Assembly: GCF_030684315.1 (NCBI RefSeq)
Contig: NC_081356.1
Location: 64,092,835-64,156,834 of the forward strand
Source of the DNA: Stegostoma tigrinum
Lineage: Eukaryota
Direction of reading: 5' to 3'
DNA length: 64,000 bases
Under the pieces are notes generated by a model. It was not told where the DNA came from and did not search any database. It worked only from the letters and a program-made list of their open reading frames with translations. Below, piece by piece: positions 1 through 64,000 of this stretch (position 1 is the stretch's first letter; each line of letters begins with the position of its first letter). The translations under genes were made by a program, and so were the position numbers.

Positions 1-232
1 TAATTCCAGCCTCTAGTGACTGTGTCAAGTTAGTTTGTTCTCCCTGTACCTGTGTTGATTCCCTCCACATGCCCCAGTTTTTCTTCCTTAGTCTAAAGCT
101 GTGCAGATTAGGTTGATTGGCCACGGGAAATCCAAAGTTACAGGGATGGGGTGGCTGAGAGTGCAGTGCCCTTCAGAGTTCGTGTGGATTCAGTGGGCTG
201 AATGGTCTGCCTCCACCCTGCAGGGATTCTGT
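1..232 (+). mobile_element. Decayed HE1-like V-SINE fragment
   Basis: Degenerate match to the body and tail of the intact copy at 56299-56620 (gtgcagattaggttgattggcca ... cagggattct). Confidence 0.6.
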
Positions 233-309
233 GTTTCTTCAGCTAAACAAGTGCCAAACTGATCATCTTCAGAAAAGCGAATCTAGCATTGGCATCTACG
301 TATTGCCTC

Positions 310-975
310 ATTGAGTCCCTCATTATCAACATCCTCTGGGTTACCATTACCTGAAACAGAAGTGAGCTAGCCATAAATAATTTGTGGCTACAAGAGTAGG
401 TCAGTAGCTAGGAATTTTGTGGTGCATAACACACCTAGTATCTTCCCAGGCCTGTTCACCATCTACAAGGCATAAGTCAGGAGTGTGTTGGAATACTTCC
501 CTCTTGCCTGGATGAGTGCACCTCCCAGAACATTCAAGATGCACGGCACCCTCCAGGGCAAACAGTCATAAGGGTCGTAAGACTGGCCCCCAGTCCATTG
601 CATTCCGCATTCACGCCCTTCACCACCATATGTAACATCTACAAAATGAATTCCACTAAATCACCAAGGCTTCTCTGACAGCATCTTCCAAACTGGTGTC
701 CTATTCCAATTAAGAGGACAAGTACAACAGATACATGGAAACACAACAACTTACAAGTTCCTCTCCAAGCCACACAGCATTCTGACTTGAATGGATATCA
801 CCCCTTCTTCTCTGTCACTAGGTCAAAATCCTGAAATTCTGTTATGACAGCACTGTGGTTTCTAATCTATCCAAGGACTGGAGCAAATAGAGAAGGATGC
901 TCACCATCACTTTCTGAAGTGCAGTTATGGATGGAGAGTAACTGGCCTCGCTAATGAAGTTCACATCTCATGAAT
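310..975 (+). mobile_element. Old LINE (CR1/L2 group) 3' fragment
   Basis: ccatctacaaggcataagtcaggagtgtgttggaatact (TIYKAQVRSVMEY-like) and a 3' tail shared with 24215-25095. Confidence 0.7.
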
Positions 976-1884
976 AATTAAAGTAATGCTCAATTTCTGT
1001 GGCATTATAGGGCTCACCTCATGCGAGTGCTGTGCATTGATGCTTCCTTCCTATTCTAAAGTCCGTGCCACAGATATATTCTTCATTGCTCTGGTGCTCA
1101 CTCCCAAGCTTTGCATCATCGGTTCTACAGCCAGAATCTGATCATTTCTTGATTCATAAATGACTAAATTACAAGTCAGAGTTACTGTTTTGAAGTTTAA
1201 GATTGTGATGTTTTGGGACACTCCAGGTTCAGGCTAAATGAAGAGGCTCATGGATAGACTTCAAAACTGAGTATAACAGTTCCTCTGGTTTGATTGTTGA
1301 ACAAGAGCTGAGGTAAAATATAGCTTTTTTTACAGTTTCTACCTTGATACAAAGTTCAAGGATAGGAGCATACAAAGTGTTTTATTGCTCTGGGAAGAGG
1401 ACAGTTTAATCCTCTTTTGAAATCCGTTTACAAGTTTCCCTACAATATCACAGGCAGGAATAGTTCGATGTGGTCAGAGAGAGACAAGGCCACTTGGATT
1501 TTTGAGCCACTGCAGCTAAAACAGGAAGCCGATTGCATCACTTTGAAACATATCTTGCATCCATCAAGGAATTCTGAAAGATTGGTCCTGCATGGCCTGT
1601 GGGAAGAAGAATTATTGGAATAGGCATTAATGCTTATACTTAATTTAACAAAGTCTTATAAAGTTGAAGAAATTACATGGAGATGTCATTCAAAGTTATA
1701 GATTGATCAAACAGGTATGTAGGAATTGATAATGGATTGTGATTTTTATAAGGATTGTAATTTAATAGAAAATAAATTGTGTTGTTAGATATAAAAGTGG
1801 TGTGTTCCTTTCTGTAGTTTAAAGCATACGTTGCCTACAAAATTAAAATAACATTCCCCCAATAGACTGGGCTAATATCTAGAC

Positions 1885-2230
1885 CTAAGCTGATGAATTC
1901 AAGTAATATTCATGCCACACAACTGTCAGACAGTGACCATTTCTAATGAGGAAATCTAACCATTGCCCTTTGAATTTTGGTGGCACTATTATTGCTGAAT
2001 CTCCTACTATTAACTGTTGATCAAAATCTGAACCTGACGAAAACATGTAAACGTTATGGTGATGAGCAGGTCGTAGGCTAGGCATTCTACAGTGAGTAAC
2101 TTGTCTTCTGTCTCCCCAGTGGCAGTCCAACACCTACATGATGCATATAGTTGTACGAGAATGCTATCCACTTGCCTGGATGGGTGAGCTCCAACAGCAA
2201 TCAAGTTCAGTGCAATCCAGGACAGATCAG
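1885..2230 (+). mobile_element. Old LINE fragment (same family as 310-975)
   Basis: aagtaatattcatgccacac, aaccattgccctttga and ccacttgcctggatg are shared with 24215-25095. Confidence 0.6.
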
Positions 2231-2339
2231 TCCTTCATGGTGTGGTAACAGGAATCATTGTTGTGATGTCAGAAGTGGAGTAGCGGATAGACTGTTACGA
2301 ACAGCATGTGTTCAAGAACAGATTTTTGAAGTGTGTTGA

Positions 2340-2580
2340 TGAAAGGATAAATGTTCCACCTGGCACTGGGCTATCTTACCTGCTGTTTGAATAAGGGTGT
2401 GAGACCTTTAGTTTTCGCCTAAGAGGGCACATGGTGCCTTAGTTTTATGTCTCATTTTTTAAAAAAAGTTTCTTTTTGTGACATTTCTTTGTACTGCTTT
2501 TTAGTGTCAGACTACATTTTTGTGCTGATATTCTGGAATGGGACTTGAACTACTAGAGTTCTACCGGTCAAGCCATGGCT
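2340..2580 (-). mobile_element. Deu-domain tRNA SINE (SacSINE1/AmnSINE-like), decayed
   Basis: Minus-strand B-box gttcaagtcccattccag followed by Deu-like sequence (atgagacataaaactaaggcacc). Confidence 0.55.
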
Positions 2581-2731
2581 AATCCATCAAGGGTACCTTT
2601 GTTACTTGGAGTTATTTTTATTCATTGCTGGACATGTTTAATTTCATCAATGTTGAATTAGCTGGAGATAATCCAGTTTAAAAGAAACTGAAGGAGAGTG
2701 TTTGTGTTTTGGTGTAAGAGGAGAAATAAAG

Positions 2732-3024
2732 TGCCTCAACTGAGAGCACCAGGGACCCGAGTTCGATTCCAGCCTTGGGTGACTGTCTGTGTGGAGTTTG
2801 CACATTCTCACTGTGTCTGCGTGGGTTTCCTCCGGGTGCTCCGGTTTTCTCCCACAGCCCAAAGATGAGCAGGCTGGGTGGATTGGCCATGCTCAATTGC
2901 CAGTAGTGCTAAGGGGTGTGTGGGTTACAGGGGGATGGGTCTGGGTGGGATGCTTCAAGGGGCGGTGTGGACTTGTTGGGCCGAAAGGCCTGTTTCCACA
3001 CTGTAGGGAATCTAATAAATCTAA
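2732..3024 (+). mobile_element. HE1-like V-SINE
   Basis: B-box gttcgattcc, V-domain gtgtggagtttgcacattctc...ggtttcctccgggtgctccggttt, CR1-like tail ending gggaatctaat. Confidence 0.9.
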
Positions 3025-3849
3025 TTATTGTTTACTCACTTAGTGACAAAACACAGCATCGTAATGCATTATACCACACAATTGTGTTTTTGAAAAGTGA
3101 TGATTGATCTCACTAGATGATGTATCCTGGAAGTGAGTGGTCTGTTGTATTTACTGTTGTTACCATATGAGGGACCCATGACTGAGAGGTAAACAAAGGT
3201 GAGCTGTCACCATCATCATCTGGGAACTTTGGTTTTGATAAATCTGCAACAGTTTATAGATCAGCGTAGTTGAAATTATTAACTCTAGAAGTTACATTGT
3301 CATTCCTCTTTTTATTGACAATGGAAATGTTCAGTGGATGTTCAGAGTAAGTAGTGACTTAATTGCAACAAGATCCTGAAGTGTCTTGACAGGGTAGTTA
3401 TGGGGAATTTTCCTCTTATGGAAGAATAGAAAACAGGGGATTACGATTTAGAAATCAGAAGTTGCCCTCTAAATTTTTTTTTTAAAGTCTTCAGAACCTT
3501 CCTTCTGAAAAGGTGGTAATTATTTTTAAAACAGAGGTGATGTGCCTATTTCCAAGATTGTGGGCTGTTAACTGGTCAGATACCATCTTGGTAGCAGGAT
3601 TTTACTTAATGCATTGTAAACTCCTTTTCTTAGGAAATGTTTACCTTATCCCATATGAGCATTGACACATCTGTTCGTAAATCAAGAATTTTTATATACG
3701 TAAATAGAGAAAGGTGTGAACATAAAACTAACATAGGTTTCTAAACTAATACTGTATTCCTAAAAAAAACTAATGTTTATAGCGTCAGAGTAGGAGGGTC
3801 ACTGTTTGCACACTGTTCAGTTTAATTTGCAGCTCTTCAGATATGGAAG

Positions 3850-4352
3850 CAATCCATCTGCATATGTAGCAGTCAGCCTTGGGCTGGTGAATAACAGGTA
3901 ATGTCTCTCACATGACAAGCTTGATACCATCCAGGACAAAGCAGCTTGCTCGATTTTTGTTTTCTCTCTTTGCATCTTCCCCATCGCCTTTAAACTTTGT
4001 CCATTTCTGTCTCAGTAGCAATGGTCTGTACCATAGGCAAGATGCTTTGCAGCAATCAAGTGTCTTCGATAACACTTTTTCATGCAGTAACCTCCACCAC
4101 TTGGGAGGACAATGCAACAAATGCACAGGAACATGCTAGTTCCTGACCCAGTCAATTGGCATCCTAAGTTGGAACAATATTATTATTCTTTCGCTGTATT
4201 TGGAGCCAAAACCCTAGAACTCTGCCCCTTTCAGCTACACCCTGTGGACTGGAATAGTTCAAAAAGTTGGTTCACCACCACCACGTCAGTGACAGTGAGT
4301 GTTGGGTAATGTATGCTGGTCTTGTCAGTGGTGCTCATATCCTATAAATAAA
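3850..4352 (+). mobile_element. Old LINE 3' fragment
   Basis: aagcttgataccatccaggacaaagcagc and the family tail gctggtcttgtcagtggtgctcatatcc. Confidence 0.6.
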
Positions 4353-4659
4353 CTTAATTTTGCAGGAGTGAGTTGCTGAAAATTGGAGAGGATGGCCTGG
4401 GTTGTGGGGAGTACTGAATGGGATTATTTGAAATTACAGGGAGGAAATATTTTGTAGCAATTTTTGTTTTTCCCCCAATTAAGTGAAACTTTTACAAAAG
4501 CTTCTACATTTGAAAATATTTTAAAAATGAAGCAAACAGTTGATCACAAAAAATGTATGCAGTGCAGATTTTATATCTCCAGGTACTTTCAACATTAACA
4601 AACAGGTAACAAAATATTGTGAGCTTTCTTCAATTAAAAGCCTTATCTTGATGCAGAAA

Positions 4660-5290
4660 TGCCAAGAACAGAACACAGAGCTCTACAGTTGTTGATCTGG
4701 CCACCACATTTGACACAATCAAACGTGACAGGCTTTGGGATGTAATAGAAACATCTGCCCTGAAGTAAATTACAACGATTCAACAGTTTGACAGCTTGCA
4801 TGCCGTTGATGGTGTTGAGTCTTCTGGCCCATTCCAAGTAACTGATGGAGTTAACAAGGCTACATTCTAGTGCTAACCATTGTTTGTGTTTTTTTTTCCT
4901 CCTGCCATGTTCTACAATTCCGCCCATGATAGCGATCCTAGTATTACAATTAAATATTGAGTGGTTGAGAAGCTGCAGTGATTGATTCCAGGAAAAGACT
5001 GCGGTCTTGAGGGACATACTTTGTGATTTTCTGTTAGCTGATGACTGTTTGCACGGGCTGCCGGTTCAGAATCAAAAATGCAACGTAGCATGCACCTGTT
5101 CTCAAACGTGTACAATAATTACGGCCCTGTGATCACCACAAAGAAAACTGAAATACTGCACGGCCTGTTTCATGAATCTATCAGTAGTGGATTCATTTGC
5201 TAATCTCCGTAGCAGACACTCAAAACTATTTTTATTGCATGCAATGATTGCAAGAGTTGCCAAGTTTAAATGCAGTCTTTGGAAGATTCC
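4660..5290 (+). mobile_element. Decayed RTE-like LINE RT fragment
   Basis: Frameshifted motifs VDLATTFDTIKRDRLW (FVDLTKAFD-like), FLLADDC, MQRSMHLFS and TKKTE. Confidence 0.6.
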
Positions 5291-5419
5291 AGATTTCAAT
5301 CTATGAATCAATAGGAACAAGTCAGTCAATGAAAGCTTCAAAGTCAAAACATTTATTCTGGTATTCCATTTAAAAATATTATTTGAACACAATGAAGAGT
5401 GCAGGAGAACATGTCAAAA

Positions 5420-6680
5420 ATAGCACCTGGCATAATTTTAATAATGTACTAACCTCGTGAAGCTACAAGGCCAGGTGCGTGATAAACAGCAGAACAGCAG
5501 TGATCTATAGAACCAGGTAATTGTACAACCAGTAGTCATTCCTGACATGTCCAGTTATGAATGGCCATGGACAAACAAACAACTAACTAAAGAGGAATGA
5601 TCTACAAACAAACCTATTACCAGTGATGGGAGAGTCCAACACAGGAGTACAATGGACAAGGCTGACACATTTGCATCATCGCAGCCAGAAGTACGAAGTG
5701 AACAATGCATTGCAGCCTCTTTCTGAAGGTTCCACCACTGTAGTTGCCACTTCTCAGCCAATTTAATTCATGTCATATGTCAAGAAATGCCTGAATACAG
5801 CAACAAAGCCTGTGGACCCTGACAACAACATGATAATGTTGAAGATTTGCACTACAGAACTAGCTGCATGCCAGCTATGCTGTTCTAGGACAGCTGAAAA
5901 TGTGAACGTTTTGCTTAATATTTCGTTTCCTTAAGGAGAAGGCCAAATTCAACCTGCCTATTTACTACCCTATCAGTCTACCCTCAATCGTCAGTAAAGT
6001 GATGGAATGTGCATTGGCTTTACTATCAAGTGGTACACAGACAGTGATAACATGCTCACCAATGTACAGTTTTATTTCTGTCAAGGCCATTTGACTCCAA
6101 ATCTTCACTGGAGCCTTGGTCTAAACATGGAATAAAAACTGGAATTCCATAGGTATAAATGGGAGTGACTAGCCTTCACAACACCCAACTGGGTTTGCCA
6201 TCAGGGAGCCTAGTAAAACTGGAATTGGGACAAAATTCTCCACTTTTTGGAGTCAAAAACAGAGTAATGTGGTGTAGTGGTTGGAGGTAATCACCTCAGC
6301 TGCAGGAATCTCTGCAGGAGTTTCTCTGGAGAGACATTTTCTAATCGGCTCGTCTGGAATTGTTATGACATACCTTTTTGGAGTGGGTGAGACTTGAACC
6401 TGGGTCTCCTAGCTCAGTGATAGGGACCATATCACTGTGTGCCACGAGCGCTAACTCTTCAGGTTGTGTCCCAGACCCAGCCACCTTCAACTGCTTCACC
6501 AGTGATGACCTTTCCCCCTCATAAGGTCGGAGGTGGGGATATTTGCTGATAATTATGCAACGTTCAGCATCATCAATTCCTCAAATACTGAAGTAGTTTG
6601 TGCTTGTTCACAGCAAGATCTGAACAATACTCTACTCTGGCTTGGGCTGATAAATGACAAGTAACACTCATGCCACACAA
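5420..6680 (+). mobile_element. Old LINE RT region
   Basis: YYPISLPSIVSKVME-like at about 6.0 kb and gggatatttgctgataat (FADD-like) at about 6545. Confidence 0.6.
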
Positions 6681-7204
6681 TTTGTAGGTGTAAATCTTTG
6701 AATGGCTAAATGTAATTACCTAAGCTTAATCATTTAATTTATCTCTAATTCCAAAATAGCGCTTTGTTTTTGTTTGATCAAGCCTTAACTATAAGAAAAA
6801 TGCAGCTTTTGAATTGGAACTAAAAGTAAGATTTTGCTTTCAAAATCTTGTATTTAACAACAAAAATACACTTACAGCTTCAAAGATTTGATCAGGTTGT
6901 GGAAGTGGAGTTCCCTTGTTCTTTTGAGCATTTTCTGGAAATCTGTCTTTGGAGGTTTCAGTTTTTCACAGATGCCTTTTTCAGAACTTCTTTCAATCTC
7001 TGAATTGGTATGACCTCATCTTCAGCTGGACTCATTGTAACCTAACAATTGGTTCAATTTCCTAGTTAATTTATTTTCACTGGTTGTTATAGCCACCAGT
7101 ATAGCTTGTCCCATTAGTGGGTACAATTGAACTGGTTACAATATTACTTTCATCACATTTTGTGTAAGTCTCCATTCATTACCACCATCTTGCACAATGC
7201 AATA

Positions 7205-8045
7205 CGACACAGGAGCAGGCTCTTTGGCCCACCAAGCCTGCGCTGATTCCTATTCCTTATTCACACTTGCTTACTTATTGCCCATACGCTGTTTCTGTCC
7301 CTCTTTGCCTCCCTGTTCATGCGTCTAATAAGATATGTCTTGAACATTGCTAACGTGCCTGCTTCCACCATCTCTACTAACAGTGCGTTCCAGGCATCCA
7401 CAACCCTCTGAAAAATTTTCCCTGCATTTCTCCCCTAAACTTTTCCATCTCTCACCTTGAACCAATGTTGTCTTGTAGTCGACTTTTCCACTCTCAGGAA
7501 ACTTCTCTGACTATCTATGCCCCTCAATTTTGTAGATCACTATCAGGTCGGCCCTCTGTTTTCATTGGAAAAATGGAGACTAGTAGTAGACTCACCAACT
7601 TTAAAGGCATTTAAATGGTCTTTGGATAAACATATATGGATGATAATGGAATAGTGTGGCTAGACGGGCTTCAGATTGGTTTCACAGATCGGCTCAACAT
7701 CGAGGCTGAAGGGCCTGTACTGCGCTGTTATGTTCTGTATCAGTTTATCCTACTTCTTCAAACTAAACCCCTCCAGACCAGGCAACATCCTGGTGACCTT
7801 CTCTGACTGTCTCCAAAGCATCCGTGTCCTTCTGGTAGTGTGGTGATCAGAACTGCATGCAATATTCCAAATGTGGCTTAACTAAAGTTTTATGCACCTG
7901 TAACATAACTTGTCAACTTTGACATTCACTGCCCTGGCTGCCAAAGGCAAGCATGCTGTATGCCTTCTTGACTGCCTTATCCACCTGTGTTGCCACTTTC
8001 AAGGACCTGGAAGGCCAGATTCCTCTGTATATCAATGCCCCTAGG
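7205..8045 (-). mobile_element. CR1 LINE 3' fragment with a nested + strand CR1 3' end (about 7575-7737)
   Basis: Homologous to 11675-12400 (PHLEYC region); the nested piece matches the tail at 10930-11063. Confidence 0.8.
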
Positions 8046-8761
8046 ATGGGAAGGTTCCAACTAGCACACAGTATCAGATTGTAGTTTCTTTACCACATAC
8101 AGAAGCCTACAGTAACTAATTAAAGCTTTTAAAGTAAGCTTAAAAACTTTTGAATATAAACCAGTCTCCTTAATAGAGTTACCTTATTAATTACTGCATC
8201 TTTAGTTACAACTTACTTGAAGCACACTGCTCAGTCAGTCACCTGTTTCTGGCTGTCTACTAGTTATATAGTAATCCTTAACTAATATGTGTGAATAATT
8301 TATGAAGTTCAGAATATAAAATTACTACTTTAGCCTACCATCAAGACAAAGTGTCATTTTTACCATGTTAGCCAACAGTGAATGTATGAATGCCATAAAA
8401 AGTCAAGTTACTTTAAAAATTAGGTCTACATAAATTATGCAGGGAAAAATAACTTTATTTTGAGACTCTGTACATCTTTCCTTATCACTGAACATCACTT
8501 CTTTAAGACTTTATCATCACTGAATCTCCTACCATTGGGAACCTCCAGAATGCTAATGACCGGAACCTTAACTGGACCAGCCATGTAAATATTGGAACCG
8601 CAGAGCAGATCAGAGGCTGAAAAGTTTGCAGTGAATAATTTATGTCCTGACTCACCAAAACCAGTCCACCATCCACAAAGCACAAGCTTGATGTGAGGGC
8701 TCTTGTAACATTTACATGTCGATGAAAATCATTACTGAATACAATTAGTTTCTTATTCAAC

Positions 8762-9095
8762 TGATGTGAGCATCACTGACTAGGCCAGTATTTGTTGCCC
8801 ATCTCTAATCACGTTTGAATTGAGTGGCTTGCTAAACAATTTCAGTTACACAAGTCAACCATGTGGGTCTGGAGTCTTATGTAGGCCAGAACAGGTAATG
8901 GTGACAAATTTCCTTCCCTAAAGAATGTAGTGAACTAGATGGGTTTTCATGACATTTGTCATTGTCAATCACCATTCCTGAGACAGGCTTATATTCCAGA
9001 TTTAATAATTGAATTTAAATTCTACCAGCTGCAGTGGCAGTATTTGAACACATCCTAACAGCATTACCATTGGCCTCTGGATCGCTAGTCCAGCT
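8762..9095 (-). mobile_element. tRNA-derived SINE sharing its 3' tail with the old LINE family
   Basis: Minus-strand head (ggactagcgatccagagg, gttcaaatactgcc) and tail gatgggcaacaaatactggcctagtcagtgatgctcacatc. Confidence 0.65.
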
Positions 9096-9251
9096 AGAGT
9101 CCTCTCTGGAAAAGATTGAAATTGCTCAATGCTGGTTTCTAAAATTGTTATTCATGATGCCAAGTATGTTAAAGTTGGTTAATGGAAGCAAATTTTACAG
9201 AGATTGCACAAATAAACCTAAGTAGGTCAAGTACTGTTTTGCATTCTGCAG

Positions 9252-9321
9252 AATATGCATGTTGTTTGCCATTAACTTCAGGAGCACTATTTTTAGTTGT
9301 TGGAGGCTTAATATTTTACAG
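9252..9321 (+). CDS. Internal coding exon of an unidentified membrane protein: (E)YACCLPLTSGALFLVVGGLIFY(R)
   Basis: Acceptor ttttgcattctgcag, consensus donor CAG|GTAAGT, hydrophobic TM-like peptide, non-repetitive sequence; ends in phase 2, matching the exon at 30951. Confidence 0.7.
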
Positions 9322-9582
9322 GTAAGTAAAATATAGAATATTTTAATTGTATTTTTAGCAATTACTACATTCTAATAACTAAGTAGGAACAGATTGAGTA
9401 TATGCTGTAAATTTTAAGAGGAAGGAAAATTTTATGTTGAAAATAGATGCTGCACAGCATTGGGAGAATGCTGTGCAAAAACTGACCCATCCCTTTTAAT
9501 GTGATCTATTTCCAACTGGCCTACTTAGGTCGTTTGCCAGATCTATAATTAAATCAGCAGACTGCAGAATATGGGGAATATA

Positions 9583-9898
9583 GATCATAGAATCCCTACA
9601 GTGTGGAAACAGGCCATTCGGCCCAACAAGTCCGCACCACCCTTCTGAAGAGCATCCCACCCAGACCCACTCCCCTAATTTCCCATGTCTAACCCACCTA
9701 ACCTAAACATTCCTGACCACCATAGGCAATTTCACATGGTCAACCCACCTACCCTGCACACGTTTTGGACTGTGGGAGGAAACCAGAGCACCCGGAGGAA
9801 ACCCATGCAGACACGAGGAGACCGTGCAAACTCCACACAGTCACCTGAGGCTGGAATCAAACCCAGTCGCTGGCGCTGTGAGCCATCGTGCTGGCCAC
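9583..9898 (-). mobile_element. HE1-like V-SINE
   Basis: Reverse complement of the SINE at 56299-56620. Confidence 0.9.
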
Positions 9899-10154
9899 TA
9901 TGTTCTTCAGTTTTCTAAACCATGCTGTGCAAATATTGCTGAAAGTTATATAACACAATTTAGTGAGTAAGTTTTGGTTTTAGAAGCAGAAATGATAATG
10001 ATTTATGAACAGGCAATAGAAATAGCATGAAGCTCAACTGTACTTCTCAGTTTGTGGTTATGTTTGATAGTAAATTCTGGAATAATTGAGACCTCTTAAA
10101 GTCTTAGAAAAACGTGCAGCATTATGCATCTTTGTGGAGAGCAATACAAGTTAG

Positions 10155-10660
10155 AACAAGTAAAGATGATTTAAAAAGTGCTGGATATCACAGTGGTCAG
10201 GCAGCATCCATGGAAAGAGAGCAAGCTACTGTTTCAACTGTAGATGATTCTTCATCCGAGCTGATACGAAATGTGGAGTGGGTAGCATTCATGCAATGGT
10301 GGAGGGTGAGAAAGGGTGTTGATTGTGCAGATTAACTGATCGGACTATGAGAATGCTAGAACAGAGGTGTGTCTAACTGCCAAACTGGAAAGAACACATA
10401 GTCCCAGAGGAGTGGGAGGACAGGAGAGAGGACATGGTGACAGAGAATGTAACAAGTAAAGCTAAAAGAAAATGGGATTGGATTCATAACCTGATGTTGT
10501 TGAACAGTAATATTAAAGTCCAGAAGTTGTAAAATGCCTAGTCTGAAGATGAGGTGTTGTTCCTCCAGTTTGTGCTGTGATTCGCTGGAGCGTTGCAGCA
10601 TGCTGAGGATAGACAGGTGGACATACGAACAGGACACTGTGTTAAAATGCCCTGCATATG
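10155..10660 (-). mobile_element. Older Neptune-type PLE 3' fragment
   Basis: Encodes KLEEQHLIFRLG (GIY-YIG C-terminal motif); degenerate hammerhead-like motif at about 10225-10262. Confidence 0.7.
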
Positions 10661-10929
10661 AGGAAGTCAGGGTTGAGTAAAGAAGATACTTGGAGCATGC
10701 ACGCCCACCACTTTGCTAGGTCAGTGTTATGACAATTATACAACTCTCCTTTTGAGGTGTTTTCCAATCTGTTTGATGTTTTATAACAATGGCAGCTGAA
10801 AAAATAGTTAAGAATATGTTCGTCACTGAAGAGTCTTTGGGCCAACCACATCCAACAATTTGCTTTAAAACAAACTCTGCTCACATTTTGACAGCTGTAA
10901 CAAGCTGAGACAATTCGTAACATTCTTTA

Positions 10930-11063
10930 GGTACATTTAAGTCGTCATTGGATAAGCATATGGACATACATGGAATAGTGTAGGTTAGATGGGCTTGAGA
11001 TCGGTATGACAGGTCGGCACAACGTCGAGGGCCCAAGGGCCTGTACTGTGCTGTTATGTTCTA
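10930..11063 (+). mobile_element. CR1 LINE 3' end
   Basis: Near-identical to the reverse complement of 58764-58900. Confidence 0.85.
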
Positions 11064-11674
11064 TAAACAACTCGCAAGATTCTAACACTCAATGTTATCA
11101 GATTCTTGAAAAGTTATGGGATGTAGACCTGTGTCTGTTTTTTCCACATCAGTTCTTCTTTGTATCGTACTATTTCAATGCATCAAATTTTGTTGAAATC
11201 CAACCATTTTTTGACTTGTATAGTTTATTTGTCACCTTGTAAAACAACAGCAGCAAAACATTACCTCTGCCACAATTATTTAACAAAGTAGACTAGGATC
11301 TGAGAAAGAGTTGTGTATTTTATCACCGCTATTTTTTTTAAAAAGACCATTGAAAGATGGTTTGAGTGGCTTCAAATGATGTTAAATGAATGAGGAAATT
11401 ATTTTAAAAATTCAGTTTGGAAACAGGCAGTTTGACCCAACCAATGCACGTTGATTTCGATCCTTATGCTGCAGTGATCCTGATTTGTGTGTATGCCAGT
11501 TTCCATATTCTTTTGTTTGTTCTTTTATCCCTTTTTAAAATGCAATAGATTAGGCACAAGTTAGTTATTAATAGAGCTATTGTACACAATACAGGTGTTT
11601 GGTCTCATCAAGTTTCTGCATAATTACAACCAGACTTCTTTTACAACTGGACTCAATACAGGTGTGCCCTCTCA

Positions 11675-13112
11675 AAGAAACAAAACAAAGACGACCGCAG
11701 CACAGGAACAGGCCCTTCGGCCCTCCAAGCCTGCGCCGATCAAGATCCTCTGTCTAACCTGTCATCTATTTTCTAACGGTCTGTGTCCATTTGCTCCCTG
11801 CCCATCCATGTACCTGTCCAAATATATCCTAAAAGACGCTAATGTGTCTGCGTCCACCACCTCCGCTGGCAACGCGTTCCAGGCACCCACCACCCTCTGT
11901 GTAAAGAACTTTCCACGCATATCGCCCTTAAACTTTTCTCCTCTCACTTTGAACTCATGACCCCTAGTAATTGAGTACCCCACTCTGGGGGGAAAAAGCT
12001 TTTTGCTATCCACCCTGTCTATACCCCTCGTGATTTTGTAGACCTCAATCAGGTCCCCCCTCAATCTCCGTCTTTCTAATGAAAATAATCCTAATCTATT
12101 CAACCTCTCTTCATAGCTAGCACCCTCCATACCAGACAATATCCTGGTGAACCTCCTCTGCACCCTGTCCAAAGCATCCACATCCTTTTGGTAATGTGGC
12201 GACCAGAACTGTACACAGTACTCCAAATGTGGCCAAACCAAAGTCCTATACAACTGCAACATGACCTACCAAATCTTGTACTCAATACCCCGCCCAATGA
12301 AGGAAAGCATGCCATATGCCTTTTTGACCACCCTATTGACCTTTGTTGTCACCTTCAGGGAACAATGGACCTGAACACCCAGATCTCTCTGCTCATCAAT
12401 TTTCCCTGGGACTTCTCCATTTACTGTATAGTTCGCCCTTGAATTTGATCTTCTTCTAAAATGCATCACCTCGCATTTGCCCGGATTGAACTCCATCTGC
12501 CATTTATCTGCCCAACTCTCCAGTCTATCTATATTCTGCAGTAATTTCTGACAGTCCCTTCACTATCAGCTACTCCACCAATCTTAGTGTCATCAGCAAA
12601 CTTGCTGATCAGACCACCTACACCTTCCTCCAGATCATTTACGTATATCACAAACAACAGTGGTCCCAGCACAGATCCGTGTGGAACACCACTGGTCACA
12701 GGTCTCCAATTTGAGAAACTCGCTTCTACTACTACCCTCTGTCTCCTGTTGCCCAGCCAGTTTTTGTATCCATCTAGCTAGCACACCCTGGACCCCATGT
12801 GATTTCACTTTCTCCATCAGCCTGCCATGGGGAACCTTATCGAATGCCTTACTGAAGTACATGGGTATTACATCTACAGCCTTTCCCTCATCAATCAACT
12901 TTGTCACGTCCTGAAAGAATTCGATTAAGTTGTTAAGACATGACCTTCCCTGTACAAAACCATGTTGTCTATCGCTGATAAGCCCATTTTCTTCCAAATG
13001 GGAATAGATCCTATCCCTCAGTATCTTCTCCAGTAGCTTCCCTACCACTGATGTCAGGCTCACCGGTCGATAATTACCTGGACTATTCTTGCTGCCCTTT
13101 TTAAACAAGGGA
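11675..13112 (-). mobile_element. 5'-truncated CR1 LINE (RT, disrupted)
   Basis: [53 protein letters not shown]. Confidence 0.95.
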
Positions 13113-13114
13113 AC

Positions 13115-13950
13115 CTCTCGTTTTCTTCTGATAAAGACAAACATACCAATTGTTTGCTGCTTCTACATATTAACTTAATGACTTAAGCACAAGGACACCC
13201 AAATTCATTTGGACATGAACTCTTTCCAATCTCTCACCATTTAAGAAATGCTATACATTTTGAGTTTTCTGACCAAAATGGGTAGCTTCACATTTTTCTC
13301 CTTGCCATATGCTTACGCATTCACCTAGCCTATCTAAGTCCATTTGCTGCCTCTTCATATCCACCTGTCTATTTGCATTGTCACCCAGTTTTGTGTGATC
13401 ACAAACTTGGAAATGTTATATTTGGTTTCCATATCCAAATTATGGATATGAATTATGAATAACCCTGAGGCTGAAGCAATTGCACTAGTCACACTGCCAA
13501 GCTGAGAATAACCTGTTTCTCACTACTGTCTGCATTTCTGTCTGTTAATTGTCAATTCATTCCAGTATTCTGTTTGCTGTAATTGTATTTATTATCCTTC
13601 TGTGTGGGATTGTATTGAAAGCTTTCTAAAAACCCAAAAACACCACGTTCGCTGGTTTTGCCTTAGCTGTTTTGAGAGTTATATCCTGAAAAATTGCTGA
13701 CAGATTAATCAGCATGGGGTTTCCCTTTCATAAATCCATGTTAACTCTGCCCAGTCCTATCATTATTTTCTATATGTCAGTTACCACATAATTTGAAATA
13801 GGTTTGAGTGTTCCCTATGTATGCGGTGGGCTTATTTTCGTGAATGTGCTATTACTCTCTCTGTATGAATATCTGAGGTTCCCTGTTTCCTCTCTCCCTC
13901 CCTTTAAATACTGGACTTACATATGCTACCTTCCAATCAGCAGCAACGGT
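13115..13950 (-). mobile_element. Old CR1 LINE interrupted by younger insertions
   Basis: Degenerate similarity to the CR1 RT; appears to continue at 11570-11670, 14180-14450 and 16135-16330. Confidence 0.6.
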
Positions 13951-13977
13951 TTCAGAAAACACATGATTGTGGAATCG

Positions 13978-14176
13978 GATAGTAGGAACTGCAAATGCTG
14001 GAGAATCTGAGATAACAAGGCGTAGAGCTGGATGAACACCCTAGGCCAAGCAGCATCAGAGGAGTAGGAAAGCTGACATTTCGGGCCTGGACCCTTGTTC
14101 AGAATGGGCCTTCTTTGTGAAGAAGGGTCTAGGCCCGAAATGTCAGCCTTCCTACTCCTCTGATGCTGCTTGGCCC
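13978..14176. mobile_element. PLE-derived hairpin mini-element
   Basis: Inverted copies of the Neptune 3' end with the apex just upstream of the hammerhead-like core (gtgaagaagggtctaggcccgaaatgtc). Confidence 0.85.
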
Positions 14177-14449
14177 GATTGTAAAGGATTGGTAGTCTTA
14201 TTCCACAATCTTCTGGAAAATGGGTTTTTGGGTCCAGGGAACTTATCACAGTTTAGCCCTGTTTAATTTCCCCAGTAATGCTTTTACTTACTGATTTTCA
14301 GTCCCTCATTCCTATTAGGTTCTTGACTCTGGTATTCATGGGAAAGGTCCTTGTATCCTACTTCATGATGGCAGTCAGGCCTGTTCCTCAGTATAAGCTG
14401 CCTTGTTTCTGTCTGTAATGCACTTGCTTTTTCTTAAATAACTTTATCT

Positions 14450-16133
14450 AGAAAAGCTAAAAGGTCTAAAAATTGATAAATCTCCTGGCCCCGATGGGCT
14501 ACTACCTAGAGTTCTGAGGGAGGTGGCTGAGGAAATAGCGGAGGCTTTGGCTGTGATCTTCCAAAAGTCACTGGAGTCTGGGAAAGTCCCAGATGTTTGG
14601 AAAATTGCTGTTGTAACCCCCTTGTTTAAGAAAAGATCAAGGCAAAAGATGGAAAATTATAGGCCAATTAGCCTAACCTCGGTTGTTGGTAAAATTCTAG
14701 AATCCATTGTTAAGGACGAGATTTCTAAATTCCTGGAAGTGCAGTGTCAGATCAAAACAAGTCATCATGGGGTGGGGGGGGGTGCTGCTGCTGAGCAAGA
14801 TGAGGGCTCATGGTGTTCGAGGTGAGCTACTGGCTTCGATTGAGGATTGGCTGCCTGACAGAAGGCAGAGAGTTGGGATAAAAGGCTCTTTTTCAGAATG
14901 GTGACGAGTGGTGTCCTGCAGGGTTCAGTGTTGGGGCTGCTGCTGTTCACCTTTTTTATTAATGATCTGGATGAAGGGACTGGGGGCATTCTGGCGAAGT
15001 TTGCCGATGATACGAAGATAGGTGGACAGGCAGGTACTACTGAGGAGGTGGGAAGGCTGCAGAAAGATTTAGACAGTTTAGGAGAGTGGTCCAGGAAATG
15101 GCTGATGAAATTCAACGTGAGCAAATGCAAGGTTTTGCACTTTGGAAAAAAGAATACAGGCATGGACTATTTTCTACATGGTGAGAAAATTCATAAAGCA
15201 GAAGTGCAAAGGGATCCGGGAGTGTTGGTCCCGAATCTCTAAAAGTTAACTTGCAGGTAGAGTCCATGATTAAGAAAGCGAATATAATGTTGTTGTTTAA
15301 CTCGAGGGTTGGAACATAAAAGCAGTGATGTGCTTCTGAGACTTTATAAAGCTCTAGTTAGGCCCCATTTAGAATACTGTGAGATAATGGGAACTGCAGA
15401 TGCTGGAGAATTCCAAGATAATAAAATGTGAGGCTGGATGAACACAGCAGGCCAAGCAGCATCTCAGGAGCACAAAAGCTGACATTTTGGGCCTAGACCC
15501 TTGGGTCCGAAACGTCAGCTTTTGTGCTTCTGAGATGCTGCTTGGCCTGCTGTGTTCATCCAGCCTCACATTTTATTATTTAGAATACTGTGTCCTGTTT
15601 TGGGCCCTACATCTCAGGAAGGACATACTGGCCCTGGGGCGTGTCCAGCGGTGATTCACACGGATGATTCCTGGAGTGGTTGGTTTAACGTACGATGAAT
15701 GGCTAAGGATCCTGGGATTGTACTCATTAGAGTTTTTGGAAGGTTGAGGGGAGATCTAATAGAAACTTACAAGATAATGTATGGCTTAGAAAGTGTGGAT
15801 GTTGGGAAGTTGTTTCCGTTAGGTGGGAAGACTAGGACCCATGGGCACAGCCTTGCAATTAGAGGAGGTAAATTTAAAATGGAAATGAGGTGACATTTCT
15901 TCAGCCAGAGAGTGGTGGGCTTGTGGAATCCATTGCCATAGAGTGCAGTAGAGGCCGGGACGTTAGAAGCCTTTAAGGCAAAGATTGATAAATTCTTGAT
16001 CCCATAAGGAATCAAGGGCTATGGGGAGAGTGCAGGGAAGTGGAGTTGAAATGCCCATCAGCCATGATCTAAATGGCGGAGTGGACACGATGGGCCGAAT
16101 GGCCTTACTTCCACTCCTATGTTTTATGGTCTT
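14450..16133 (+). mobile_element. 5'-truncated CR1 LINE
   Basis: [47 protein letters not shown] and a CR1 3' tail. Confidence 0.95.
15382..15577. mobile_element. PLE-derived hairpin mini-element inserted in CR1
   Basis: About 80-bp inverted arms; 15-bp TSD atttagaatactgtg at 15367-15381 and 15578-15592. Confidence 0.92.
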
Positions 16134-16679
16134 ATCTGCTATAGATACCTATAGAACCTTTTACAGTCTTGCAACTCTTGTATCTGTTAATTGGTTTAAT
16201 AGAATGACTAAGTATAGGTTTTAATCAAATAATCCAGTGTCCTCAATAGTCCTTTGTTTACCATACCAGAATTCTTCAAAGAAGGCTGCCTTATGCATTC
16301 TTTGAAGAAAACTTGCTTAAGTCCTAATGTACATTTGATACTGATCTTCAAATGATTCATCAATGTGCAGAAATTCCATTGGAATTAATCACTTTTTCTG
16401 CATAAGCAGATTTATTGGGTTAGTTTTGGGGTAAAAATTGTCAATAATTGATAACACAATTACCACTTTTTCCTCAGGGCTGTCGGTGTATGAACTCTTG
16501 CATGTGGCTCATGGATTACCTGATACAAAGCTGCAGCTATTGGTTTTGTTTGTAGGTTATCAGTGAAGCGTTATGCTTCTGTTTTGCAGTCTATCAGTGA
16601 ACTGTTATGTTTTTCCTGTGAAGAGGACAAATATGAACATAAATAAGAGCAGAAGCAGGCCTCGCTGCCTTTTGAAGTT

Positions 16680-16938
16680 GTGGAAACAGGCCCTTCGGCC
16701 CAACAAGTCCACAGTGACCCTCAGAGCATCCCACCTAATCTACACATCCCTATACACTACAGGCAATTTAGCATGGCCAATCCACCTACCCTGCACATCT
16801 TTAGACTGTGGGTGGAAACCCATGCAGATATGGGGAGAATGTGCAAACTCCACACAGACAGTCGCTCGAGGGTAGAATCGAACCCTGGTCCCTGGCGCTG
16901 AGAGGCAGTGGTGTTAACCACTGAGCCACAGTGATGCC
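16680..16938 (-). mobile_element. HE1-like V-SINE
   Basis: Reverse match to the HE1 head and tail, with an internal deletion. Confidence 0.85.
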
Positions 16939-17019
16939 CTTGTTCTTCTCACTATAACGACGGTTGAATTTTTGTATCATCACCATTTTTCTGCTGTATT
17001 CCCACATCCCTGGATTTCT

Positions 17020-17430
17020 ATGGCATCAAAAAAAATCGATTGATCTCGGCCTTTAATATGTTCACCAACTGAACATTCACAGGTTTGTAAGAGGTGGAAT
17101 TTGAAGCCCTCAAGCTTTTGTCAGAAAGTTTCCCCTCATCCTGGTCGGAAATGGTGAACCCCATGAACCAAATTCTGTGACCCTGATTTATGGACACTGC
17201 TGGCAGGAGCAATGTTCACTCAGCATGTCACTAACAAGCTCAATGTTTCACTGCAGTCATTCTTCATTCTTCTAAATTCCAGAAAGAATAGGACTATTTT
17301 CCTCAATCACATCTAATCCGACAACACTTCCACTTTGGAAATCAATCTTAATTGCCCGAAAAGGGAAGAAACTATGTCATTTCTTAGTTAGGAGACCAAA
17401 CCTCTGCAGAGCATTTCAGGAATGGTCTCA
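17020..17430 (-). mobile_element. Old CR1 3' fragment
   Basis: Degenerate KAEINRFL-type CR1 C-terminal region. Confidence 0.5.
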
Positions 17431-17732
17431 ACAAAACCGAGGTGTCCGTAGTCAAGAGTCTGCATCGAGATACAGATGCATGATGGCTATTGGATACTTG
17501 TGTTTGCTCACCCCAACTGAGAGAGAGCTAAAAAGCAGGTATCCTACAGATAGGCTTTCCAATTTCTTTTTGGCAAGAAAGCCAGACCAGCAAGGATCAA
17601 CACCTTTGGTCACAAAGCCCTCTGGGTGTACAGTGTGCGGATGATTGCAGGGTTGCTTTCCACTCTACACCAAATTTGCATGACACTTTCAAACTCTCCA
17701 CTTCTGTACACAACCAGACTTTGTATTCCATG

Positions 17733-17919
17733 GATAATAAAATGTGAGGCTGGATGAACACAGCAGGCCAAGCAGCATCTCAGGAGCACAAAAGCTGACG
17801 TTTCGGGCCTAGACCCTTCGTCAGCTTTTGTGCTCCTGAGATGCTGCTTGGCCTGCTGTGTTCATCCAGCCTCACATTTTATTATCTTGGAATCTCCAGC
17901 ATCTGCAGTTCCCATTATC
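17733..17919. mobile_element. PLE-derived hairpin mini-element
   Basis: Near-perfect inverted arms of about 65 bp; flanked by ctttgtattccatggat at 17719-17735 and 17919-17935. Confidence 0.92.
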
Positions 17920-17932
17920 TTTGTATTCCATG

Positions 17933-19370
17933 GATGTGAGTTTGCTCACTGAGCTGGAAGGTTCGTTTTCAGACGTTTCGTCACCGTTCTAGGTAACATC
18001 ATCAGTGAGCCTCTGACAAAGCGCTGGTGTTATGTCCCGCTTTCTATTTATCTGGTTAGGTTTCCTTGGGCTGGTGATGTCATTTTCTGCGTTGGTGATG
18101 TCATTTCCTGTTCTTTTTCTCAGAGGGTGGTAGATTGATTTGGAACCAATGTGTTTGTTGATGGAGTTCCGGTTGGATTGCCATGCTTCTAGGAATTCTT
18201 GTGCGTGTCTCTGTTTGGCTTGTCCTAGGATGGATGTGTTGTCCCAATCAAAGTGGTGTCCTTCCATATCTGTATGTAAGGATACGAGTGATAGTGGGTC
18301 ATGTCGTTTTGTGGCTAGTTGATGTTCATGTATCCTGGTGGCTAGCTTTCTGCCAGTTTGTCCAATGTAGTGTTTGTCACAGTTCTTGCAAGGTATTTTG
18401 TAGATGACGTTCGTTTTATTTGTTGTCTGTATAGGGTCTTCTAAGTTCATTAGCTGCTGTTTTAGCGTGTTGGTGGGTTTGTGGGCTACCCTGATGCCAA
18501 GAGGTCGGAGTAGTCTGGCAGTCATTTCGGAAATGTCTTTGATATAGGGGAGAGTGGTTATGGTTTCTGGGCCCGTTTTGTCTGTTTGTTTGGGTTTACT
18601 GCTGAGGAATCGGCAGACTGTGTTCATAGGGTACCTGTTCTTTTTGAATATGCTGTACAGGTGATTTTCCTCTGCTCTGCGTAGTTCCTCTGCTGCAGTG
18701 TGTGGTGGCTCGTTGGAATAATGTTCTAATGCAGCTTCGTTTGTGGGTGTTGGGTTGATTGCTCCTGTAGTTCAGTATTTGGTCCATATGTGTTGTTTTT
18801 CTGTAGACGCTGGTTTGAAGTCCCCCATTGGCTGTTCGCTCCACTGTGGCATCTAGGAATGGCAGTTTGTTGTTGTTTTCTTCCTCTTTTGTGAATGAGA
18901 ATGAATGGACAAACTGGCAGAAAGCTAGCCACCAGGATACATGAACATCAACTAGCCACAAAACGACATGATCCACTATCACTCGTATCCTTACATACAG
19001 ATATGGAAGGACACCACTTTGATTGGGACAACACATCCATCCTAGGACAAGCCAAACAGAGACACGCACAAGAATTCCTAGAAGCATGGCATTCCAACCG
19101 GAACGCCATCAACAAACACATTGATTTGGAACCAATCTAACATCCCCTGAGAAAAAGAACAGGAAATGACATCAACGCAGGAAATGACATCACCAACCTA
19201 AGGAAACCTAACCAGATAAACAGAAAGCAGGACATAACACCAGCGCTTCGTCGGAGGCTCACTGATGTTACCTAGAATGGTGACGAAACGTCTGAAAACG
19301 AACCTTCCAGCTCAGTGAGCAAACTCACATCCAGAACTTCAACCTGAACTACAAATCTTCTCAAAACTCG
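17933..19370. mobile_element. Penelope/Poseidon-type PLE with inverted structure (minus arm about 17933-18896, plus arm about 18906-19370)
   Basis: LPFLD, VYRKTTH, TLPYIKDISE, IYKIPC, YIGQTGRKLATRIHEH (GIY-YIG); the 3' ends of the two arms are inverted repeats. Confidence 0.93.
17969..18008 (-). ncRNA. Minimal type I hammerhead ribozyme motif (Poseidon-type PLE)
   Basis: tca-CUGAUGA-u-GUUACC(uagaac)GGUGAC-GAAAC-GUC-uga: conserved core, 6-bp stem II, 3-bp stem I. Confidence 0.8.
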
Positions 19371-19383
19371 TTTGTATTCCATG

Positions 19384-19446
19384 ATAACAAAGTATGGAGC
19401 TGGATGAACACGGCAGGCCATGCAACATCTAAGGAGCACAAAAGCT
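19384..19446 (-). mobile_element. Tiny Neptune 3'-end fragment
   Basis: gataacaaagtatggagctggatgaacac...ggagcacaaaagct between two copies of ttgtattccatg. Confidence 0.8.
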
Positions 19447-20879
19447 TGTACTTGTATTCCATGATATTGTGCAAACAGAACTGTTGTCAACAAAACCTGA
19501 TCAGTAAATAGTCCATCTCTCATTTTCCAAAACCGATAGATGTTGAAACAACAACTCAAAACAAAACTGTTGTAAAATCAACTACATTGCATTGATACTC
19601 TGTCCTGACGGCCAAAGAGCATCTTCCTTACCAGCGCCTGCTTTTTCTCCATTCCCAAATGGCTGAAGATCCAACCGAGAACAAAGGAAATGCTACAAAG
19701 TCTGATGCCTTTCTTGAAGTACTGTAGCACTGATGTTAATTACTAGGAGTGGCTTGCTAATGACTGTTCAAAATGGGGACAACTTGTTCATCAAGTTGTA
19801 TTGTGCTTAGAGTCTGAATATCTCAATGTTGAAGCAGAGAAGGAAAGCAAAGAAAGTGAACTCCATGTTCTGGATCTCACTGTCTTGTGGGACATCCTGT
19901 CCCATGTGCCTGTATATCTGTGGGGTGAGAATTGGCCTGTTCAGTGCATGAGGACCACAGTAGAAAATCCCTGATGTAAAATTTAATTGTGAAACCTGCA
20001 TTCAGGCCCAATCTAAAGGTTTGATAATACTCATTAGTTTTGAGGCCTATTCAAATATCCTTGCTCAAGTTCCAAAGTATGAATTACATTTATCAAAAAC
20101 ATTGATATTTCAAACAACAGACTCCACCACATTACAATAAAATACTGGCTGTCAACTTCCAGCTCCTTCATATATTGTGTTGATTTAACATTGTTCCTTT
20201 GTATTCTGTCTTTCTGAAGACTGTACAACTGTGACTGGTATTAACCCTCGCTGGCCACTGTCTGCTGTGCATGATCAGAAGCACCCTGAACACTAGTTGG
20301 CTTGTTAATGCATTTACAGTGAATGAATGATCATTAGTCAGTCTCATTTTGGTTAAAGAGTATGTTTCCATTTTTTTCATGATTGGTTTCTTTAAAAGTA
20401 ATAGAAAATTATGCCACGAAGAATACTGTCATTGGTTTCCCAAGATGTCCATTTTTCATGATGTCAAAATTATAATTTATTTTTGTAACTTCTCACTAAG
20501 TTAATAGGACATTTTACAATATCATCAGGATGGGAGGATATATTTGGTGATGCTCTTATGATATGTACTCCAAGATCATCATTTTCAGGTTGACTTGATT
20601 GGTGAGAGGATCTTATTAAATTGAACAGCTTATCAGTGGCCTTTCATTTTTATGAGGCCATCTGCTGGGGAGTATGTTTTTGAGTTGGTATTGGTAGTAG
20701 AAATAGTTACTTTGTTCCCAATAAATGGTAAGGTTGCAGACAACCTTAAAACAATCCTGAAGAAAAGACACGTTCTGTCAAAGCTTGTCATCTTGCATTC
20801 ATCAGGACAGTTCTTGAGAACCAGTGCAATGGGGAAAACCAGCACTTTGACAACATGAGAGGCATGTCAAGGCATTATT

Positions 20880-21617
20880 CTGAGAAATGAGCAGCAAATG
20901 GCTGTCATTTTTTTTGAGCTGAAACAGAATCTGTGCATGTACTACTGACTTCAAAGAACAAGAATTACATTCATGGAAGAATTTAGAAACAGCATTCCTG
21001 CAGTCTATAAAAACTTGTCAAAATGAACATCAAGTATTCAGGATCAGAGAAGCAGAAGTTCTGACAAATGCTGCTGATATATCACCAGACAGTTACAGGT
21101 GTGGAAATAGTCATGTAGAAATCCACATGGAAACTGAAGGGATAGAACATCCACACGTGCATGATGTAATAATTTGAGTAGAGGTAGAAGGACACCAAAA
21201 TAATAATGGAGAAAGGATGGAACTAAAAAGTGATATAAAGAAGATAACATGCTTTCATTATAACAAGACTGGACTTATCAAAGACAATTGCTGGAATTTA
21301 ATTAGTAGACCAATTACAGTCGAGGGATCTGAGGAACCTTCTGTAACGGAGTGTTTTTTAGGATTAATAGGATTATATTCTGCCGTGCATTTCAAAATCT
21401 TTAAATGTGTGTTCTGTGTAAATAGCTTTATTTATTCTATTTGATCTTCATTTCTTTACTGGAATAAGCTTCTGGTTTATTGTTAAAACCAAATCTGCAA
21501 CATGTTGTGCTTGCGGTTCAGCTAGAGACTGTTAAAACTAATAATTATGGTCTATCAAGCCAATTTGCGTCTGGAATCAGTTTTATCTAGTAATAACATC
21601 AAGTGGGTTCACGTAAT
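20880..21617 (+). mobile_element. Possible decayed solo LTR
   Basis: Composition and end sequence (...ctagtaataacatcaagtgggttcacgtaa) resemble LTR ends; no paired LTR seen. Confidence 0.3.
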
Positions 21618-22949
21618 TGTCACACTGATGTTGAAGAACTGTTTGTATTTCAAGCATTTTATTCCTTCACCTTAGTATTCAAACCCAGCTCAATGTGATG
21701 GGATGCCAGTTACTTCTTGTGTTACTTGCATACAGAAATTTAGATTTTCCCTGAAACTTCAGTCTAGCACTATTCTGATAAAAGGAAGCTGGCCATGCAT
21801 TTGTGCCTACACAGCTGTAGTTGCACTCTCAATTTGGAAGAAACTGGTAGAACAAGATTGTTTCCGGTCATTATATATTTACTGAACCTGCATTCCAGTG
21901 AAAATCTGTCAAAAAACAATTAGGTTAGTGTAATCACAAAATTAAGGCACTGACAAAGATGGTACAACTGATCATGCCCACATCAGCTTTTCATCTGGTT
22001 CCATTTAGCTCATTTGTGAAATATTTGATGTTGCTTTTAAAGTATGTCTTAAATGATTGCAGCGTGAAAAGCATGCAATTTCCTTGTTTGTTCTTACAAT
22101 TACATCAAGTCTATAACCATATTGTTAGAAATTAAACATTGGAAGCATCCTTTCAGTATTTACTGTTCACATCCCCCCGTAACGTTCTCTTTCATGACAA
22201 AGTTGTTTGAATGTCTCTTCGTTCATTAAACACATCTCATTCTTGGAAGCATGTTCACGAGAATGATATTGGAAATGCAATACACCGATTTGCTTATAAC
22301 GTTCTCAGTTATGACCTAAAGAATGCATGTTCCCTTGCATGCATATTCATTACCCCATTTGTCAAACCCCAAGTGTCTGTATCACTTCTGCAAATCTGTG
22401 CGTGTCTAAACATGGATCTTCCTTTTTCTTCCAGTCTGTTAAGAATATTGGGTATGTATTGTACAATGAATCATGCAAGTTCAGTTCTAGGTAGCTAATA
22501 TTGAACTCTATTTACAATTCCCCAACAGAGAGGGTAAGGGGAGGGTAATATAGTTCTGATCATTGCATAATAGATGAGATCTTGCAATTTACTAATTTCT
22601 TTCCCAATTGATACATGTATTTTTTAAAAACATGTTACAATTAATATACAATGGTTCCCAGAATAAAATATGATGTAAAGAGCATCAGCAGTGCTGGAAA
22701 TTTAACAGGTTGGTTTGCATATTTATTTTTACTGTAACCTGAGCTAAAGCACATGACAAAACTTAGCAGAATAATTTACGTTTCAAAAAAAGTAGCCCGA
22801 ATATGTTTCACTCAAATATCATGTGACAAGAAATGCATACAATTAAATTGAGCAGGAGTGTGCCGATCTGCCCCGACCCTACCGTGCCTCTTGAAATGTA
22901 ACGGAAAAAATACTCTTGTATCCTGCCATCTCAATTCTTTCTCTTTGTA

Positions 22950-23800
22950 TCCTGTTGTCTCCTTCCATTTCTATTAGCTTGATACTGTTCTCTAAAATCC
23001 TCTAACTGTGTTAATGGTTGGGACTGTGGCAGAAATTGATTTGTCTTAATCAAAGACCCTGATTTACTTTACTCTACCATTTGGGATTCTGGGTTGCTGG
23101 CAAAATTTCAGTTTCCATTTGACTTTTATTCACTGACTTCCACTTTGGACTGCAGAAGGAATTTGAGTTCGACGTTTCTTCTCTCCGTTTGTCAGATTTC
23201 CTCTTTCAAACAAATAACTGATATTGACCTCTCTCTGGTTTTTTGCTGCAAATGTGAAAGCACCTCGACTGTTTAAACCAACAGCAATAACGCAATAACA
23301 CAATTCCTCTTTTCATCTCACCAGTTTTTGATCATGACCTTCTGACCAGAACTGAATGAGCAAAGTTTCACCCCTTGTGTATCATGACTCATTTTCACTT
23401 TGACTTCCATTTTTCTTACTTTATTATTAACATCGTGCCTAAGTCAACAAAATATTATCCCATGAGTGTGTTGAAGAACTAACTCATAAGTTGAGTGAAC
23501 TGTCGTAGACTGGGGTTATTCTATAAGCGAACAGAAAATTGTCCAAGAGAAACTAATTTATATCTAGCAAATGCTTCTGCACAATCTGTACGCTTTCTTT
23601 CTGCATTGTCTTTCAATGTTGGGTGCTTTGGTGTATATCAACACATTTTAATCCATTCTTGCTCAATTATTTCAACCTCTCCTCACATAGGCACGGACCA
23701 TTTTCGGACATCAGCATCTCTGGCAACTCATAAATTGCAAACCAACTTATCAAAACCTAAATAGATTTGATATTTCTTTGTTTTTGCCATGGATTCAACA
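22950..23800 (-). mobile_element. Decayed Gypsy-like LTR retrotransposon integrase remnant
   Basis: Minus strand reads FAIYELPEMLMSENGPC...KNG..., resembling the integrase motif FAxxGLPxxxxSDNGPxF; many stops. Confidence 0.55.
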
Positions 23801-24214
23801 TTTCTACAGCTATTGCCCAAAGCAAGGTATTCTTTGTCTTTCATGTTATTGGTGACGTATTTATTTTCATTATCATTGGTGCCTTTGCTGTTTGCGACAG
23901 TTGACTGGATACTTGTTCTGGGGTCATGATGAACAATTTAGTACTGTGGTTTGCTTCAAGGTGGTGAAACAGGTCTAGTACTTCAGACTGGAATGAGTAA
24001 AATTAGATCTGCTATCATTTCTTTCCCATTTGGTGCAGTGTTGAGTGACTTGATGAATAGTCTGCTATATCACAGTCACCAGATTATTTATGTTTTAGAG
24101 TGCTGTGCATCAGTGTGGAATATAGATGAGTTGATAGCCTTGAGGGATAGTTGTGCAAATAGCTCTATAAATGGTCCTCAAAATCAATGTGTGTTTCACA
24201 CAGATTATAAAATG

Positions 24215-25095
24215 GAGATATTCACTAATGCTCACACATTGTTCAGTATCATTTGCAGCAACTCAGATACAGAAGCAATCTGTGTTCAAATGCAACAAGC
24301 TCTGGACATTATCCAGGCTGGGGCTGACAAGTGGCAATTAACATCTGTGCCACACAAATGCCAAGCTATGACCGTCACCAATAAGAGACAATATAACCAC
24401 TGCCCATTGACATTTAATGTTGTTACCATCACTGAATCCCTTACTGTTAACATCTGTAGGTGTTACCATTGACCAGACACTCAGTTGAACTCACCGTATA
24501 AACACACTGGCTACAAGAGCAAGTCAAAAACTAAGAATATTGCAACAAGTAACTCCCTTCCTTACCCCCCCAAAATCTGTCTGCCATCTACAAGGCTCAA
24601 GCCAAGAGTGTAATAGTCTACTCTCCACTTAGCTGGTTGCAGCTCTGATAATGCTCAAGAAGCTTGACCCCATCCAAGGCAAAGCAGCCTGTTTGATAGG
24701 CAGTAAATCGACAAGCATCCACTCCCTTCAACGCTGATGCTCAGTAGCAGTAGTGTGTACTATCTACAAGATGTACTGCAGAAATTTACGCAAGATCTTC
24801 ATACAGCACCTTCTAAACCTATGACCATTGCCATCTAGAAGGACAAGGGCAGCAGATACACGGGAGCACCACCGCCTTCAAGTTTCCCTCCAAGCCACTC
24901 ACCATCCTGACTTGGAAATGTTTTGCTGTTCCTTTAGTGTTGCTGGGTTGAAATCCTGGAATTCCTGCTCTATTGCTATTGTGGGTCAACCCATGACAGG
25001 TGGACTTAAGCACCTCACCACTACCACCTCAAGGACAACTAGGATGGTCAATAAATGGTGACCAGCCAGCGATGTCGACATCCCACAAATGAGTT
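24215..25095 (+). mobile_element. Old LINE (CR1/L2 group) RT C-terminus and 3' UTR
   Basis: MQQALDIIQAGADKWQLTSVPHKCQAM; tail aggatggtcaataaatggtgaccagccagcgatgtcgacatccca. Confidence 0.8.
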
Positions 25096-25974
25096 TTAAT
25101 GAAGACATAGTTCTTATTATGTAGTTTGAGGTTTGGCTGTACTTTGGCCCAGTTTGCTTCATGGAAGTTCGATCAAGACTTTACGGTATTGATGACTAAA
25201 AGCAAAGGCCAGTGTGAAGCAACAATGGCTGCATTGTTTACCTAAGCAGTCATCCAGGACTAGGAACTGTACTGGTTAACAGTAATTATTAAGGGAGCTG
25301 AACTTCCATGGGGGTCAGGCGGTTTATTTTTGACCCCATCTGATTGAATACAAGAAAAGCAACAATGCAATAGTCCTGATCCCTTCAAGATTGCAACTGA
25401 AGAAATCATTTAAGGGGCCTGAAATGTGGCAAATGACGACATTTCACCAAACTGCCCCTATGCATGCACTTGACTGGCTCAGTTTTATGCAAGAATCACC
25501 AGTTCATAATCACTCATGACAATGCGGCATATGGCAGTAATCTGTATCATTAAAACCTAGAAAAGATTGCACATTATCAGTGCATTTTGGAGAGATTTTA
25601 CTCAGTACATAAAAGATCTTTGTGTGTGTTGTCCTGCAACGCAAACCTCCAGAAGCAGAGAACATCCTCAGTGTTAACCAAGCTAATTTCTGGCTGCTCA
25701 TGATTATGCTCGTGATCATGCAGTGGCAACTCATCACCAACATTAAGAATTGCTTCCAGAAGAATCTGAAGACTAGTATAATGCTACTGAACCAGGCACT
25801 ACTCCTAAAGTTGTCCAGAGTACATTCGGCCCAGGATGTTTAGATATTTGTAGCAGATCAAGCTACTCACCATCTTGACTTGAAAATGGATCACCGTTCT
25901 TTCACTTGTGGTCCAAATCCTGGAATTCCCTCTAAGGGCATTGTGGGTCTACCTATAGGACAAGGACTTCAGTT

Positions 25975-26210
25975 AACACTGTTGCTTAATAGCACCAGGG
26001 TCTTGGTACGATTCCCGTCTTGGGTGATTGTCTAGCTGTCTGGAGTTTGCGTATTCTCCCTATGTCTGTGTGGGTTTCCTCTGGGTGCTCTGGTTTCCAA
26101 AGATATGCAGGTTAGGTGGGCTAGTCATGGCAAATGCAGGGATAAGGTAGGGAAATGAGTCTTAGTGGGATTTGTTTCAAAGGGTAAATGTGGACTTGAT
26201 GAACCGAATG
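25975..26210 (+). mobile_element. Decayed HE1-like SINE
   Basis: tggagtttgcgtattctccctatgtctgtgtgggtttcctctgggtgctc. Confidence 0.75.
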
Positions 26211-26849
26211 GTTCAATCTGTTTGAATGGGATGCTTTTGAGTTACCATAGTGAGTGAGAATGATCCTTGCCAAACACGTTCAGTCCTGGCCAAGATACCT
26301 TTACATCTGACCTGTGTCACGAGTGTGTCCGTACAAACCCTTGTGGAGAGAAACAAAACACTAGTGCAAATTACAGTATGATGAATTAATCATATTGAAA
26401 TTACACAAAGCAGAAACTTTGCATTTTAAAGAAATTTCCCTTCTACTTCAAGAGAAATTGGCAACGCCTGGTTCTGAGTTTTCTCCATTTACCATGGAAT
26501 GAATTGAATCTGGGTTAGATCATTTGTTCATTCTTCAATATCTATTTTCAGATACTAAAAATAGCTCCATGTAACTTGGACAATCCATTTGTGGATTGAT
26601 AACTTTCCTCCTGAAAATGTCTAACTCTTGGCAGAATAATAACACTTAAACACCATAGAAGGCAGCCTTCATTTTAAAGTTGGTGCATTTCTACATGTGA
26701 AATACTCCTGCAATTTCTCATCATCACTTTTCAGGACATTTATTCATGACATATGAATAATAAAATGGTCAGTTTGAGTTTCTTTAGTAAGTTCTCTGGC
26801 AGATAATAGCATATCATTTGTGTATATGTAGTAAGTTAGTGTAAAATTG

Positions 26850-27055
26850 TAGAATCCCGACACTGCAGGAATAGGCCATTTGGCCCATCAAGCCTACACC
26901 GACCCACAGAGCATTCCACCCAGACCCCAACCCCCACTTTATCCTAGTAAAATCCCTATTTACCATTGCTGATCCATCTAACTTGCACATCCCTGTACAC
27001 TCCGGGGCAATATCATGCACCCATTCCAGCTATGTACTGCACGTCTGTGGACTGC
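26850..27055 (-). mobile_element. HE1-like SINE 3' part
   Basis: Reverse HE1 tail. Confidence 0.65.
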
Positions 27056-27331
27056 AAGTGAATCATTATTCATGTAATATCTGGAAAGTAGATATTGTGC
27101 TGATTTATGAAAATTAATCTTCAAAAAAGTTTAATGTTTTAATTTGTCCTTCTTACTCAGAGAGCACTTTGTACCCTTGTCCTCCATTTCAGATGTAATG
27201 TAACTGTTACAACATGGAGAGAGACAGGCAAACCAAAGCGGCCTTTCTACCTCTGTATTTGCAACACAGTAAAATTAAACCACTGAAGACTCTCATTACT
27301 TTGACCAGTGGCTCCTAACTAGACTGAAGTT

Positions 27332-27458
27332 TCTGAGAAAGGGTTACCAGACCCGAAACGTTAACTCTGTTTTTTCCTCCACAGATGCTACCAGACCTGC
27401 TGAGCTTTTCCAGCAACTTTTTGTTTTTGTTCCTGATTTACAGCATCCGCAGTTCTTT
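27332..27458 (+). mobile_element. PLE 3' end (second Neptune-like subfamily), starting at the ribozyme motif
   Basis: ctgagaaagggttaccagacccgaaacg...cagcatccgcagttc; homologous to 49060-49224 and 36030-36160. Confidence 0.7.
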
Positions 27459-27519
27459 ACTTATTTTAACAAAAAACAAATCTGATGTCTATTTTCTAAA
27501 CCTGAAACATGCGCTTTCA

Positions 27520-27830
27520 TAGTATCCCTACAGTATGGAAGCAGGCTATTGAGCTCATCAAGTGCACCCTGACCCTCTGAAGACCATTCTACCCAGACTC
27601 ACCTCCACCCTATTCCTGTAACCCTGCATTTCCCATGGCTAATCCCACTGGACACCAAGGGCAATTTAACATGGCCAATCCACCTAACCGATACATCTTC
27701 GGATTGTAGGAGGTGTGGAAACCAGTACACCTGGAGGAAGCCCACGCAGGCAGTCACCCAATGGCGGAGTCAAACCCAGGTCCATGACATTGCGAAGCAG
27801 CAGTGCTAACCACCAAGCCACTGTGCCTGA
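27520..27830 (-). mobile_element. HE1-like V-SINE
   Basis: Reverse HE1 head (ggcacagtggcttggtggttagcactgctg) through tail. Confidence 0.85.
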
Positions 27831-27862
27831 CCGTTCACATGCAAGACAGATGGACAAACTTG

Positions 27863-28079
27863 GATAGCAAGAACTGCAGATGCTGGAGTCAGGGATAGTA
27901 CAGTGCGGATCTGCAGGAAGCAGGCCAGACAGCATCAGAAGAGCAGGAAAGTTGACATTTCGGGTTGGGACTCTTCTTCAGAAATAGGCCAGTTTCTGAA
28001 GAAGGATTCCGATCTGAAACATCAACTTTCCTGCTCTTCTGATGCTGCTTGGCCAGCTGTGTCCCTCCAGCTCTGTACT
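27863..28079. mobile_element. PLE-derived hairpin mini-element (older)
   Basis: Inverted Neptune 3' ends; the apex cttcagaaataggccagtttctgaag resembles that of 13978-14176. Confidence 0.8.
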
Positions 28080-30950
28080 AGACAACCAAACTGTTAAAGA
28101 ATGAATAAACAAAGATAACAAAACTGGCCACATTCCTTAAATGGCTGTCACAATGCAATGTTTCACAGGCATAGATGTGGACTGCACAGTTGCTTTTCTG
28201 GTGCTGACTGTCAGGATCACCTCATTCCATTCAGACAAGGCTAATAATACTTCCCATTCATCTTTCTGTGCTTCCCAAAGTTGGTGTAGCAGATTAAGCA
28301 GCGAGCTTTCAAATCTTCATGCTGTGTTGTCAGCAGCAAAGCTCATCTCTTTCAGAAAATACAGCTCAGACAAAACTCCAACTCTGGTTTTGCCCCGATA
28401 GATTGAATATCTTTTCCCAAGGCTTCAATTGCAATTCAGCATCAACCATCTGCTTGAACATGAGGTTCCTTTTAAATTTGCTTGAACTAATTTCCTGGTC
28501 CTGACCTCAGTAATAATCAACTTCCGCTATCTGTTTAAGTGCAATGCTCTTCCCAGGGTCAGTGTGTATGTAGGAGCTCTCTTAATCAAACTTGGCCTAC
28601 AGTACAGTTAACTTCTAGGTCTATTCTCACAAACAAACAAAGACTTAATGGTCTGTTCTTTTCCTTTTACGACAAGCTATTTCAAAAAGACCATAAATAA
28701 TCCTCAGCTTACAATTGCCAGTTCACAGCTCCATACAAAAATTGATAAAAGAATAAAAACAAAAATCAGTGACGATTCCAACACAAGTAACTTAACTCCA
28801 TTTACTGATCATCTTAACTGTACCTTCTCCTCCATTGGGAAAATTTTGTTCCCTCATACAGTTCCCATTGGCAATTTACAGAACATCTCATCAAGTTTGA
28901 CCTCAATACTAAATTGATCATGCATTAGAATATTGTTATTAGAAGAATAAATCCATTTCACACTGGTTGTATAAAGGAATGTGACTTGAGTATGGTAGTC
29001 TGTTGAGAAAATAGGCAGTTATATGAACAATGGAGGTAAAGTTTGAATCCCTGCTTTACATTTTTACTGTTGGTGCTGAAATTATGTTTTACACTCTTCA
29101 ACTTTCATTTTCCATATGCTGCTTTGTTTACTTTGTTGCTGAAGAAATTCTTGATCTTCCTGCTTGATAACATCAACTTCTGTTTCCATTTCGATGATAT
29201 GAATTTGAGGGTTACCAGGCTCCTGAAGTGTTTTAGATCGACCATGACCTGGAGTATTATTGCTTCCTCCGTTCCTGTGTCATTTGAAAATAGTGCTTTC
29301 CATTGTAATAGTAATATCTAAACTTCTAACGCACTTGTGTGATCCTAACTGCTGTGCCCTATATCTGCTGAAATTGAATGGACTTCCCCAGCTGGCTCAG
29401 GAAAAGAACTCCAGTGCAATCTCCATTTATCTCTTCTGGGCAATTTCGGCCTCCTTTCCATGTCAACTCAGTTCCTTCACTCTTTGTACTTTTAGAGATA
29501 TTTTTGGGAGACCTAATGTTGATGTTTAAGTTTGAAACATACTTAGCATAACAAAAGAGATTCTAAAAATAAAGAAACGTACTGTAACCATTTCATTTGG
29601 CATTGTCCCAAAATGCACCTCCTAGTGCAGTCTTATTTTTAGTTGTACCTTTTGTGTTCAGACCCTCAATAATTTCAGAATAGTTCATCAAGCTGGAGGT
29701 TCATGGATAAGCTGATTTTAAAAAGAGTACATCAAAAACGCGGCTACATTTTAGTGAGGAAAAAATCCTTATTTTTATCTTCATGTCTTTGTTACAGGTT
29801 GACTTCACTCATTCTCCTCAAATACACCTTTGACATTTTTTCATTGATGGACAGCGCTGAGTCACGTGCAACAATCTTTTCAAATTACTCAAATGTCCTC
29901 AGAATCAACTTATAGACTTCCACAAAGTGTCAGCATTCTTCAGCCCTTAATTTCTCATCAATGAAATTTTTAAAAAATTCCTTGTCTTCAGTGCCACTTT
30001 CTGTTGTGTATTGCATGGAGGAAACTCACTGTGTGTATGCCTAGCAGCTATTTTATATGAACTAAAAATATTCATACTTCCCAGCGGAAATTACAATATA
30101 ACAAAATGCTCAGATCTTGCCATCGATACAAATATTATTATGTGAAGTATTTAATTTTTCATTTCAAGAAATGTTCATTCCGCTGAACTATATATTCTCC
30201 TTGTTCTGTTCTTTTGCGATCATCTACATCGTTCCTTAGTGTGTTTGGTCCTTAATTTAGTATTGCTGTTTTTTTTGTGCCTTTGACATCATTATTGCCT
30301 AAATGGACCATGACGGGTTCTAGAGGCTCAGCTATTCACACATTGTTTGAAAAAAAAAGTTGATTTACCTCTATACTTTGTTCTCTGTGCCATTGCCACT
30401 TCTTCGTGTAATCACATTAATATTGCATATTTTTGTTTTTAAGAGTCTGATTGTACTTTGACTTAATTTCATACATTTTGGAGCCACAACTTTTCCCCTT
30501 TAGTAATATACTATGTGATGGTTTCTCCAAAAAAAAAGGTTGAGCTATCTTTACAAATCCATGCTAACTCCATTCAGCTGTTTGTTCTGGACTCTGGGTG
30601 CTCACAGTGCAATCAAGGAAAGACTGTCAGGCCTGTAATTTTCTGATTCATTCCTTCCTGCACTCTTGAGCAGAGATGGAGCATTTAAAGATTAAGGACA
30701 GGCTTTGGATGCATGTAATTTAAGAATGAGAAATAGATGAACTTTCTTCAAAAGCAACTTTATAATGAGATTAGAAGAAAAACTTACGACCCGGTAACAA
30801 CAGTGACTGTTTTATTGGTTAAAGAAACGTTAGGCTTCATCTTACAACTAAGGCATTTCAGCTTAATCCTCCTGTAATATCTTAAAATGACAGAGGTACG
30901 CAGCAAATATTTTGGAGTTTATATCAGTGTGAAATAGTTTTTTGTTTCAG

Positions 30951-31089
30951 ATGGAAGTATTTGGAACACACTGTTCTTGTTTTGTTCCTGACTACTTTTG
31001 GATGTGCTACAGCTGGACTGCTACATAACTGCAAGTTCTCCAGCAGACACAGTGAGAAACCAGAGATGTCAAGAATAAAGATGTGGTGA
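30951..31089 (+). CDS. Probable last coding exon: (R)WKYLEHTVLVLFLTTFGCATAGLLHNCKFSSRHSEKPEMSRIKMW*
   Basis: Strong acceptor ttttttgtttcag; continues exon 9252-9321 in frame; second TM-like segment; TGA at 31087-31089; followed by repeat-poor AT-rich sequence. Confidence 0.65.
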
Positions 31090-32119
31090 ATTCTTTTGAA
31101 TTAAGGGCTTTCTGCACTGGTTCCAAATTCAGCTTCTATTTCCTAACAATTTCGAGCATGAAATTTAAAATTTCACAATACATAGATTTTCCAAATGTAT
31201 TGTAAGAACTGAAACAAATTAGCACTATAAATGCTATCATGAAAAGAACATAGTAGTTACAAAGTAAATTCTTGGTAAGTACAGGGTATTCTGAAATTAT
31301 GAACTCAATTGTCTAAAATTTTTTTTAAAGAGAAAAGAATACTTTAGAAAATGTCTTTCTTATAAGATGAGGTCATTTGTTAATTTTGATAGTAGAAACA
31401 ATGGAAAAGTTAGGGACAATTGCTGATCACCTCTTTTGTGGTATGTAGATTTGCCGTTATTGTCTCCTGTTCAACCCCTCCAGTGATTCAGTTGAAAATA
31501 TGAATTTGTCATATTGAGCAATGTGTTTTGAATTTCAGTCATTTAGTGGTGTTTTATAACCACGTGTTCAAATGGGCAATCCTCTAATTGTAGCTGGGGT
31601 CTGCATTCAGTATTTTGTCTACTGAGCAAGACAACAGTTGATGTACCAGCATGCTTCTTTCTTCTGTGCTAAGGAAGAAGGGATGAATGGAATTTTGCAA
31701 TACTGTGTTCTGTGGTTTTCCAATGAGAATTGTATATTTGACCTTTGAAACTGTGTACCTTGGACATTTGCCTGTGATTTGTGGTTCTTTTAAATAGACC
31801 GTTCGTCCTAAATATTTGTGATATGTATGTGAGATGAAGATCACCATAATGTTAAAAGATAATCCAGCCGTTTTCGGAATGGAAATCTGGAAAACGTGCA
31901 CATATTTTTTTAACCTAAGATATTTTAGCTGTTGTTTGTGAAAATGAGAATACCGGTTTAGTATGCAGAAATTTTTGTGTGGAGTTTGATTACATGCCAA
32001 GGATTTTGTGCGAATCATACAGAAATTAGTGTCGTATGGCTCAAGAATAACTTTTCCTGGACCCATTTCAGAAACTTTAGTGTATTCTAGCTGATAGTTC
32101 TGTGCAGCTCTGAGGAAGT

Positions 32120-32420
32120 GTTTCACCATCTAGAATGCTTCCTTTTGAATATTAAATTAAGATGTAGCTGTTTAAAGTGTATGTAAAAGATTCCACAGTA
32201 CTATTCATTGAAGAGCCAGATGAGTTCTTCCTGGCCAAAGTACGTGCATTAGCCAGTGTAAATGAATGGACGTTAATTACCCATAAATCTCGTGTTTGTG
32301 GACCTTGTATGCCAATTGCCTACATAGCAACGATTCAAACCAATCCATTAGTGTGAAAGTCTTTGGGATCTCCAGAAGAAATGAAAGGCGCAATATAAAT
32401 GCAATTGTTCATTCCTTCTT
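32120..32420 (+). mobile_element. Deu-domain SINE (SacSINE1-like), decayed
   Basis: Deu-like core tgtaaaagattccacagtactattc..gaagagc and tail ctttgggat...gaaaggcgcaatataaatgcaa. Confidence 0.6.
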
Positions 32421-35400
32421 TTAGCTGTTATTCATAAGCTGATGATTTCCCCATATAGGTGATTAATCAGCCCAGGCTTCAGTGCAAATAAAACAGCATT
32501 CAAGCTGAAACACAGAATATTGTCCAAAGAGGCAAACTACTCCAACATGGATGCTCTTGACTGAAAGACCAGGACTTCTGCCAAGGTATTGTTACATAAT
32601 ATTACAATTAAAAATCTCAGGCTTTCCAAAAAGTCTACACTAAGAAGTTCCTGGATCTTTTTGGGGGTGGGTGGGAAATAAGTCTTTGGACAAGACTTTG
32701 AAAAGCTTCAGAGTACCAACAGAGTTTTAAACTCATCCTAAACATTGTTCCGACGGCTTGACCTCACTAAATCTAAAGCATGACCTATTGTTTTGGAATT
32801 AGCATAGGGCCGATATGTTGTTTTAAGCTCAGAGTCATGAGAAAAATATGAAGGAAAGTAGGGCAACAAAAAAGCAACTTATTGCAAGCCCTCACTAAAG
32901 GCTTTGGCACATCTGGCTTTGGTTGAAGTGGAAATTTGAGTGTGGATTTACATATTTTGGAAAATATTTAACGTGACAGTTTTTAGTTTGAGAAGTCTGG
33001 AAATCTAGCAAAAGAGTTATTTTGTCAGGGATTTCCCCCCGTATTTGCAAGAGCAGTTCCCTGAAGAGCGTTTGAAGTTGATGATCTCGGGTGCTCTTTC
33101 CATGTGGAAGGAGTATCACAGATCACAAGGAGACATGCTGCTTGTCATGCTAGGAATTTGTAAATTGTTGCACTTGCATTTTCTTAGATTGTGGATAGAT
33201 GTCAAATTTAAGGTGTATATTTACCAGAAGGGTTGTTCATGCACTTTTTCTAGCAAATAAATAGCTAAAATATCTGTTCATTTTTGTAAAGTCCAGTGTT
33301 CAAGGAAGCCACATGCTTTATCCTCTTTATCCTGTAAGGCTTGGAAATACTGCATTCCACGTGTTATTTGGCTTTCTGGTTAAACCAGTTGAGAAATTCA
33401 GTCAATTGAGACCATTATGGTAATCTGTTGGCTGAATGGTATCTCATTCTTGAGACTGTGTGTCTCTGAACATTGGACAGCACCTACGAACTCAGGCACT
33501 TGTCGTTCCTCCATGTTTGATTTGGCTACAAAAGAATTTGAATCACTAGTCTTTCTTGTTTCCCCTGCAGAATTAAGACTTTAAATCTTGAGGCCACCAG
33601 CATCTAAATACTAAGAGGCTAGAATAATTTAAAACTTTCTGTCAGATTGAGCAGTTTTGAGTCCACATTTGACATTTTCACCAAACATTGTCGTGGACTG
33701 TAATGTATTTCAGGAAATAATGCTGTCAAATGTTTAACAGATATCTTTGAAATTGCCTGTAGCAAAGAAATCTCATCTGATCAGACAGTTTTATTACTAA
33801 GATGATGCCAGAGAGCACGAGTAATCATTTCAAGCCTGTTCTGATTTCATTGAATAGCAAAGGGTTGATTTTCTGCCTCAATTCCTGTAACGTAGTCTGT
33901 TATAAGCAGAAGTTAATCAAATTGAGATTGTAAGACAATGATGGATTGCAGAGGAGGCATTTGAAAATTGCAGCACTTGAATATATTTTCAGTGAGGTGA
34001 AATCTCTTCAAGTTAGAATGCATTGCTTTGCACTTAGTCCTCGAATTGTTAAGATGTAAGACAGAAAGTTCGGAAAGCTTTGACAGTGACAGTATTATGA
34101 GTCAGTCAGTATCCTATAAGATTGTACTTGATATAATATGTGTGCTGAACTTCATTATTTCAATGTCAGTTGAGAATCGTTTGTGTTTGTGTAATGGCAA
34201 GTCCAGAATGATTTTGCAGATTCAAATCTCTGAAATCCCCACAATATTCTTGTACTATTTTTTTACACTTCTCTTTGTATCAAAGTCTAAAGAATGACAA
34301 ATAAAATTATAAAATATTGATTCTAAAATTTCCATATGGTTCATTTACACACAAGTTGCCAAAAGTCTGCCTGTTCTGTTTTCACATTTTGTAATTGAGT
34401 ACTTAGATTTTCGAGATGACAAAGTAACAGAAGAACCAATCTCCTAAAAGAGCACTGATGCAGAGATTTCAGTCATAGATGAGGTCTTTTTGCATTTAAA
34501 AAGTAATTTTGTGTTAAAAAGTAAAAGGAAGCTGGATGGTATGAAGTTATAAAGTTGTGTTAGTTGTTACAGTGAATTGTTGTATAGTGACATTTTTTAA
34601 GTCACTATTGGTCTTGATTCTGAGTTTGTAGCCTTGAATGCTTTTAACTTAAAAAATGTTGCTATGTTGTGAAATTGAAAAAAGCACATCAATAGACAAT
34701 ATCTAGAGGCATAAAGGGAAACGGAGCAAAGACCCTATTTGGCTATAGAGTTAGATCACAGATCAGCCATAATATTATTGCATAGTGGAACAAGTTGAGG
34801 ACGTAAATGTTCTGTTTATATTTTTGGAAGTAATACATTTGGAAATTGTAATTATTGGATTTATGAACATTGCTAAATTTGTGATTTGAGGATACAATCA
34901 AGATCAGTGCAATCTACCAACCTATACTAGTTGTAGAAGACACGAAAAATGAAGATTATCAATTGAGTTTAAATCCTGGTGATACAGGATTGTGAGTGTA
35001 CACTAAACAAAAACACATACAATTGATATTTTGTTCTACATTCTTTTTCACTCATTCAGTTTAGATACAAACAGGCATAAAGAAATGGTGCGAAAATACA
35101 GGTAGTATTCTGCAGAAACTCCTATGATTCTGAACTGTAATTGAGGCAGTTAAATTTAGAGAATACATGTCGGTTGCTTTTTAAGCATTTACCCAAGATA
35201 GCAACATCGTAAGTCTGTACTATTTTGGCCCACACTATTGCCTAAGAACATGAAGAGCAATCTGTAAATTTTCTTCCACAAGCTGATAGTATTATCATAA
35301 TACTATTATCAATGTCTGTTTCAGTTGGTCTGGACTGTTTTGGTCAGTCTGTTTGGTGAGGAGTGTCTGATGCATGTAGAGACAAGGGATGTGTGGAGGA

Positions 35401-36029
35401 TTGTACATGTGACGCATGTGTGACTTCTAATAGCTGGTAGCTAGGGTTTTGTGTGGTATTGAAAAGACCATAAGGTCAGCGGAGCCCAGTGATAAAATTA
35501 CCCTGGTTGAGGATAATATTTCTGCGATGGCTGGAAGAATTGGGAAGGGAATGGTGTGCGAAATAGCATGATGATAAAGATGAAATGGCGTCGTGGATGG
35601 AAAGCACGAAAGGGATGAATGGGATTGAATAATTGATGACAAAATGGCAGGACAATTATGTAACACAACTTGATAGTTGAAAACTAATCTTTACGCTCAT
35701 AATTAATGTTGCCATACATTAGATTTTGATTGAAAATGTTTCAGTAAAGCTGCCAGGTAAATTACTGGAATCATCAGTGTTGATTATATAGATAAAGATG
35801 TTGGTAACGGTCTGTATTCACCAGCATTTCCATCCAGCCAAGCTCGGATTCAGGGAAGAAGTGACTGCAATGTTGTGGCAAAGCTTGAACTGGGACTTTG
35901 TCATTGAATAAGATTGGTAGTTAGAAAGTGGATTCCTTTGCTAGATGTTGAAATTGTAAAAGCAAACTTGCTTGTTGTTCAAGTAATATCGATTCCATCA
36001 GTTGTAAACTTGCCTTTCAACTTGGGAGA

Positions 36030-36160
36030 AAACTGAAAAGAACTGTGGGTGCTGTAAATAAGAAACAAAGACAGAATTTGCTGGAAAAACTTAGCAGCCC
36101 TGGCAGCATCTGTGGAGAGAAATCAAAATTAATGTTAGAGTCCTGTGACTCTTTCTCAGA
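36030..36160 (-). mobile_element. PLE 3' end (second subfamily)
   Basis: Reverse complement of 27332-27458. Confidence 0.7.
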
Positions 36161-38009
36161 AAACATGCCTAATTAGGTTTTCATATTCTATGACTTTAAA
36201 GAAGTTACAAGGTTAGGCTCTTAACATCATTTGTGTTTCTATCCCTAGCCCTGTTTTACATGTGGATAGATGTATTTTTTTCAGAGTGAGAAGTTTTGAA
36301 TGTCTTTGTTGGAAATGTTTATATGTTGCAATAACGGTACTAATTTGACCACTTTTTTTTTTGCAAGTATTGACTAGTTTTAACTATGTAGACGTTTGAA
36401 ATTCCCTCGGTCGAGATTTGGCTGGAAGTGGAATTAACCTAGCTTCCTCCTTTATCCTTACATGAATATTCAGATGGGCCACCATATGGGCTAACTGAGA
36501 GCTGGCTGTTGGCATGATTTATTGAGATGTCCTTTCATTGTATGTTTAAATTAGAAGCTTTTTATAGTATGAATGCAATTTTTTAAAACTCAGATTTTGT
36601 GGGTGTAATAACAGTTAGACTATCAGCACTTACTGATATTTAGGAATAAACCAGGTAGCAGCTTCCAGCATCCACACCTGCAAGTAAATGCTGAAATCAG
36701 GAAATTGCTGTTAGGCTTGGCCATTTCCCCAGACTTTGCTACACTAGCACCTCCCTGAGAGAGTTTATGTACTCAAGTGTAAATATATTTTTTAATCCCA
36801 TGAGTTTGAATTACCAAACAATATCTGCGCTGAAATTTGAGTGGAACTTCATTCCTTCAAGTTTTAATTATGGAGATCTTATTTTGAAAATTGTCTCCTC
36901 TTCCTTTCCCTTAGTGTTAACCTCACTTATTTTGTTGCTTTGTTTTGCTTTTATTTCCAATGTACAGATGAGAATATTACAAACAATGTACCTTAAGCTC
37001 TAAATGTCTTGCAATGCAGTATTTTGTCATGTGTAGGTGATTAATTCAAAATTTGTGTTTATAGGTGATGTAGGAGGGCTAGTTTGGTGACTTATTAAAA
37101 CTCAGGAATTTCTCTGTGTAAGTGAATGAGCATAAATCAAGTATGACTTTAAATAGACAGAATATATTGTTACAAGACAAAATATGAAGACTTACAATTT
37201 TTAATTATATTTTACAGCCATACTAGGACATGTATTTTACAGCTAGCAAGTTGCTCGTTGCCTTGGTTTGTTGCCAGCTCCTACAAGATTTTACTGCCAG
37301 ATTGCTAGTTGACAGATTTGGTAGCGCAGCATGAAATATAATCACTCCACATGAATCTATGCTTCATTTCACTTCAAGGTCTGTTGTACGTATACTGCAA
37401 CAGACGTGTAATTGAAATAGCTGAACCACAAGGACATTAGTAATGCCACCATGTCATAGCAGCTGAGCATGCACAGTTATCTCCCATTAGTGCACGTGAA
37501 GTCTCATGGCACACATTTGCAGAAGTGTCACTGCTTGAGCTTACCCATCAGTGATTCTGGATTTGCTATCTATTTGTAAGTCAATGCAGACATAAATTAA
37601 TAATCACCTCTTTCCTCAAATAGGTTCATCTTATGATGGAAAGTTGAAAACTACATAAGAATGGATCACTGATTCAAGATACAGATATGTCATTCAGCAC
37701 TGCCACTTATATATTGTTTTCAATGGTTTGTGAAGCTGACCTTAAATCGGATTTTGCCATTTTAGAGGAAAGACTAAAATCTCTGAATGTTTTGGAGACG
37801 GAATGGTAAATTAAACATAAGTGATTGATTTGGAAAAAAGTCAGAGGGAAAAGCCACTCAAATTTCCCATTATTTGCCACAAACCTGCCTGGAGATGCAT
37901 TCAGTGCATGTAAGCATTCTTAATGAATCGGGCATGCTCCCGTTGCAGATCTACCACACACATTTCTGGAGTTGACTTACGGAAGAGAAATAAAGAATGT
38001 GAAATTTAA

Positions 38010-38570
38010 AATGTAAAAGCAAACTGTGGCAGGACCTGGAAATCTGAACCAGAAGTGCTGAAAATGGGCAAACACAGAAGTCAGATTTCAGCATCAGTGG
38101 AGTAAACCAAGATTTGAACATTCTAGGCATTGTTTCTCATCAGGATCCAAAAGTATTACACATGAGCAGCTTGTAAGGTATGTAGTGAGGGAAAGGAGAA
38201 AGGGCAACAAAGTGCCAAAAAATGGGGGGGAAAAAAACAGCTGTAAAGCAGTTTGGTGGAGAACTGGATATTGTTAATTGACAGAAGTGATAATAGTGTG
38301 AGGCAAAAGGAGATATGATGAGTACATAGAGAAATAAGAGATCAGAGAATGTGTGAATAATTAAAGTAGGCCGGTTAAATTAGGTTGGTTATTGAAAACC
38401 TGGCAAAGGCCTCAGTGGTCCAAGACTCTGGAAGGGAAGAAAGCACTATTGAAGACTAGTTTAAGATCAGTTGCAAAATATCTTGGTGGGAAAAAAGCAT
38501 TTTTGTTTCTCCAAACTGTATTGAGCCTCATTGGGACAGCATAGAATTACAAGTATGCTAGAGCAGGATA
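38010..38570 (-). mobile_element. Very old PLE 3' fragment
   Basis: Layout and degenerate similarity to 10155-10660. Confidence 0.4.
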
Positions 38571-38668
38571 GATAATTAAACCAAGAGGAAGCTCAAGATT
38601 ACACTTGGGAATGAAATGCAGGCATTTTGCGTACCAATCCATAATATTTTGTTGAAACCAACAACCTT

Positions 38669-39232
38669 GGATAACAAGGTGTAGAGGTGGATGAACACAA
38701 CAGGTGAAGCACCATCAGAGGAGCAGGAAGGCTGGCATTTCGGGCCTAGACCCTTCAGAAATGGGAGAGGGGAAGGGGGTTCTGAAATAAATAGGGAGAG
38801 AGAGGGAGGCGGATAGAAGATGGATAGAGGTGAAGATAGGTGGAGTGGAATCAGACCGGTCAAAGGAGGCGGGGATGAAGCCAGTAAAGGTGAGTGTAGG
38901 TAGGGAGGAGATGTCAGTTCAGGGAGGATGGACAGGTCAAGGAGGTGGGATGAGTTAGAAGGTAGGAGATGGAGATGGGGCGTGAGTTGGGAGGAAGGAC
39001 AAGTTAGGGAGGCAGGGACGAGCTGGGCTGGTTTTGGGATGCGATAGGGGGAGGGGAGATTTTGAAGTTTGTGAAGTCCACATTGATACCATTGGGCTGC
39101 AGGGTTCCCAAGCGGAATATGAGTTGCTGTTCCTGCAACCTTCGAGTGGCATCGTTGTGGCACTGCACGAAGCCCAGGATGGACATGTCTGAGGAATGGG
39201 AAGGGGGTAGTTGAAATGGTTCGGAACTGGGA
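38669..39232 (-). mobile_element. Neptune-type PLE 3' fragment
   Basis: ATRRLQEQQLIFRLGTLQPNGINVDF and the same 3' UTR as the 39979-42232 copy. Confidence 0.92.
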
Positions 39233-39981
39233 ACCATTGTGAAATTTAAAATGAAATTTCACCCAGTCGTGGTTGGTCCTATTAAAATAGAATGTATTGT
39301 TGGGGCAGGAAGTGACTTGGGTGGTTGGAGTGAGATCTTTTTTTTTTCTCTTTGCCATGCTCTGTTCCTCAGGCTTCTTTTGATAAAGGGTAATGTCTGT
39401 AATATTGAATATTTGCCTCTTTCCACGGAGGCTGTGCCTAGTTTGTGGTACTAGCTTACCTCCACCTAATTTTCTTGTATAATTTGTATTTTCAAGAGTC
39501 CCCTGATCAATTTAAGGACCAATAACAAATATTAATCATCATTCAGAGTTAGGAAAAAAAGTAGAGTACTGTGCCAGTACACACTAACCTTCGAGCTCTG
39601 ATCATTAGTCAAAGGCTGACTTGGATCTCTCACCATGAGCATTGTTCATTAGACAGAAGAATACAACTGACTTGTACATAATTTTCAACAATTTGTAATA
39701 GCCTTTCATCAGAGTGGCTAATGCTACAACAATTAGGTGCTTAGATTTTTCTGTTGCTTAAAGGCTACGAATTTCATGGCAAGCCCCATAAGAGCAGTTT
39801 GTGTGAAAATAATTGTCAGTCTGCATGATATCTTTTGACATCCCATGCTTGTTTTTTCAGTTTCCCAATGCTCATCCTGTTTGCCTCTTTTATTCCTTGT
39901 TGATTTTTTTCTTTTCAGATCAATTATTTTTCCCTCAAGGAGTTTTCTCTCCTAACTTTACAAATAGGAACAGAGTGCGCA

Positions 39982-41883
39982 GTGGTAGTATGGCGTACTG
40001 ACCTCTACATCGCCGAGGCCAGACGCCAACTTTCCGACACCACCTCCTACCGCCTCCTCGATCATGACCCCACACCCGAGCACCAAACCATCATCTCCAA
40101 CACCATTCATGACCTCATCACCTCAGGGGACCTCCCACCCACAGCCTCCAACCTCATTGTTCCCCAATCCCGCACGGCCCGTTTCTATCTCCTTCCCAAA
40201 ATCCACCAACCTGCCTGCCCCGGTCGACCCATCGTCTCAGCCTGCTCCTGCCCCACCGAACTCATCTCCACCTATCTGGACTCCATTTTCTCCCCTTTGG
40301 TCCAGGAACTCCCCACCTATGTCCGTGACACCACCCACGCCCTCCACCTCCTCCAGGACTTCCAATTCCCTGGCCCCCAACACCTCATATTCACCATGGA
40401 CGTCCAGTCCCTGTACACCTGCATTCCGCATGGAGATGGCCTCAAGGCCCTCCGCTTCTTCCTGTCCCGCAGGCCCGACCAGGCCCCCTCCACCGACACT
40501 CTCATCCGCCTAGCGGAATTCGTCCTCACACTCAACAACTTCTCTTTTGACTCCTCCCACTTCCTACAGACTAAGGGGGTGGCCATGGGCACCCGCATGG
40601 GCCCCAGCTATGCCTGCCTCTTTGTAGGTTACGTGGAACAGTCCATCTTCCGCACCTACACAGGCCCCAAACCCCACCTCTTCCTCCGGTACATTGATGA
40701 CTGTATCGGCGCCGCCTCTTGCTCCCCAGAGGAGCTCGAACAGTTCATCCACTTCACCAACACCTTCCACCCCAACCTTCAGTTCACCTGGGCCATCTCC
40801 AGCACATCCCTCACCTTCCTGGACCCCTCAGTCTCCATCTCAGGCAACCAGCTTGTAACTGATGTCCATTTCAAGCCCACCGACTCCCACAGCTACCTAG
40901 AATACACCTCCTCCCACCCACCCTCCTGCAAAAATTCCATCCCCTATTCCCAATTCCTCCGCCTCCGCCGCATCTGCTCCCACGATAAGACATTCCACTC
41001 CCGCACATCCCAGATGTCCAAGTTCTTTAAGGACCGCAACTTTCCCCCCACGGTGATTGAGAACGCCCTTGACCGCGTCTCCCGCATCTCCCGCGACACA
41101 TCCCTCACACCCCGCCCCCGCCACAACCGCCCCAAGAGGATCCCCCTCGTTCTCACACACCACCCTACCAACCTCCGGATACAACGCATTATCCTCCGAC
41201 ACTTCCGCCATTTACAATCCGACCCCACCACCCAAGACATTTTTCCATCCCCTCCCCTGTCTGCTTTCCGGAGAGACCACTCTCTCCGTGACTCCCTTGT
41301 TCGCTCCACACTGCCCTCCAACCCCACCATACCCGGCACCTTCCCCTGCAACCGCAGGAAATGCTACACTTGTCTCCACACCTCCTCCCTCACCCCCATC
41401 CCAGGCCCCAAGATGACATTCCACATTAAGCAGAGGTTCACCTGCACATCTGCCAATGTGGTATACTGCATCCACTGTACCCGGTGCGGCTTCCTCTACA
41501 TTGGGGAAACCAAGCGGAGGCTTGGGGACCGCTTTGCAGAACACCTCCGCTCAGTTCGTAACAAACAACTGCACCTCCCAGTCGCAAACCATTTCCACTC
41601 CCCCTCCCATTCTCTTGATGACATGTCCATCATGGGCCTCCTGCACTGCCACAATGATGCCACCCGAAGGTTGCAGGAACAGCAACTTATATTCCGCCTG
41701 GGAACCCTGCAGCCATATGGTATCAATGTGGACTTCACCAGTTTCAAAATCTCCCCTTCCCCCACTGCATCCCTAAACCAGCCCAGTTCATCCCCTCCCC
41801 CCACTGCACCACACAACCAGCCCAGCTCTTCCCCCCCACCCACTGCATCCCAAAACCAGTCCAACCTGTCTCTGCCTCCCTAA
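39982..41883 (+). CDS. PLE polyprotein (RT + Cys linker + GIY-YIG endonuclease), N-terminally truncated
   Basis: FYLLPKIH, GRPIVS, MDVQSLYT, GVAMGTRMGPSYA, RYIDD, CNRRKCYTC, VVYCIHC..CGFLYIGETKR, LGTLQP.GIN; no true ATG start. Confidence 0.93.
   Translation: MVVWRTDLYIAEARRQLSDTTSYRLLDHDPTPEHQTIISNTIHDLITSGDLPPTASNLIVPQSRTARFYLLPKIHQPACPGRPIVSACSCPTELISTYLDSIFSPLVQELPTYVRDTTHALHLLQDFQFPGPQHLIFTMDVQSLYTCIPHGDGLKALRFFLSRRPDQAPSTDTLIRLAEFVLTLNNFSFDSSHFLQTKGVAMGTRMGPSYACLFVGYVEQSIFRTYTGPKPHLFLRYIDDCIGAASCSPEELEQFIHFTNTFHPNLQFTWAISSTSLTFLDPSVSISGNQLVTDVHFKPTDSHSYLEYTSSHPPSCKNSIPYSQFLRLRRICSHDKTFHSRTSQMSKFFKDRNFPPTVIENALDRVSRISRDTSLTPRPRHNRPKRIPLVLTHHPTNLRIQRIILRHFRHLQSDPTTQDIFPSPPLSAFRRDHSLRDSLVRSTLPSNPTIPGTFPCNRRKCYTCLHTSSLTPIPGPKMTFHIKQRFTCTSANVVYCIHCTRCGFLYIGETKRRLGDRFAEHLRSVRNKQLHLPVANHFHSPSHSLDDMSIMGLLHCHNDATRRLQEQQLIFRLGTLQPYGINVDFTSFKISPSPTASLNQPSSSPPPTAPHNQPSSSPPPTASQNQSNLSLPP
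41761..41868 (+). repeat. Three 39-bp tandem units (PTASxNQPSSSPP) at the PLE ORF C-terminus
   Basis: Repeated cccactgca...aaccag units. Confidence 0.85.
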
Positions 41884-42107
41884 CCGGTTCTTCCTCTCAC
41901 CCATCCCTTCCTCCCACCCCAAGCCGCACCCCCAGCTACCTACTAACCTCATCCCACCTCCTTGACCTGTCCGTCTTCCCTGGACTGACCTATCCCCTCC
42001 CTACCTCCCCACCTACACCCTCTCCACCTATCATCTTTACTCTCCATCTTCGGTCCGCCTCCCCCTCTCTCCCTATTTATTCCAGTTCCCTCCCCCCATC
42101 CCCCTCT

Positions 42108-42135
42108 CTGATGAAGGGTCTAGGCCCGAAACGTC
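42108..42135 (+). ncRNA. Minimal hammerhead ribozyme motif (Neptune-type PLE)
   Basis: CUGAUGA-a-GGGU(cuag)GCCC-GAAAC-GUC. Confidence 0.75.
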
Positions 42136-42239
42136 AGCTTTTGTGCTCCTGAGATGCTGCTTGGCCTGCTGTGTTCATCCAGCCCCACATTTTATTATCT
42201 TGGAATCTCCAGCATCTGCAGTTCCCATTATCACAGAAA

Positions 42240-42760
42240 TAGACCAGTTGGTCCCTCAAGCCGTGTATTCTAGATTATTTATTTTACACCCATTTTCTCC
42301 ATATCTTTTGGTGTCGTCAGAAGCTAGAAATCTATTGATCTATGTTTTGAACTTAGCGAAATGATTAAACTTCTACAGGTCTCTGAGTTGAGAATTTATA
42401 AGTTTCACCATTCTGAATGAAGAAGTCCTTCGTCATTTCAGCCCTAAATAACTTTAGTTTTTAATTCTGAGGCTGTGTCCTGTTTCTTAATCCCATAAGA
42501 AGGGGAAAACATCCTTTCTGAATCTTCCGTGTCTTTCCCTTTAAGAATTTTGTAAGTTTCTCCGAGATTGCCTCTTATTCTTCTATAATCTAGAAATCGC
42601 AGGCCCAGTCTCCTCTTGTAGGACAATCTCACCACCAAAGGAGGTAGTCTGGTAAACCTCTGTAACTTCACCTAATGTACGCATATCCTTGCTTACTCAA
42701 TCGGACCAGACCTGCAAACACTACTTCAGGCATGGTCAACCAGCTTTTCACACAAACAAA
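42240..42760 (-). mobile_element. Old CR1 3' fragment
   Basis: RRIRGNLGETYKILKG on the minus strand. Confidence 0.65.
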
Positions 42761-45700
42761 GTAAGACTTCTTTGCAGCTAATCCCACTCCTATTGAATAC
42801 CAGTTTAATGAACACAGATACTAAATTGAAGCAGGAGCAGGACCTCTTTGCGTCTGTTTCAAGTATCAACAAGCTCATCAGTTTAATTTGGATCAGCTAT
42901 TTATGACACCATTTTAACTCCAAGGCAACTTGACTACGAATCTGAAATTTTCTCATCAGTCCTTTTTGGCTTATGGGATATAGGCATTGATGACTCCTAC
43001 CCCTGGGAATTCAATGAGAGTGAGTGTGAATGTGGAGTCATTAAATGGGATGTGAGGAGCTCAGAAATAGTGAGTAGAGCTCTGCTGTGTGTTATTTTGA
43101 AGAAAGTTATGCAGGACAATGCTGGGGAAGGCAAAATATCAACCATAGCACACCTACCTTGCTGCAGTCACTTGCCTTGCTGCCCTGAGGTTCTTGAAGA
43201 TGATTTTCTCAGTCAGTTTCAAGGGTGCATATTTTTGCCACTAATTTATTTGGCTTCTTCCATGCACACTTGATCTGTGGGGCTTGTCTCTTTCTCCACT
43301 TTTGGGAGTTCTCACCCTAGCACAGTTCTTCAGATCTTGCAACAGGATCTTCAGGAACCTGTGGTTACTGCAGCCTCAAGACTCAATGTCCAGTTAAATC
43401 TTTGACCCATATTTATTGTAATTAGCTGTAGTTCTTTGGATAGTTGATTACTCATCCTACTCAGTCGAATGATTAGGAAATCTAGATGTGGGATGATAAT
43501 GGCTTGACTTGGGTTAAGAGCCACAGCATAGTCTGCTGCAGGACCCCATGGAGCCCTGCCCTTTGAAGCAGCTCCAGCTCAAGCAAAATTCTCCCCTTGA
43601 TAGCAGCTTTGAACTCTGACCCTACTAAATCCATCATAGAACTCAGTTCAGTTAGATCATCACTGACTATCAATCATGATACTATTGCAAATATATTTTT
43701 ATTTTGATGTTGCTAGTTTACTCATTATTGTTGGCTGGAGATTTTAGAAAAATGCAGTGCAGTTTCCGTGCCCAAGAGCATAGCTGCACACTCCTCCCTT
43801 TTGAGTAATATCTTATAATAGGAACTGCCTAAGTAAACATTCTGTGTCAGGAAAACTACATGAAAACATTTGTGGCCAATTTGCTATCATATGGCATCTG
43901 ATATTTGTTGGATTTGCTATGGCATGTGTAAAAGCTTAAAATCTTTTGAGACAAGTTGCAGAATCTAAGAGATCATGTTTCAGAAAGGTAAACCAAGCAT
44001 CTGAGATCTGAGTGATCATGACAACCATTATTTTCCCTTTATGTTTGAGAAGGATAGGAAAGTCAAAATGCAAGAGTTTAACATCAAAATATGTATAAAA
44101 GGGAAATAATGACCTGTTCAAGAGAAGAAAACAGGAAATGTAGTAGAAATTACAGAAGTAAAAATGAAGAAAAATCCCCAATAACTAAAATCTGAAAACC
44201 GAAGATTTCTGATGGCAAATTTTCACTGGCAGAGATATTGATTAGCCATGGTTAGCACTTACACTTTTAACAATGTGCTATCTGGACTGAAGGAAGCTTC
44301 GGCTGAAGTGGTCAACATTTAACTTTTTGTGTTGAATTTAATTACATTGTTTAATTAGTGGACAGTCTTTGAAATCCTGTGTTTTAGCTGGCCTTATCAA
44401 AAGATGCTGTTGCACTTGTTTATTGATAATGTTCAACGCTATTTTGATAGTAAATTGCGACCTATGTCACTACAGTGTTTTGATGACCCACTTCAATCCA
44501 TTTAGAAAGCCTCTTGCGCACAATGTTGCCTTGGTAATTAATTCCTGAAGTAGATTTCCTGTTTGATTTACAGCAGTAATAATTCACTAATTTGGATAGA
44601 GCTTGTAAAAACTCTGTAAAAGATTAGGTAATTTTAATTGATTTTGCTGCAGAATTGTTCAGTTTTGTGTTTTTGGCATTTGTTGAAGATTCAATTTTCC
44701 TCTGAAAGCTGTCAGACTCAAGGTTAAAATTCCTATCCTCCAGTTAGACTGGAATTGATGAAGGAAGGCTCTCCAAATTGCAGTCATTTTCTTTACTCGG
44801 GCAGCAGTAAGCATGTTAAAAGTTTTCTTCATGTCAAAAACTAATTTGTAGAAAAGCTAACTGATGAATAGTTGCAAGTCGTAAATAATTTATTGTTTTA
44901 TAACAATTTCTGTTAAGTCAGAATTTTTCAAGGTTTATTTTGTAGCTAGTACTGCATTAATGTAACAACAAAACTGGACCTGGTTACCACCCTTCTTTTT
45001 TTCTCGATATGAAAATGTGTGTATGTTGTGTTGCTTGAATTCTGCTAGTTCATGGAGCATTTCACAATGATGATTATGCAAAAAAAATCAGAAACTTGAC
45101 CCGTTATCCAAAAATGCTGTTTTTGTTACAATTTCTCTATTTGAGCCAACTGGAAGTTCTGCCAAATGATATCACAAATAAGGCTTCAGACAAATGTTCT
45201 AATCCATGCATATTTCATAAGTTGAATTTTTGAAGCAAAGCCTCTAAATTGTGCCTATGTCTTGTTGGGTTAAAAGTGGAAAACTTTCTAATTATTGGTG
45301 CCTATGAGAAATGCAGCAATGGAAGGTAAGAAACTAAAGAGATTGTATTTCCAGGAATCAAATACAAAACATGCAAGTGCAAATTTAATAATCAGTCATC
45401 TTGAATAGTTTCGAAATAGTACTGTCAGTGCTGCCTACCCTGAAATATTCAGCCCATATCCCCCATACCACTTCAGTTAGATCCTAGATATTCACTTGTG
45501 AGCCAAGTACCATTTTTCATTTCTGTTCTATCGTTTAGTAGATCTTAAATGCTAACTGACACCAGTGACAGCAATGCATGGTTTTCAAAGAGTGATCCCC
45601 ATAACAGCTCTTTAACAGCCCAGGTCCACATGCTAGTGCTGCCATTTCCTGCACTCCTGTGACTGTCCTAATGTAGTTAATGGCATTTCACTTTTTTGGT

Positions 45701-46569
45701 ACAAGTGAACAATAGATATGCAACTTCCATCTGGTACATCTCATATTTTTGTCTTCTAAAATTGCTAGTGGATGCATGGTGAGGTAGAATATGCCAGTCA
45801 GTTATAATTGTCTTATTAATGAAGGACTGTGAAATCCAATCCCCATAATTGAAATTAGAAGATCAGAATGCAATTTGATAAAAAATAGGATTTGTCTTAA
45901 TCACTGTAAATGAGTGATCCTCTGTCTCTTGCGTTACTATCCCTATTGTTACTGTTTTAGTATCTTATGGCTCAACATAAGCAACATTACTGGTCATCTA
46001 AGTTAATCTTTAAAAAAAATCAGTGGCGTGCCATCACAATTAACAGCTTGGACAGCATGAATATTAAACCCCAAATCAGATGTGAGGATTTCTGTGCAGT
46101 GATGCACACATGATAAGAATTTGAAAACAGCCTAACTTGGGAAAAGTTACAACATACACAGGATGTTCCATTTTTAAAATATTAAATAAACCAAATCAAC
46201 TCAGTAAAATCCCTGGAGCAATGCAGTGCCCTTGAATGTGGCAGTCATGATTTTAAGGTGGGACACCATTGCTCCTGTCAGCACTATGTGTGTGCCCTTT
46301 TCTCCTGCAAGGTTAAACGAGTAAGAGATGAGGTACTGCTGGCCTCTGACCTTTGCCAGTACCTCATTGACCAAGAAAGCTGTATCTGCCAGTCCTGGAA
46401 AATAGTCAGTAGCTCTGTGGAATTGAGCTTTGCTGAAAGACCAGAAGAATCATGTGCGGGAGCAGCATGACCAGCAGCTTCCTCAGCTGATGTGTGGTAT
46501 ATGTCTACTGGAGGTTGAGTAGCCAGAAGGTACGATCCAATATTGCACAGCATTTTAAAAGAAAAAATT

Positions 46570-47210
46570 GGTTCATGGGATATGGGCATCCCTTGTTTGC
46601 CCACCATTTATTATGTATCCCTAATTGCTCTTGAAGGTAGTGGTGAGCTGCTTTCCTGAGCCAGTTAATTCCTCAGTACTGTTTGGAAGAGAGTTCCATG
46701 ATTTTGGTTCAGTGGTAGTGAAGGAATGGTGTTTATAATCCCAAGTTTTGATGGTATAGAGGGAAGTCTAAACCTGCGAGTGATGGTCTGCTGCACTTAG
46801 GATATAAATGGAAGCTTTAAAAGGAGCTGTTGTAGGATCCTGATGAGTTCATCTACATTCTTTTGTGAATATTGAACAATGCTGATTCTCTGAGTTAGTG
46901 AAGGGAGTGAATTTTGAAGGTGTCATTTGGGTTGCCAGTCAAGCAAACTGGTTGGTGTCAAGCTTCTTAAGTGTTGCCGGAGCTACATACATCCAGGTAG
47001 TTGGGGAAGTGGGGTGTATTCCATCACACTAATGTTTTTTGTGTAAATGGACAGGATTTGGGGAATCAGGAGGTGAGTGGCTTGCTGCAGAGTTCCCAGC
47101 CACAGATTTTTGTTTTCTTGTGCTCACAGCATTTATATGGCTGGTCAGTTCAGTAGCTGGTCATCGGAGTTCAAAGTGTATTAATGGGGTATTCAGCAAT
47201 GATGATGCTC
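46570..47210 (-). mobile_element. Old LINE 3' fragment
   Basis: Reverse match to 24215-25095. Confidence 0.65.
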
Positions 47211-48001
47211 TTCAATAACAAATGGAGATACCAGATCAATAAAATGGGAGGTGGGGGACAGTGGCGGTGTGTGGAGGAGTGGAGAAAGCGGTTAAACAGT
47301 TTTGGACATTGTAACTGGTTCCTCCTGACCATACGTTTGTCTCCCGACAGTCTCAGCAACCTCGATTTCATGTCTGCTTGATTCAGGGATGTGGCCTTCT
47401 CTTGCTACCCTCTAGATAAGGAACTGACTTTGTCTCCCTTCGTAACCTCAAGGATCACCTTCAGATCAGAGTCAGCAGAGTGAGAGCCTACCTTGGGTAC
47501 CATTCTCTTTGTCTTTTAGTCCATCATTGTTATTTCACTGAAGGAACTGAAGCAGCAGTGATAGTAATAGCTGCCATGGTTTGTACTTAATCATTTTCAC
47601 ATCTGTTCTCACCTAGGTGGCTATTAAATGGCCACCTGATCTGCCCTTCAGCCAACTGGTGGCCCATTTTTGTGAAAAGCTGAATCTATGACTGCTTCTC
47701 CCTCTAGACAGGATTGGAACCCAAAAAAAATGGTACCAGCATCTGTCTTCTGAGCCTGAAAGGAAAACCAAACCTATTGTTTCCGTGTAGTAGAGTAGCA
47801 AAGATACTGCAGGTCTTTCGACATGGAGTGTGAGTATTCAAAGACAACTCAACTCCACTTCCTCAATTAAGGATGACTCATCTTTTTCCCAAAATTATTT
47901 CTTCTCGTTGCTAAATAAAATTTGATAATATTTTTCTACCATCGGAATGTCATACCTTTTGTGCAAGCATAAAATTAAGATAGAAGTTAAAAATATGTTC
48001 A

Positions 48002-48194
48002 GACAACAAGATGTAGAGCTGGATGAACACAGCAGGCCAGGCAGCATCAGAGGAGCATTAAAGCTGATGTTTCGGGTAGGGTTCAGACCCGAAACACGAG
48101 CTTTCCTGCTCCTCTGCTGCCTGGCCTGCAGTGTTCATCCAGTTCTACACCTTGTTATCTCAGACTACAGTATCGGTAGTTCCTACTGCCTCTC
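48002..48194. mobile_element. PLE-derived hairpin mini-element
   Basis: Inverted arms with the apex in ribozyme stem II; imperfect TSD aaaaatatgttca / aaaaatacgtcca. Confidence 0.85.
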
Positions 48195-48409
48195 AAAAAT
48201 ACGTCCAACATCTTTTTTGGCCACATTTGCAACAGCTCTTGGAATCTGAACCTCATTAAAGGTATGATCATGCCATTCTTTTTCATACATGGTGTGCATT
48301 ATGGTATTATTGGTTTTCTTTGCTTTTCTCCCATTGAATACCTTGACAGAGAGAACAAGCAGATCTGAGTATTGATTACAGATGAGCTGTGATCTCTTTC
48401 AGCAGTCCA

Positions 48410-48503
48410 CTGAAGAAGGGTCTAGGCCTGAAACATCAGCTTTCCTGCTCCTCTGATCCGCTTGGCCTGTTGGGTTCATCCAGCTCTACACCTGGTTATA
48501 TCA
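48410..48503 (+). mobile_element. Neptune 3'-end fragment beginning at the ribozyme core
   Basis: ctgaagaagggtctaggcctgaaacatcagc...ttcatccagc. Confidence 0.8.
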
Positions 48504-48987
48504 GTGATCAATTATGCAGTTTTACCTTAGATCCTAATATTTATGTGTGTAAGACACTATTTCTTCCCTCACTAATGATAGGGAGAGACCTGTAGGAAAG
48601 CAAAATAAACTGCATATTCAACCTACTCCACTTATTGAACTTTAAATTGAATTACACCACTCTGGTCCCCACTGGGTGTGTGTTTGAGTGATGGTGGGGA
48701 GATTGTGAAGTTTGTACGGGTTGCTGTTGGACTAGCTGAGTCCTGCGAGGGAGAACAATGGAGGCAATAGAAGCTGCTCTGAGGGTTTACTGTTGGGTGG
48801 GGCTGCAGCATAAGTGTAGGTGAACGGTGACTCTGGTGGTTATATCTCCCTGGTAAAGACAGTTGCAAGATGGATGGCTGGGAGCAGCGAAACAGTGCCA
48901 GGTTGATCAGGTAATATCTAGTAGTAAACAATGTTAAAGCGAGTCTCTGACACTGAGATTTTCACTCCTAATAAAATCATTGAAGCA

Positions 48988-49049
48988 AAATTACTTCTAA
49001 AATTACTTCTAAATTACTTCTAAAAACACAGACTTCTAAACACAGACTC
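48988..49049 (+). repeat. Short imperfect tandem repeat (aaattacttct / aaacacagact)
   Basis: Directly visible 11-12 bp units. Confidence 0.8.
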
Positions 49050-49059
49050 TGTGTAATCT

Positions 49060-49224
49060 AGAACAAAAACAAAGTAGCTGGAAAAGCTCAGCAGGTCTGG
49101 CAGCATCCGTGAAGGAAAAAATCAGCGTTAACGTTTTGGGTCCAATGACCCTTCCTCAGGAACCTTTCCCGGCAACTTTTGTTTTTGTTCCTGATTTACA
49201 GCATCCGCAGATCTTTCAGTTTTC
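49060..49224. mobile_element. Inverted mini-element of the second PLE subfamily
   Basis: Inverted gaacaaaaacaaag / cttttgtttttgttc; 14-bp TSD actc(t/a)gtgtaatct at 49046-49059 and 49225-49238. Confidence 0.8.
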
Positions 49225-50778
49225 ACTCAGTGTAATCTTCACGTGCAAATCTTTGAATACTAGGATTTCTGGTTTGATTTGGATAAATGGATTGAAAATT
49301 AGGTCAAGAGCACTGAGGTTTTGTGTAGTATGATGAAGCTGCAATGAGAGTGTCACCAGTTGTAGAGGGAGTTGACAGTAAACCATTGTCTTTAGACTAA
49401 ATATTATGTATTCACAGTGTATAAGGGGATTTGACAGATCAGTTTTTATCATTGTCTTTTGCTGAAATTTTGCAACTTATTAATTGTTATGACATTGTAT
49501 TTGCAGCTTTACTTATAGTAAGAACTACAAGGAACCATTAACACACTTGACCTGCCTAATTGTAAAGTTAAGGAAATGACAACTCCTATTTGGATGATGG
49601 TTTAACTGAATTTTGAGTGAGAGAGACTTGGCTGTACCTTTTTAATTCTCTTCACCTTTTTCATCAAACTTCCAAAAAAGTTGAGCAGTGTGCCCTCTTT
49701 CTTTTTTCGTGGATGCAAACACTGTCAGAAACATTCTGAAACTAGTTATTTGTTCTAAACTTGCTGAAAATGGGCTTTTTAAAAGAAAGACTTCCTTCCT
49801 GATTTTGTGAGAATTTATTTTCTGTTTTTCCATTTTCACCCAGTCATAACTGTCATACCAGACCCAAGTCTCATTTTAAAATATGTAGCACACGTTGAGC
49901 AATTACTAAGCAATTTTGTAGCTCTGTTTACAGTAGAAATGTTGGCATCTGCCTCTGCAATGGGAAAATGAAAGGTGAGAAATCCTAGCTTGTCTCTGAA
50001 CTTGGCTATTCCCTTTGCCTCCATGTGTTTGTTGGATTTAAAGGATACTCAACATATTTAAAGTCTGTTATCTGTCAGAACCTCCCATTTAATTCTCTCC
50101 TCAAGATTTAGAAGGTAGATACCTTGTGGTAAATACTTTTGACATTGCAAGCTTCGTCAGATCAGTTAATGAAACATGCTGCTGCAACACACATCCTGCT
50201 GCTTCTACTTTTGCTGCTTCAACAATAAAACAGTCCATATAACCTCTCGAAGCCCAGATATCCGAAAGGCTTAGGTTTGGAGGTGATATGTAACATTTGA
50301 ATGATGTAAGTGTTGATGATCATCTTGAATATTTGAGTCCGACTATCTTGAATATTTGAGTGTCCGACCACCACCTCTGGTTTTTAGTAGCACCACTAAC
50401 AGAGTTTTGATTTGCCCAAGCAAAATCTGAGGGAGATGTTGTGTCGCCATTTGAGTTTACCTGGATCAACTATATTAACAGTTAGGGATGAGTGGCTTTC
50501 TTCTCGATGCCTTGAAGATACACTACTATCAAAATTGTTCCAGCCAGGATTATGATGTAATATTCCTCATTCAACCTATAGCACAACACAGCTCAGTACC
50601 ATCTAGGAAGAATCAATTCGCTCAGGTGACATATCTTGTACCGGCACCACGTCTGTTGTGAATGCTTTGCATTGTTTTACATGGAGCAACTTAACCAGTT
50701 TACTTAAACAAATACCTATTGTTCTGCAAATTGCACCAAAGAGAATGACAAAAACCAGCAGTTGCAGAAGTGTGATCA

Positions 50779-52662
50779 GAGATAATGGGAACTGCAGATG
50801 CTGGAGAATCCAAGATACCAAAGTGTAGAGCTGGATGAACACAGCAGGCCAAGCAGCATCTGAGGAGCGCAAAAGCTGACGTTTCGGGCCTAGACCCTTC
50901 ATCAGAGAGGGGGAAGGGGAGAGGGTTCTGGAATAAATAGGGAGAGAGGGGGAGGTGGACCAAAGATGGATAGAGAAGATAGGTAGGGAGGGGATAGGTC
51001 AGTCCAGGGAAGATGGACAGGTCAAGGAGGTGGGATGAGGTTAGTAGGTAGGAAATGGAGGTGCAGCTTGAGGTGGGAAGAAGGGATGGGTGAGAGGAAG
51101 AACAGGTTAGGGAGGCAGAGACAGGCTGGGTTGGTTTTGGGATGCAGTGCGGGGGGAGCGGTTGAACTGGGTTAATTGTGTGATGCAGTGGGGGAGGGGA
51201 CGAACTGGGCTGGTTTAGGGATGCGGTGGGGGAAGGGGAGATTTTGAAGCTGGTGAATTCCACATTTATACCATTGGGCTGCAGGGTTCCCAAGCGGAAT
51301 ATGAGTTGCTGTTCCTGCAACCTTCAGGTGGCATCCTTGTGACACTGCAGGAGGCCCATGATGGACGTGTTGTCTAAAGAATGGGAGGGGGAGTTAAAAT
51401 GGTTCGCGACTGGGAGGTGCAGTTGTTTGTTACGAACCAAGCGGAGGTGTTCTGCAAGCGGTCCCCATGCCTCCGCTTGTTTTTCCCAATGTGGAGGAAG
51501 CCACACCAGCTACAGTGGATACAGTATATTACATTGGCAGATGTGCAGGTGAACCTCTGCTTAATATGGAAAGTCATCTTGGGGCCTGGGATAGGGGTGA
51601 GGGAGGAGGTGTGGGGACAAATGTAGCACTTCCTGCGGTTGCAGGGGAATGTGCCGGGTGTGGTGGGGTTGGAGGGGAGTGTGGAGCGAACAAGGGAGTC
51701 ACGGAGAGAGTGGTCTGTCCGGACGGCAGACCAGGGTGGGGATGGAAAAATGTCTTGGGTGGTGGGGTCGGATTGTAGATGGCGGAAGTGTCGGAGGATG
51801 ATGCGTTGTATCCGGAGTTTGGTGCGGTGGTGTGTGAGAACGAGGGGTATCCTCTTGGGGCGGTTGTGGCGGGGGCGGGGTGTGAGGGATGTGTTGTGGG
51901 AAATGCGGGAGACGCGGTCAAGGGCGTTCTCGACCACTGCGGGGGGAAATTGTGGGGTGGTTGAGAACGCCCTTGACCGCGTCTCCTGCATTCCCTTCCT
52001 CTATATTGGGGAAACCAGGTGGAGGCTTGGGGACCGCTTTGCAGAACATCTCCGCTCGGTTCGCGATAAACAACTGCACTTCCCAGTCACGAACCATTTT
52101 AACTCCCCCTCCCATTCTTTAGATGACATGTCCATCATGTGCCACCTGCAGTGCCACAAGGATGCCACCCGAAGATTGCAGGAACAGCAACTCATGTTCC
52201 GCTTGGGAACCCTGCAGCCCAATGGCATCAATGTGGACTTCACCAGCTTCAAAATCTCCCCTTCCCCCATTGCATCCCAAAACCAGCCCAGTTCGTCCCC
52301 TCCCCCCACTGCATCCCAAAACCAACCCAGCCTGTCTCTGCCTCCTAACCTGTTCTTCCTCTCACCCATCCCTTCCTCCCACCCCAAGCTGCACCTCCAT
52401 TTCCTACGTACTAACCTCATCCCCCCACCTTGTCCTGTCCATCTTCCCTGGACTGACCTATCCCCTCCCCACCTATACTCTCCTCTCCACCTATCTTCTT
52501 TTCTTGCCATCTTCGGTCCGCCACCCCCCCCTCCCTATTTATTCCAGAACCCTCTCCCCATCCCCCTCACTGATGAAGGGTCTAGGCCCAAAACATCAGC
52601 TTTTCTGCTCCTGAGATGCTGCTTGGCCTGCTGTGTTCATCCAGCTTCACACTTTAGCATCT
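50779..52662. mobile_element. Neptune-type PLE with large inverted structure (minus arm 50779 to about 51948, plus arm about 51955-52662)
   Basis: Both arms closely match 41040-42232; the plus arm has an internal deletion of about 400 bp. Confidence 0.93.
50878..50905 (-). ncRNA. Minimal hammerhead ribozyme motif
   Basis: Reverse complement is ctgatgaagggtctaggcccgaaacgtc, identical to 42108-42135. Confidence 0.75.
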
Positions 52663-52929
52663 TAGGAGCACAGCCTTTGCTTCCAACTTCTCCTCCAAGT
52701 CTCATTTTTTGAGAGTTGACACACATTACCAATCCTGCACTCCTGCTATAATTGTCAAATGAACATCTCTACTGCAATACTATTTGTACAGGAACAACAA
52801 TATTTGATTTCTGAAGGCAGCTAACTTTGGATATACAGGTAACCTTTCTAAGGTTACCTAAAGCTTGGACAAAAAAAATTCTGAAGCTTTTCTCAAAAAA
52901 AAAGGTGAAACCTTATTCTTGGTGGTGGT

Positions 52930-53560
52930 GGGATAGACTCTTTTTTTCAATGGACTTAAAACGTTGGCATCTACCGGGCAATGTGGAAAATGGCCCAGGC
53001 ATGTCTGTCCACAAAAAGCAGGACAGCTGGAACCCAGCCCTATCAGTCTGCTCTTAATCACCAGCATATTTGTGCAAAGTGCCACTATTAAGCAGCACTT
53101 GCTGAACAATTATCTTCTCACTGTTTGGTTCAGGATCCTTTCAGTTTATAATCTCATTCCAGCCTTGATCCAAACATTGACAAAAGAACGGAACCTAATG
53201 AAACTAATGACGTCAAGGCAGTATTTGACCAAGTGTGGCAATGGGAGTCTGGGGAAAGCTCTGTCAATGCCTTAAGAGTTACTATTAAAGAAAAGCTGAA
53301 CTCGACCAGCCAAATAAACGCGGTAGCTGCATTCAGAGAAGTCTATGGTAAGTAATTCACGTCCTGACTCCTTGCAACCTGTCCATTATCTGAGGGGCTA
53401 AGTCGTGGGGTGAGGTAGATTACTGTCCACTTAGCTGGCTGAGTGCAGCTCCAAAAACAGTCCAGCCCAATACAATCCAGGACAGAGCAACCTGCTTGAC
53501 TGGCACACACCTAACCCCTTCACTTTTCAGTCCCTCCATCACTGATGTCCCATAGTGTTT
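52930..53560 (+). mobile_element. Old LINE RT fragments
   Basis: Similar to 5800-6300 and 24500-24760. Confidence 0.55.
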
Positions 53561-53584
53561 GCTGTGTGTAGTCTGTGAACTGAG

Positions 53585-53785
53585 TGGCGTTAGCACATTT
53601 TCCCAGTGTTTGTGTGGGTTTCCTGTGGGTGCTCTGTTTTCCTCCCACAATCCAAAGATATGAAGGCGAGATTGGCCATGCTGAATTGCCCGAAGTGTTC
53701 GGGGATGGGATCGGATGGGATGCTCTGAGAGTTGGTGTAGACTTGTTGGGCCGAAGGGCCTATTTCCAACTATTGGGATTCTATG
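53585..53785 (+). mobile_element. HE1-like SINE (5'-truncated)
   Basis: V-domain and tail gacttgttgggccgaagggcct. Confidence 0.75.
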
Positions 53786-55429
53786 ATAAGAACAGCTTAA
53801 AAAATTGACATTAATGTGTTGGCTTCGTCACATTCATTTTATTCAATATCCTTACGTGCAGACTGAATATTTTAAAAAAACGAATGCTGTAGTGGAAATG
53901 TAACAAATTTGCTTGGAAAATGTGCTAGAACTATTACAGTGACCTTATATCGCATATTGCAATTTTAATAAAAATAAATGGAAGGCATTTTGTTACAGTT
54001 CAATTGGTAGGAGTAATAATCCAAATGTCTCATTTACTAAAATCACAGTTTTTAGATTAGTGATACATTTTCTGAAAAGGTGGGGCAAGGGAGAAATTGA
54101 AGAGACATTCTTAAGTCTCCTCTGTCGAAGATAGAAACAGATCAGAACGTTATCTGACCCAATTTAAGCTAACAGTTTAGCCCTAAAATAAACTACAGCC
54201 TCAATGGAACATATTTTATTCTCTCAGGCAATTCTATTGCTTTTGCCTTAGCTATCACAGACCTTTGCATAGAAACTTCCTGATACTAGTCTGCCCATGC
54301 CTTTTTCTAAACTGAAGCTGTGCTGCTTCTTTTAAAAAGCACAAACAGAAACTGTGTAACTGTTCACAAGGCATTTAACCAGAGAGAGATTTTGCATGTA
54401 TAATAATGCTTTTGATATCCTATTGTTATTCTGAAGTATTTTACAAGTGAATGGCATGTGTTGCAATGAATCCAGTATTTTATAGGCATATTTGGTATCC
54501 AGCTTACATACAGCAGATGAAGTGAATAACTAATTGAATTTGGCTGTGAAGATCTAAATCTTGAAGATAATACCAAGATAATTCTTGCTCATGCAAGTAT
54601 TGTCATGGATCTTTAGCATAAACAGAATTTTAGTTTAGTGTCATATTCAAGTAATACTTTCAATATTGCAACACTCCCCTCGTTAATGCACAATGTTGCA
54701 GGCTAGCTGAACTTGGAAGGAACTGGAAATTTCAATGACAGGTTTTTTTTTGCCTTTTATCGAATGCATTTGAAACAAACATAACTTCTAGGATGCTTAA
54801 TGCATGAGACAGTAGTTAGGACAGAAGATTAGCTCTTGTTTTTAAATATTTTCTTCTCTGTTTTCTTTTGCCCTGCTCTCTCTTGTCTTTGGAGTTCATT
54901 GCCTTTGATCCTTCTGAACAATTCATGCTGCCTTTTTTTTTTCTTCCTTTGCATCTTTGCAAGTCTCTCTTTTGGATCTAGTGGATTTTGTGCATGGTGC
55001 AAAGTAGAATAGTGCATTGTGGAGTGACAGGGCACCTTCGGTGGTTCCACTTTCGAAGACATCAATATTAAAGCTCTTATACAGATCACACACCCTTTTT
55101 TGAGAATGAGAGCGTGAAATGCAGAACATAAAGATGTTCACTTTGCCATCTCAAGTTTCTAGTTATGTTGCTAGCTGACACTGTAACAACATTTATAATA
55201 ATCTAGAAATCTGTCAGTACAAATTGGCTCTCTGTCCTGAAACACCACCACATAATGCTATATTACCTCTTCCCAGTAACATAGTAAAAAATACCTTAGG
55301 AGTAGGGAGAAGGTGGTGGCATGGAGATAATGCCATTGCAGTCATAATCCGGATGCTCAGGCAAGTGCCTTGGGCAGCAGGTAAAGTTTCAAATCATAAT
55401 TCTGTATTTAAAAGCTAGTCTAATGATAA

Positions 55430-55940
55430 GACATAGGAACAGGAGGAGACCAGTCAGCCCATTGAGTCTGCTGCAACCTTCAGTGAGAACGTGGTTGATC
55501 TGGTGAAAGTCAAGTCCACTTTTTGCCTGTTCTCCCTAAGTTGATTCTCAGATTAGAACCTGTTCATCTTAGCCTTGAGTAAATTTAATGACCTAGCCTC
55601 CACAGCCCTTTGGAGTAAAGAATTCCATAGATTCATACTGTCTGAGAAAAGAAATTCCTGACCTGTCTTGAGCGTGTGACATCTGATCCTATAATCCCCT
55701 ATGAAGAGAAACACCCTTTCTGCATTTACCCTGCCAAGCCCTCTGAATCTTGAATATTTCATGAGAGTCACTTCTCATTGTTCTGTATTCCAATGAGTTA
55801 CAGGCACTGTCTACTGGCAAGACAGTTCCCGTATGCCTAATACCAGTCTAATGAAGCTTCTCTAGATTTAATTAAATGCCAGCATACTTCTTCCTTAGAT
55901 AATGGCCCCCAAACTGTGAATAGTTTTCCAGCTGTATATA
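55430..55940 (-). mobile_element. Old CR1 3' fragment
   Basis: NLWNSLLQRAVEA...KAKMNRF; continues past the PLE insertion at 56105-56165. Confidence 0.7.
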
Positions 55941-55970
55941 GCTTTAGTTATCCATTATGTAATCCATTCT

Positions 55971-56104
55971 TCAGAAATGGGGGAGGGGGAAGGGGATTTT
56001 GAGCTAAATAGGGAGATGGGGGAGGCGGATGCTTGGCCTGCTGTGTTCATCCAGCTTCACACTGTTATCTCAGATTATCCAGCATCTGCAGTTCCTACTA
56101 TCTC
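55971..56104. mobile_element. Short inverted Neptune-derived insertion
   Basis: 13-bp TSD tgtaatccattct at 55958-55970 and 56105-56117. Confidence 0.85.
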
Positions 56105-56174
56105 TGTAATCCATTCTGTTTGAAATAAAAGCCACCATTCTATTTGCCTCTCCTATTACTTGCTAAACATATAA

Positions 56175-56295
56175 TCATAGGATCCCTACAGTGCACTTAG
56201 AGGCCATTGGACCTATTAAGTCTGCACTGACTCTTCGAGCATCCCACCCAGCCCCATTCCCACCCTATTCTCGCATTAACCATGGCTAATCCAAC
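56175..56295 (-). mobile_element. HE1-like SINE 3' part
   Basis: Reverse HE1 tail, abutting the + strand copy. Confidence 0.7.
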
Positions 56296-56298
56296 AAT

Positions 56299-56620
56299 GG
56301 GGCGGCACGGTGGCTCAGTGGTTAGCACTGGAGCCTCACAGTGCCAGGGACCGGGTTCGATTCCCGCCTCGGGCGACTGTCTGTGTGGAGTTTGCACATT
56401 CTCCCCGTGTCTGTGAGAGTTTCCTCCGGGTGCTCCGGTTTCCTCCCACTGTCCAAAGATGTGCAGGCTAGGTGGATTGGCCGTGCTAAATTACCCGTCG
56501 TGTTCAGGGGTGTGTTGGTTAGAGGGGAATGGGTCTGGGTGGGATGCTGCAAGGGGCGGTGTGGACCTGTTAGGCCAAAGGGCCTGTTTCCACACTGTAG
56601 GGAATCTAATCTAATCAAAT
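56299..56620 (+). mobile_element. Full-length HE1-like V-SINE
   Basis: A-box tggctcagtgg, B-box ggttcgattcc, V-domain, CR1-like tail ending aatctaatctaatc. Confidence 0.93.
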
Positions 56621-56624
56621 CAAA

Positions 56625-57155
56625 GAAAACTCTGCTCCTCCACGCTGCCAAGAATCTTTGTTAACCCTGTATCGTACTTTCAAGTTTGTCTTTGCAAAAT
56701 GAATCACCTCACACTTTTCAGGGTTAAACTCCATCTGGCACTTCTCAGCCCAGCTCTGCATCCTGTCAATGTCCCTTTGTAACCTAGAACAGCCCTCCGC
56801 ACTGTCCATAACTCAATCCACCTTTGTATCATCCATGAGCTTACTAATCCACCCTTCCACTTTTACACCCAAATCATTTACAAAAATCTCAAATAGAAGA
56901 GGACCCAGAACAGAACCTTGTGGTACACCACTTGTAACTGAGCACCATGTTGAATATTTTCTGCCCACTACCACCCTTTGTCTTCTTAGGGTCAGCCAAT
57001 TCTGAATCCAATCTGCCACATTTTCCCCCTATCCCATGCCTCCTTACCTTCTGCATGAACCTACCATGGAGAACCTTACAAAACACCTCACTTAAATCCA
57101 TGTATACCACATCCACTGCTCTACCTTCATCCACGTGTTTGCTCACCTCTTCTAA
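56625..57155 (-). mobile_element. CR1 RT fragment
   Basis: VDVVYMD, SGVPQGSVLGPLLF, DDTK, MEFNPEKCEVIHF. Confidence 0.88.
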
Positions 57156-58763
57156 GAATTTAAGTTCAGTTAACTTCAGTTGTGTCAGACCCTCTTAAAA
57201 AGTTAAGGCTAGTGTATTTAAAAAAAAAAGTTGTGCAATTTTATTTTTTAAGTGCTTCATCTCGATAAGCAGTCAAGAATGCTTCCTGGAGTCCACTCAC
57301 TAATATGGAAAATTTTCAAAACACCCTGTAGAGATTTTATTTTGTGTTGATTTCTCAATGTGCTTGCATTGTACTTTTCCTTATGCCTTTCTGTTTATAA
57401 AAAACCTTGAAGGAACATTTATATCATGAACTCAACCAAGTGTATTTCACTGTATTGTCTTAATCAAACCTACAAAGACATGGCCTGTATCCTAGCTTAT
57501 TTAGTTTTCTGGTATTCTGTATAAGTAGGACAGACCTCGTAGTTAACACAAAACAAGCCTTCATTAATTAATTTATTTTTTTCACTGGGTTTGGGTGATG
57601 TTGACCATCCCTAATTGCCTTTTGTGACGATAGTGGTGAGTGACCTTAAAATGCTGCAATTCGTGTAATGTAGGTACGCCACAGATTTGGTAGATATATA
57701 TTCTTGGTTTCACCATGCAGTTGAAGGATATTTCGAGTCTGTGAAGTTAAGGAAGCCATTCACTTTCAGAAACTTCACACTATATCTTCTTCCTGCCACA
57801 GAGTTGAAAAGAAACCAAAATTGTGTGATGCATCAATGTAATAATTATTACAGTCTCAGTACATTATACAGTCAGACCTAACGTTTTGTGCTACAGCGGG
57901 ATGTTGACCCAGCTTTGGTGAAAAAAACACCATATTTCCATTTCAAGGCAGTATGTGACTTGGAGGGGAAGTTGAAGATGGTGGCTCAAGAATGTTTTAC
58001 ATTTAAATCAGGCTGTTTGGCACCAGCTGCCATAGGAAAGTTGCACTTTCAAATTTAATAGCAACAGCGATAGATAATTTTTGAACATTGTGGATCCTGA
58101 GTTTGGGGAAGTTAAGGGAAAGAATGTTGAATGATGTAGAAAAATAGAAAAGAGAACAAAAGGTTTGTTTCATAAACAGAAGACAAAAGTGACTCTCAGA
58201 AGGAGGAAAAGAGCAGCCCAAAATAAATCGGAATAAATAAAAGTCAAGAACTTTTAAAGAAAAGAACTTTGGACTAGTTGAAAAGAATCATAATAGGTTG
58301 TAATTCATATAAACACCACCTGTGGGTGGTACAAAGAGTGCAAATGTGCAAAGAAAAAGCCAGCATTATTGGAAACCAGCAACCAGCCTCAGAGCTGGCC
58401 TGCAGGAAGTTGCATTTAGAAGCGTTCTTTGTAAATTTTTTCCATAAAATAGAAACTGTTGCACAAAATGCACAGAAGCTGGTTTGGGTGGTTATTTGTT
58501 AGAACATTGGGGAATCAGTGACCGTATTGGTTCTGTTTTGCATATTACTATGGAGTTTTTGGATTCCTGATTGTTTTGGGAAAATAATTTTATACTTTTA
58601 TACAAGGCACAAGAAAATCATCTTTGCCATTTGATGTGTTTGAAATCAGTATTTTACAAGAAACTGAAGCATTAATCTAAATGCCTAGTATCATTGTATA
58701 TTCAAGATTCAAGGTACTAAAATGTTGCCCTGTCTATTTCCACCTCGCCAGTGGAAACACATT

Positions 58764-61357
58764 TAGAACATAGAATATTACAGCACAGTACAGGCCCTTT
58801 GGCCCTTGATGTTGTGCTGACCCGTCATACCGATCTCAAGCCCATCTAACCTACGCTATTCCATGTACATCCATATGCTTGTCCAATGACGACTTAAATG
58901 TACCTAAAGTTGGCGAATCTACTACTGTTGCAGGCAAAGCGTTCCATTCCCTTACTACTCTGAGTAAAGAAACTACCTCTGACATCTGTCCTATATCTTA
59001 CATCCCTCAATTTAAAGCTACGCCCCCTCGTGTTCGCCGTCACCATCCTAGGAAAAAGGCTCTCCCTATCTAACCCTCTGAGTATTTTATATGTTTCTAT
59101 TAAGTCACCTCTCAACCTTCTTCTCTCCAATGAAAGCAGCCTCAAGTCCCTCAGCCTTTCCTCCGTAAGACCTTCCCTCCATACCAGGCAACATCCTAGT
59201 AAATCTCCTCTGCACCCTTTCCAGAGATTCCACATCCTTCTTATAATGCGGTGACCAGAACTGTACACAATACTCCAAGTGCGGCTGCACCAGAGTTTTG
59301 TACAGCTTCACCATAACCTCTTGGTTCTGGAACTCGATCCCTCTATTAATAAAAGCTAAAACACTGTATACCTTCTTAACAGCACTGTCAACCTGGGTGG
59401 CAACTTTCAAGGATCTGTGTACATGGACACCGAGATCTCTCTGCTCATCTACACTACTAAGAATCTTACCATTAGCCCTGTACTTTGTCTTCTGGTTACT
59501 CCTACCAAAGTGCATCACCTCACACTTGTCTGCATTAAATCCATTTGCCACCTCTCAGCCCAGCTCTGCAACTTATCTATGTCTCTCTGCAACCTACAGC
59601 ATCCTTCGTCACTATCCACAACTCCACCGACCTTAGTGTCGTCTGCAAATTTACTAACCCATCCTTCTACGCCCTCATCCAGGTCATTTATAAAAATAAC
59701 AAACAGCAGTGGACCCAACGCCGACCCTTGCGGTACACCACTAGTAACTGGTCTCCAGGATGAACATTTCCCATCAACTACCACCCTCTGTCTTCTTTCA
59801 GCAAGCCAATTTTTAATCCAAACTGCTATATCTCCCACAATTCCATTCCTCCGCATTTTGTACAATAGCCTATTGTGGGGAACCTTATCGAATGCCTTGC
59901 TGAAATCCATATTTTCCACATCAACCGGTTTACACTCATCTACCTGTTTGGTCACCTTCTCAAAGAACTCAATAAGGTTTGTGAGGCACGACCTTCCCTT
60001 CACAAAACCATGCTGACTATCCCTAATCAATTTATTCTTTTCTAGATGATTATAAATCCTATCCCTTATAACCTTTTCTAACACTTTACCAACAACTGAG
60101 GTAAGGCTCACTGGTCTATAATTACCAGGGTTGTCTCTACTCCCCTTCTTGAACAGGGGAACCACATACGCTATCCTCCAGTCGTCTGGTGCTATTCCTG
60201 TAGACAATGACGAGTTAAAAATCAAAGCCAAAGGCTCGGCAATCTCCTCCCTGGCTACCCAGAGGATCCAAGGATAAATCCCATCCGGCCCAGGAGACTT
60301 ATCTATCTTCACACTCTGTAGGATTTCTAATACCTCTTCCTTGTGAACCTCAATCCCACCTAGCCTAGTAGCCTGTATCTCAGTATTCTCCTCGACAACA
60401 TTGTCGTTTTCTAGAGTGAATACTGTTGAAAAATATTCATTTAGCACTTCCCCTATCTCATCTGACTCCACACACAACTTACCATTACGATCCTTTATTG
60501 GGCCTAATCTTACTTTTGTCATTCTTTTATTCCTTAAATACCTATTGAAAGCCTTAGGGTTTACCCTGATCCTATCCACCAACAACTTCTCATGACGACT
60601 CCTGGTTCTTCTGAGTTCTCTCTTTAGGTCTTTCCTGGCTACCTCCGTAACCCTCAAGTGCTCTAACTGAGCCTTCACATCTCATCCTAACATAAGCCGC
60701 CTTCTTCTCTTGACCAGAGATTCCACCTCCTTCGTAAACCATGGCTCCCGCGCTCTACAGCTTCCTCCCTGCCTGACAGGTACATACTTATCTAGGACAC
60801 ACAGGAGCTTTTCCTTGAATAAGCTCCACACTTCTACTGTGCCCATCCCCTGCAGTTTCCTTCCCCATTCTGTGCTCCCTAAATCTTGCCTCATCTCATC
60901 GTAATTGCCTTTCCCCCAGCTATAACTCTTGCCCAGTGGTATACACCTATCCCTTTCCATCACTAAAGTAAACATAACAGAATTGTGATCGCTATCACCA
61001 AAGTGCTCACCTACTTCCAAATCTAACACCTGGCCAGGCTCATTACCCAGTACCAAATCTAATGTGGCTTCGCCCCTTGTTGGCCTATCTGCATACTGTG
61101 TCAGGAAGCCCTCCTGCACACTCTGGACAAAAACTCACCCATCTATAGTACTCGAACTAGAGTGTTTGCAGTCAATATTTGGAAAGTTGAAGTCTCCCAT
61201 GACAACTACCCTGTCTCTCTCACTCCTATCGAGAATCATCTTTGGTATCCTTTCCTCTACATCTCTGGAACTATTCGGAGGCCTATAGAAAACTCCCAAC
61301 AGGGTGACCTTTCCTTTCCTGTTTCTAACCTCAGCCCATACTACCTCAGTTGACGAG
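58764..61357 (-). mobile_element. 2.6-kb CR1 LINE, ORF2 disrupted (partial APE endonuclease + RT)
   Basis: [61 protein letters not shown] split over several frames. Confidence 0.95.
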
Positions 61358-62299
61358 TTGTTCAGTAACGGCTCTTTGCAGTGAGCCCACATGATGAGTG
61401 TTTTCTCTGTTCGTTGCACAACAGAAACATTACAACAAGGCAGAATTTCCTTTTGCATTTGATGTGAAAATTTAAAGACTAAAGAGCACTGCAGCATACT
61501 TTTTGAAACTTTGGAAGTTGGTTTTATGGAGGTTTGTCTGGCTCGATAAGATTGCTTGATGTGAACTCGTGGTCAGGTAGTGAGCCAGCTTAGAACTAAA
61601 AGCATTTTAAAGGACAATAGGAGAATTTAACCTTAACCCTCACATAATTACAAATGAAGGGTAGCATTTTACTGAATACAAACAGAATAGAAGATGGATC
61701 TCAAGTAAATATTTTTGGCCGAGTGCTTTTGATTATGTCCAGCCAGTGGTGTTGGCGATACCCCATTAGAATATGCTAAATTAATGTGATCCTGGATTCT
61801 TCTAATGGTGTGACTAAGTATTGATTGTGTTTCGTCAGATAATGTAAGTGAGACTGCAGTACATTGGATTCTCAAAGGAATGAAACTTTCTGCCGTGGAC
61901 ATGGACATGCACTGGAACATCAACCTTCGAGACATCTTCATGGAAGGTTTAAAGAAGAATAAAATCCAGGCTAAGGCATTTAGTGAGGGCAATAGTTGAG
62001 TTGGAAGAGACTTGACATGAGATGTCACCTATAGAATTGGGAGGAAATTATTGTTGCAGATTTCAAGGGAGATTTTGTGCTTTAGCCACCAAGGGGGATT
62101 TGCTGGACTTCATCACGATTCAGTCTGAAGCAGAGAAGTTCACAGTTAGAGTCAGAATTCTACAAATTAGCTTTGGCAGATAACCACCAAACATCCAAAT
62201 GGCCACATTTCCTGTTAAAGTGCTGAGCCTGTGGGAAAGCCTGCTGTATACAAACAGCATGCAGGAGCAGAAGAAACAGTTAATCTCTAAGTTGCAAAC

Positions 62300-63420
62300 C
62301 TCTCTCTCTTTCAAAATTCAGACCCACCTTCGATGCTTCATACTAACAACACCTTCAATACCTCCAGAAATGATCCCTCTTTCCAATTAACCGTTCAACC
62401 CTTACTGAAATGTGCTGGCACCTCCATTTCCTCTCTTGGTCTCTCCCCCAGCTCAAGGCCTCCCTTTCCCAAATTTTCAGAGGATCTCTACTCTTTTTTT
62501 ATAGTTGACACAGAATCTACACACTCAACTAACGACTTCTCTGCTTCATATTGGGCATTAAAAATCGCAAGTTTTTAAGACTATTCTGCAATTGGGGAAC
62601 CCACTCGACACTCGTAATCTGTACCCCATTTCTGGCCACCTCTAGACCCCGCAAACTGCCACCGCTATTACCACGTGCAGACCTCATCCTGCACTGGGCT
62701 TCTCCAGTCTGACGCTGCTTCTGGTTCCAGCCCGACATTGAGCCTCCGATCCACAGGAACTTAGCTTCAACCTCTGTCTCTGCTCCAGACAACTCCACAA
62801 ATACTGCCCCAGAATCTACTGATGACTTGGACCTGCAATGACTCTCCCTGCCACTTCCGTCCCCACTCCAGATCCCACCCAGTCTCTCCAATCAACACAT
62901 GGACTCCTATCCCAAGGGTCACTCCTAGGTCCTACTGCCCAACAACACATCTCTCACTCCTCCTCATTTGTCCACCCCCACAATACACCATTCCCCTCCA
63001 CCTCCCCTCCGTCCCCTCTACCTCGTCTCTTCCACAGCCCCCCCCCCCCGACATCCCATCCTCCATCCTCCATCCTACTCCCCAGCCCACTACCCTCCCA
63101 CTGTCCTTTCCCTCCCACAACTACACCCTCACTCATCACGTGCTATCGCCCATTCCCCCCAACCTCGAGACCCCTGAAAACCACCCTCCATGAATCTTGC
63201 TGCGTATTCACCATACACTCTTCACCACCACCCCTCCCCCCACCCCAGCCTCGAACTCTGAGGCCGAATAGTCTGTTCTCGGTGAAGGGCTCACATTTGT
63301 GCACCTCCACACCAACCTTAGCAAGTTCCGTGCCCACTACGATGCTGAGCTCTTGTGCTTTCATACCGCCTCCTTCAATAAAGACTCCCAGCCACCCTCT
63401 GGAGACACCTTCTCCCCTCT
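62300..63420 (+). mobile_element. Decayed 5' region of a Neptune-type PLE
   Basis: C-rich; CCVFTI ... SEAE*SVLGEGLTFVHL ... FRAHYDAEL resembles the PLE N-terminal LSKGLxF motif. Confidence 0.55.
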
Positions 63421-63429
63421 GTGCTGTAG

Positions 63430-64000
63430 GTTGACCCGCAGTGGCCTGAGGGAAGGAGTTTCTGGATCTTGATCCAGTAACAGTGAAGGAACTGTGATTT
63501 CCAAGTCAGGGTGGTGAGTGGCTTGGAGCGGAACTTGCAGGTGGGGTTTTCCCATATATCGGCTGCCCTCGTCCTCGATGGAAATGGCCGTGAGATTAGA
63601 AGGTGCTGTCCAAGGATTTTGGGTGAATTTCTGCAGTGCATCTTGTAGATTGTAGCAGCACTGTGCACTGAATGATGGAAGGAGTGGATGTTTGTGGTTA
63701 TGGTACCCATCAAATGGACTGCTTTGCCCTGGATGATATCAAGCTTCTTGAGTATTATCGGAGTTGCGTGTGGGGAGTAATCAGTCACGCTGCTGACTTG
63801 TGCTTTGCAGATGGATGGATCTTTGGGGAGTCAGATGTGAGTTACTCGCTGCAGTATTCCTAGCTTCTAATCTGTGCTTGTAGCTACTGTGTGTTTATAT
63901 GGTGACTCCAGTTGAGTTTCTGTTCAGTGGTAATCACAGGGATGTTGATCGGAGGAGATTTAGTGATAGTAACACCACTGAATGTCATGGGGCTGTGGTG
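63430..64000 (-). mobile_element. Old LINE 3' part
   Basis: Reverse match to 24400-25000 (LKKLDIIQGKAVHL, TIYKMHC). Confidence 0.8.

Follow-up and report, generated by a model that had tools for sequence, protein, structure and literature searches.

Short inverted copies of a Penelope-like element in a shark genome end beside a hammerhead motif, likely where the RNA of the element begins

A window of 64,000 nucleotides from the shark Stegostoma tigrinum (contig NC_081356.1, positions 64,092,835 to 64,156,834) holds short non-coding insertions of Penelope-like element (PLE) sequence, most of them folded head to head close to a hammerhead ribozyme motif. Why do these stubs stop where they do, and are they a family of their own? 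The origin of inverted and tandem PLE structures and the role of the hammerhead are stated as open questions in parts of the literature (PMC8557442, PMC11167929, PMC4209133). The first-pass annotation, made from the letters alone, had proposed a distinct non-autonomous family whose 5' boundary is set by the ribozyme structure. We find that the stubs are separately made PLE insertions, not one self-copying family, and that they likely stop just before the hammerhead motif because the RNA of the element begins there; the step linking the wall to the RNA 5' end we infer from sequence.

The parent element and its short copies

The long PLE at 39979..42232 (+ strand, 5'-truncated, left boundary approximate, with a 3' terminal repeat or pLTR) is the closest parent-type copy for the young stubs and serves as reference. 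Positions are counted from its hammerhead cut site (GUC^ at 42135/42136), so that +1 is 42136 and CUGA, starting at 42108, lies at -27. One ORF, running to 41883, encodes a reverse transcriptase (RT), a CX4CxxC linker and, at its C terminus, a GIY-YIG/CCHH endonuclease, with the motifs YIDD and DVQSLY and then YIGET in order. The RT matches RVT_1 with an E of 3e-5, short of Pfam's cut-off, and 943 homologues were found, some with PF01541. The motifs CNRRKCYTC and CIHCTRC are present with invariant C and H columns, as in the definition used for EN+ PLEs (PMC8557442). By these motifs the parent fits an EN+ PLE of Neptune/Nematis type, "Neptune" being the label of the first-pass annotation. What we call the tail is a 3' extension of about 33 nt (42200..42232, +) between two 3' ends (+64/65 and +97/99); in same-species contigs the genome-wide 3' ends, among those listed, lie at 42199/42200, and tail depth runs to 42233.

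A minimal type I hammerhead core (CUGAUGA, stem II, GAAAC-GUC^AG) can be read directly at 42108..42137 (+). It has the CUGAnGA box, bulged base, stem II, GAAA, palindromic minimal stem III and cleavage triplet of the type, and a helix I of only 2 bp. An Rfam search gave no hammerhead among nine matches at E <= 1; five of the nine were weak miRNA matches lying on the hairpin stubs. Upstream, at 42074..42080 (+), is a candidate core promoter, TATTTAT, which departs from the consensus TATA and which we tentatively take to be a TATA box. It stands 34-36 nt before CUGA in all five window copies that retain the region. An exact TATAWA is found 37-39 nt before CUGA in seven of ten members of one distant family, and in eight of nine distant families it is absent at that distance. 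A TATA box and an Inr-like TCACT have been described in a rotifer pLTR (PMC3846280). In D. virilis the Penelope promoter lacks a TATA box and lies internally; transcription starts 46 bp ahead of a 75-bp intron, and the end of that intron meets the ribozyme (PMC2377424, PMC4209133). Because this promoter is laid out differently, the box-to-ribozyme spacing is not universal.

All seven named insertions are 134-220 bp long and contain PLE 3'-end sequence only, as the annotation had said; its claim of inverted orientation holds for six, which are head-to-head pairs of the last 65-130 nt. The seventh, 55971..56104, does not fold back: reference 42054-42111 inverted is followed by reference 42158-42232 forward, the two parts share no sequence, and a 13-bp target-site duplication (TSD) flanks them. 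L1 twin priming leaves such a layout, an inverted upstream piece and a forward 3' piece within a TSD, with short microhomology at the internal priming site, and 55971 is a twin-priming-type inversion. The hairpins differ in that both arms copy one stretch, which requires two templates or a fold-back.

Two stubs belong to a young subfamily. In 15382..15577 the tail arm reaches -21 and the no-tail arm starts at -19 across a 6-nt gap (inverted arms 76 nt, 95%). In 17733..17919 the no-tail arm extends to -21/-27 and the tail arm starts at -3 (68 nt, 100%), the junction falling within a CTGAYG/CRTCAG microhomology of the core; such a junction is also what cDNA snap-back predicts. The old subfamily is represented by 13978..14171 (tail arm to -34, other arm from about -27/-33; 61 nt, 93%) and, more diverged, by 27863..28082 (starts at -34 and about -31/-34; 66 nt, 83%). 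Their second arms end earlier, at about +35 and +55, respectively, and their similar apices, seen already in the first reading, both fit a blunt join of two arms starting near -34. In 48002..48194 the no-tail arm reaches -11 and the tail arm starts at -20 (55 + 34 nt, 85%). The annotation had placed six fold-backs at the motif; this does not hold for 49060..49224, where the no-tail arm reaches the core at -28 and the tail arm starts at about +42, leaving only a short stem (19-nt seed, 89%).

The single arms are 27330..27465 (+) and 36030..36165 (-), both with tail and starting at -31, and the no-tail copy 48408..48505 (+), starting at -28; that these three begin at the core is borne out. The no-tail copy 19376 (arm 19383..19446, -), flanked by a 15-bp direct repeat, has its start precisely at +1, the cut site. 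The copies fall into at least two pLTR families (27332, 36030 and 49060 versus the rest) and several subfamilies. There are longer copies too: a 560-nt 5'-truncated no-tail copy of the old subfamily (38670..39232, -), which retains the upstream TATA-like region; a head-to-head inverted element, presumably Poseidon-type by resemblance (17936..19370), whose no-tail arm reaches the RT and whose tail arm starts in the endonuclease; and a kilobase head-to-head copy (50781..52663), our internal control, in which the tail arm reaches reference ~41033-41041 and the no-tail arm starts at ~41052, with an internal deletion. The Poseidon-type copy is built like a stub with its junction in the ORF, and its TSD marks the same target as those of 17733 and 19376.

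Five TSDs of 13-17 bp had been claimed for the seven insertions. Four are clear (15382, 15/15; 17733, 17/17 at 17719-17735 / 17919-17935; 55971, 13/13; 49060, 13/14), an equal score being reached by 3 of 3000 random pairs; 48002 is probable (11/13, p 0.023), and none was found for 13978 or 27863 (best 6 nt, p 0.26). Variable TSD length is a feature of inverted-pLTR insertions of PLEs. The tail stands at one end only in all eight two-armed PLE insertions of the window. This asymmetry agrees with work on an anole PLE in vitro, which reported two internal sites of RT start and nicking of both strands (PMC11167929). The earlier view that the stubs are retrotransposed PLE products inserted as units is upheld. 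They are not DNA-transposon MITEs, a reading suggested by small size and hairpin shape and refuted by the asymmetry of the termini, of which only one bears the tail and neither repeats the other in inverted form; the variable 13-17 bp TSDs and a content that is entirely PLE pLTR also tell against it.

A wall at the 5' edge of the hammerhead

Among 21 arms in the window, 15 have their 5' ends in -35..+1, two in +2..+65, none in -500..-36 and four beyond -500, the ends being read by eye and paired arms not being independent. With exponential truncation as the null, its fit based on the 17 short arms, 3.7 ends would be expected in the band (15 was reached in 0 of 200,000 simulations), and the probability that none extends beyond -35 is 0.003. 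The count covers neither the internal inverted piece of 55971 (5' end -81), nor the two arms of 17936-19370, which end in its ORF, nor weak nhmmer matches at 10178-10281 (E 0.002) and 38022-38128 (E 0.009). Counted per insertion, the most-5' end lies in -34..+1 in 10 of 11 short insertions, 55971 being the exception. Arms with the tail (n=9) and without it (n=8) end at the same positions (Mann-Whitney p 0.85). Equal ends from either 3' start, with none in -36..-500, argue for a positional wall and not a length limit.

The main boundary is the 5' edge of the ribozyme, with the wall at about -34, and neither the cut site nor the 3' edge; 14 of the 15 arms in the band include sequence upstream of the cut. 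The TATA-like box lies some 30 nt upstream of this boundary. Distant relatives supplied 17 antisense pLTR copies; 6 have their ends within -27..+14 of CUGA, and four of these 6 are joined directly to ORF sequence without a hairpin.

The wall is not confined to the window. In same-species contigs (206,719 records) the top 5' loose end with unrelated flanks, among the best 24 of 769 loose ends, with some left uncounted, is 42107 (-28), with 909 contigs and an agreement of 0.37; it is a DNA end in contigs, not an RNA 5' end, and may be clipped by subfamily mismatches immediately upstream. Summed depth, which is not copy number, has a mean of 10 M upstream, against 43 M over 42122-42177 (a ratio of 4.3, or 2.9 from peak to peak), with upstream peaks level at 14-16 M. 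The earlier claim that the 5' boundary is pinned to the hammerhead region thus stands for the window and the genome alike. That ribozyme structure sets it is doubtful, because at the most frequent end RT is already past the whole motif and single arms without a hairpin stop there too.

What could set the boundary

We lean, if modestly, towards the view that the stubs are separate insertions of the PLE terminal repeat and that the wall is RT run-off at the RNA 5' end. The pLTR promoter would start transcription at about -34..-28. The RT/endonuclease of the element would nick both target strands 13-17 bp apart, and RT likely starts within the RNA, 65 or 97 nt beyond the cut site; cDNA would begin at these internal sites, either within the transcript's first ~130 nt or on a solo-pLTR transcript, and would finish where the RNA starts or, for a minority, at +1, the end left by self-cleavage. 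Joined to the target, the cDNA end would give a single arm; joined to a second cDNA, or to its own fold-back through the quasi-palindromic core, it would give two. The core would supply microhomology for joining, and trimming would scatter the centres over -34..-3. Stubs made in this way lack the upstream box and are thus likely dead ends, a full element being needed each time. A more specific form, that the stubs are complete run-off copies of the transcript's first ~130 nt, with RT starting in the upstream pLTR, and not truncations, we hold tentatively, with slightly less than half our belief. Single G residues precede 42104-42110 in 4 of 12 inserts (the best 12 of 155) and could be a copied cap; the insert table gives no joint type, so they may instead be templated by the other arm.

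The ends of the young stubs, at -27..-3, do not reach the start proposed here, and run-off would need trimming to account for them.

The strongest competitor, closest to the view of the first-pass annotation though in our judgement unlikely, lets the ribozyme's self-complementarity set the boundary: after copying the core, the cDNA would turn back at its end, detach from the RNA and serve as primer for the second arm (or, in a variant proposed for rotifer PLEs, self-primes on an antisense template), the tail asymmetry arising later by staggered endonuclease resolution. The core does match its own reverse complement in 22 of 32 aligned columns, its predicted fold is a rod spanning -27 to +3, and the 17733 junction lies exactly in the CTGAYG/CRTCAG match; palindromes at inverted junctions have been read as self-priming (PMC3846280), and the tail has been attributed to endonuclease resolution (PMC8557442). 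Single arms, however, and arms joined to ORF sequence share the stop point without any fold-back, the joins of 13978 and 27863, near -34, fall outside the palindrome, and the centres of 49060, 15382 and 48002 are asymmetric or duplicated. A plain RT stall would leave ends at the 3' edge (+3) rather than at the 5' edge. In the in vitro experiments on the anole PLE, product length tracked the template's 5' end and ribozyme mutants left band size unchanged (PMC11167929).

It is improbable that the stubs are a self-propagating, SINE-like family, in which hairpin or monomer masters with an internal promoter are re-inserted by PLE protein. D. virilis Penelope has an internal promoter (PMC2377424), one that a copy from the RNA start would retain, 13978 and 27863 share an apex position, and head-to-tail 131-nt units occur, the tail end leading back to 42102 (5 contigs; best 15 of 83 joints). 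Yet arms cluster by element and subfamily, not by left or right position. Between 15382 and 17733 the arms are alike but for 0-1 of 65 positions, and they depart from the long element at 1-2 of 65; their centres nonetheless differ (-21/-19 versus -21/-3), which argues for separate origin. Comparing the left arm of 13978 with that of 27863 gives 17 differences in 60 positions, against 5 of 35 and 6 of 46 within the elements. The shared junction with arm-specific variants that a self-propagating family should have was thus not found. Among the best 15 of 83 joints no apex joint dominates: two opposite-strand joints of this type are there, with 2 and 3 contigs, one having a summed depth of 141 against ~21 for single-copy flank. 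The tail/no-tail build also occurs in kilobase copies joined in the ORF, known PLE architecture, and so the proposal of a distinct family fails, although monomers may still propagate.

Still less probable as the general rule is that hammerhead self-cleavage makes the template 5' end. Copy 19376 begins exactly at +1 and 4 of the best 12 of 155 inserts lead from a 3' end to 42136, which may be an indirect sign of self-cleavage of the predicted core. Against this, 14 of 15 in-band arms run past the cut and the main genome-wide end is -28; the anole RNA-seq described has no reads starting from the cut, and the in vitro reaction could do without cleavage (PMC11167929). Self-cleavage likely explains the minority class only.

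Post-insertion deletion at the core palindrome, leaving stubs as remnants of long inverted insertions, is very improbable. Long palindromes are unstable and the window does hold a long head-to-head copy (50781-52663), but single arms starting at the core (909 contigs) are left unexplained, and the window has no intermediate-length copies (-36..-500).

Relation to known systems and implications

The shark elements themselves are ordinary PLE debris. Closest are the inverted pLTR insertions with tail of EN+ PLEs (Arkhipova et al., 2013, PMC3846280; Craig et al., 2021, PMC8557442): a head-to-head inverted 5'-truncated copy, a one-ended 30-40 bp tail, variable TSDs, palindromic junctions and, in the former, a TATA and Inr-like pair. 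The shark arms differ in being both pLTR-only, with a sharp wall just upstream of the core; the insertions portrayed in those papers include neither this positional rule nor stand-alone hairpins of 130-220 bp. The in vitro reaction of PAc, Poseidon of Anolis carolinensis (Frangieh et al., 2024, PMC11167929), shares the two internal RT start sites defining the tail, nicking of both strands, a predicted dimer, preference for ATT-containing targets, and short products whose length follows the template 5' end. It concerns another clade and host, its account gives no transcription start site, and inverted structures and the genomic 5' boundary are left unexplained there.

Metazoan PLE hammerheads (Cervera and de la Pena, 2014, PMC4209133) have the same CUGAnGA, bulged base, stem II and GAAAC-GUC core in the pLTR. 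The motifs reported there are mostly single, in probably truncated elements, and the opposite-strand pairs of Schistosoma lie 100-700 bp apart, whereas the shark pairs meet at the core itself; sharks and mapped ends do not figure in the sections concerned. Non-LTR retrozymes (Cervera and de la Pena, 2020, PMC7229834; Li et al., 2026, bioRxiv 10.64898/2026.07.22.740005) are likewise short, non-coding, hammerhead-bearing, pLTR-related and PLE-dependent. As described, they are head-to-tail tandems with canonical ribozymes and circular RNA, whereas the stubs are head-to-head pairs or single arms with a minimal, often incomplete core. None of the seven insertions is a head-to-tail tandem, and we do not class the stubs as retrozymes; a few head-to-tail joints do occur elsewhere in the genome.

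For annotation, hairpin stubs of this kind can be mistaken for MITEs or microRNA precursors and belong under their parent PLE. The wall before the core, the second end at the cut site and the two fixed 3' ends make base-level predictions for CAGE or for the in vitro system. In closing, if the stubs are run-off copies, short PLE copies in vertebrates would preserve, as fossils, a map of where transcription starts (about -34..-28, with a cap-derived G), the +1 ends would record hammerhead cleavage in vivo, and each head-to-head pair would be the trace of a single dimeric enzyme that primed both target strands from its two start sites. Promoter, ribozyme, tail and inversion would then be unified in one mechanism for this class of elements.

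The parent element and its inverted 3′ ends

The long Penelope-like element (PLE) that serves as our reference copy (39979..42232, plus strand; left end approximate) carries a long ORF (39904-41883). Its identity is 95% with a protein of Stegostoma and 88% with one of Rhincodon, which marks the genome as carpet-shark-like. The ORF product joins a reverse transcriptase (RT) to a GIY-YIG/CCHH endonuclease through a CX4CxxC linker. PMC8557442 describes this arrangement for PLEs of the Neptune and Nematis clades, and either clade is possible for the element. The end of the ORF holds three tandem units of 39 nt each (41752-41868). A minimal hammerhead core lies at 42108-42137, in the 3′ repeat (pLTR), with the cut predicted at 42135/42136. 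Positions below are relative to this cut (+1 is 42136), the CUGA of the core starting at -27. Rfam gave no hammerhead match in the window, Pfam no endonuclease domain among five proteins scanned, and viral_contigs no relative.

The first-pass annotation had described seven short insertions, named here by their starts (13978, 15382, 17733, 27863, 48002, 49060 and 55971), as inverted PLE 3′ ends. Six are indeed head-to-head pairs, their arms derived from the 3′ end of the long element or from a sister family; the exception, 55971, is an inversion whose parts have no sequence in common. Target site duplications (TSDs), previously claimed for five, are clear in four and probable in one when judged against 3000 random pairs, and are absent in two. 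All eight two-armed PLE insertions in the window bear a tail of about 33 nt (42200..42232) on one arm, while the other arm ends at +65 or earlier. Two of the eight, 50781-52663 and 17936-19370 (Poseidon-type), are kilobase-scale copies joined in the ORF, and hence the inverted build requires no ribozyme at its centre. The architecture is one already described for PLEs (PMC3846280 and PMC8557442).

The targets at 15367, 17719, 49046 and 55958 and the left flank of 13978 each contain ATT on one of their strands, set in GTATTC/GTAATC-like sequence. The shark stubs (short pLTR-only insertions) appear in this to agree with an anole PLE, for which PMC11167929 reports a preference for ATT. At 17719-19466 there are four copies of one target of about 15 bp, all pointing the same way (17721, 17921, 19372 and 19452), and between the copies are three PLE insertions of two clades: a young hairpin, a Poseidon-type inverted element and an older single arm. 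The target was apparently re-cut three times. In 13978 the left flank (13965-13975) is repeated in inverted orientation 30 bp past the right end (14202-14212), with a 6-bp direct repeat; a template switch may have overwritten the TSD. Two heavily decayed pLTR-like stubs of other families, 10178-10281 and 38022-38128 (both minus strand; E 0.002 and 0.009), likewise seem to start at a hammerhead-like core.

At 56178-56612 a tRNA-like SINE copy follows an inverted stretch that matches its own 3′ end over 84 nt (74%). Copies of the same family, labelled SINE by eye, are at 2745, 9581, 16679, 25972, 26850, 27517 and 53580. Decayed LINE RT fragments, which we take to be CR1/L2-like, occupy 11701-13162, 56630-57160 and 58770-61134 (RVT_1 E 8e-32 for 59515-60681).

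The 5′ boundary of the copies

The boundary that had been tied to the hammerhead region is real, both in the window and in X1, a public run of the same species; its location is the 5′ edge of the motif, and it holds without fold-back. Of 21 arm 5′ ends, 15 fall in -35..+1, two further downstream, none in -36..-500 and four beyond. Under a null model of truncation fitted to the short arms, the band should hold 3.7 ends, and 15 was reached in 0 of 200,000 runs. Ends were placed by eye, and the arms of a pair are not independent; outside the count are the internal inverted piece of 55971, both arms of 17936-19370 and the decayed stubs 10178-10281 and 38022-38128.

For a genome-wide view, contigs of four public runs were aligned to 41870-42289. 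X1 gave 206,719 records. Among the best 24 of its 769 loose ends, 42107 ranks first on the 5′ side among those with unrelated flanks, at 909 contigs; on the 3′ side 42199 (501 contigs) and 42200 (1311 contigs) are strongest. Summed depth rises about 4-fold across the core, with peaks upstream staying level; as contig depth is not copy number, the profile speaks for the existence of a step and not for its magnitude. X14 contributed 57 records on 41870-42289, without usable pattern. In X10, from another organism, 27 contigs begin at 42105-42107, their match confined to the 36-nt core, which is that of another family; upstream divergence could be the cause.

Eighty distant relatives came from metagenome contigs. 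A core lies within 700 nt in 24 of the 63 distant loci whose match extended to the endonuclease end. Of 17 antisense pLTR copies among them, six have their end in the interval -27..+14 counted from CUGA, and in four of the six that end meets ORF sequence directly; the remaining 11 end elsewhere, mostly far upstream.

What sets the boundary

Since RT travels 3′ to 5′ on RNA, a stall at structure should leave copies ending at the 3′ base of the rod into which the core folds (+3), and self-cleavage, acting as the template end, copies ending at +1. The mode of 5′ ends is at the far side of the core, -28 to -34, also for single arms without fold-back. Arms with and without the tail share this end point; the boundary is therefore one of position rather than length, which excludes fixed RT processivity. 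The pattern fits a physical template end. A 3′ splice acceptor after a pyrimidine tract (AG at 42084-42085, -50) is likewise out, the ends being at -34..-28.

A TATA-like box lies 34-36 nt 5′ of CUGA in all five window copies that retain the region, that is, 28-31 nt before the boundary. This is the usual distance from TATA to start. In one distant family an exact TATA box precedes CUGA by 37-39 nt in 7 of 10 members; a universal box upstream of the core is absent, only one of nine distant families having one. A TATA and Inr-like pair is reported for a rotifer pLTR (PMC3846280), and Penelope of D. virilis is TATA-less, with an intron separating start from ribozyme (PMC2377424, PMC4209133).

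The X1 joints listed (15 of 83) include a head-to-tail joint that connects the tail end with 42102. Of the best 12 of 155 inserts, four consist of one G placed ahead of 42104-42110, and four run to 42136. Together these agree with template jumping at two kinds of end, capped and cleaved, bearing in mind that the G is possibly templated and that joint type is not in the table.

Nine distant families were compared upstream of the core (L001, L006, L010, L016, L017, L019, L024, L054 and L071). AACGG occurs 13-26 nt before CUGA in five, against a chance of about 1.3% for each 15-nt window. In six, CGCG is clustered at a distance of 47-90 nt upstream of the core; both motifs were picked post hoc. 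They look like MYB and E2F-type sites, a hint of a promoter of cell-cycle or germline type directly before the ribozyme.

Making of the hairpins

With an anole PLE in vitro, according to PMC11167929, both strands are nicked, cDNA begins at two internal RNA sites bracketing the tail, product length tracks the template 5′ end, and ribozyme cleavage is dispensable. Transcription of a PLE starts in the upstream pLTR, so the internal start sites would be present in the first ~130 nt of the RNA as well. Initiation there would give arms of 95 and 130 nt, as observed. One such cDNA joined to the target would make a single arm; two joined, or one folded back, would make a hairpin. We regard this full model, with a candidate RNA start as the boundary, as moderately probable.

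The core is quasi-palindromic and the 17733 junction falls in that microhomology, so the ribozyme sequence likely aids joining. In 17733, 49060 and 17936-19370 additional 5′ sequence sits on the no-tail arm; one arm is therefore not a plain copy of the other, and snap-back from a single first strand without later trimming is out for these three. This leaves two routes, the synthesis of two cDNAs or the later trimming of a symmetric intermediate. The main rival to the full model, a snap-back driven by the hammerhead core, is rather unlikely.

The stubs had also been proposed to form a non-autonomous family. On this evidence they do not appear to be one: the near-identical arms of 15382 and 17733 (at most one difference in 65 nt, and at most two from the long element) carry different centres, and apex-type joints, at the centre of a head-to-head pair, are rare in X1 (2 and 3 contigs among the joints listed). 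The apex likeness noted for 13978 and 27863 holds for position; their arms are closer within each element than left arm is to left arm, and a common apex would follow from arms that stop at one and the same base. The stubs are very probably independent products of the ordinary PLE reaction; single-arm monomers, or a small number of low-copy hairpins, may have been re-amplified. The three best-supported opposite-strand joints listed in X1 are tail-to-tail (42199/42232, 43 contigs; 42189/42232, 30; 42199/42234, 25), a junction absent from the window.

The inverted-plus-tail build, minimal hammerheads in pLTRs, many single truncated motifs and opposite-strand pairs are already published (PMC8557442, PMC4209133 and PMC3846280). 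Searches among published papers found no description of shark PLE hairpin stubs or of their 5′ boundary. What is added here is the genome-wide boundary and its place at the 5′ edge of the ribozyme, together with a candidate explanation, that the boundary may mark the start of transcription.

Follow-up and report, generated by a model that had tools for sequence, protein, structure and literature searches.

Within the 64-kb window, the whole stretch of Stegostoma tigrinum DNA that we analyzed (64,000 nucleotides), a host sequence of 12-13 bp occurs at each boundary of an array of three insertions of Penelope-like elements (PLEs), and repeated PLE insertion at a single site is supported. The account we favor, to which we assign a probability of roughly 60%, is that three insertions entered one loosely preferred site in succession, each of them regenerating the site as a target duplication (TSD). 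The preference in question would be a bias and not a specificity of the R2 kind.

An exact search of the window returned the 12-mer TTGTATTCCATG at 17721, 17921, 19372 and 19452, the four positions that the initial annotation had given, and at no other place in the 64 kb. When up to one mismatch was tolerated the window held five matches where 0.67 were expected, and none of 100 shuffles of the window reached that number. The inserts that the copies flank are a hairpin of Neptune type (E1), a Poseidon-type element with two arms (E2) and a Neptune-type arm of 63 nt (E3), the bracketing likewise being as first described (Table 1). The maximal exact direct repeat is 17 nt long around E1 (17719-17735 / 17919-17935), 13 nt around E2 (TTTGTATTCCATG; 17920-17932 / 19371-19383) and 15 nt around E3 (19372-19386 / 19452-19466). 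The core common to these repeats is 13 bp in copies 1-3 and 12 bp in copy 4, where the first position is C, and the repeat letters beyond it are microhomologies with the element ends.

Table 1. Target copies, inserts and related PLE features of the window
Feature	Position	Strand	Basis or remark
Target copy 1, TTTGTATTCCATG	17720..17732	+	sole copy still on the original left flank
E1, Neptune-type pLTR mini-element	17733..17919	.	complementary arms, pLTR identity to the 42.2-kb RT-EN element
Target copy 2	17920..17932	+	maximal direct repeats
E2, 5'-truncated, frameshifted Poseidon-type PLE	17933..19370	.	ORFs, Pfam GIY-YIG, arm alignment, hammerhead-like core
Target copy 3	19371..19383	+	maximal direct repeats
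E3, 63-nt tail-less Neptune-type pLTR arm with 5-nt filler	19384..19451	-	pLTR matches
Target copy 4, 12 bp	19452..19463	+	joined to the original right flank
Independent Neptune-type hairpin	15367..15592	-	15-bp TSD (15367-15381 / 15578-15592), GTATTC on the minus strand
Reference element for E1 and E3	39904..42232	+	659-aa frame: RT, C-x4-CxxC linker and GIY-YIG; same pLTR and tail
Independent Neptune-type mini-insertion	55958..56117	+	TSD TGTAATCCATTCT (55958-55970 / 56105-56117)

Anatomy and lineage of the inserts

Insertions of EN+ PLEs are described as having an inverted, 5'-truncated arm, a tail of 30-40 bp at one end and a short TSD (PMC8557442, PMC3846280). E1 and E2 have the same build as these canonical elements (Penelope/Poseidon, Neptune), with head-to-head arms, a one-sided tail of 34 and 39 nt, respectively, and TSDs of 13-17 bp. 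In E1 an inverted, tail-less arm on the minus strand (17733-17819) meets a sense arm (17820-17886) that runs on into the 34-nt tail to about 17920; compared over 17733-17800 and 17819-17886, the two arms are complementary at 68 of 68 positions, and the tail is found on the right arm only. In E2 the 973-nt arm on the minus strand (17933-18905) carries the RT end, GIY-YIG and a pLTR without tail; on the plus strand, an arm of some 465 nt (18906-19370) carries the EN end, a pLTR and the 39-nt tail. The two arms of E2 align over about 430 nt at 94%. E3 shows only the tail-less arm of the canonical anatomy (19384-19446), with the 5-nt filler (19447-19451) between it and copy 4. All three inserts share one polarity, the tail-less end lying to the left and, in E1 and E2, the tail to the right, and each insert taken singly is an ordinary PLE insertion. 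The filler and the common polarity are additional to what the initial annotation had described.

Hammerhead-like cores of the form CTGANGA...GAAAC with a stem, putative ribozymes, are found in both families; Rfam gave no match in the window at gathering score. The inversion junction of E1 (17815-17826) recreates such a core on the minus strand and lies no more than 3 nt from the presumed hammerhead cleavage site, and the hairpins at 15.5 kb and 48.1 kb turn elsewhere. The 7-mer ATTATCT ends both Neptune RT start points, that of the short end (17881-17887) and that of the tail end (17914-17920). The two arms of E2 are set apart by a micro-inversion between 4-bp inverted ends (18134-18150), which accounts for 5 of 25 differing columns. 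Scans with pLTR patterns gave no match in viral contigs, metagenome contigs or prokaryote genomes.

E1 and E3 are non-coding and were assigned to the EN+ PLEs through pLTR identity. When E1 is compared with the pLTR that belongs to the 42.2-kb RT-EN element, one position in 100 differs (98-99% identity), and the 63 nt of E3 are 76-88% identical to the 11 other pLTR matches in the window, with 84-88% to the closer copies. The 659-aa frame of the reference element (39904-41883) matched RVT_1 (E=3.4e-5) and GIY-YIG (E=0.0022), and E2 matched the Pfam GIY-YIG family (E=0.0023), in each case below the curated Pfam cut-off; a CxxC inside GIY-YIG and two downstream histidines, as in the CCHH motif of the C-terminal GIY-YIG endonuclease that characterizes EN+ PLEs, could be read in both translations. 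A C-X2-5-CxxC motif within the RT-EN linker is reported to mark Neptune and Nematis (PMC8557442), and the linker of the reference element fits a Neptune-type origin of E1 and E3. The 260-aa frame of E2 (17989-18771) has a linker without cysteine, and GIY-YIG without the linker motif fits the Penelope/Poseidon type. The clade names used here are those to which the linker motif points. The claim in the initial annotation that two clades took part agrees with this diagnostic motif, except that a Nematis assignment of E1 and E3 would be compatible with it as well.

The endonucleases of the two types are 39% identical over 69 aa, a distance that speaks against the idea that one enzyme, for example an abundant Neptune protein, mobilized both RNAs and thereby imposed a single targeting preference. 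Stagger, register and polarity are identical for both families, as one enzyme would have it, and PLE proteins are reported to be able to act in trans on sequence flanked by pLTRs (PMC3846280). However, the ends of E2 coincide exactly with the two ends proper to Poseidon, the 39-nt tail is its own, and a blastn comparison of E2 with the Neptune pLTRs in the window gave no match. We regard mobilization by one enzyme as unlikely; if a cis preference is assumed, each family likely used its own protein.

Chance, site bias and other Neptune targets

It might be argued that the array is a coincidence in a PLE-dense genome, produced by generic A/T-rich nicking and picked out by a large scan, or, in a weaker form, that Neptune has a bias and Poseidon landed by chance. 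There are about 13 Neptune-like pLTR loci in the 64 kb, the majority flanks of the families are A/T-rich, and AT-rich DNA and ATT have been reported to be preferred in vitro (PMC11167929). Under uniform insertion, however, the probability that a Poseidon copy has two Neptune neighbors in the same polarity and within +-1 of the register is 2.8e-7 per Poseidon copy, and 3e-8 if the register is exact. Short of a scan that took in such elements by the million, these values call for a process that is not uniform. Pure chance would also leave unexplained the match to the Neptune junction and the TSD at 56 kb, both considered below, and we judge coincidence to be about as unlikely as a single enzyme.

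Eleven other pLTR-bearing regions, some of them two ends of one structure, were examined for their targets, and a TSD was found in 3 of the 11. The TSD of the mini-insertion at 56 kb, TGTAATCCATTCT, agrees with the motif at 9 of 12 positions (P=0.005), that of the 15-kb hairpin at 7 of 12 (P=0.12), and a decayed TSD at 48 kb at 4 of 12 (P=0.95). Combined by Fisher's method the three give P=0.021, a value to be read with one of the three significant by itself and with a motif that was defined post hoc. E2 fixes the position of the top-strand nick at 10 nt after the G of GTAWTC, and E1 and E3 are compatible with that position; the 15-kb and 56-kb sites, by reading, also allow a top-strand junction at that distance.

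Copy 4 together with the bases that follow it reads ATTCCATGATA, and matches the reverse complement of the Neptune arm/tail junction, ATTCCAAGATA, at 10 of 11 positions, a level reached by only 2 of 110,626 masked positions. The three targets elsewhere in the window reach 8-10 of 18 on the junction-mimic score, where the background mode is 6-7; when the left and right parts were scored together, the value of 14/18, which 13 of 110,410 positions attain, was no improvement on the right part by itself. The junction match fits either nicking of pLTR-like sites or pairing of the top-strand overhang with the RNA in the manner of L1 twin priming (PMC2912911). E1, however, adjoins copy 1, the poorest of the junction mimics, so mimicry alone is insufficient, and the left flank or the motif itself is implicated. 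For Poseidon the microhomology at the short end amounts to 2 nt only (TG), and no significant similarity emerged when the TSDs were compared with just the final 13 nt of one or the other tail (7/13, P=0.08; 17-kb and 15-kb sites). Tail-like majority letters beside the short ends could alternatively be ragged RT starts. We also considered the motif as the remnant of an earlier micro-insertion with a decayed 20-bp repeat and rejected this, the alignment needing four gaps and 78 of 5000 random sites doing equally well.

Taken with the Poseidon datum as a single site within the window, these data give some support to a loose target bias on the Neptune side only; a targeting shared by the two clades is plausible, on one Poseidon event. 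The proposal in the initial annotation that two endonucleases are directed by sequence is supported as far as a loose Neptune bias is concerned, which is seen in one of the three other TSDs, and does not extend to the families at large, whose flanks are without the motif (see below).

Other PLE structures were noted in the window. An older Neptune-type insert (13965-14212) is flanked by an inverted, not a direct, 11-bp repeat (GATTGTGGAAT / ATTCCACAATC), and the 15.4-kb Neptune hairpin splits a region of LINE-like RT remnants (RVT_1 matches at 14442-15239). Large head-to-head Neptune structures are located at 38670-42232 and 50780-52663, with arms about 69-85% and 83% alike, respectively; by eye neither has a TSD, and they are possibly abutting independent inserts of different subfamilies. 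A more distant pLTR-like family is present in two copies that are 80% alike (27330-27458 and 36037-36162).

Order of insertion, origin of the motif and a proposed mechanism

Decay increases from left to right through the array, from E1 to E2 to E3. E1 has no arm differences in 68 positions and no private changes; between the arms of E2, 434 columns hold 14 substitutions, of which 4 are CpG transitions, as well as two indels of 3 nt and the micro-inversion, a divergence of about 3%; and E3 has 5 private changes in 64. At 17986, 18014 and 18018 most of the family depth carries the right-arm letter, and the left arm of E2 is therefore the derived one at these positions. Given this rising decay the insertions were likely sequential, and the likely order is E3 (oldest), E2 and E1 (youngest), each at the leftmost copy. 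The corresponding age intervals overlap (0-5% for E1, 2-6% for E2 and 3-17% for E3), two successive leftmost choices have a probability of 1/6 by chance, and the changes in E3 could alternatively come from a decayed template.

The overlap in age would also be found had there been a single burst at a persistent break, in which several RNAs went through repeated cycles of nicking, priming and fill-in within one germ line and the age gradient came from decayed templates. Motif copies 1-3 are identical, the polarity is the same throughout and no intermediate has been seen, all of which such a burst would accommodate. We nevertheless hold it to be quite unlikely, given the substitutions, indels and micro-inversion that separate the arms of E2 when those of E1 are identical, and given that three duplications require three rounds of fill-in.

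The question of whether the motif is host sequence was approached with contigs from 4 of the 16 listed sequencing runs, compared with 16950-18060 only. In the window's species two samples provided 565 and 550 contigs with loose ends after 17920, and 257 and 254 with loose ends before 17931. Beyond the element ends a few read-on or tail-like bases are followed by A/T, with a majority agreement of only about 0.4, and the motif is not visible in the majority flanks (250-900 contigs per element end); it thus belongs to neither family's own sequence, and a strict target is absent from both. Each of the two samples of the window's species contains a contig that is identical from 16950 to 17754, through the flank, the motif and the first 22 nt of E1; these 22 nt are below the 31-letter bridging threshold, and the two samples belong to one study, of which one may be the window's own source. 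Among the contig pieces listed, none bridges E1 and E2.

The contigs of a related organism, from two studies, differ at 45 letters over about 760 nt. Their match ends at 17712, which is 8 nt short of the motif, and beyond it they continue for 1381 and 296 letters; the combination of motif and E1 is not carried by this organism at that position. The identical stop of the match in both studies may be due to an indel or to a separate insertion. T at 17780 and C at 17789 are common to E1 and E3 and are the majority letters in the window's species, and in the related organism 94-97% of the depth carries another letter at these positions, which, depth being distinct from copy number, hints that the E1/E3 subfamily expanded after the split from the related organism. 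Joints between a Neptune tail and a Neptune short end were found in the window's species in at least 18 'goes back' and at least 40 'opposite strands' contigs for X10, and in at least 18 and at least 38 for X11, and among the contigs counted in the two runs of the related organism there were none; we draw no argument from these joints.

With the related organism's contigs stopping short of the motif, a single ancestral copy is unseen, and the motif copies might be older than the inserts, as a short tandem, or might have traveled with them in a pre-assembled compound unit. This we consider highly improbable, given that the window has no other exact copy, that other family copies stop where these do but have different flanks, and that every insert has canonical ends with a repeat of its own on either side. 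The last two of these observations, together with the unequal decay of the inserts, support the original suggestion that each insertion regenerated the target as a TSD that was then used again. A strict R2-like specificity for TTGTATTCCATG is scarcely credible in spite of the four identical copies here and of the rDNA-targeting PLEs reported from spike mosses (PMC8557442), as the three other TSDs differ (9/12, 7/12 and 4/12), the majority flanks lack the motif, and most copies accordingly do not sit at one target sequence.

For the reading we prefer, in which a single, loosely preferred site took up three insertions in turn, the following course may be proposed. A nick in the bottom strand at the left edge of TTTGTA would prime cDNA synthesis from the tail end of the element RNA, and a nick in the top strand about 10 nt after the G of GTATTC would prime a second cDNA at the tail-less end, in a manner resembling twin priming; in the case of Neptune, the overhang may aid this second priming by pairing with the bases at which the tail begins. 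Filling in the 13-bp stagger would then give rise to the target duplication and regenerate the site. Nothing of the left flank would be lost from the leftmost copy, which would also retain the first downstream bases, since the arms begin with GAT or ATA; it would therefore stay the best replica of the original target and be cut again.

Neptune and Poseidon might furthermore have in common the signature GTAWTC, a top-strand nick about 10 nt downstream of it and the 13-bp stagger, with the overhang priming the inverted arm at the start of the RNA tail. We put this forward tentatively, as a possibility with the odds against it. If true, it would explain why the inverted arm has no tail, and hot spots of PLEs would be polarized arrays, ordered by age and extended from one end, in which one wave of PLEs after another is recorded.

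Relation to known systems and significance

Tandems of canonical EN+ PLEs, as far as the accessible portions of PMC8557442 and PMC3846280 describe them, are partial and of one family, whereas here three TSD-bounded inserts of two lineages share one target. In PLEs both strands are reported to be nicked and extended, with RT starting at two internal sites, and for Anolis Poseidon in vitro, where both strands were likewise nicked and extended, the two start sites delimit the tail; nicking in the element's own pLTR or in AT-rich DNA was proposed for Poseidon, including for the formation of tandems (PMC11167929). While the accessible part of that report finds no homology between RT start and cleaved DNA, the Neptune junction in the present array is matched at 10 of 11 positions. 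L1 twin priming likewise gives an inverted arm from the second strand, with microhomology at the junction (PMC2912911). The PLE case differs in its endonuclease, a GIY-YIG and not an APE enzyme, and in the two fixed internal sites from which the arms begin.

Tandem Alu insertions at L1 endonuclease sites regenerated by TSDs were reportedly described by El-Sawy and Deininger in 2005. There, too, a preferred nick site is restored by the TSD and then serves anew, but one enzyme (L1 ORF2p) serves all inserts, whereas here there were likely two endonucleases, about 39% identical in their core. PLEs are credited with moderate target preferences, Naiad, Chlamys and Neptune being biased to microsatellites and PLE-X targeting 28S (PMC8557442); bias as such is common to those elements and to the present case, but the target here is non-repetitive host sequence and the bias is loose. 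In the literature surveyed (titles and the starts of abstracts, mostly of papers outside subscription) we found no cross-clade re-use of a non-repetitive site by PLEs, and the array hints at a shared, loose target preference not previously known for these elements.

How PLEs choose their targets and how the inverted, tailed inserts are built are described as still open (PMC8557442, PMC11167929), and a site cut three times in one register provides a defined substrate and defined nick positions for the existing in vitro assay. Parallel insertion is assumed not to affect presence/absence markers based on PLEs, and such arrays would invalidate that assumption. PLE targeting would be more conserved than has been assumed if the bias is common to two distant endonucleases; if Poseidon landed here by chance, the array is a rare curiosity of a genome dense with PLEs.
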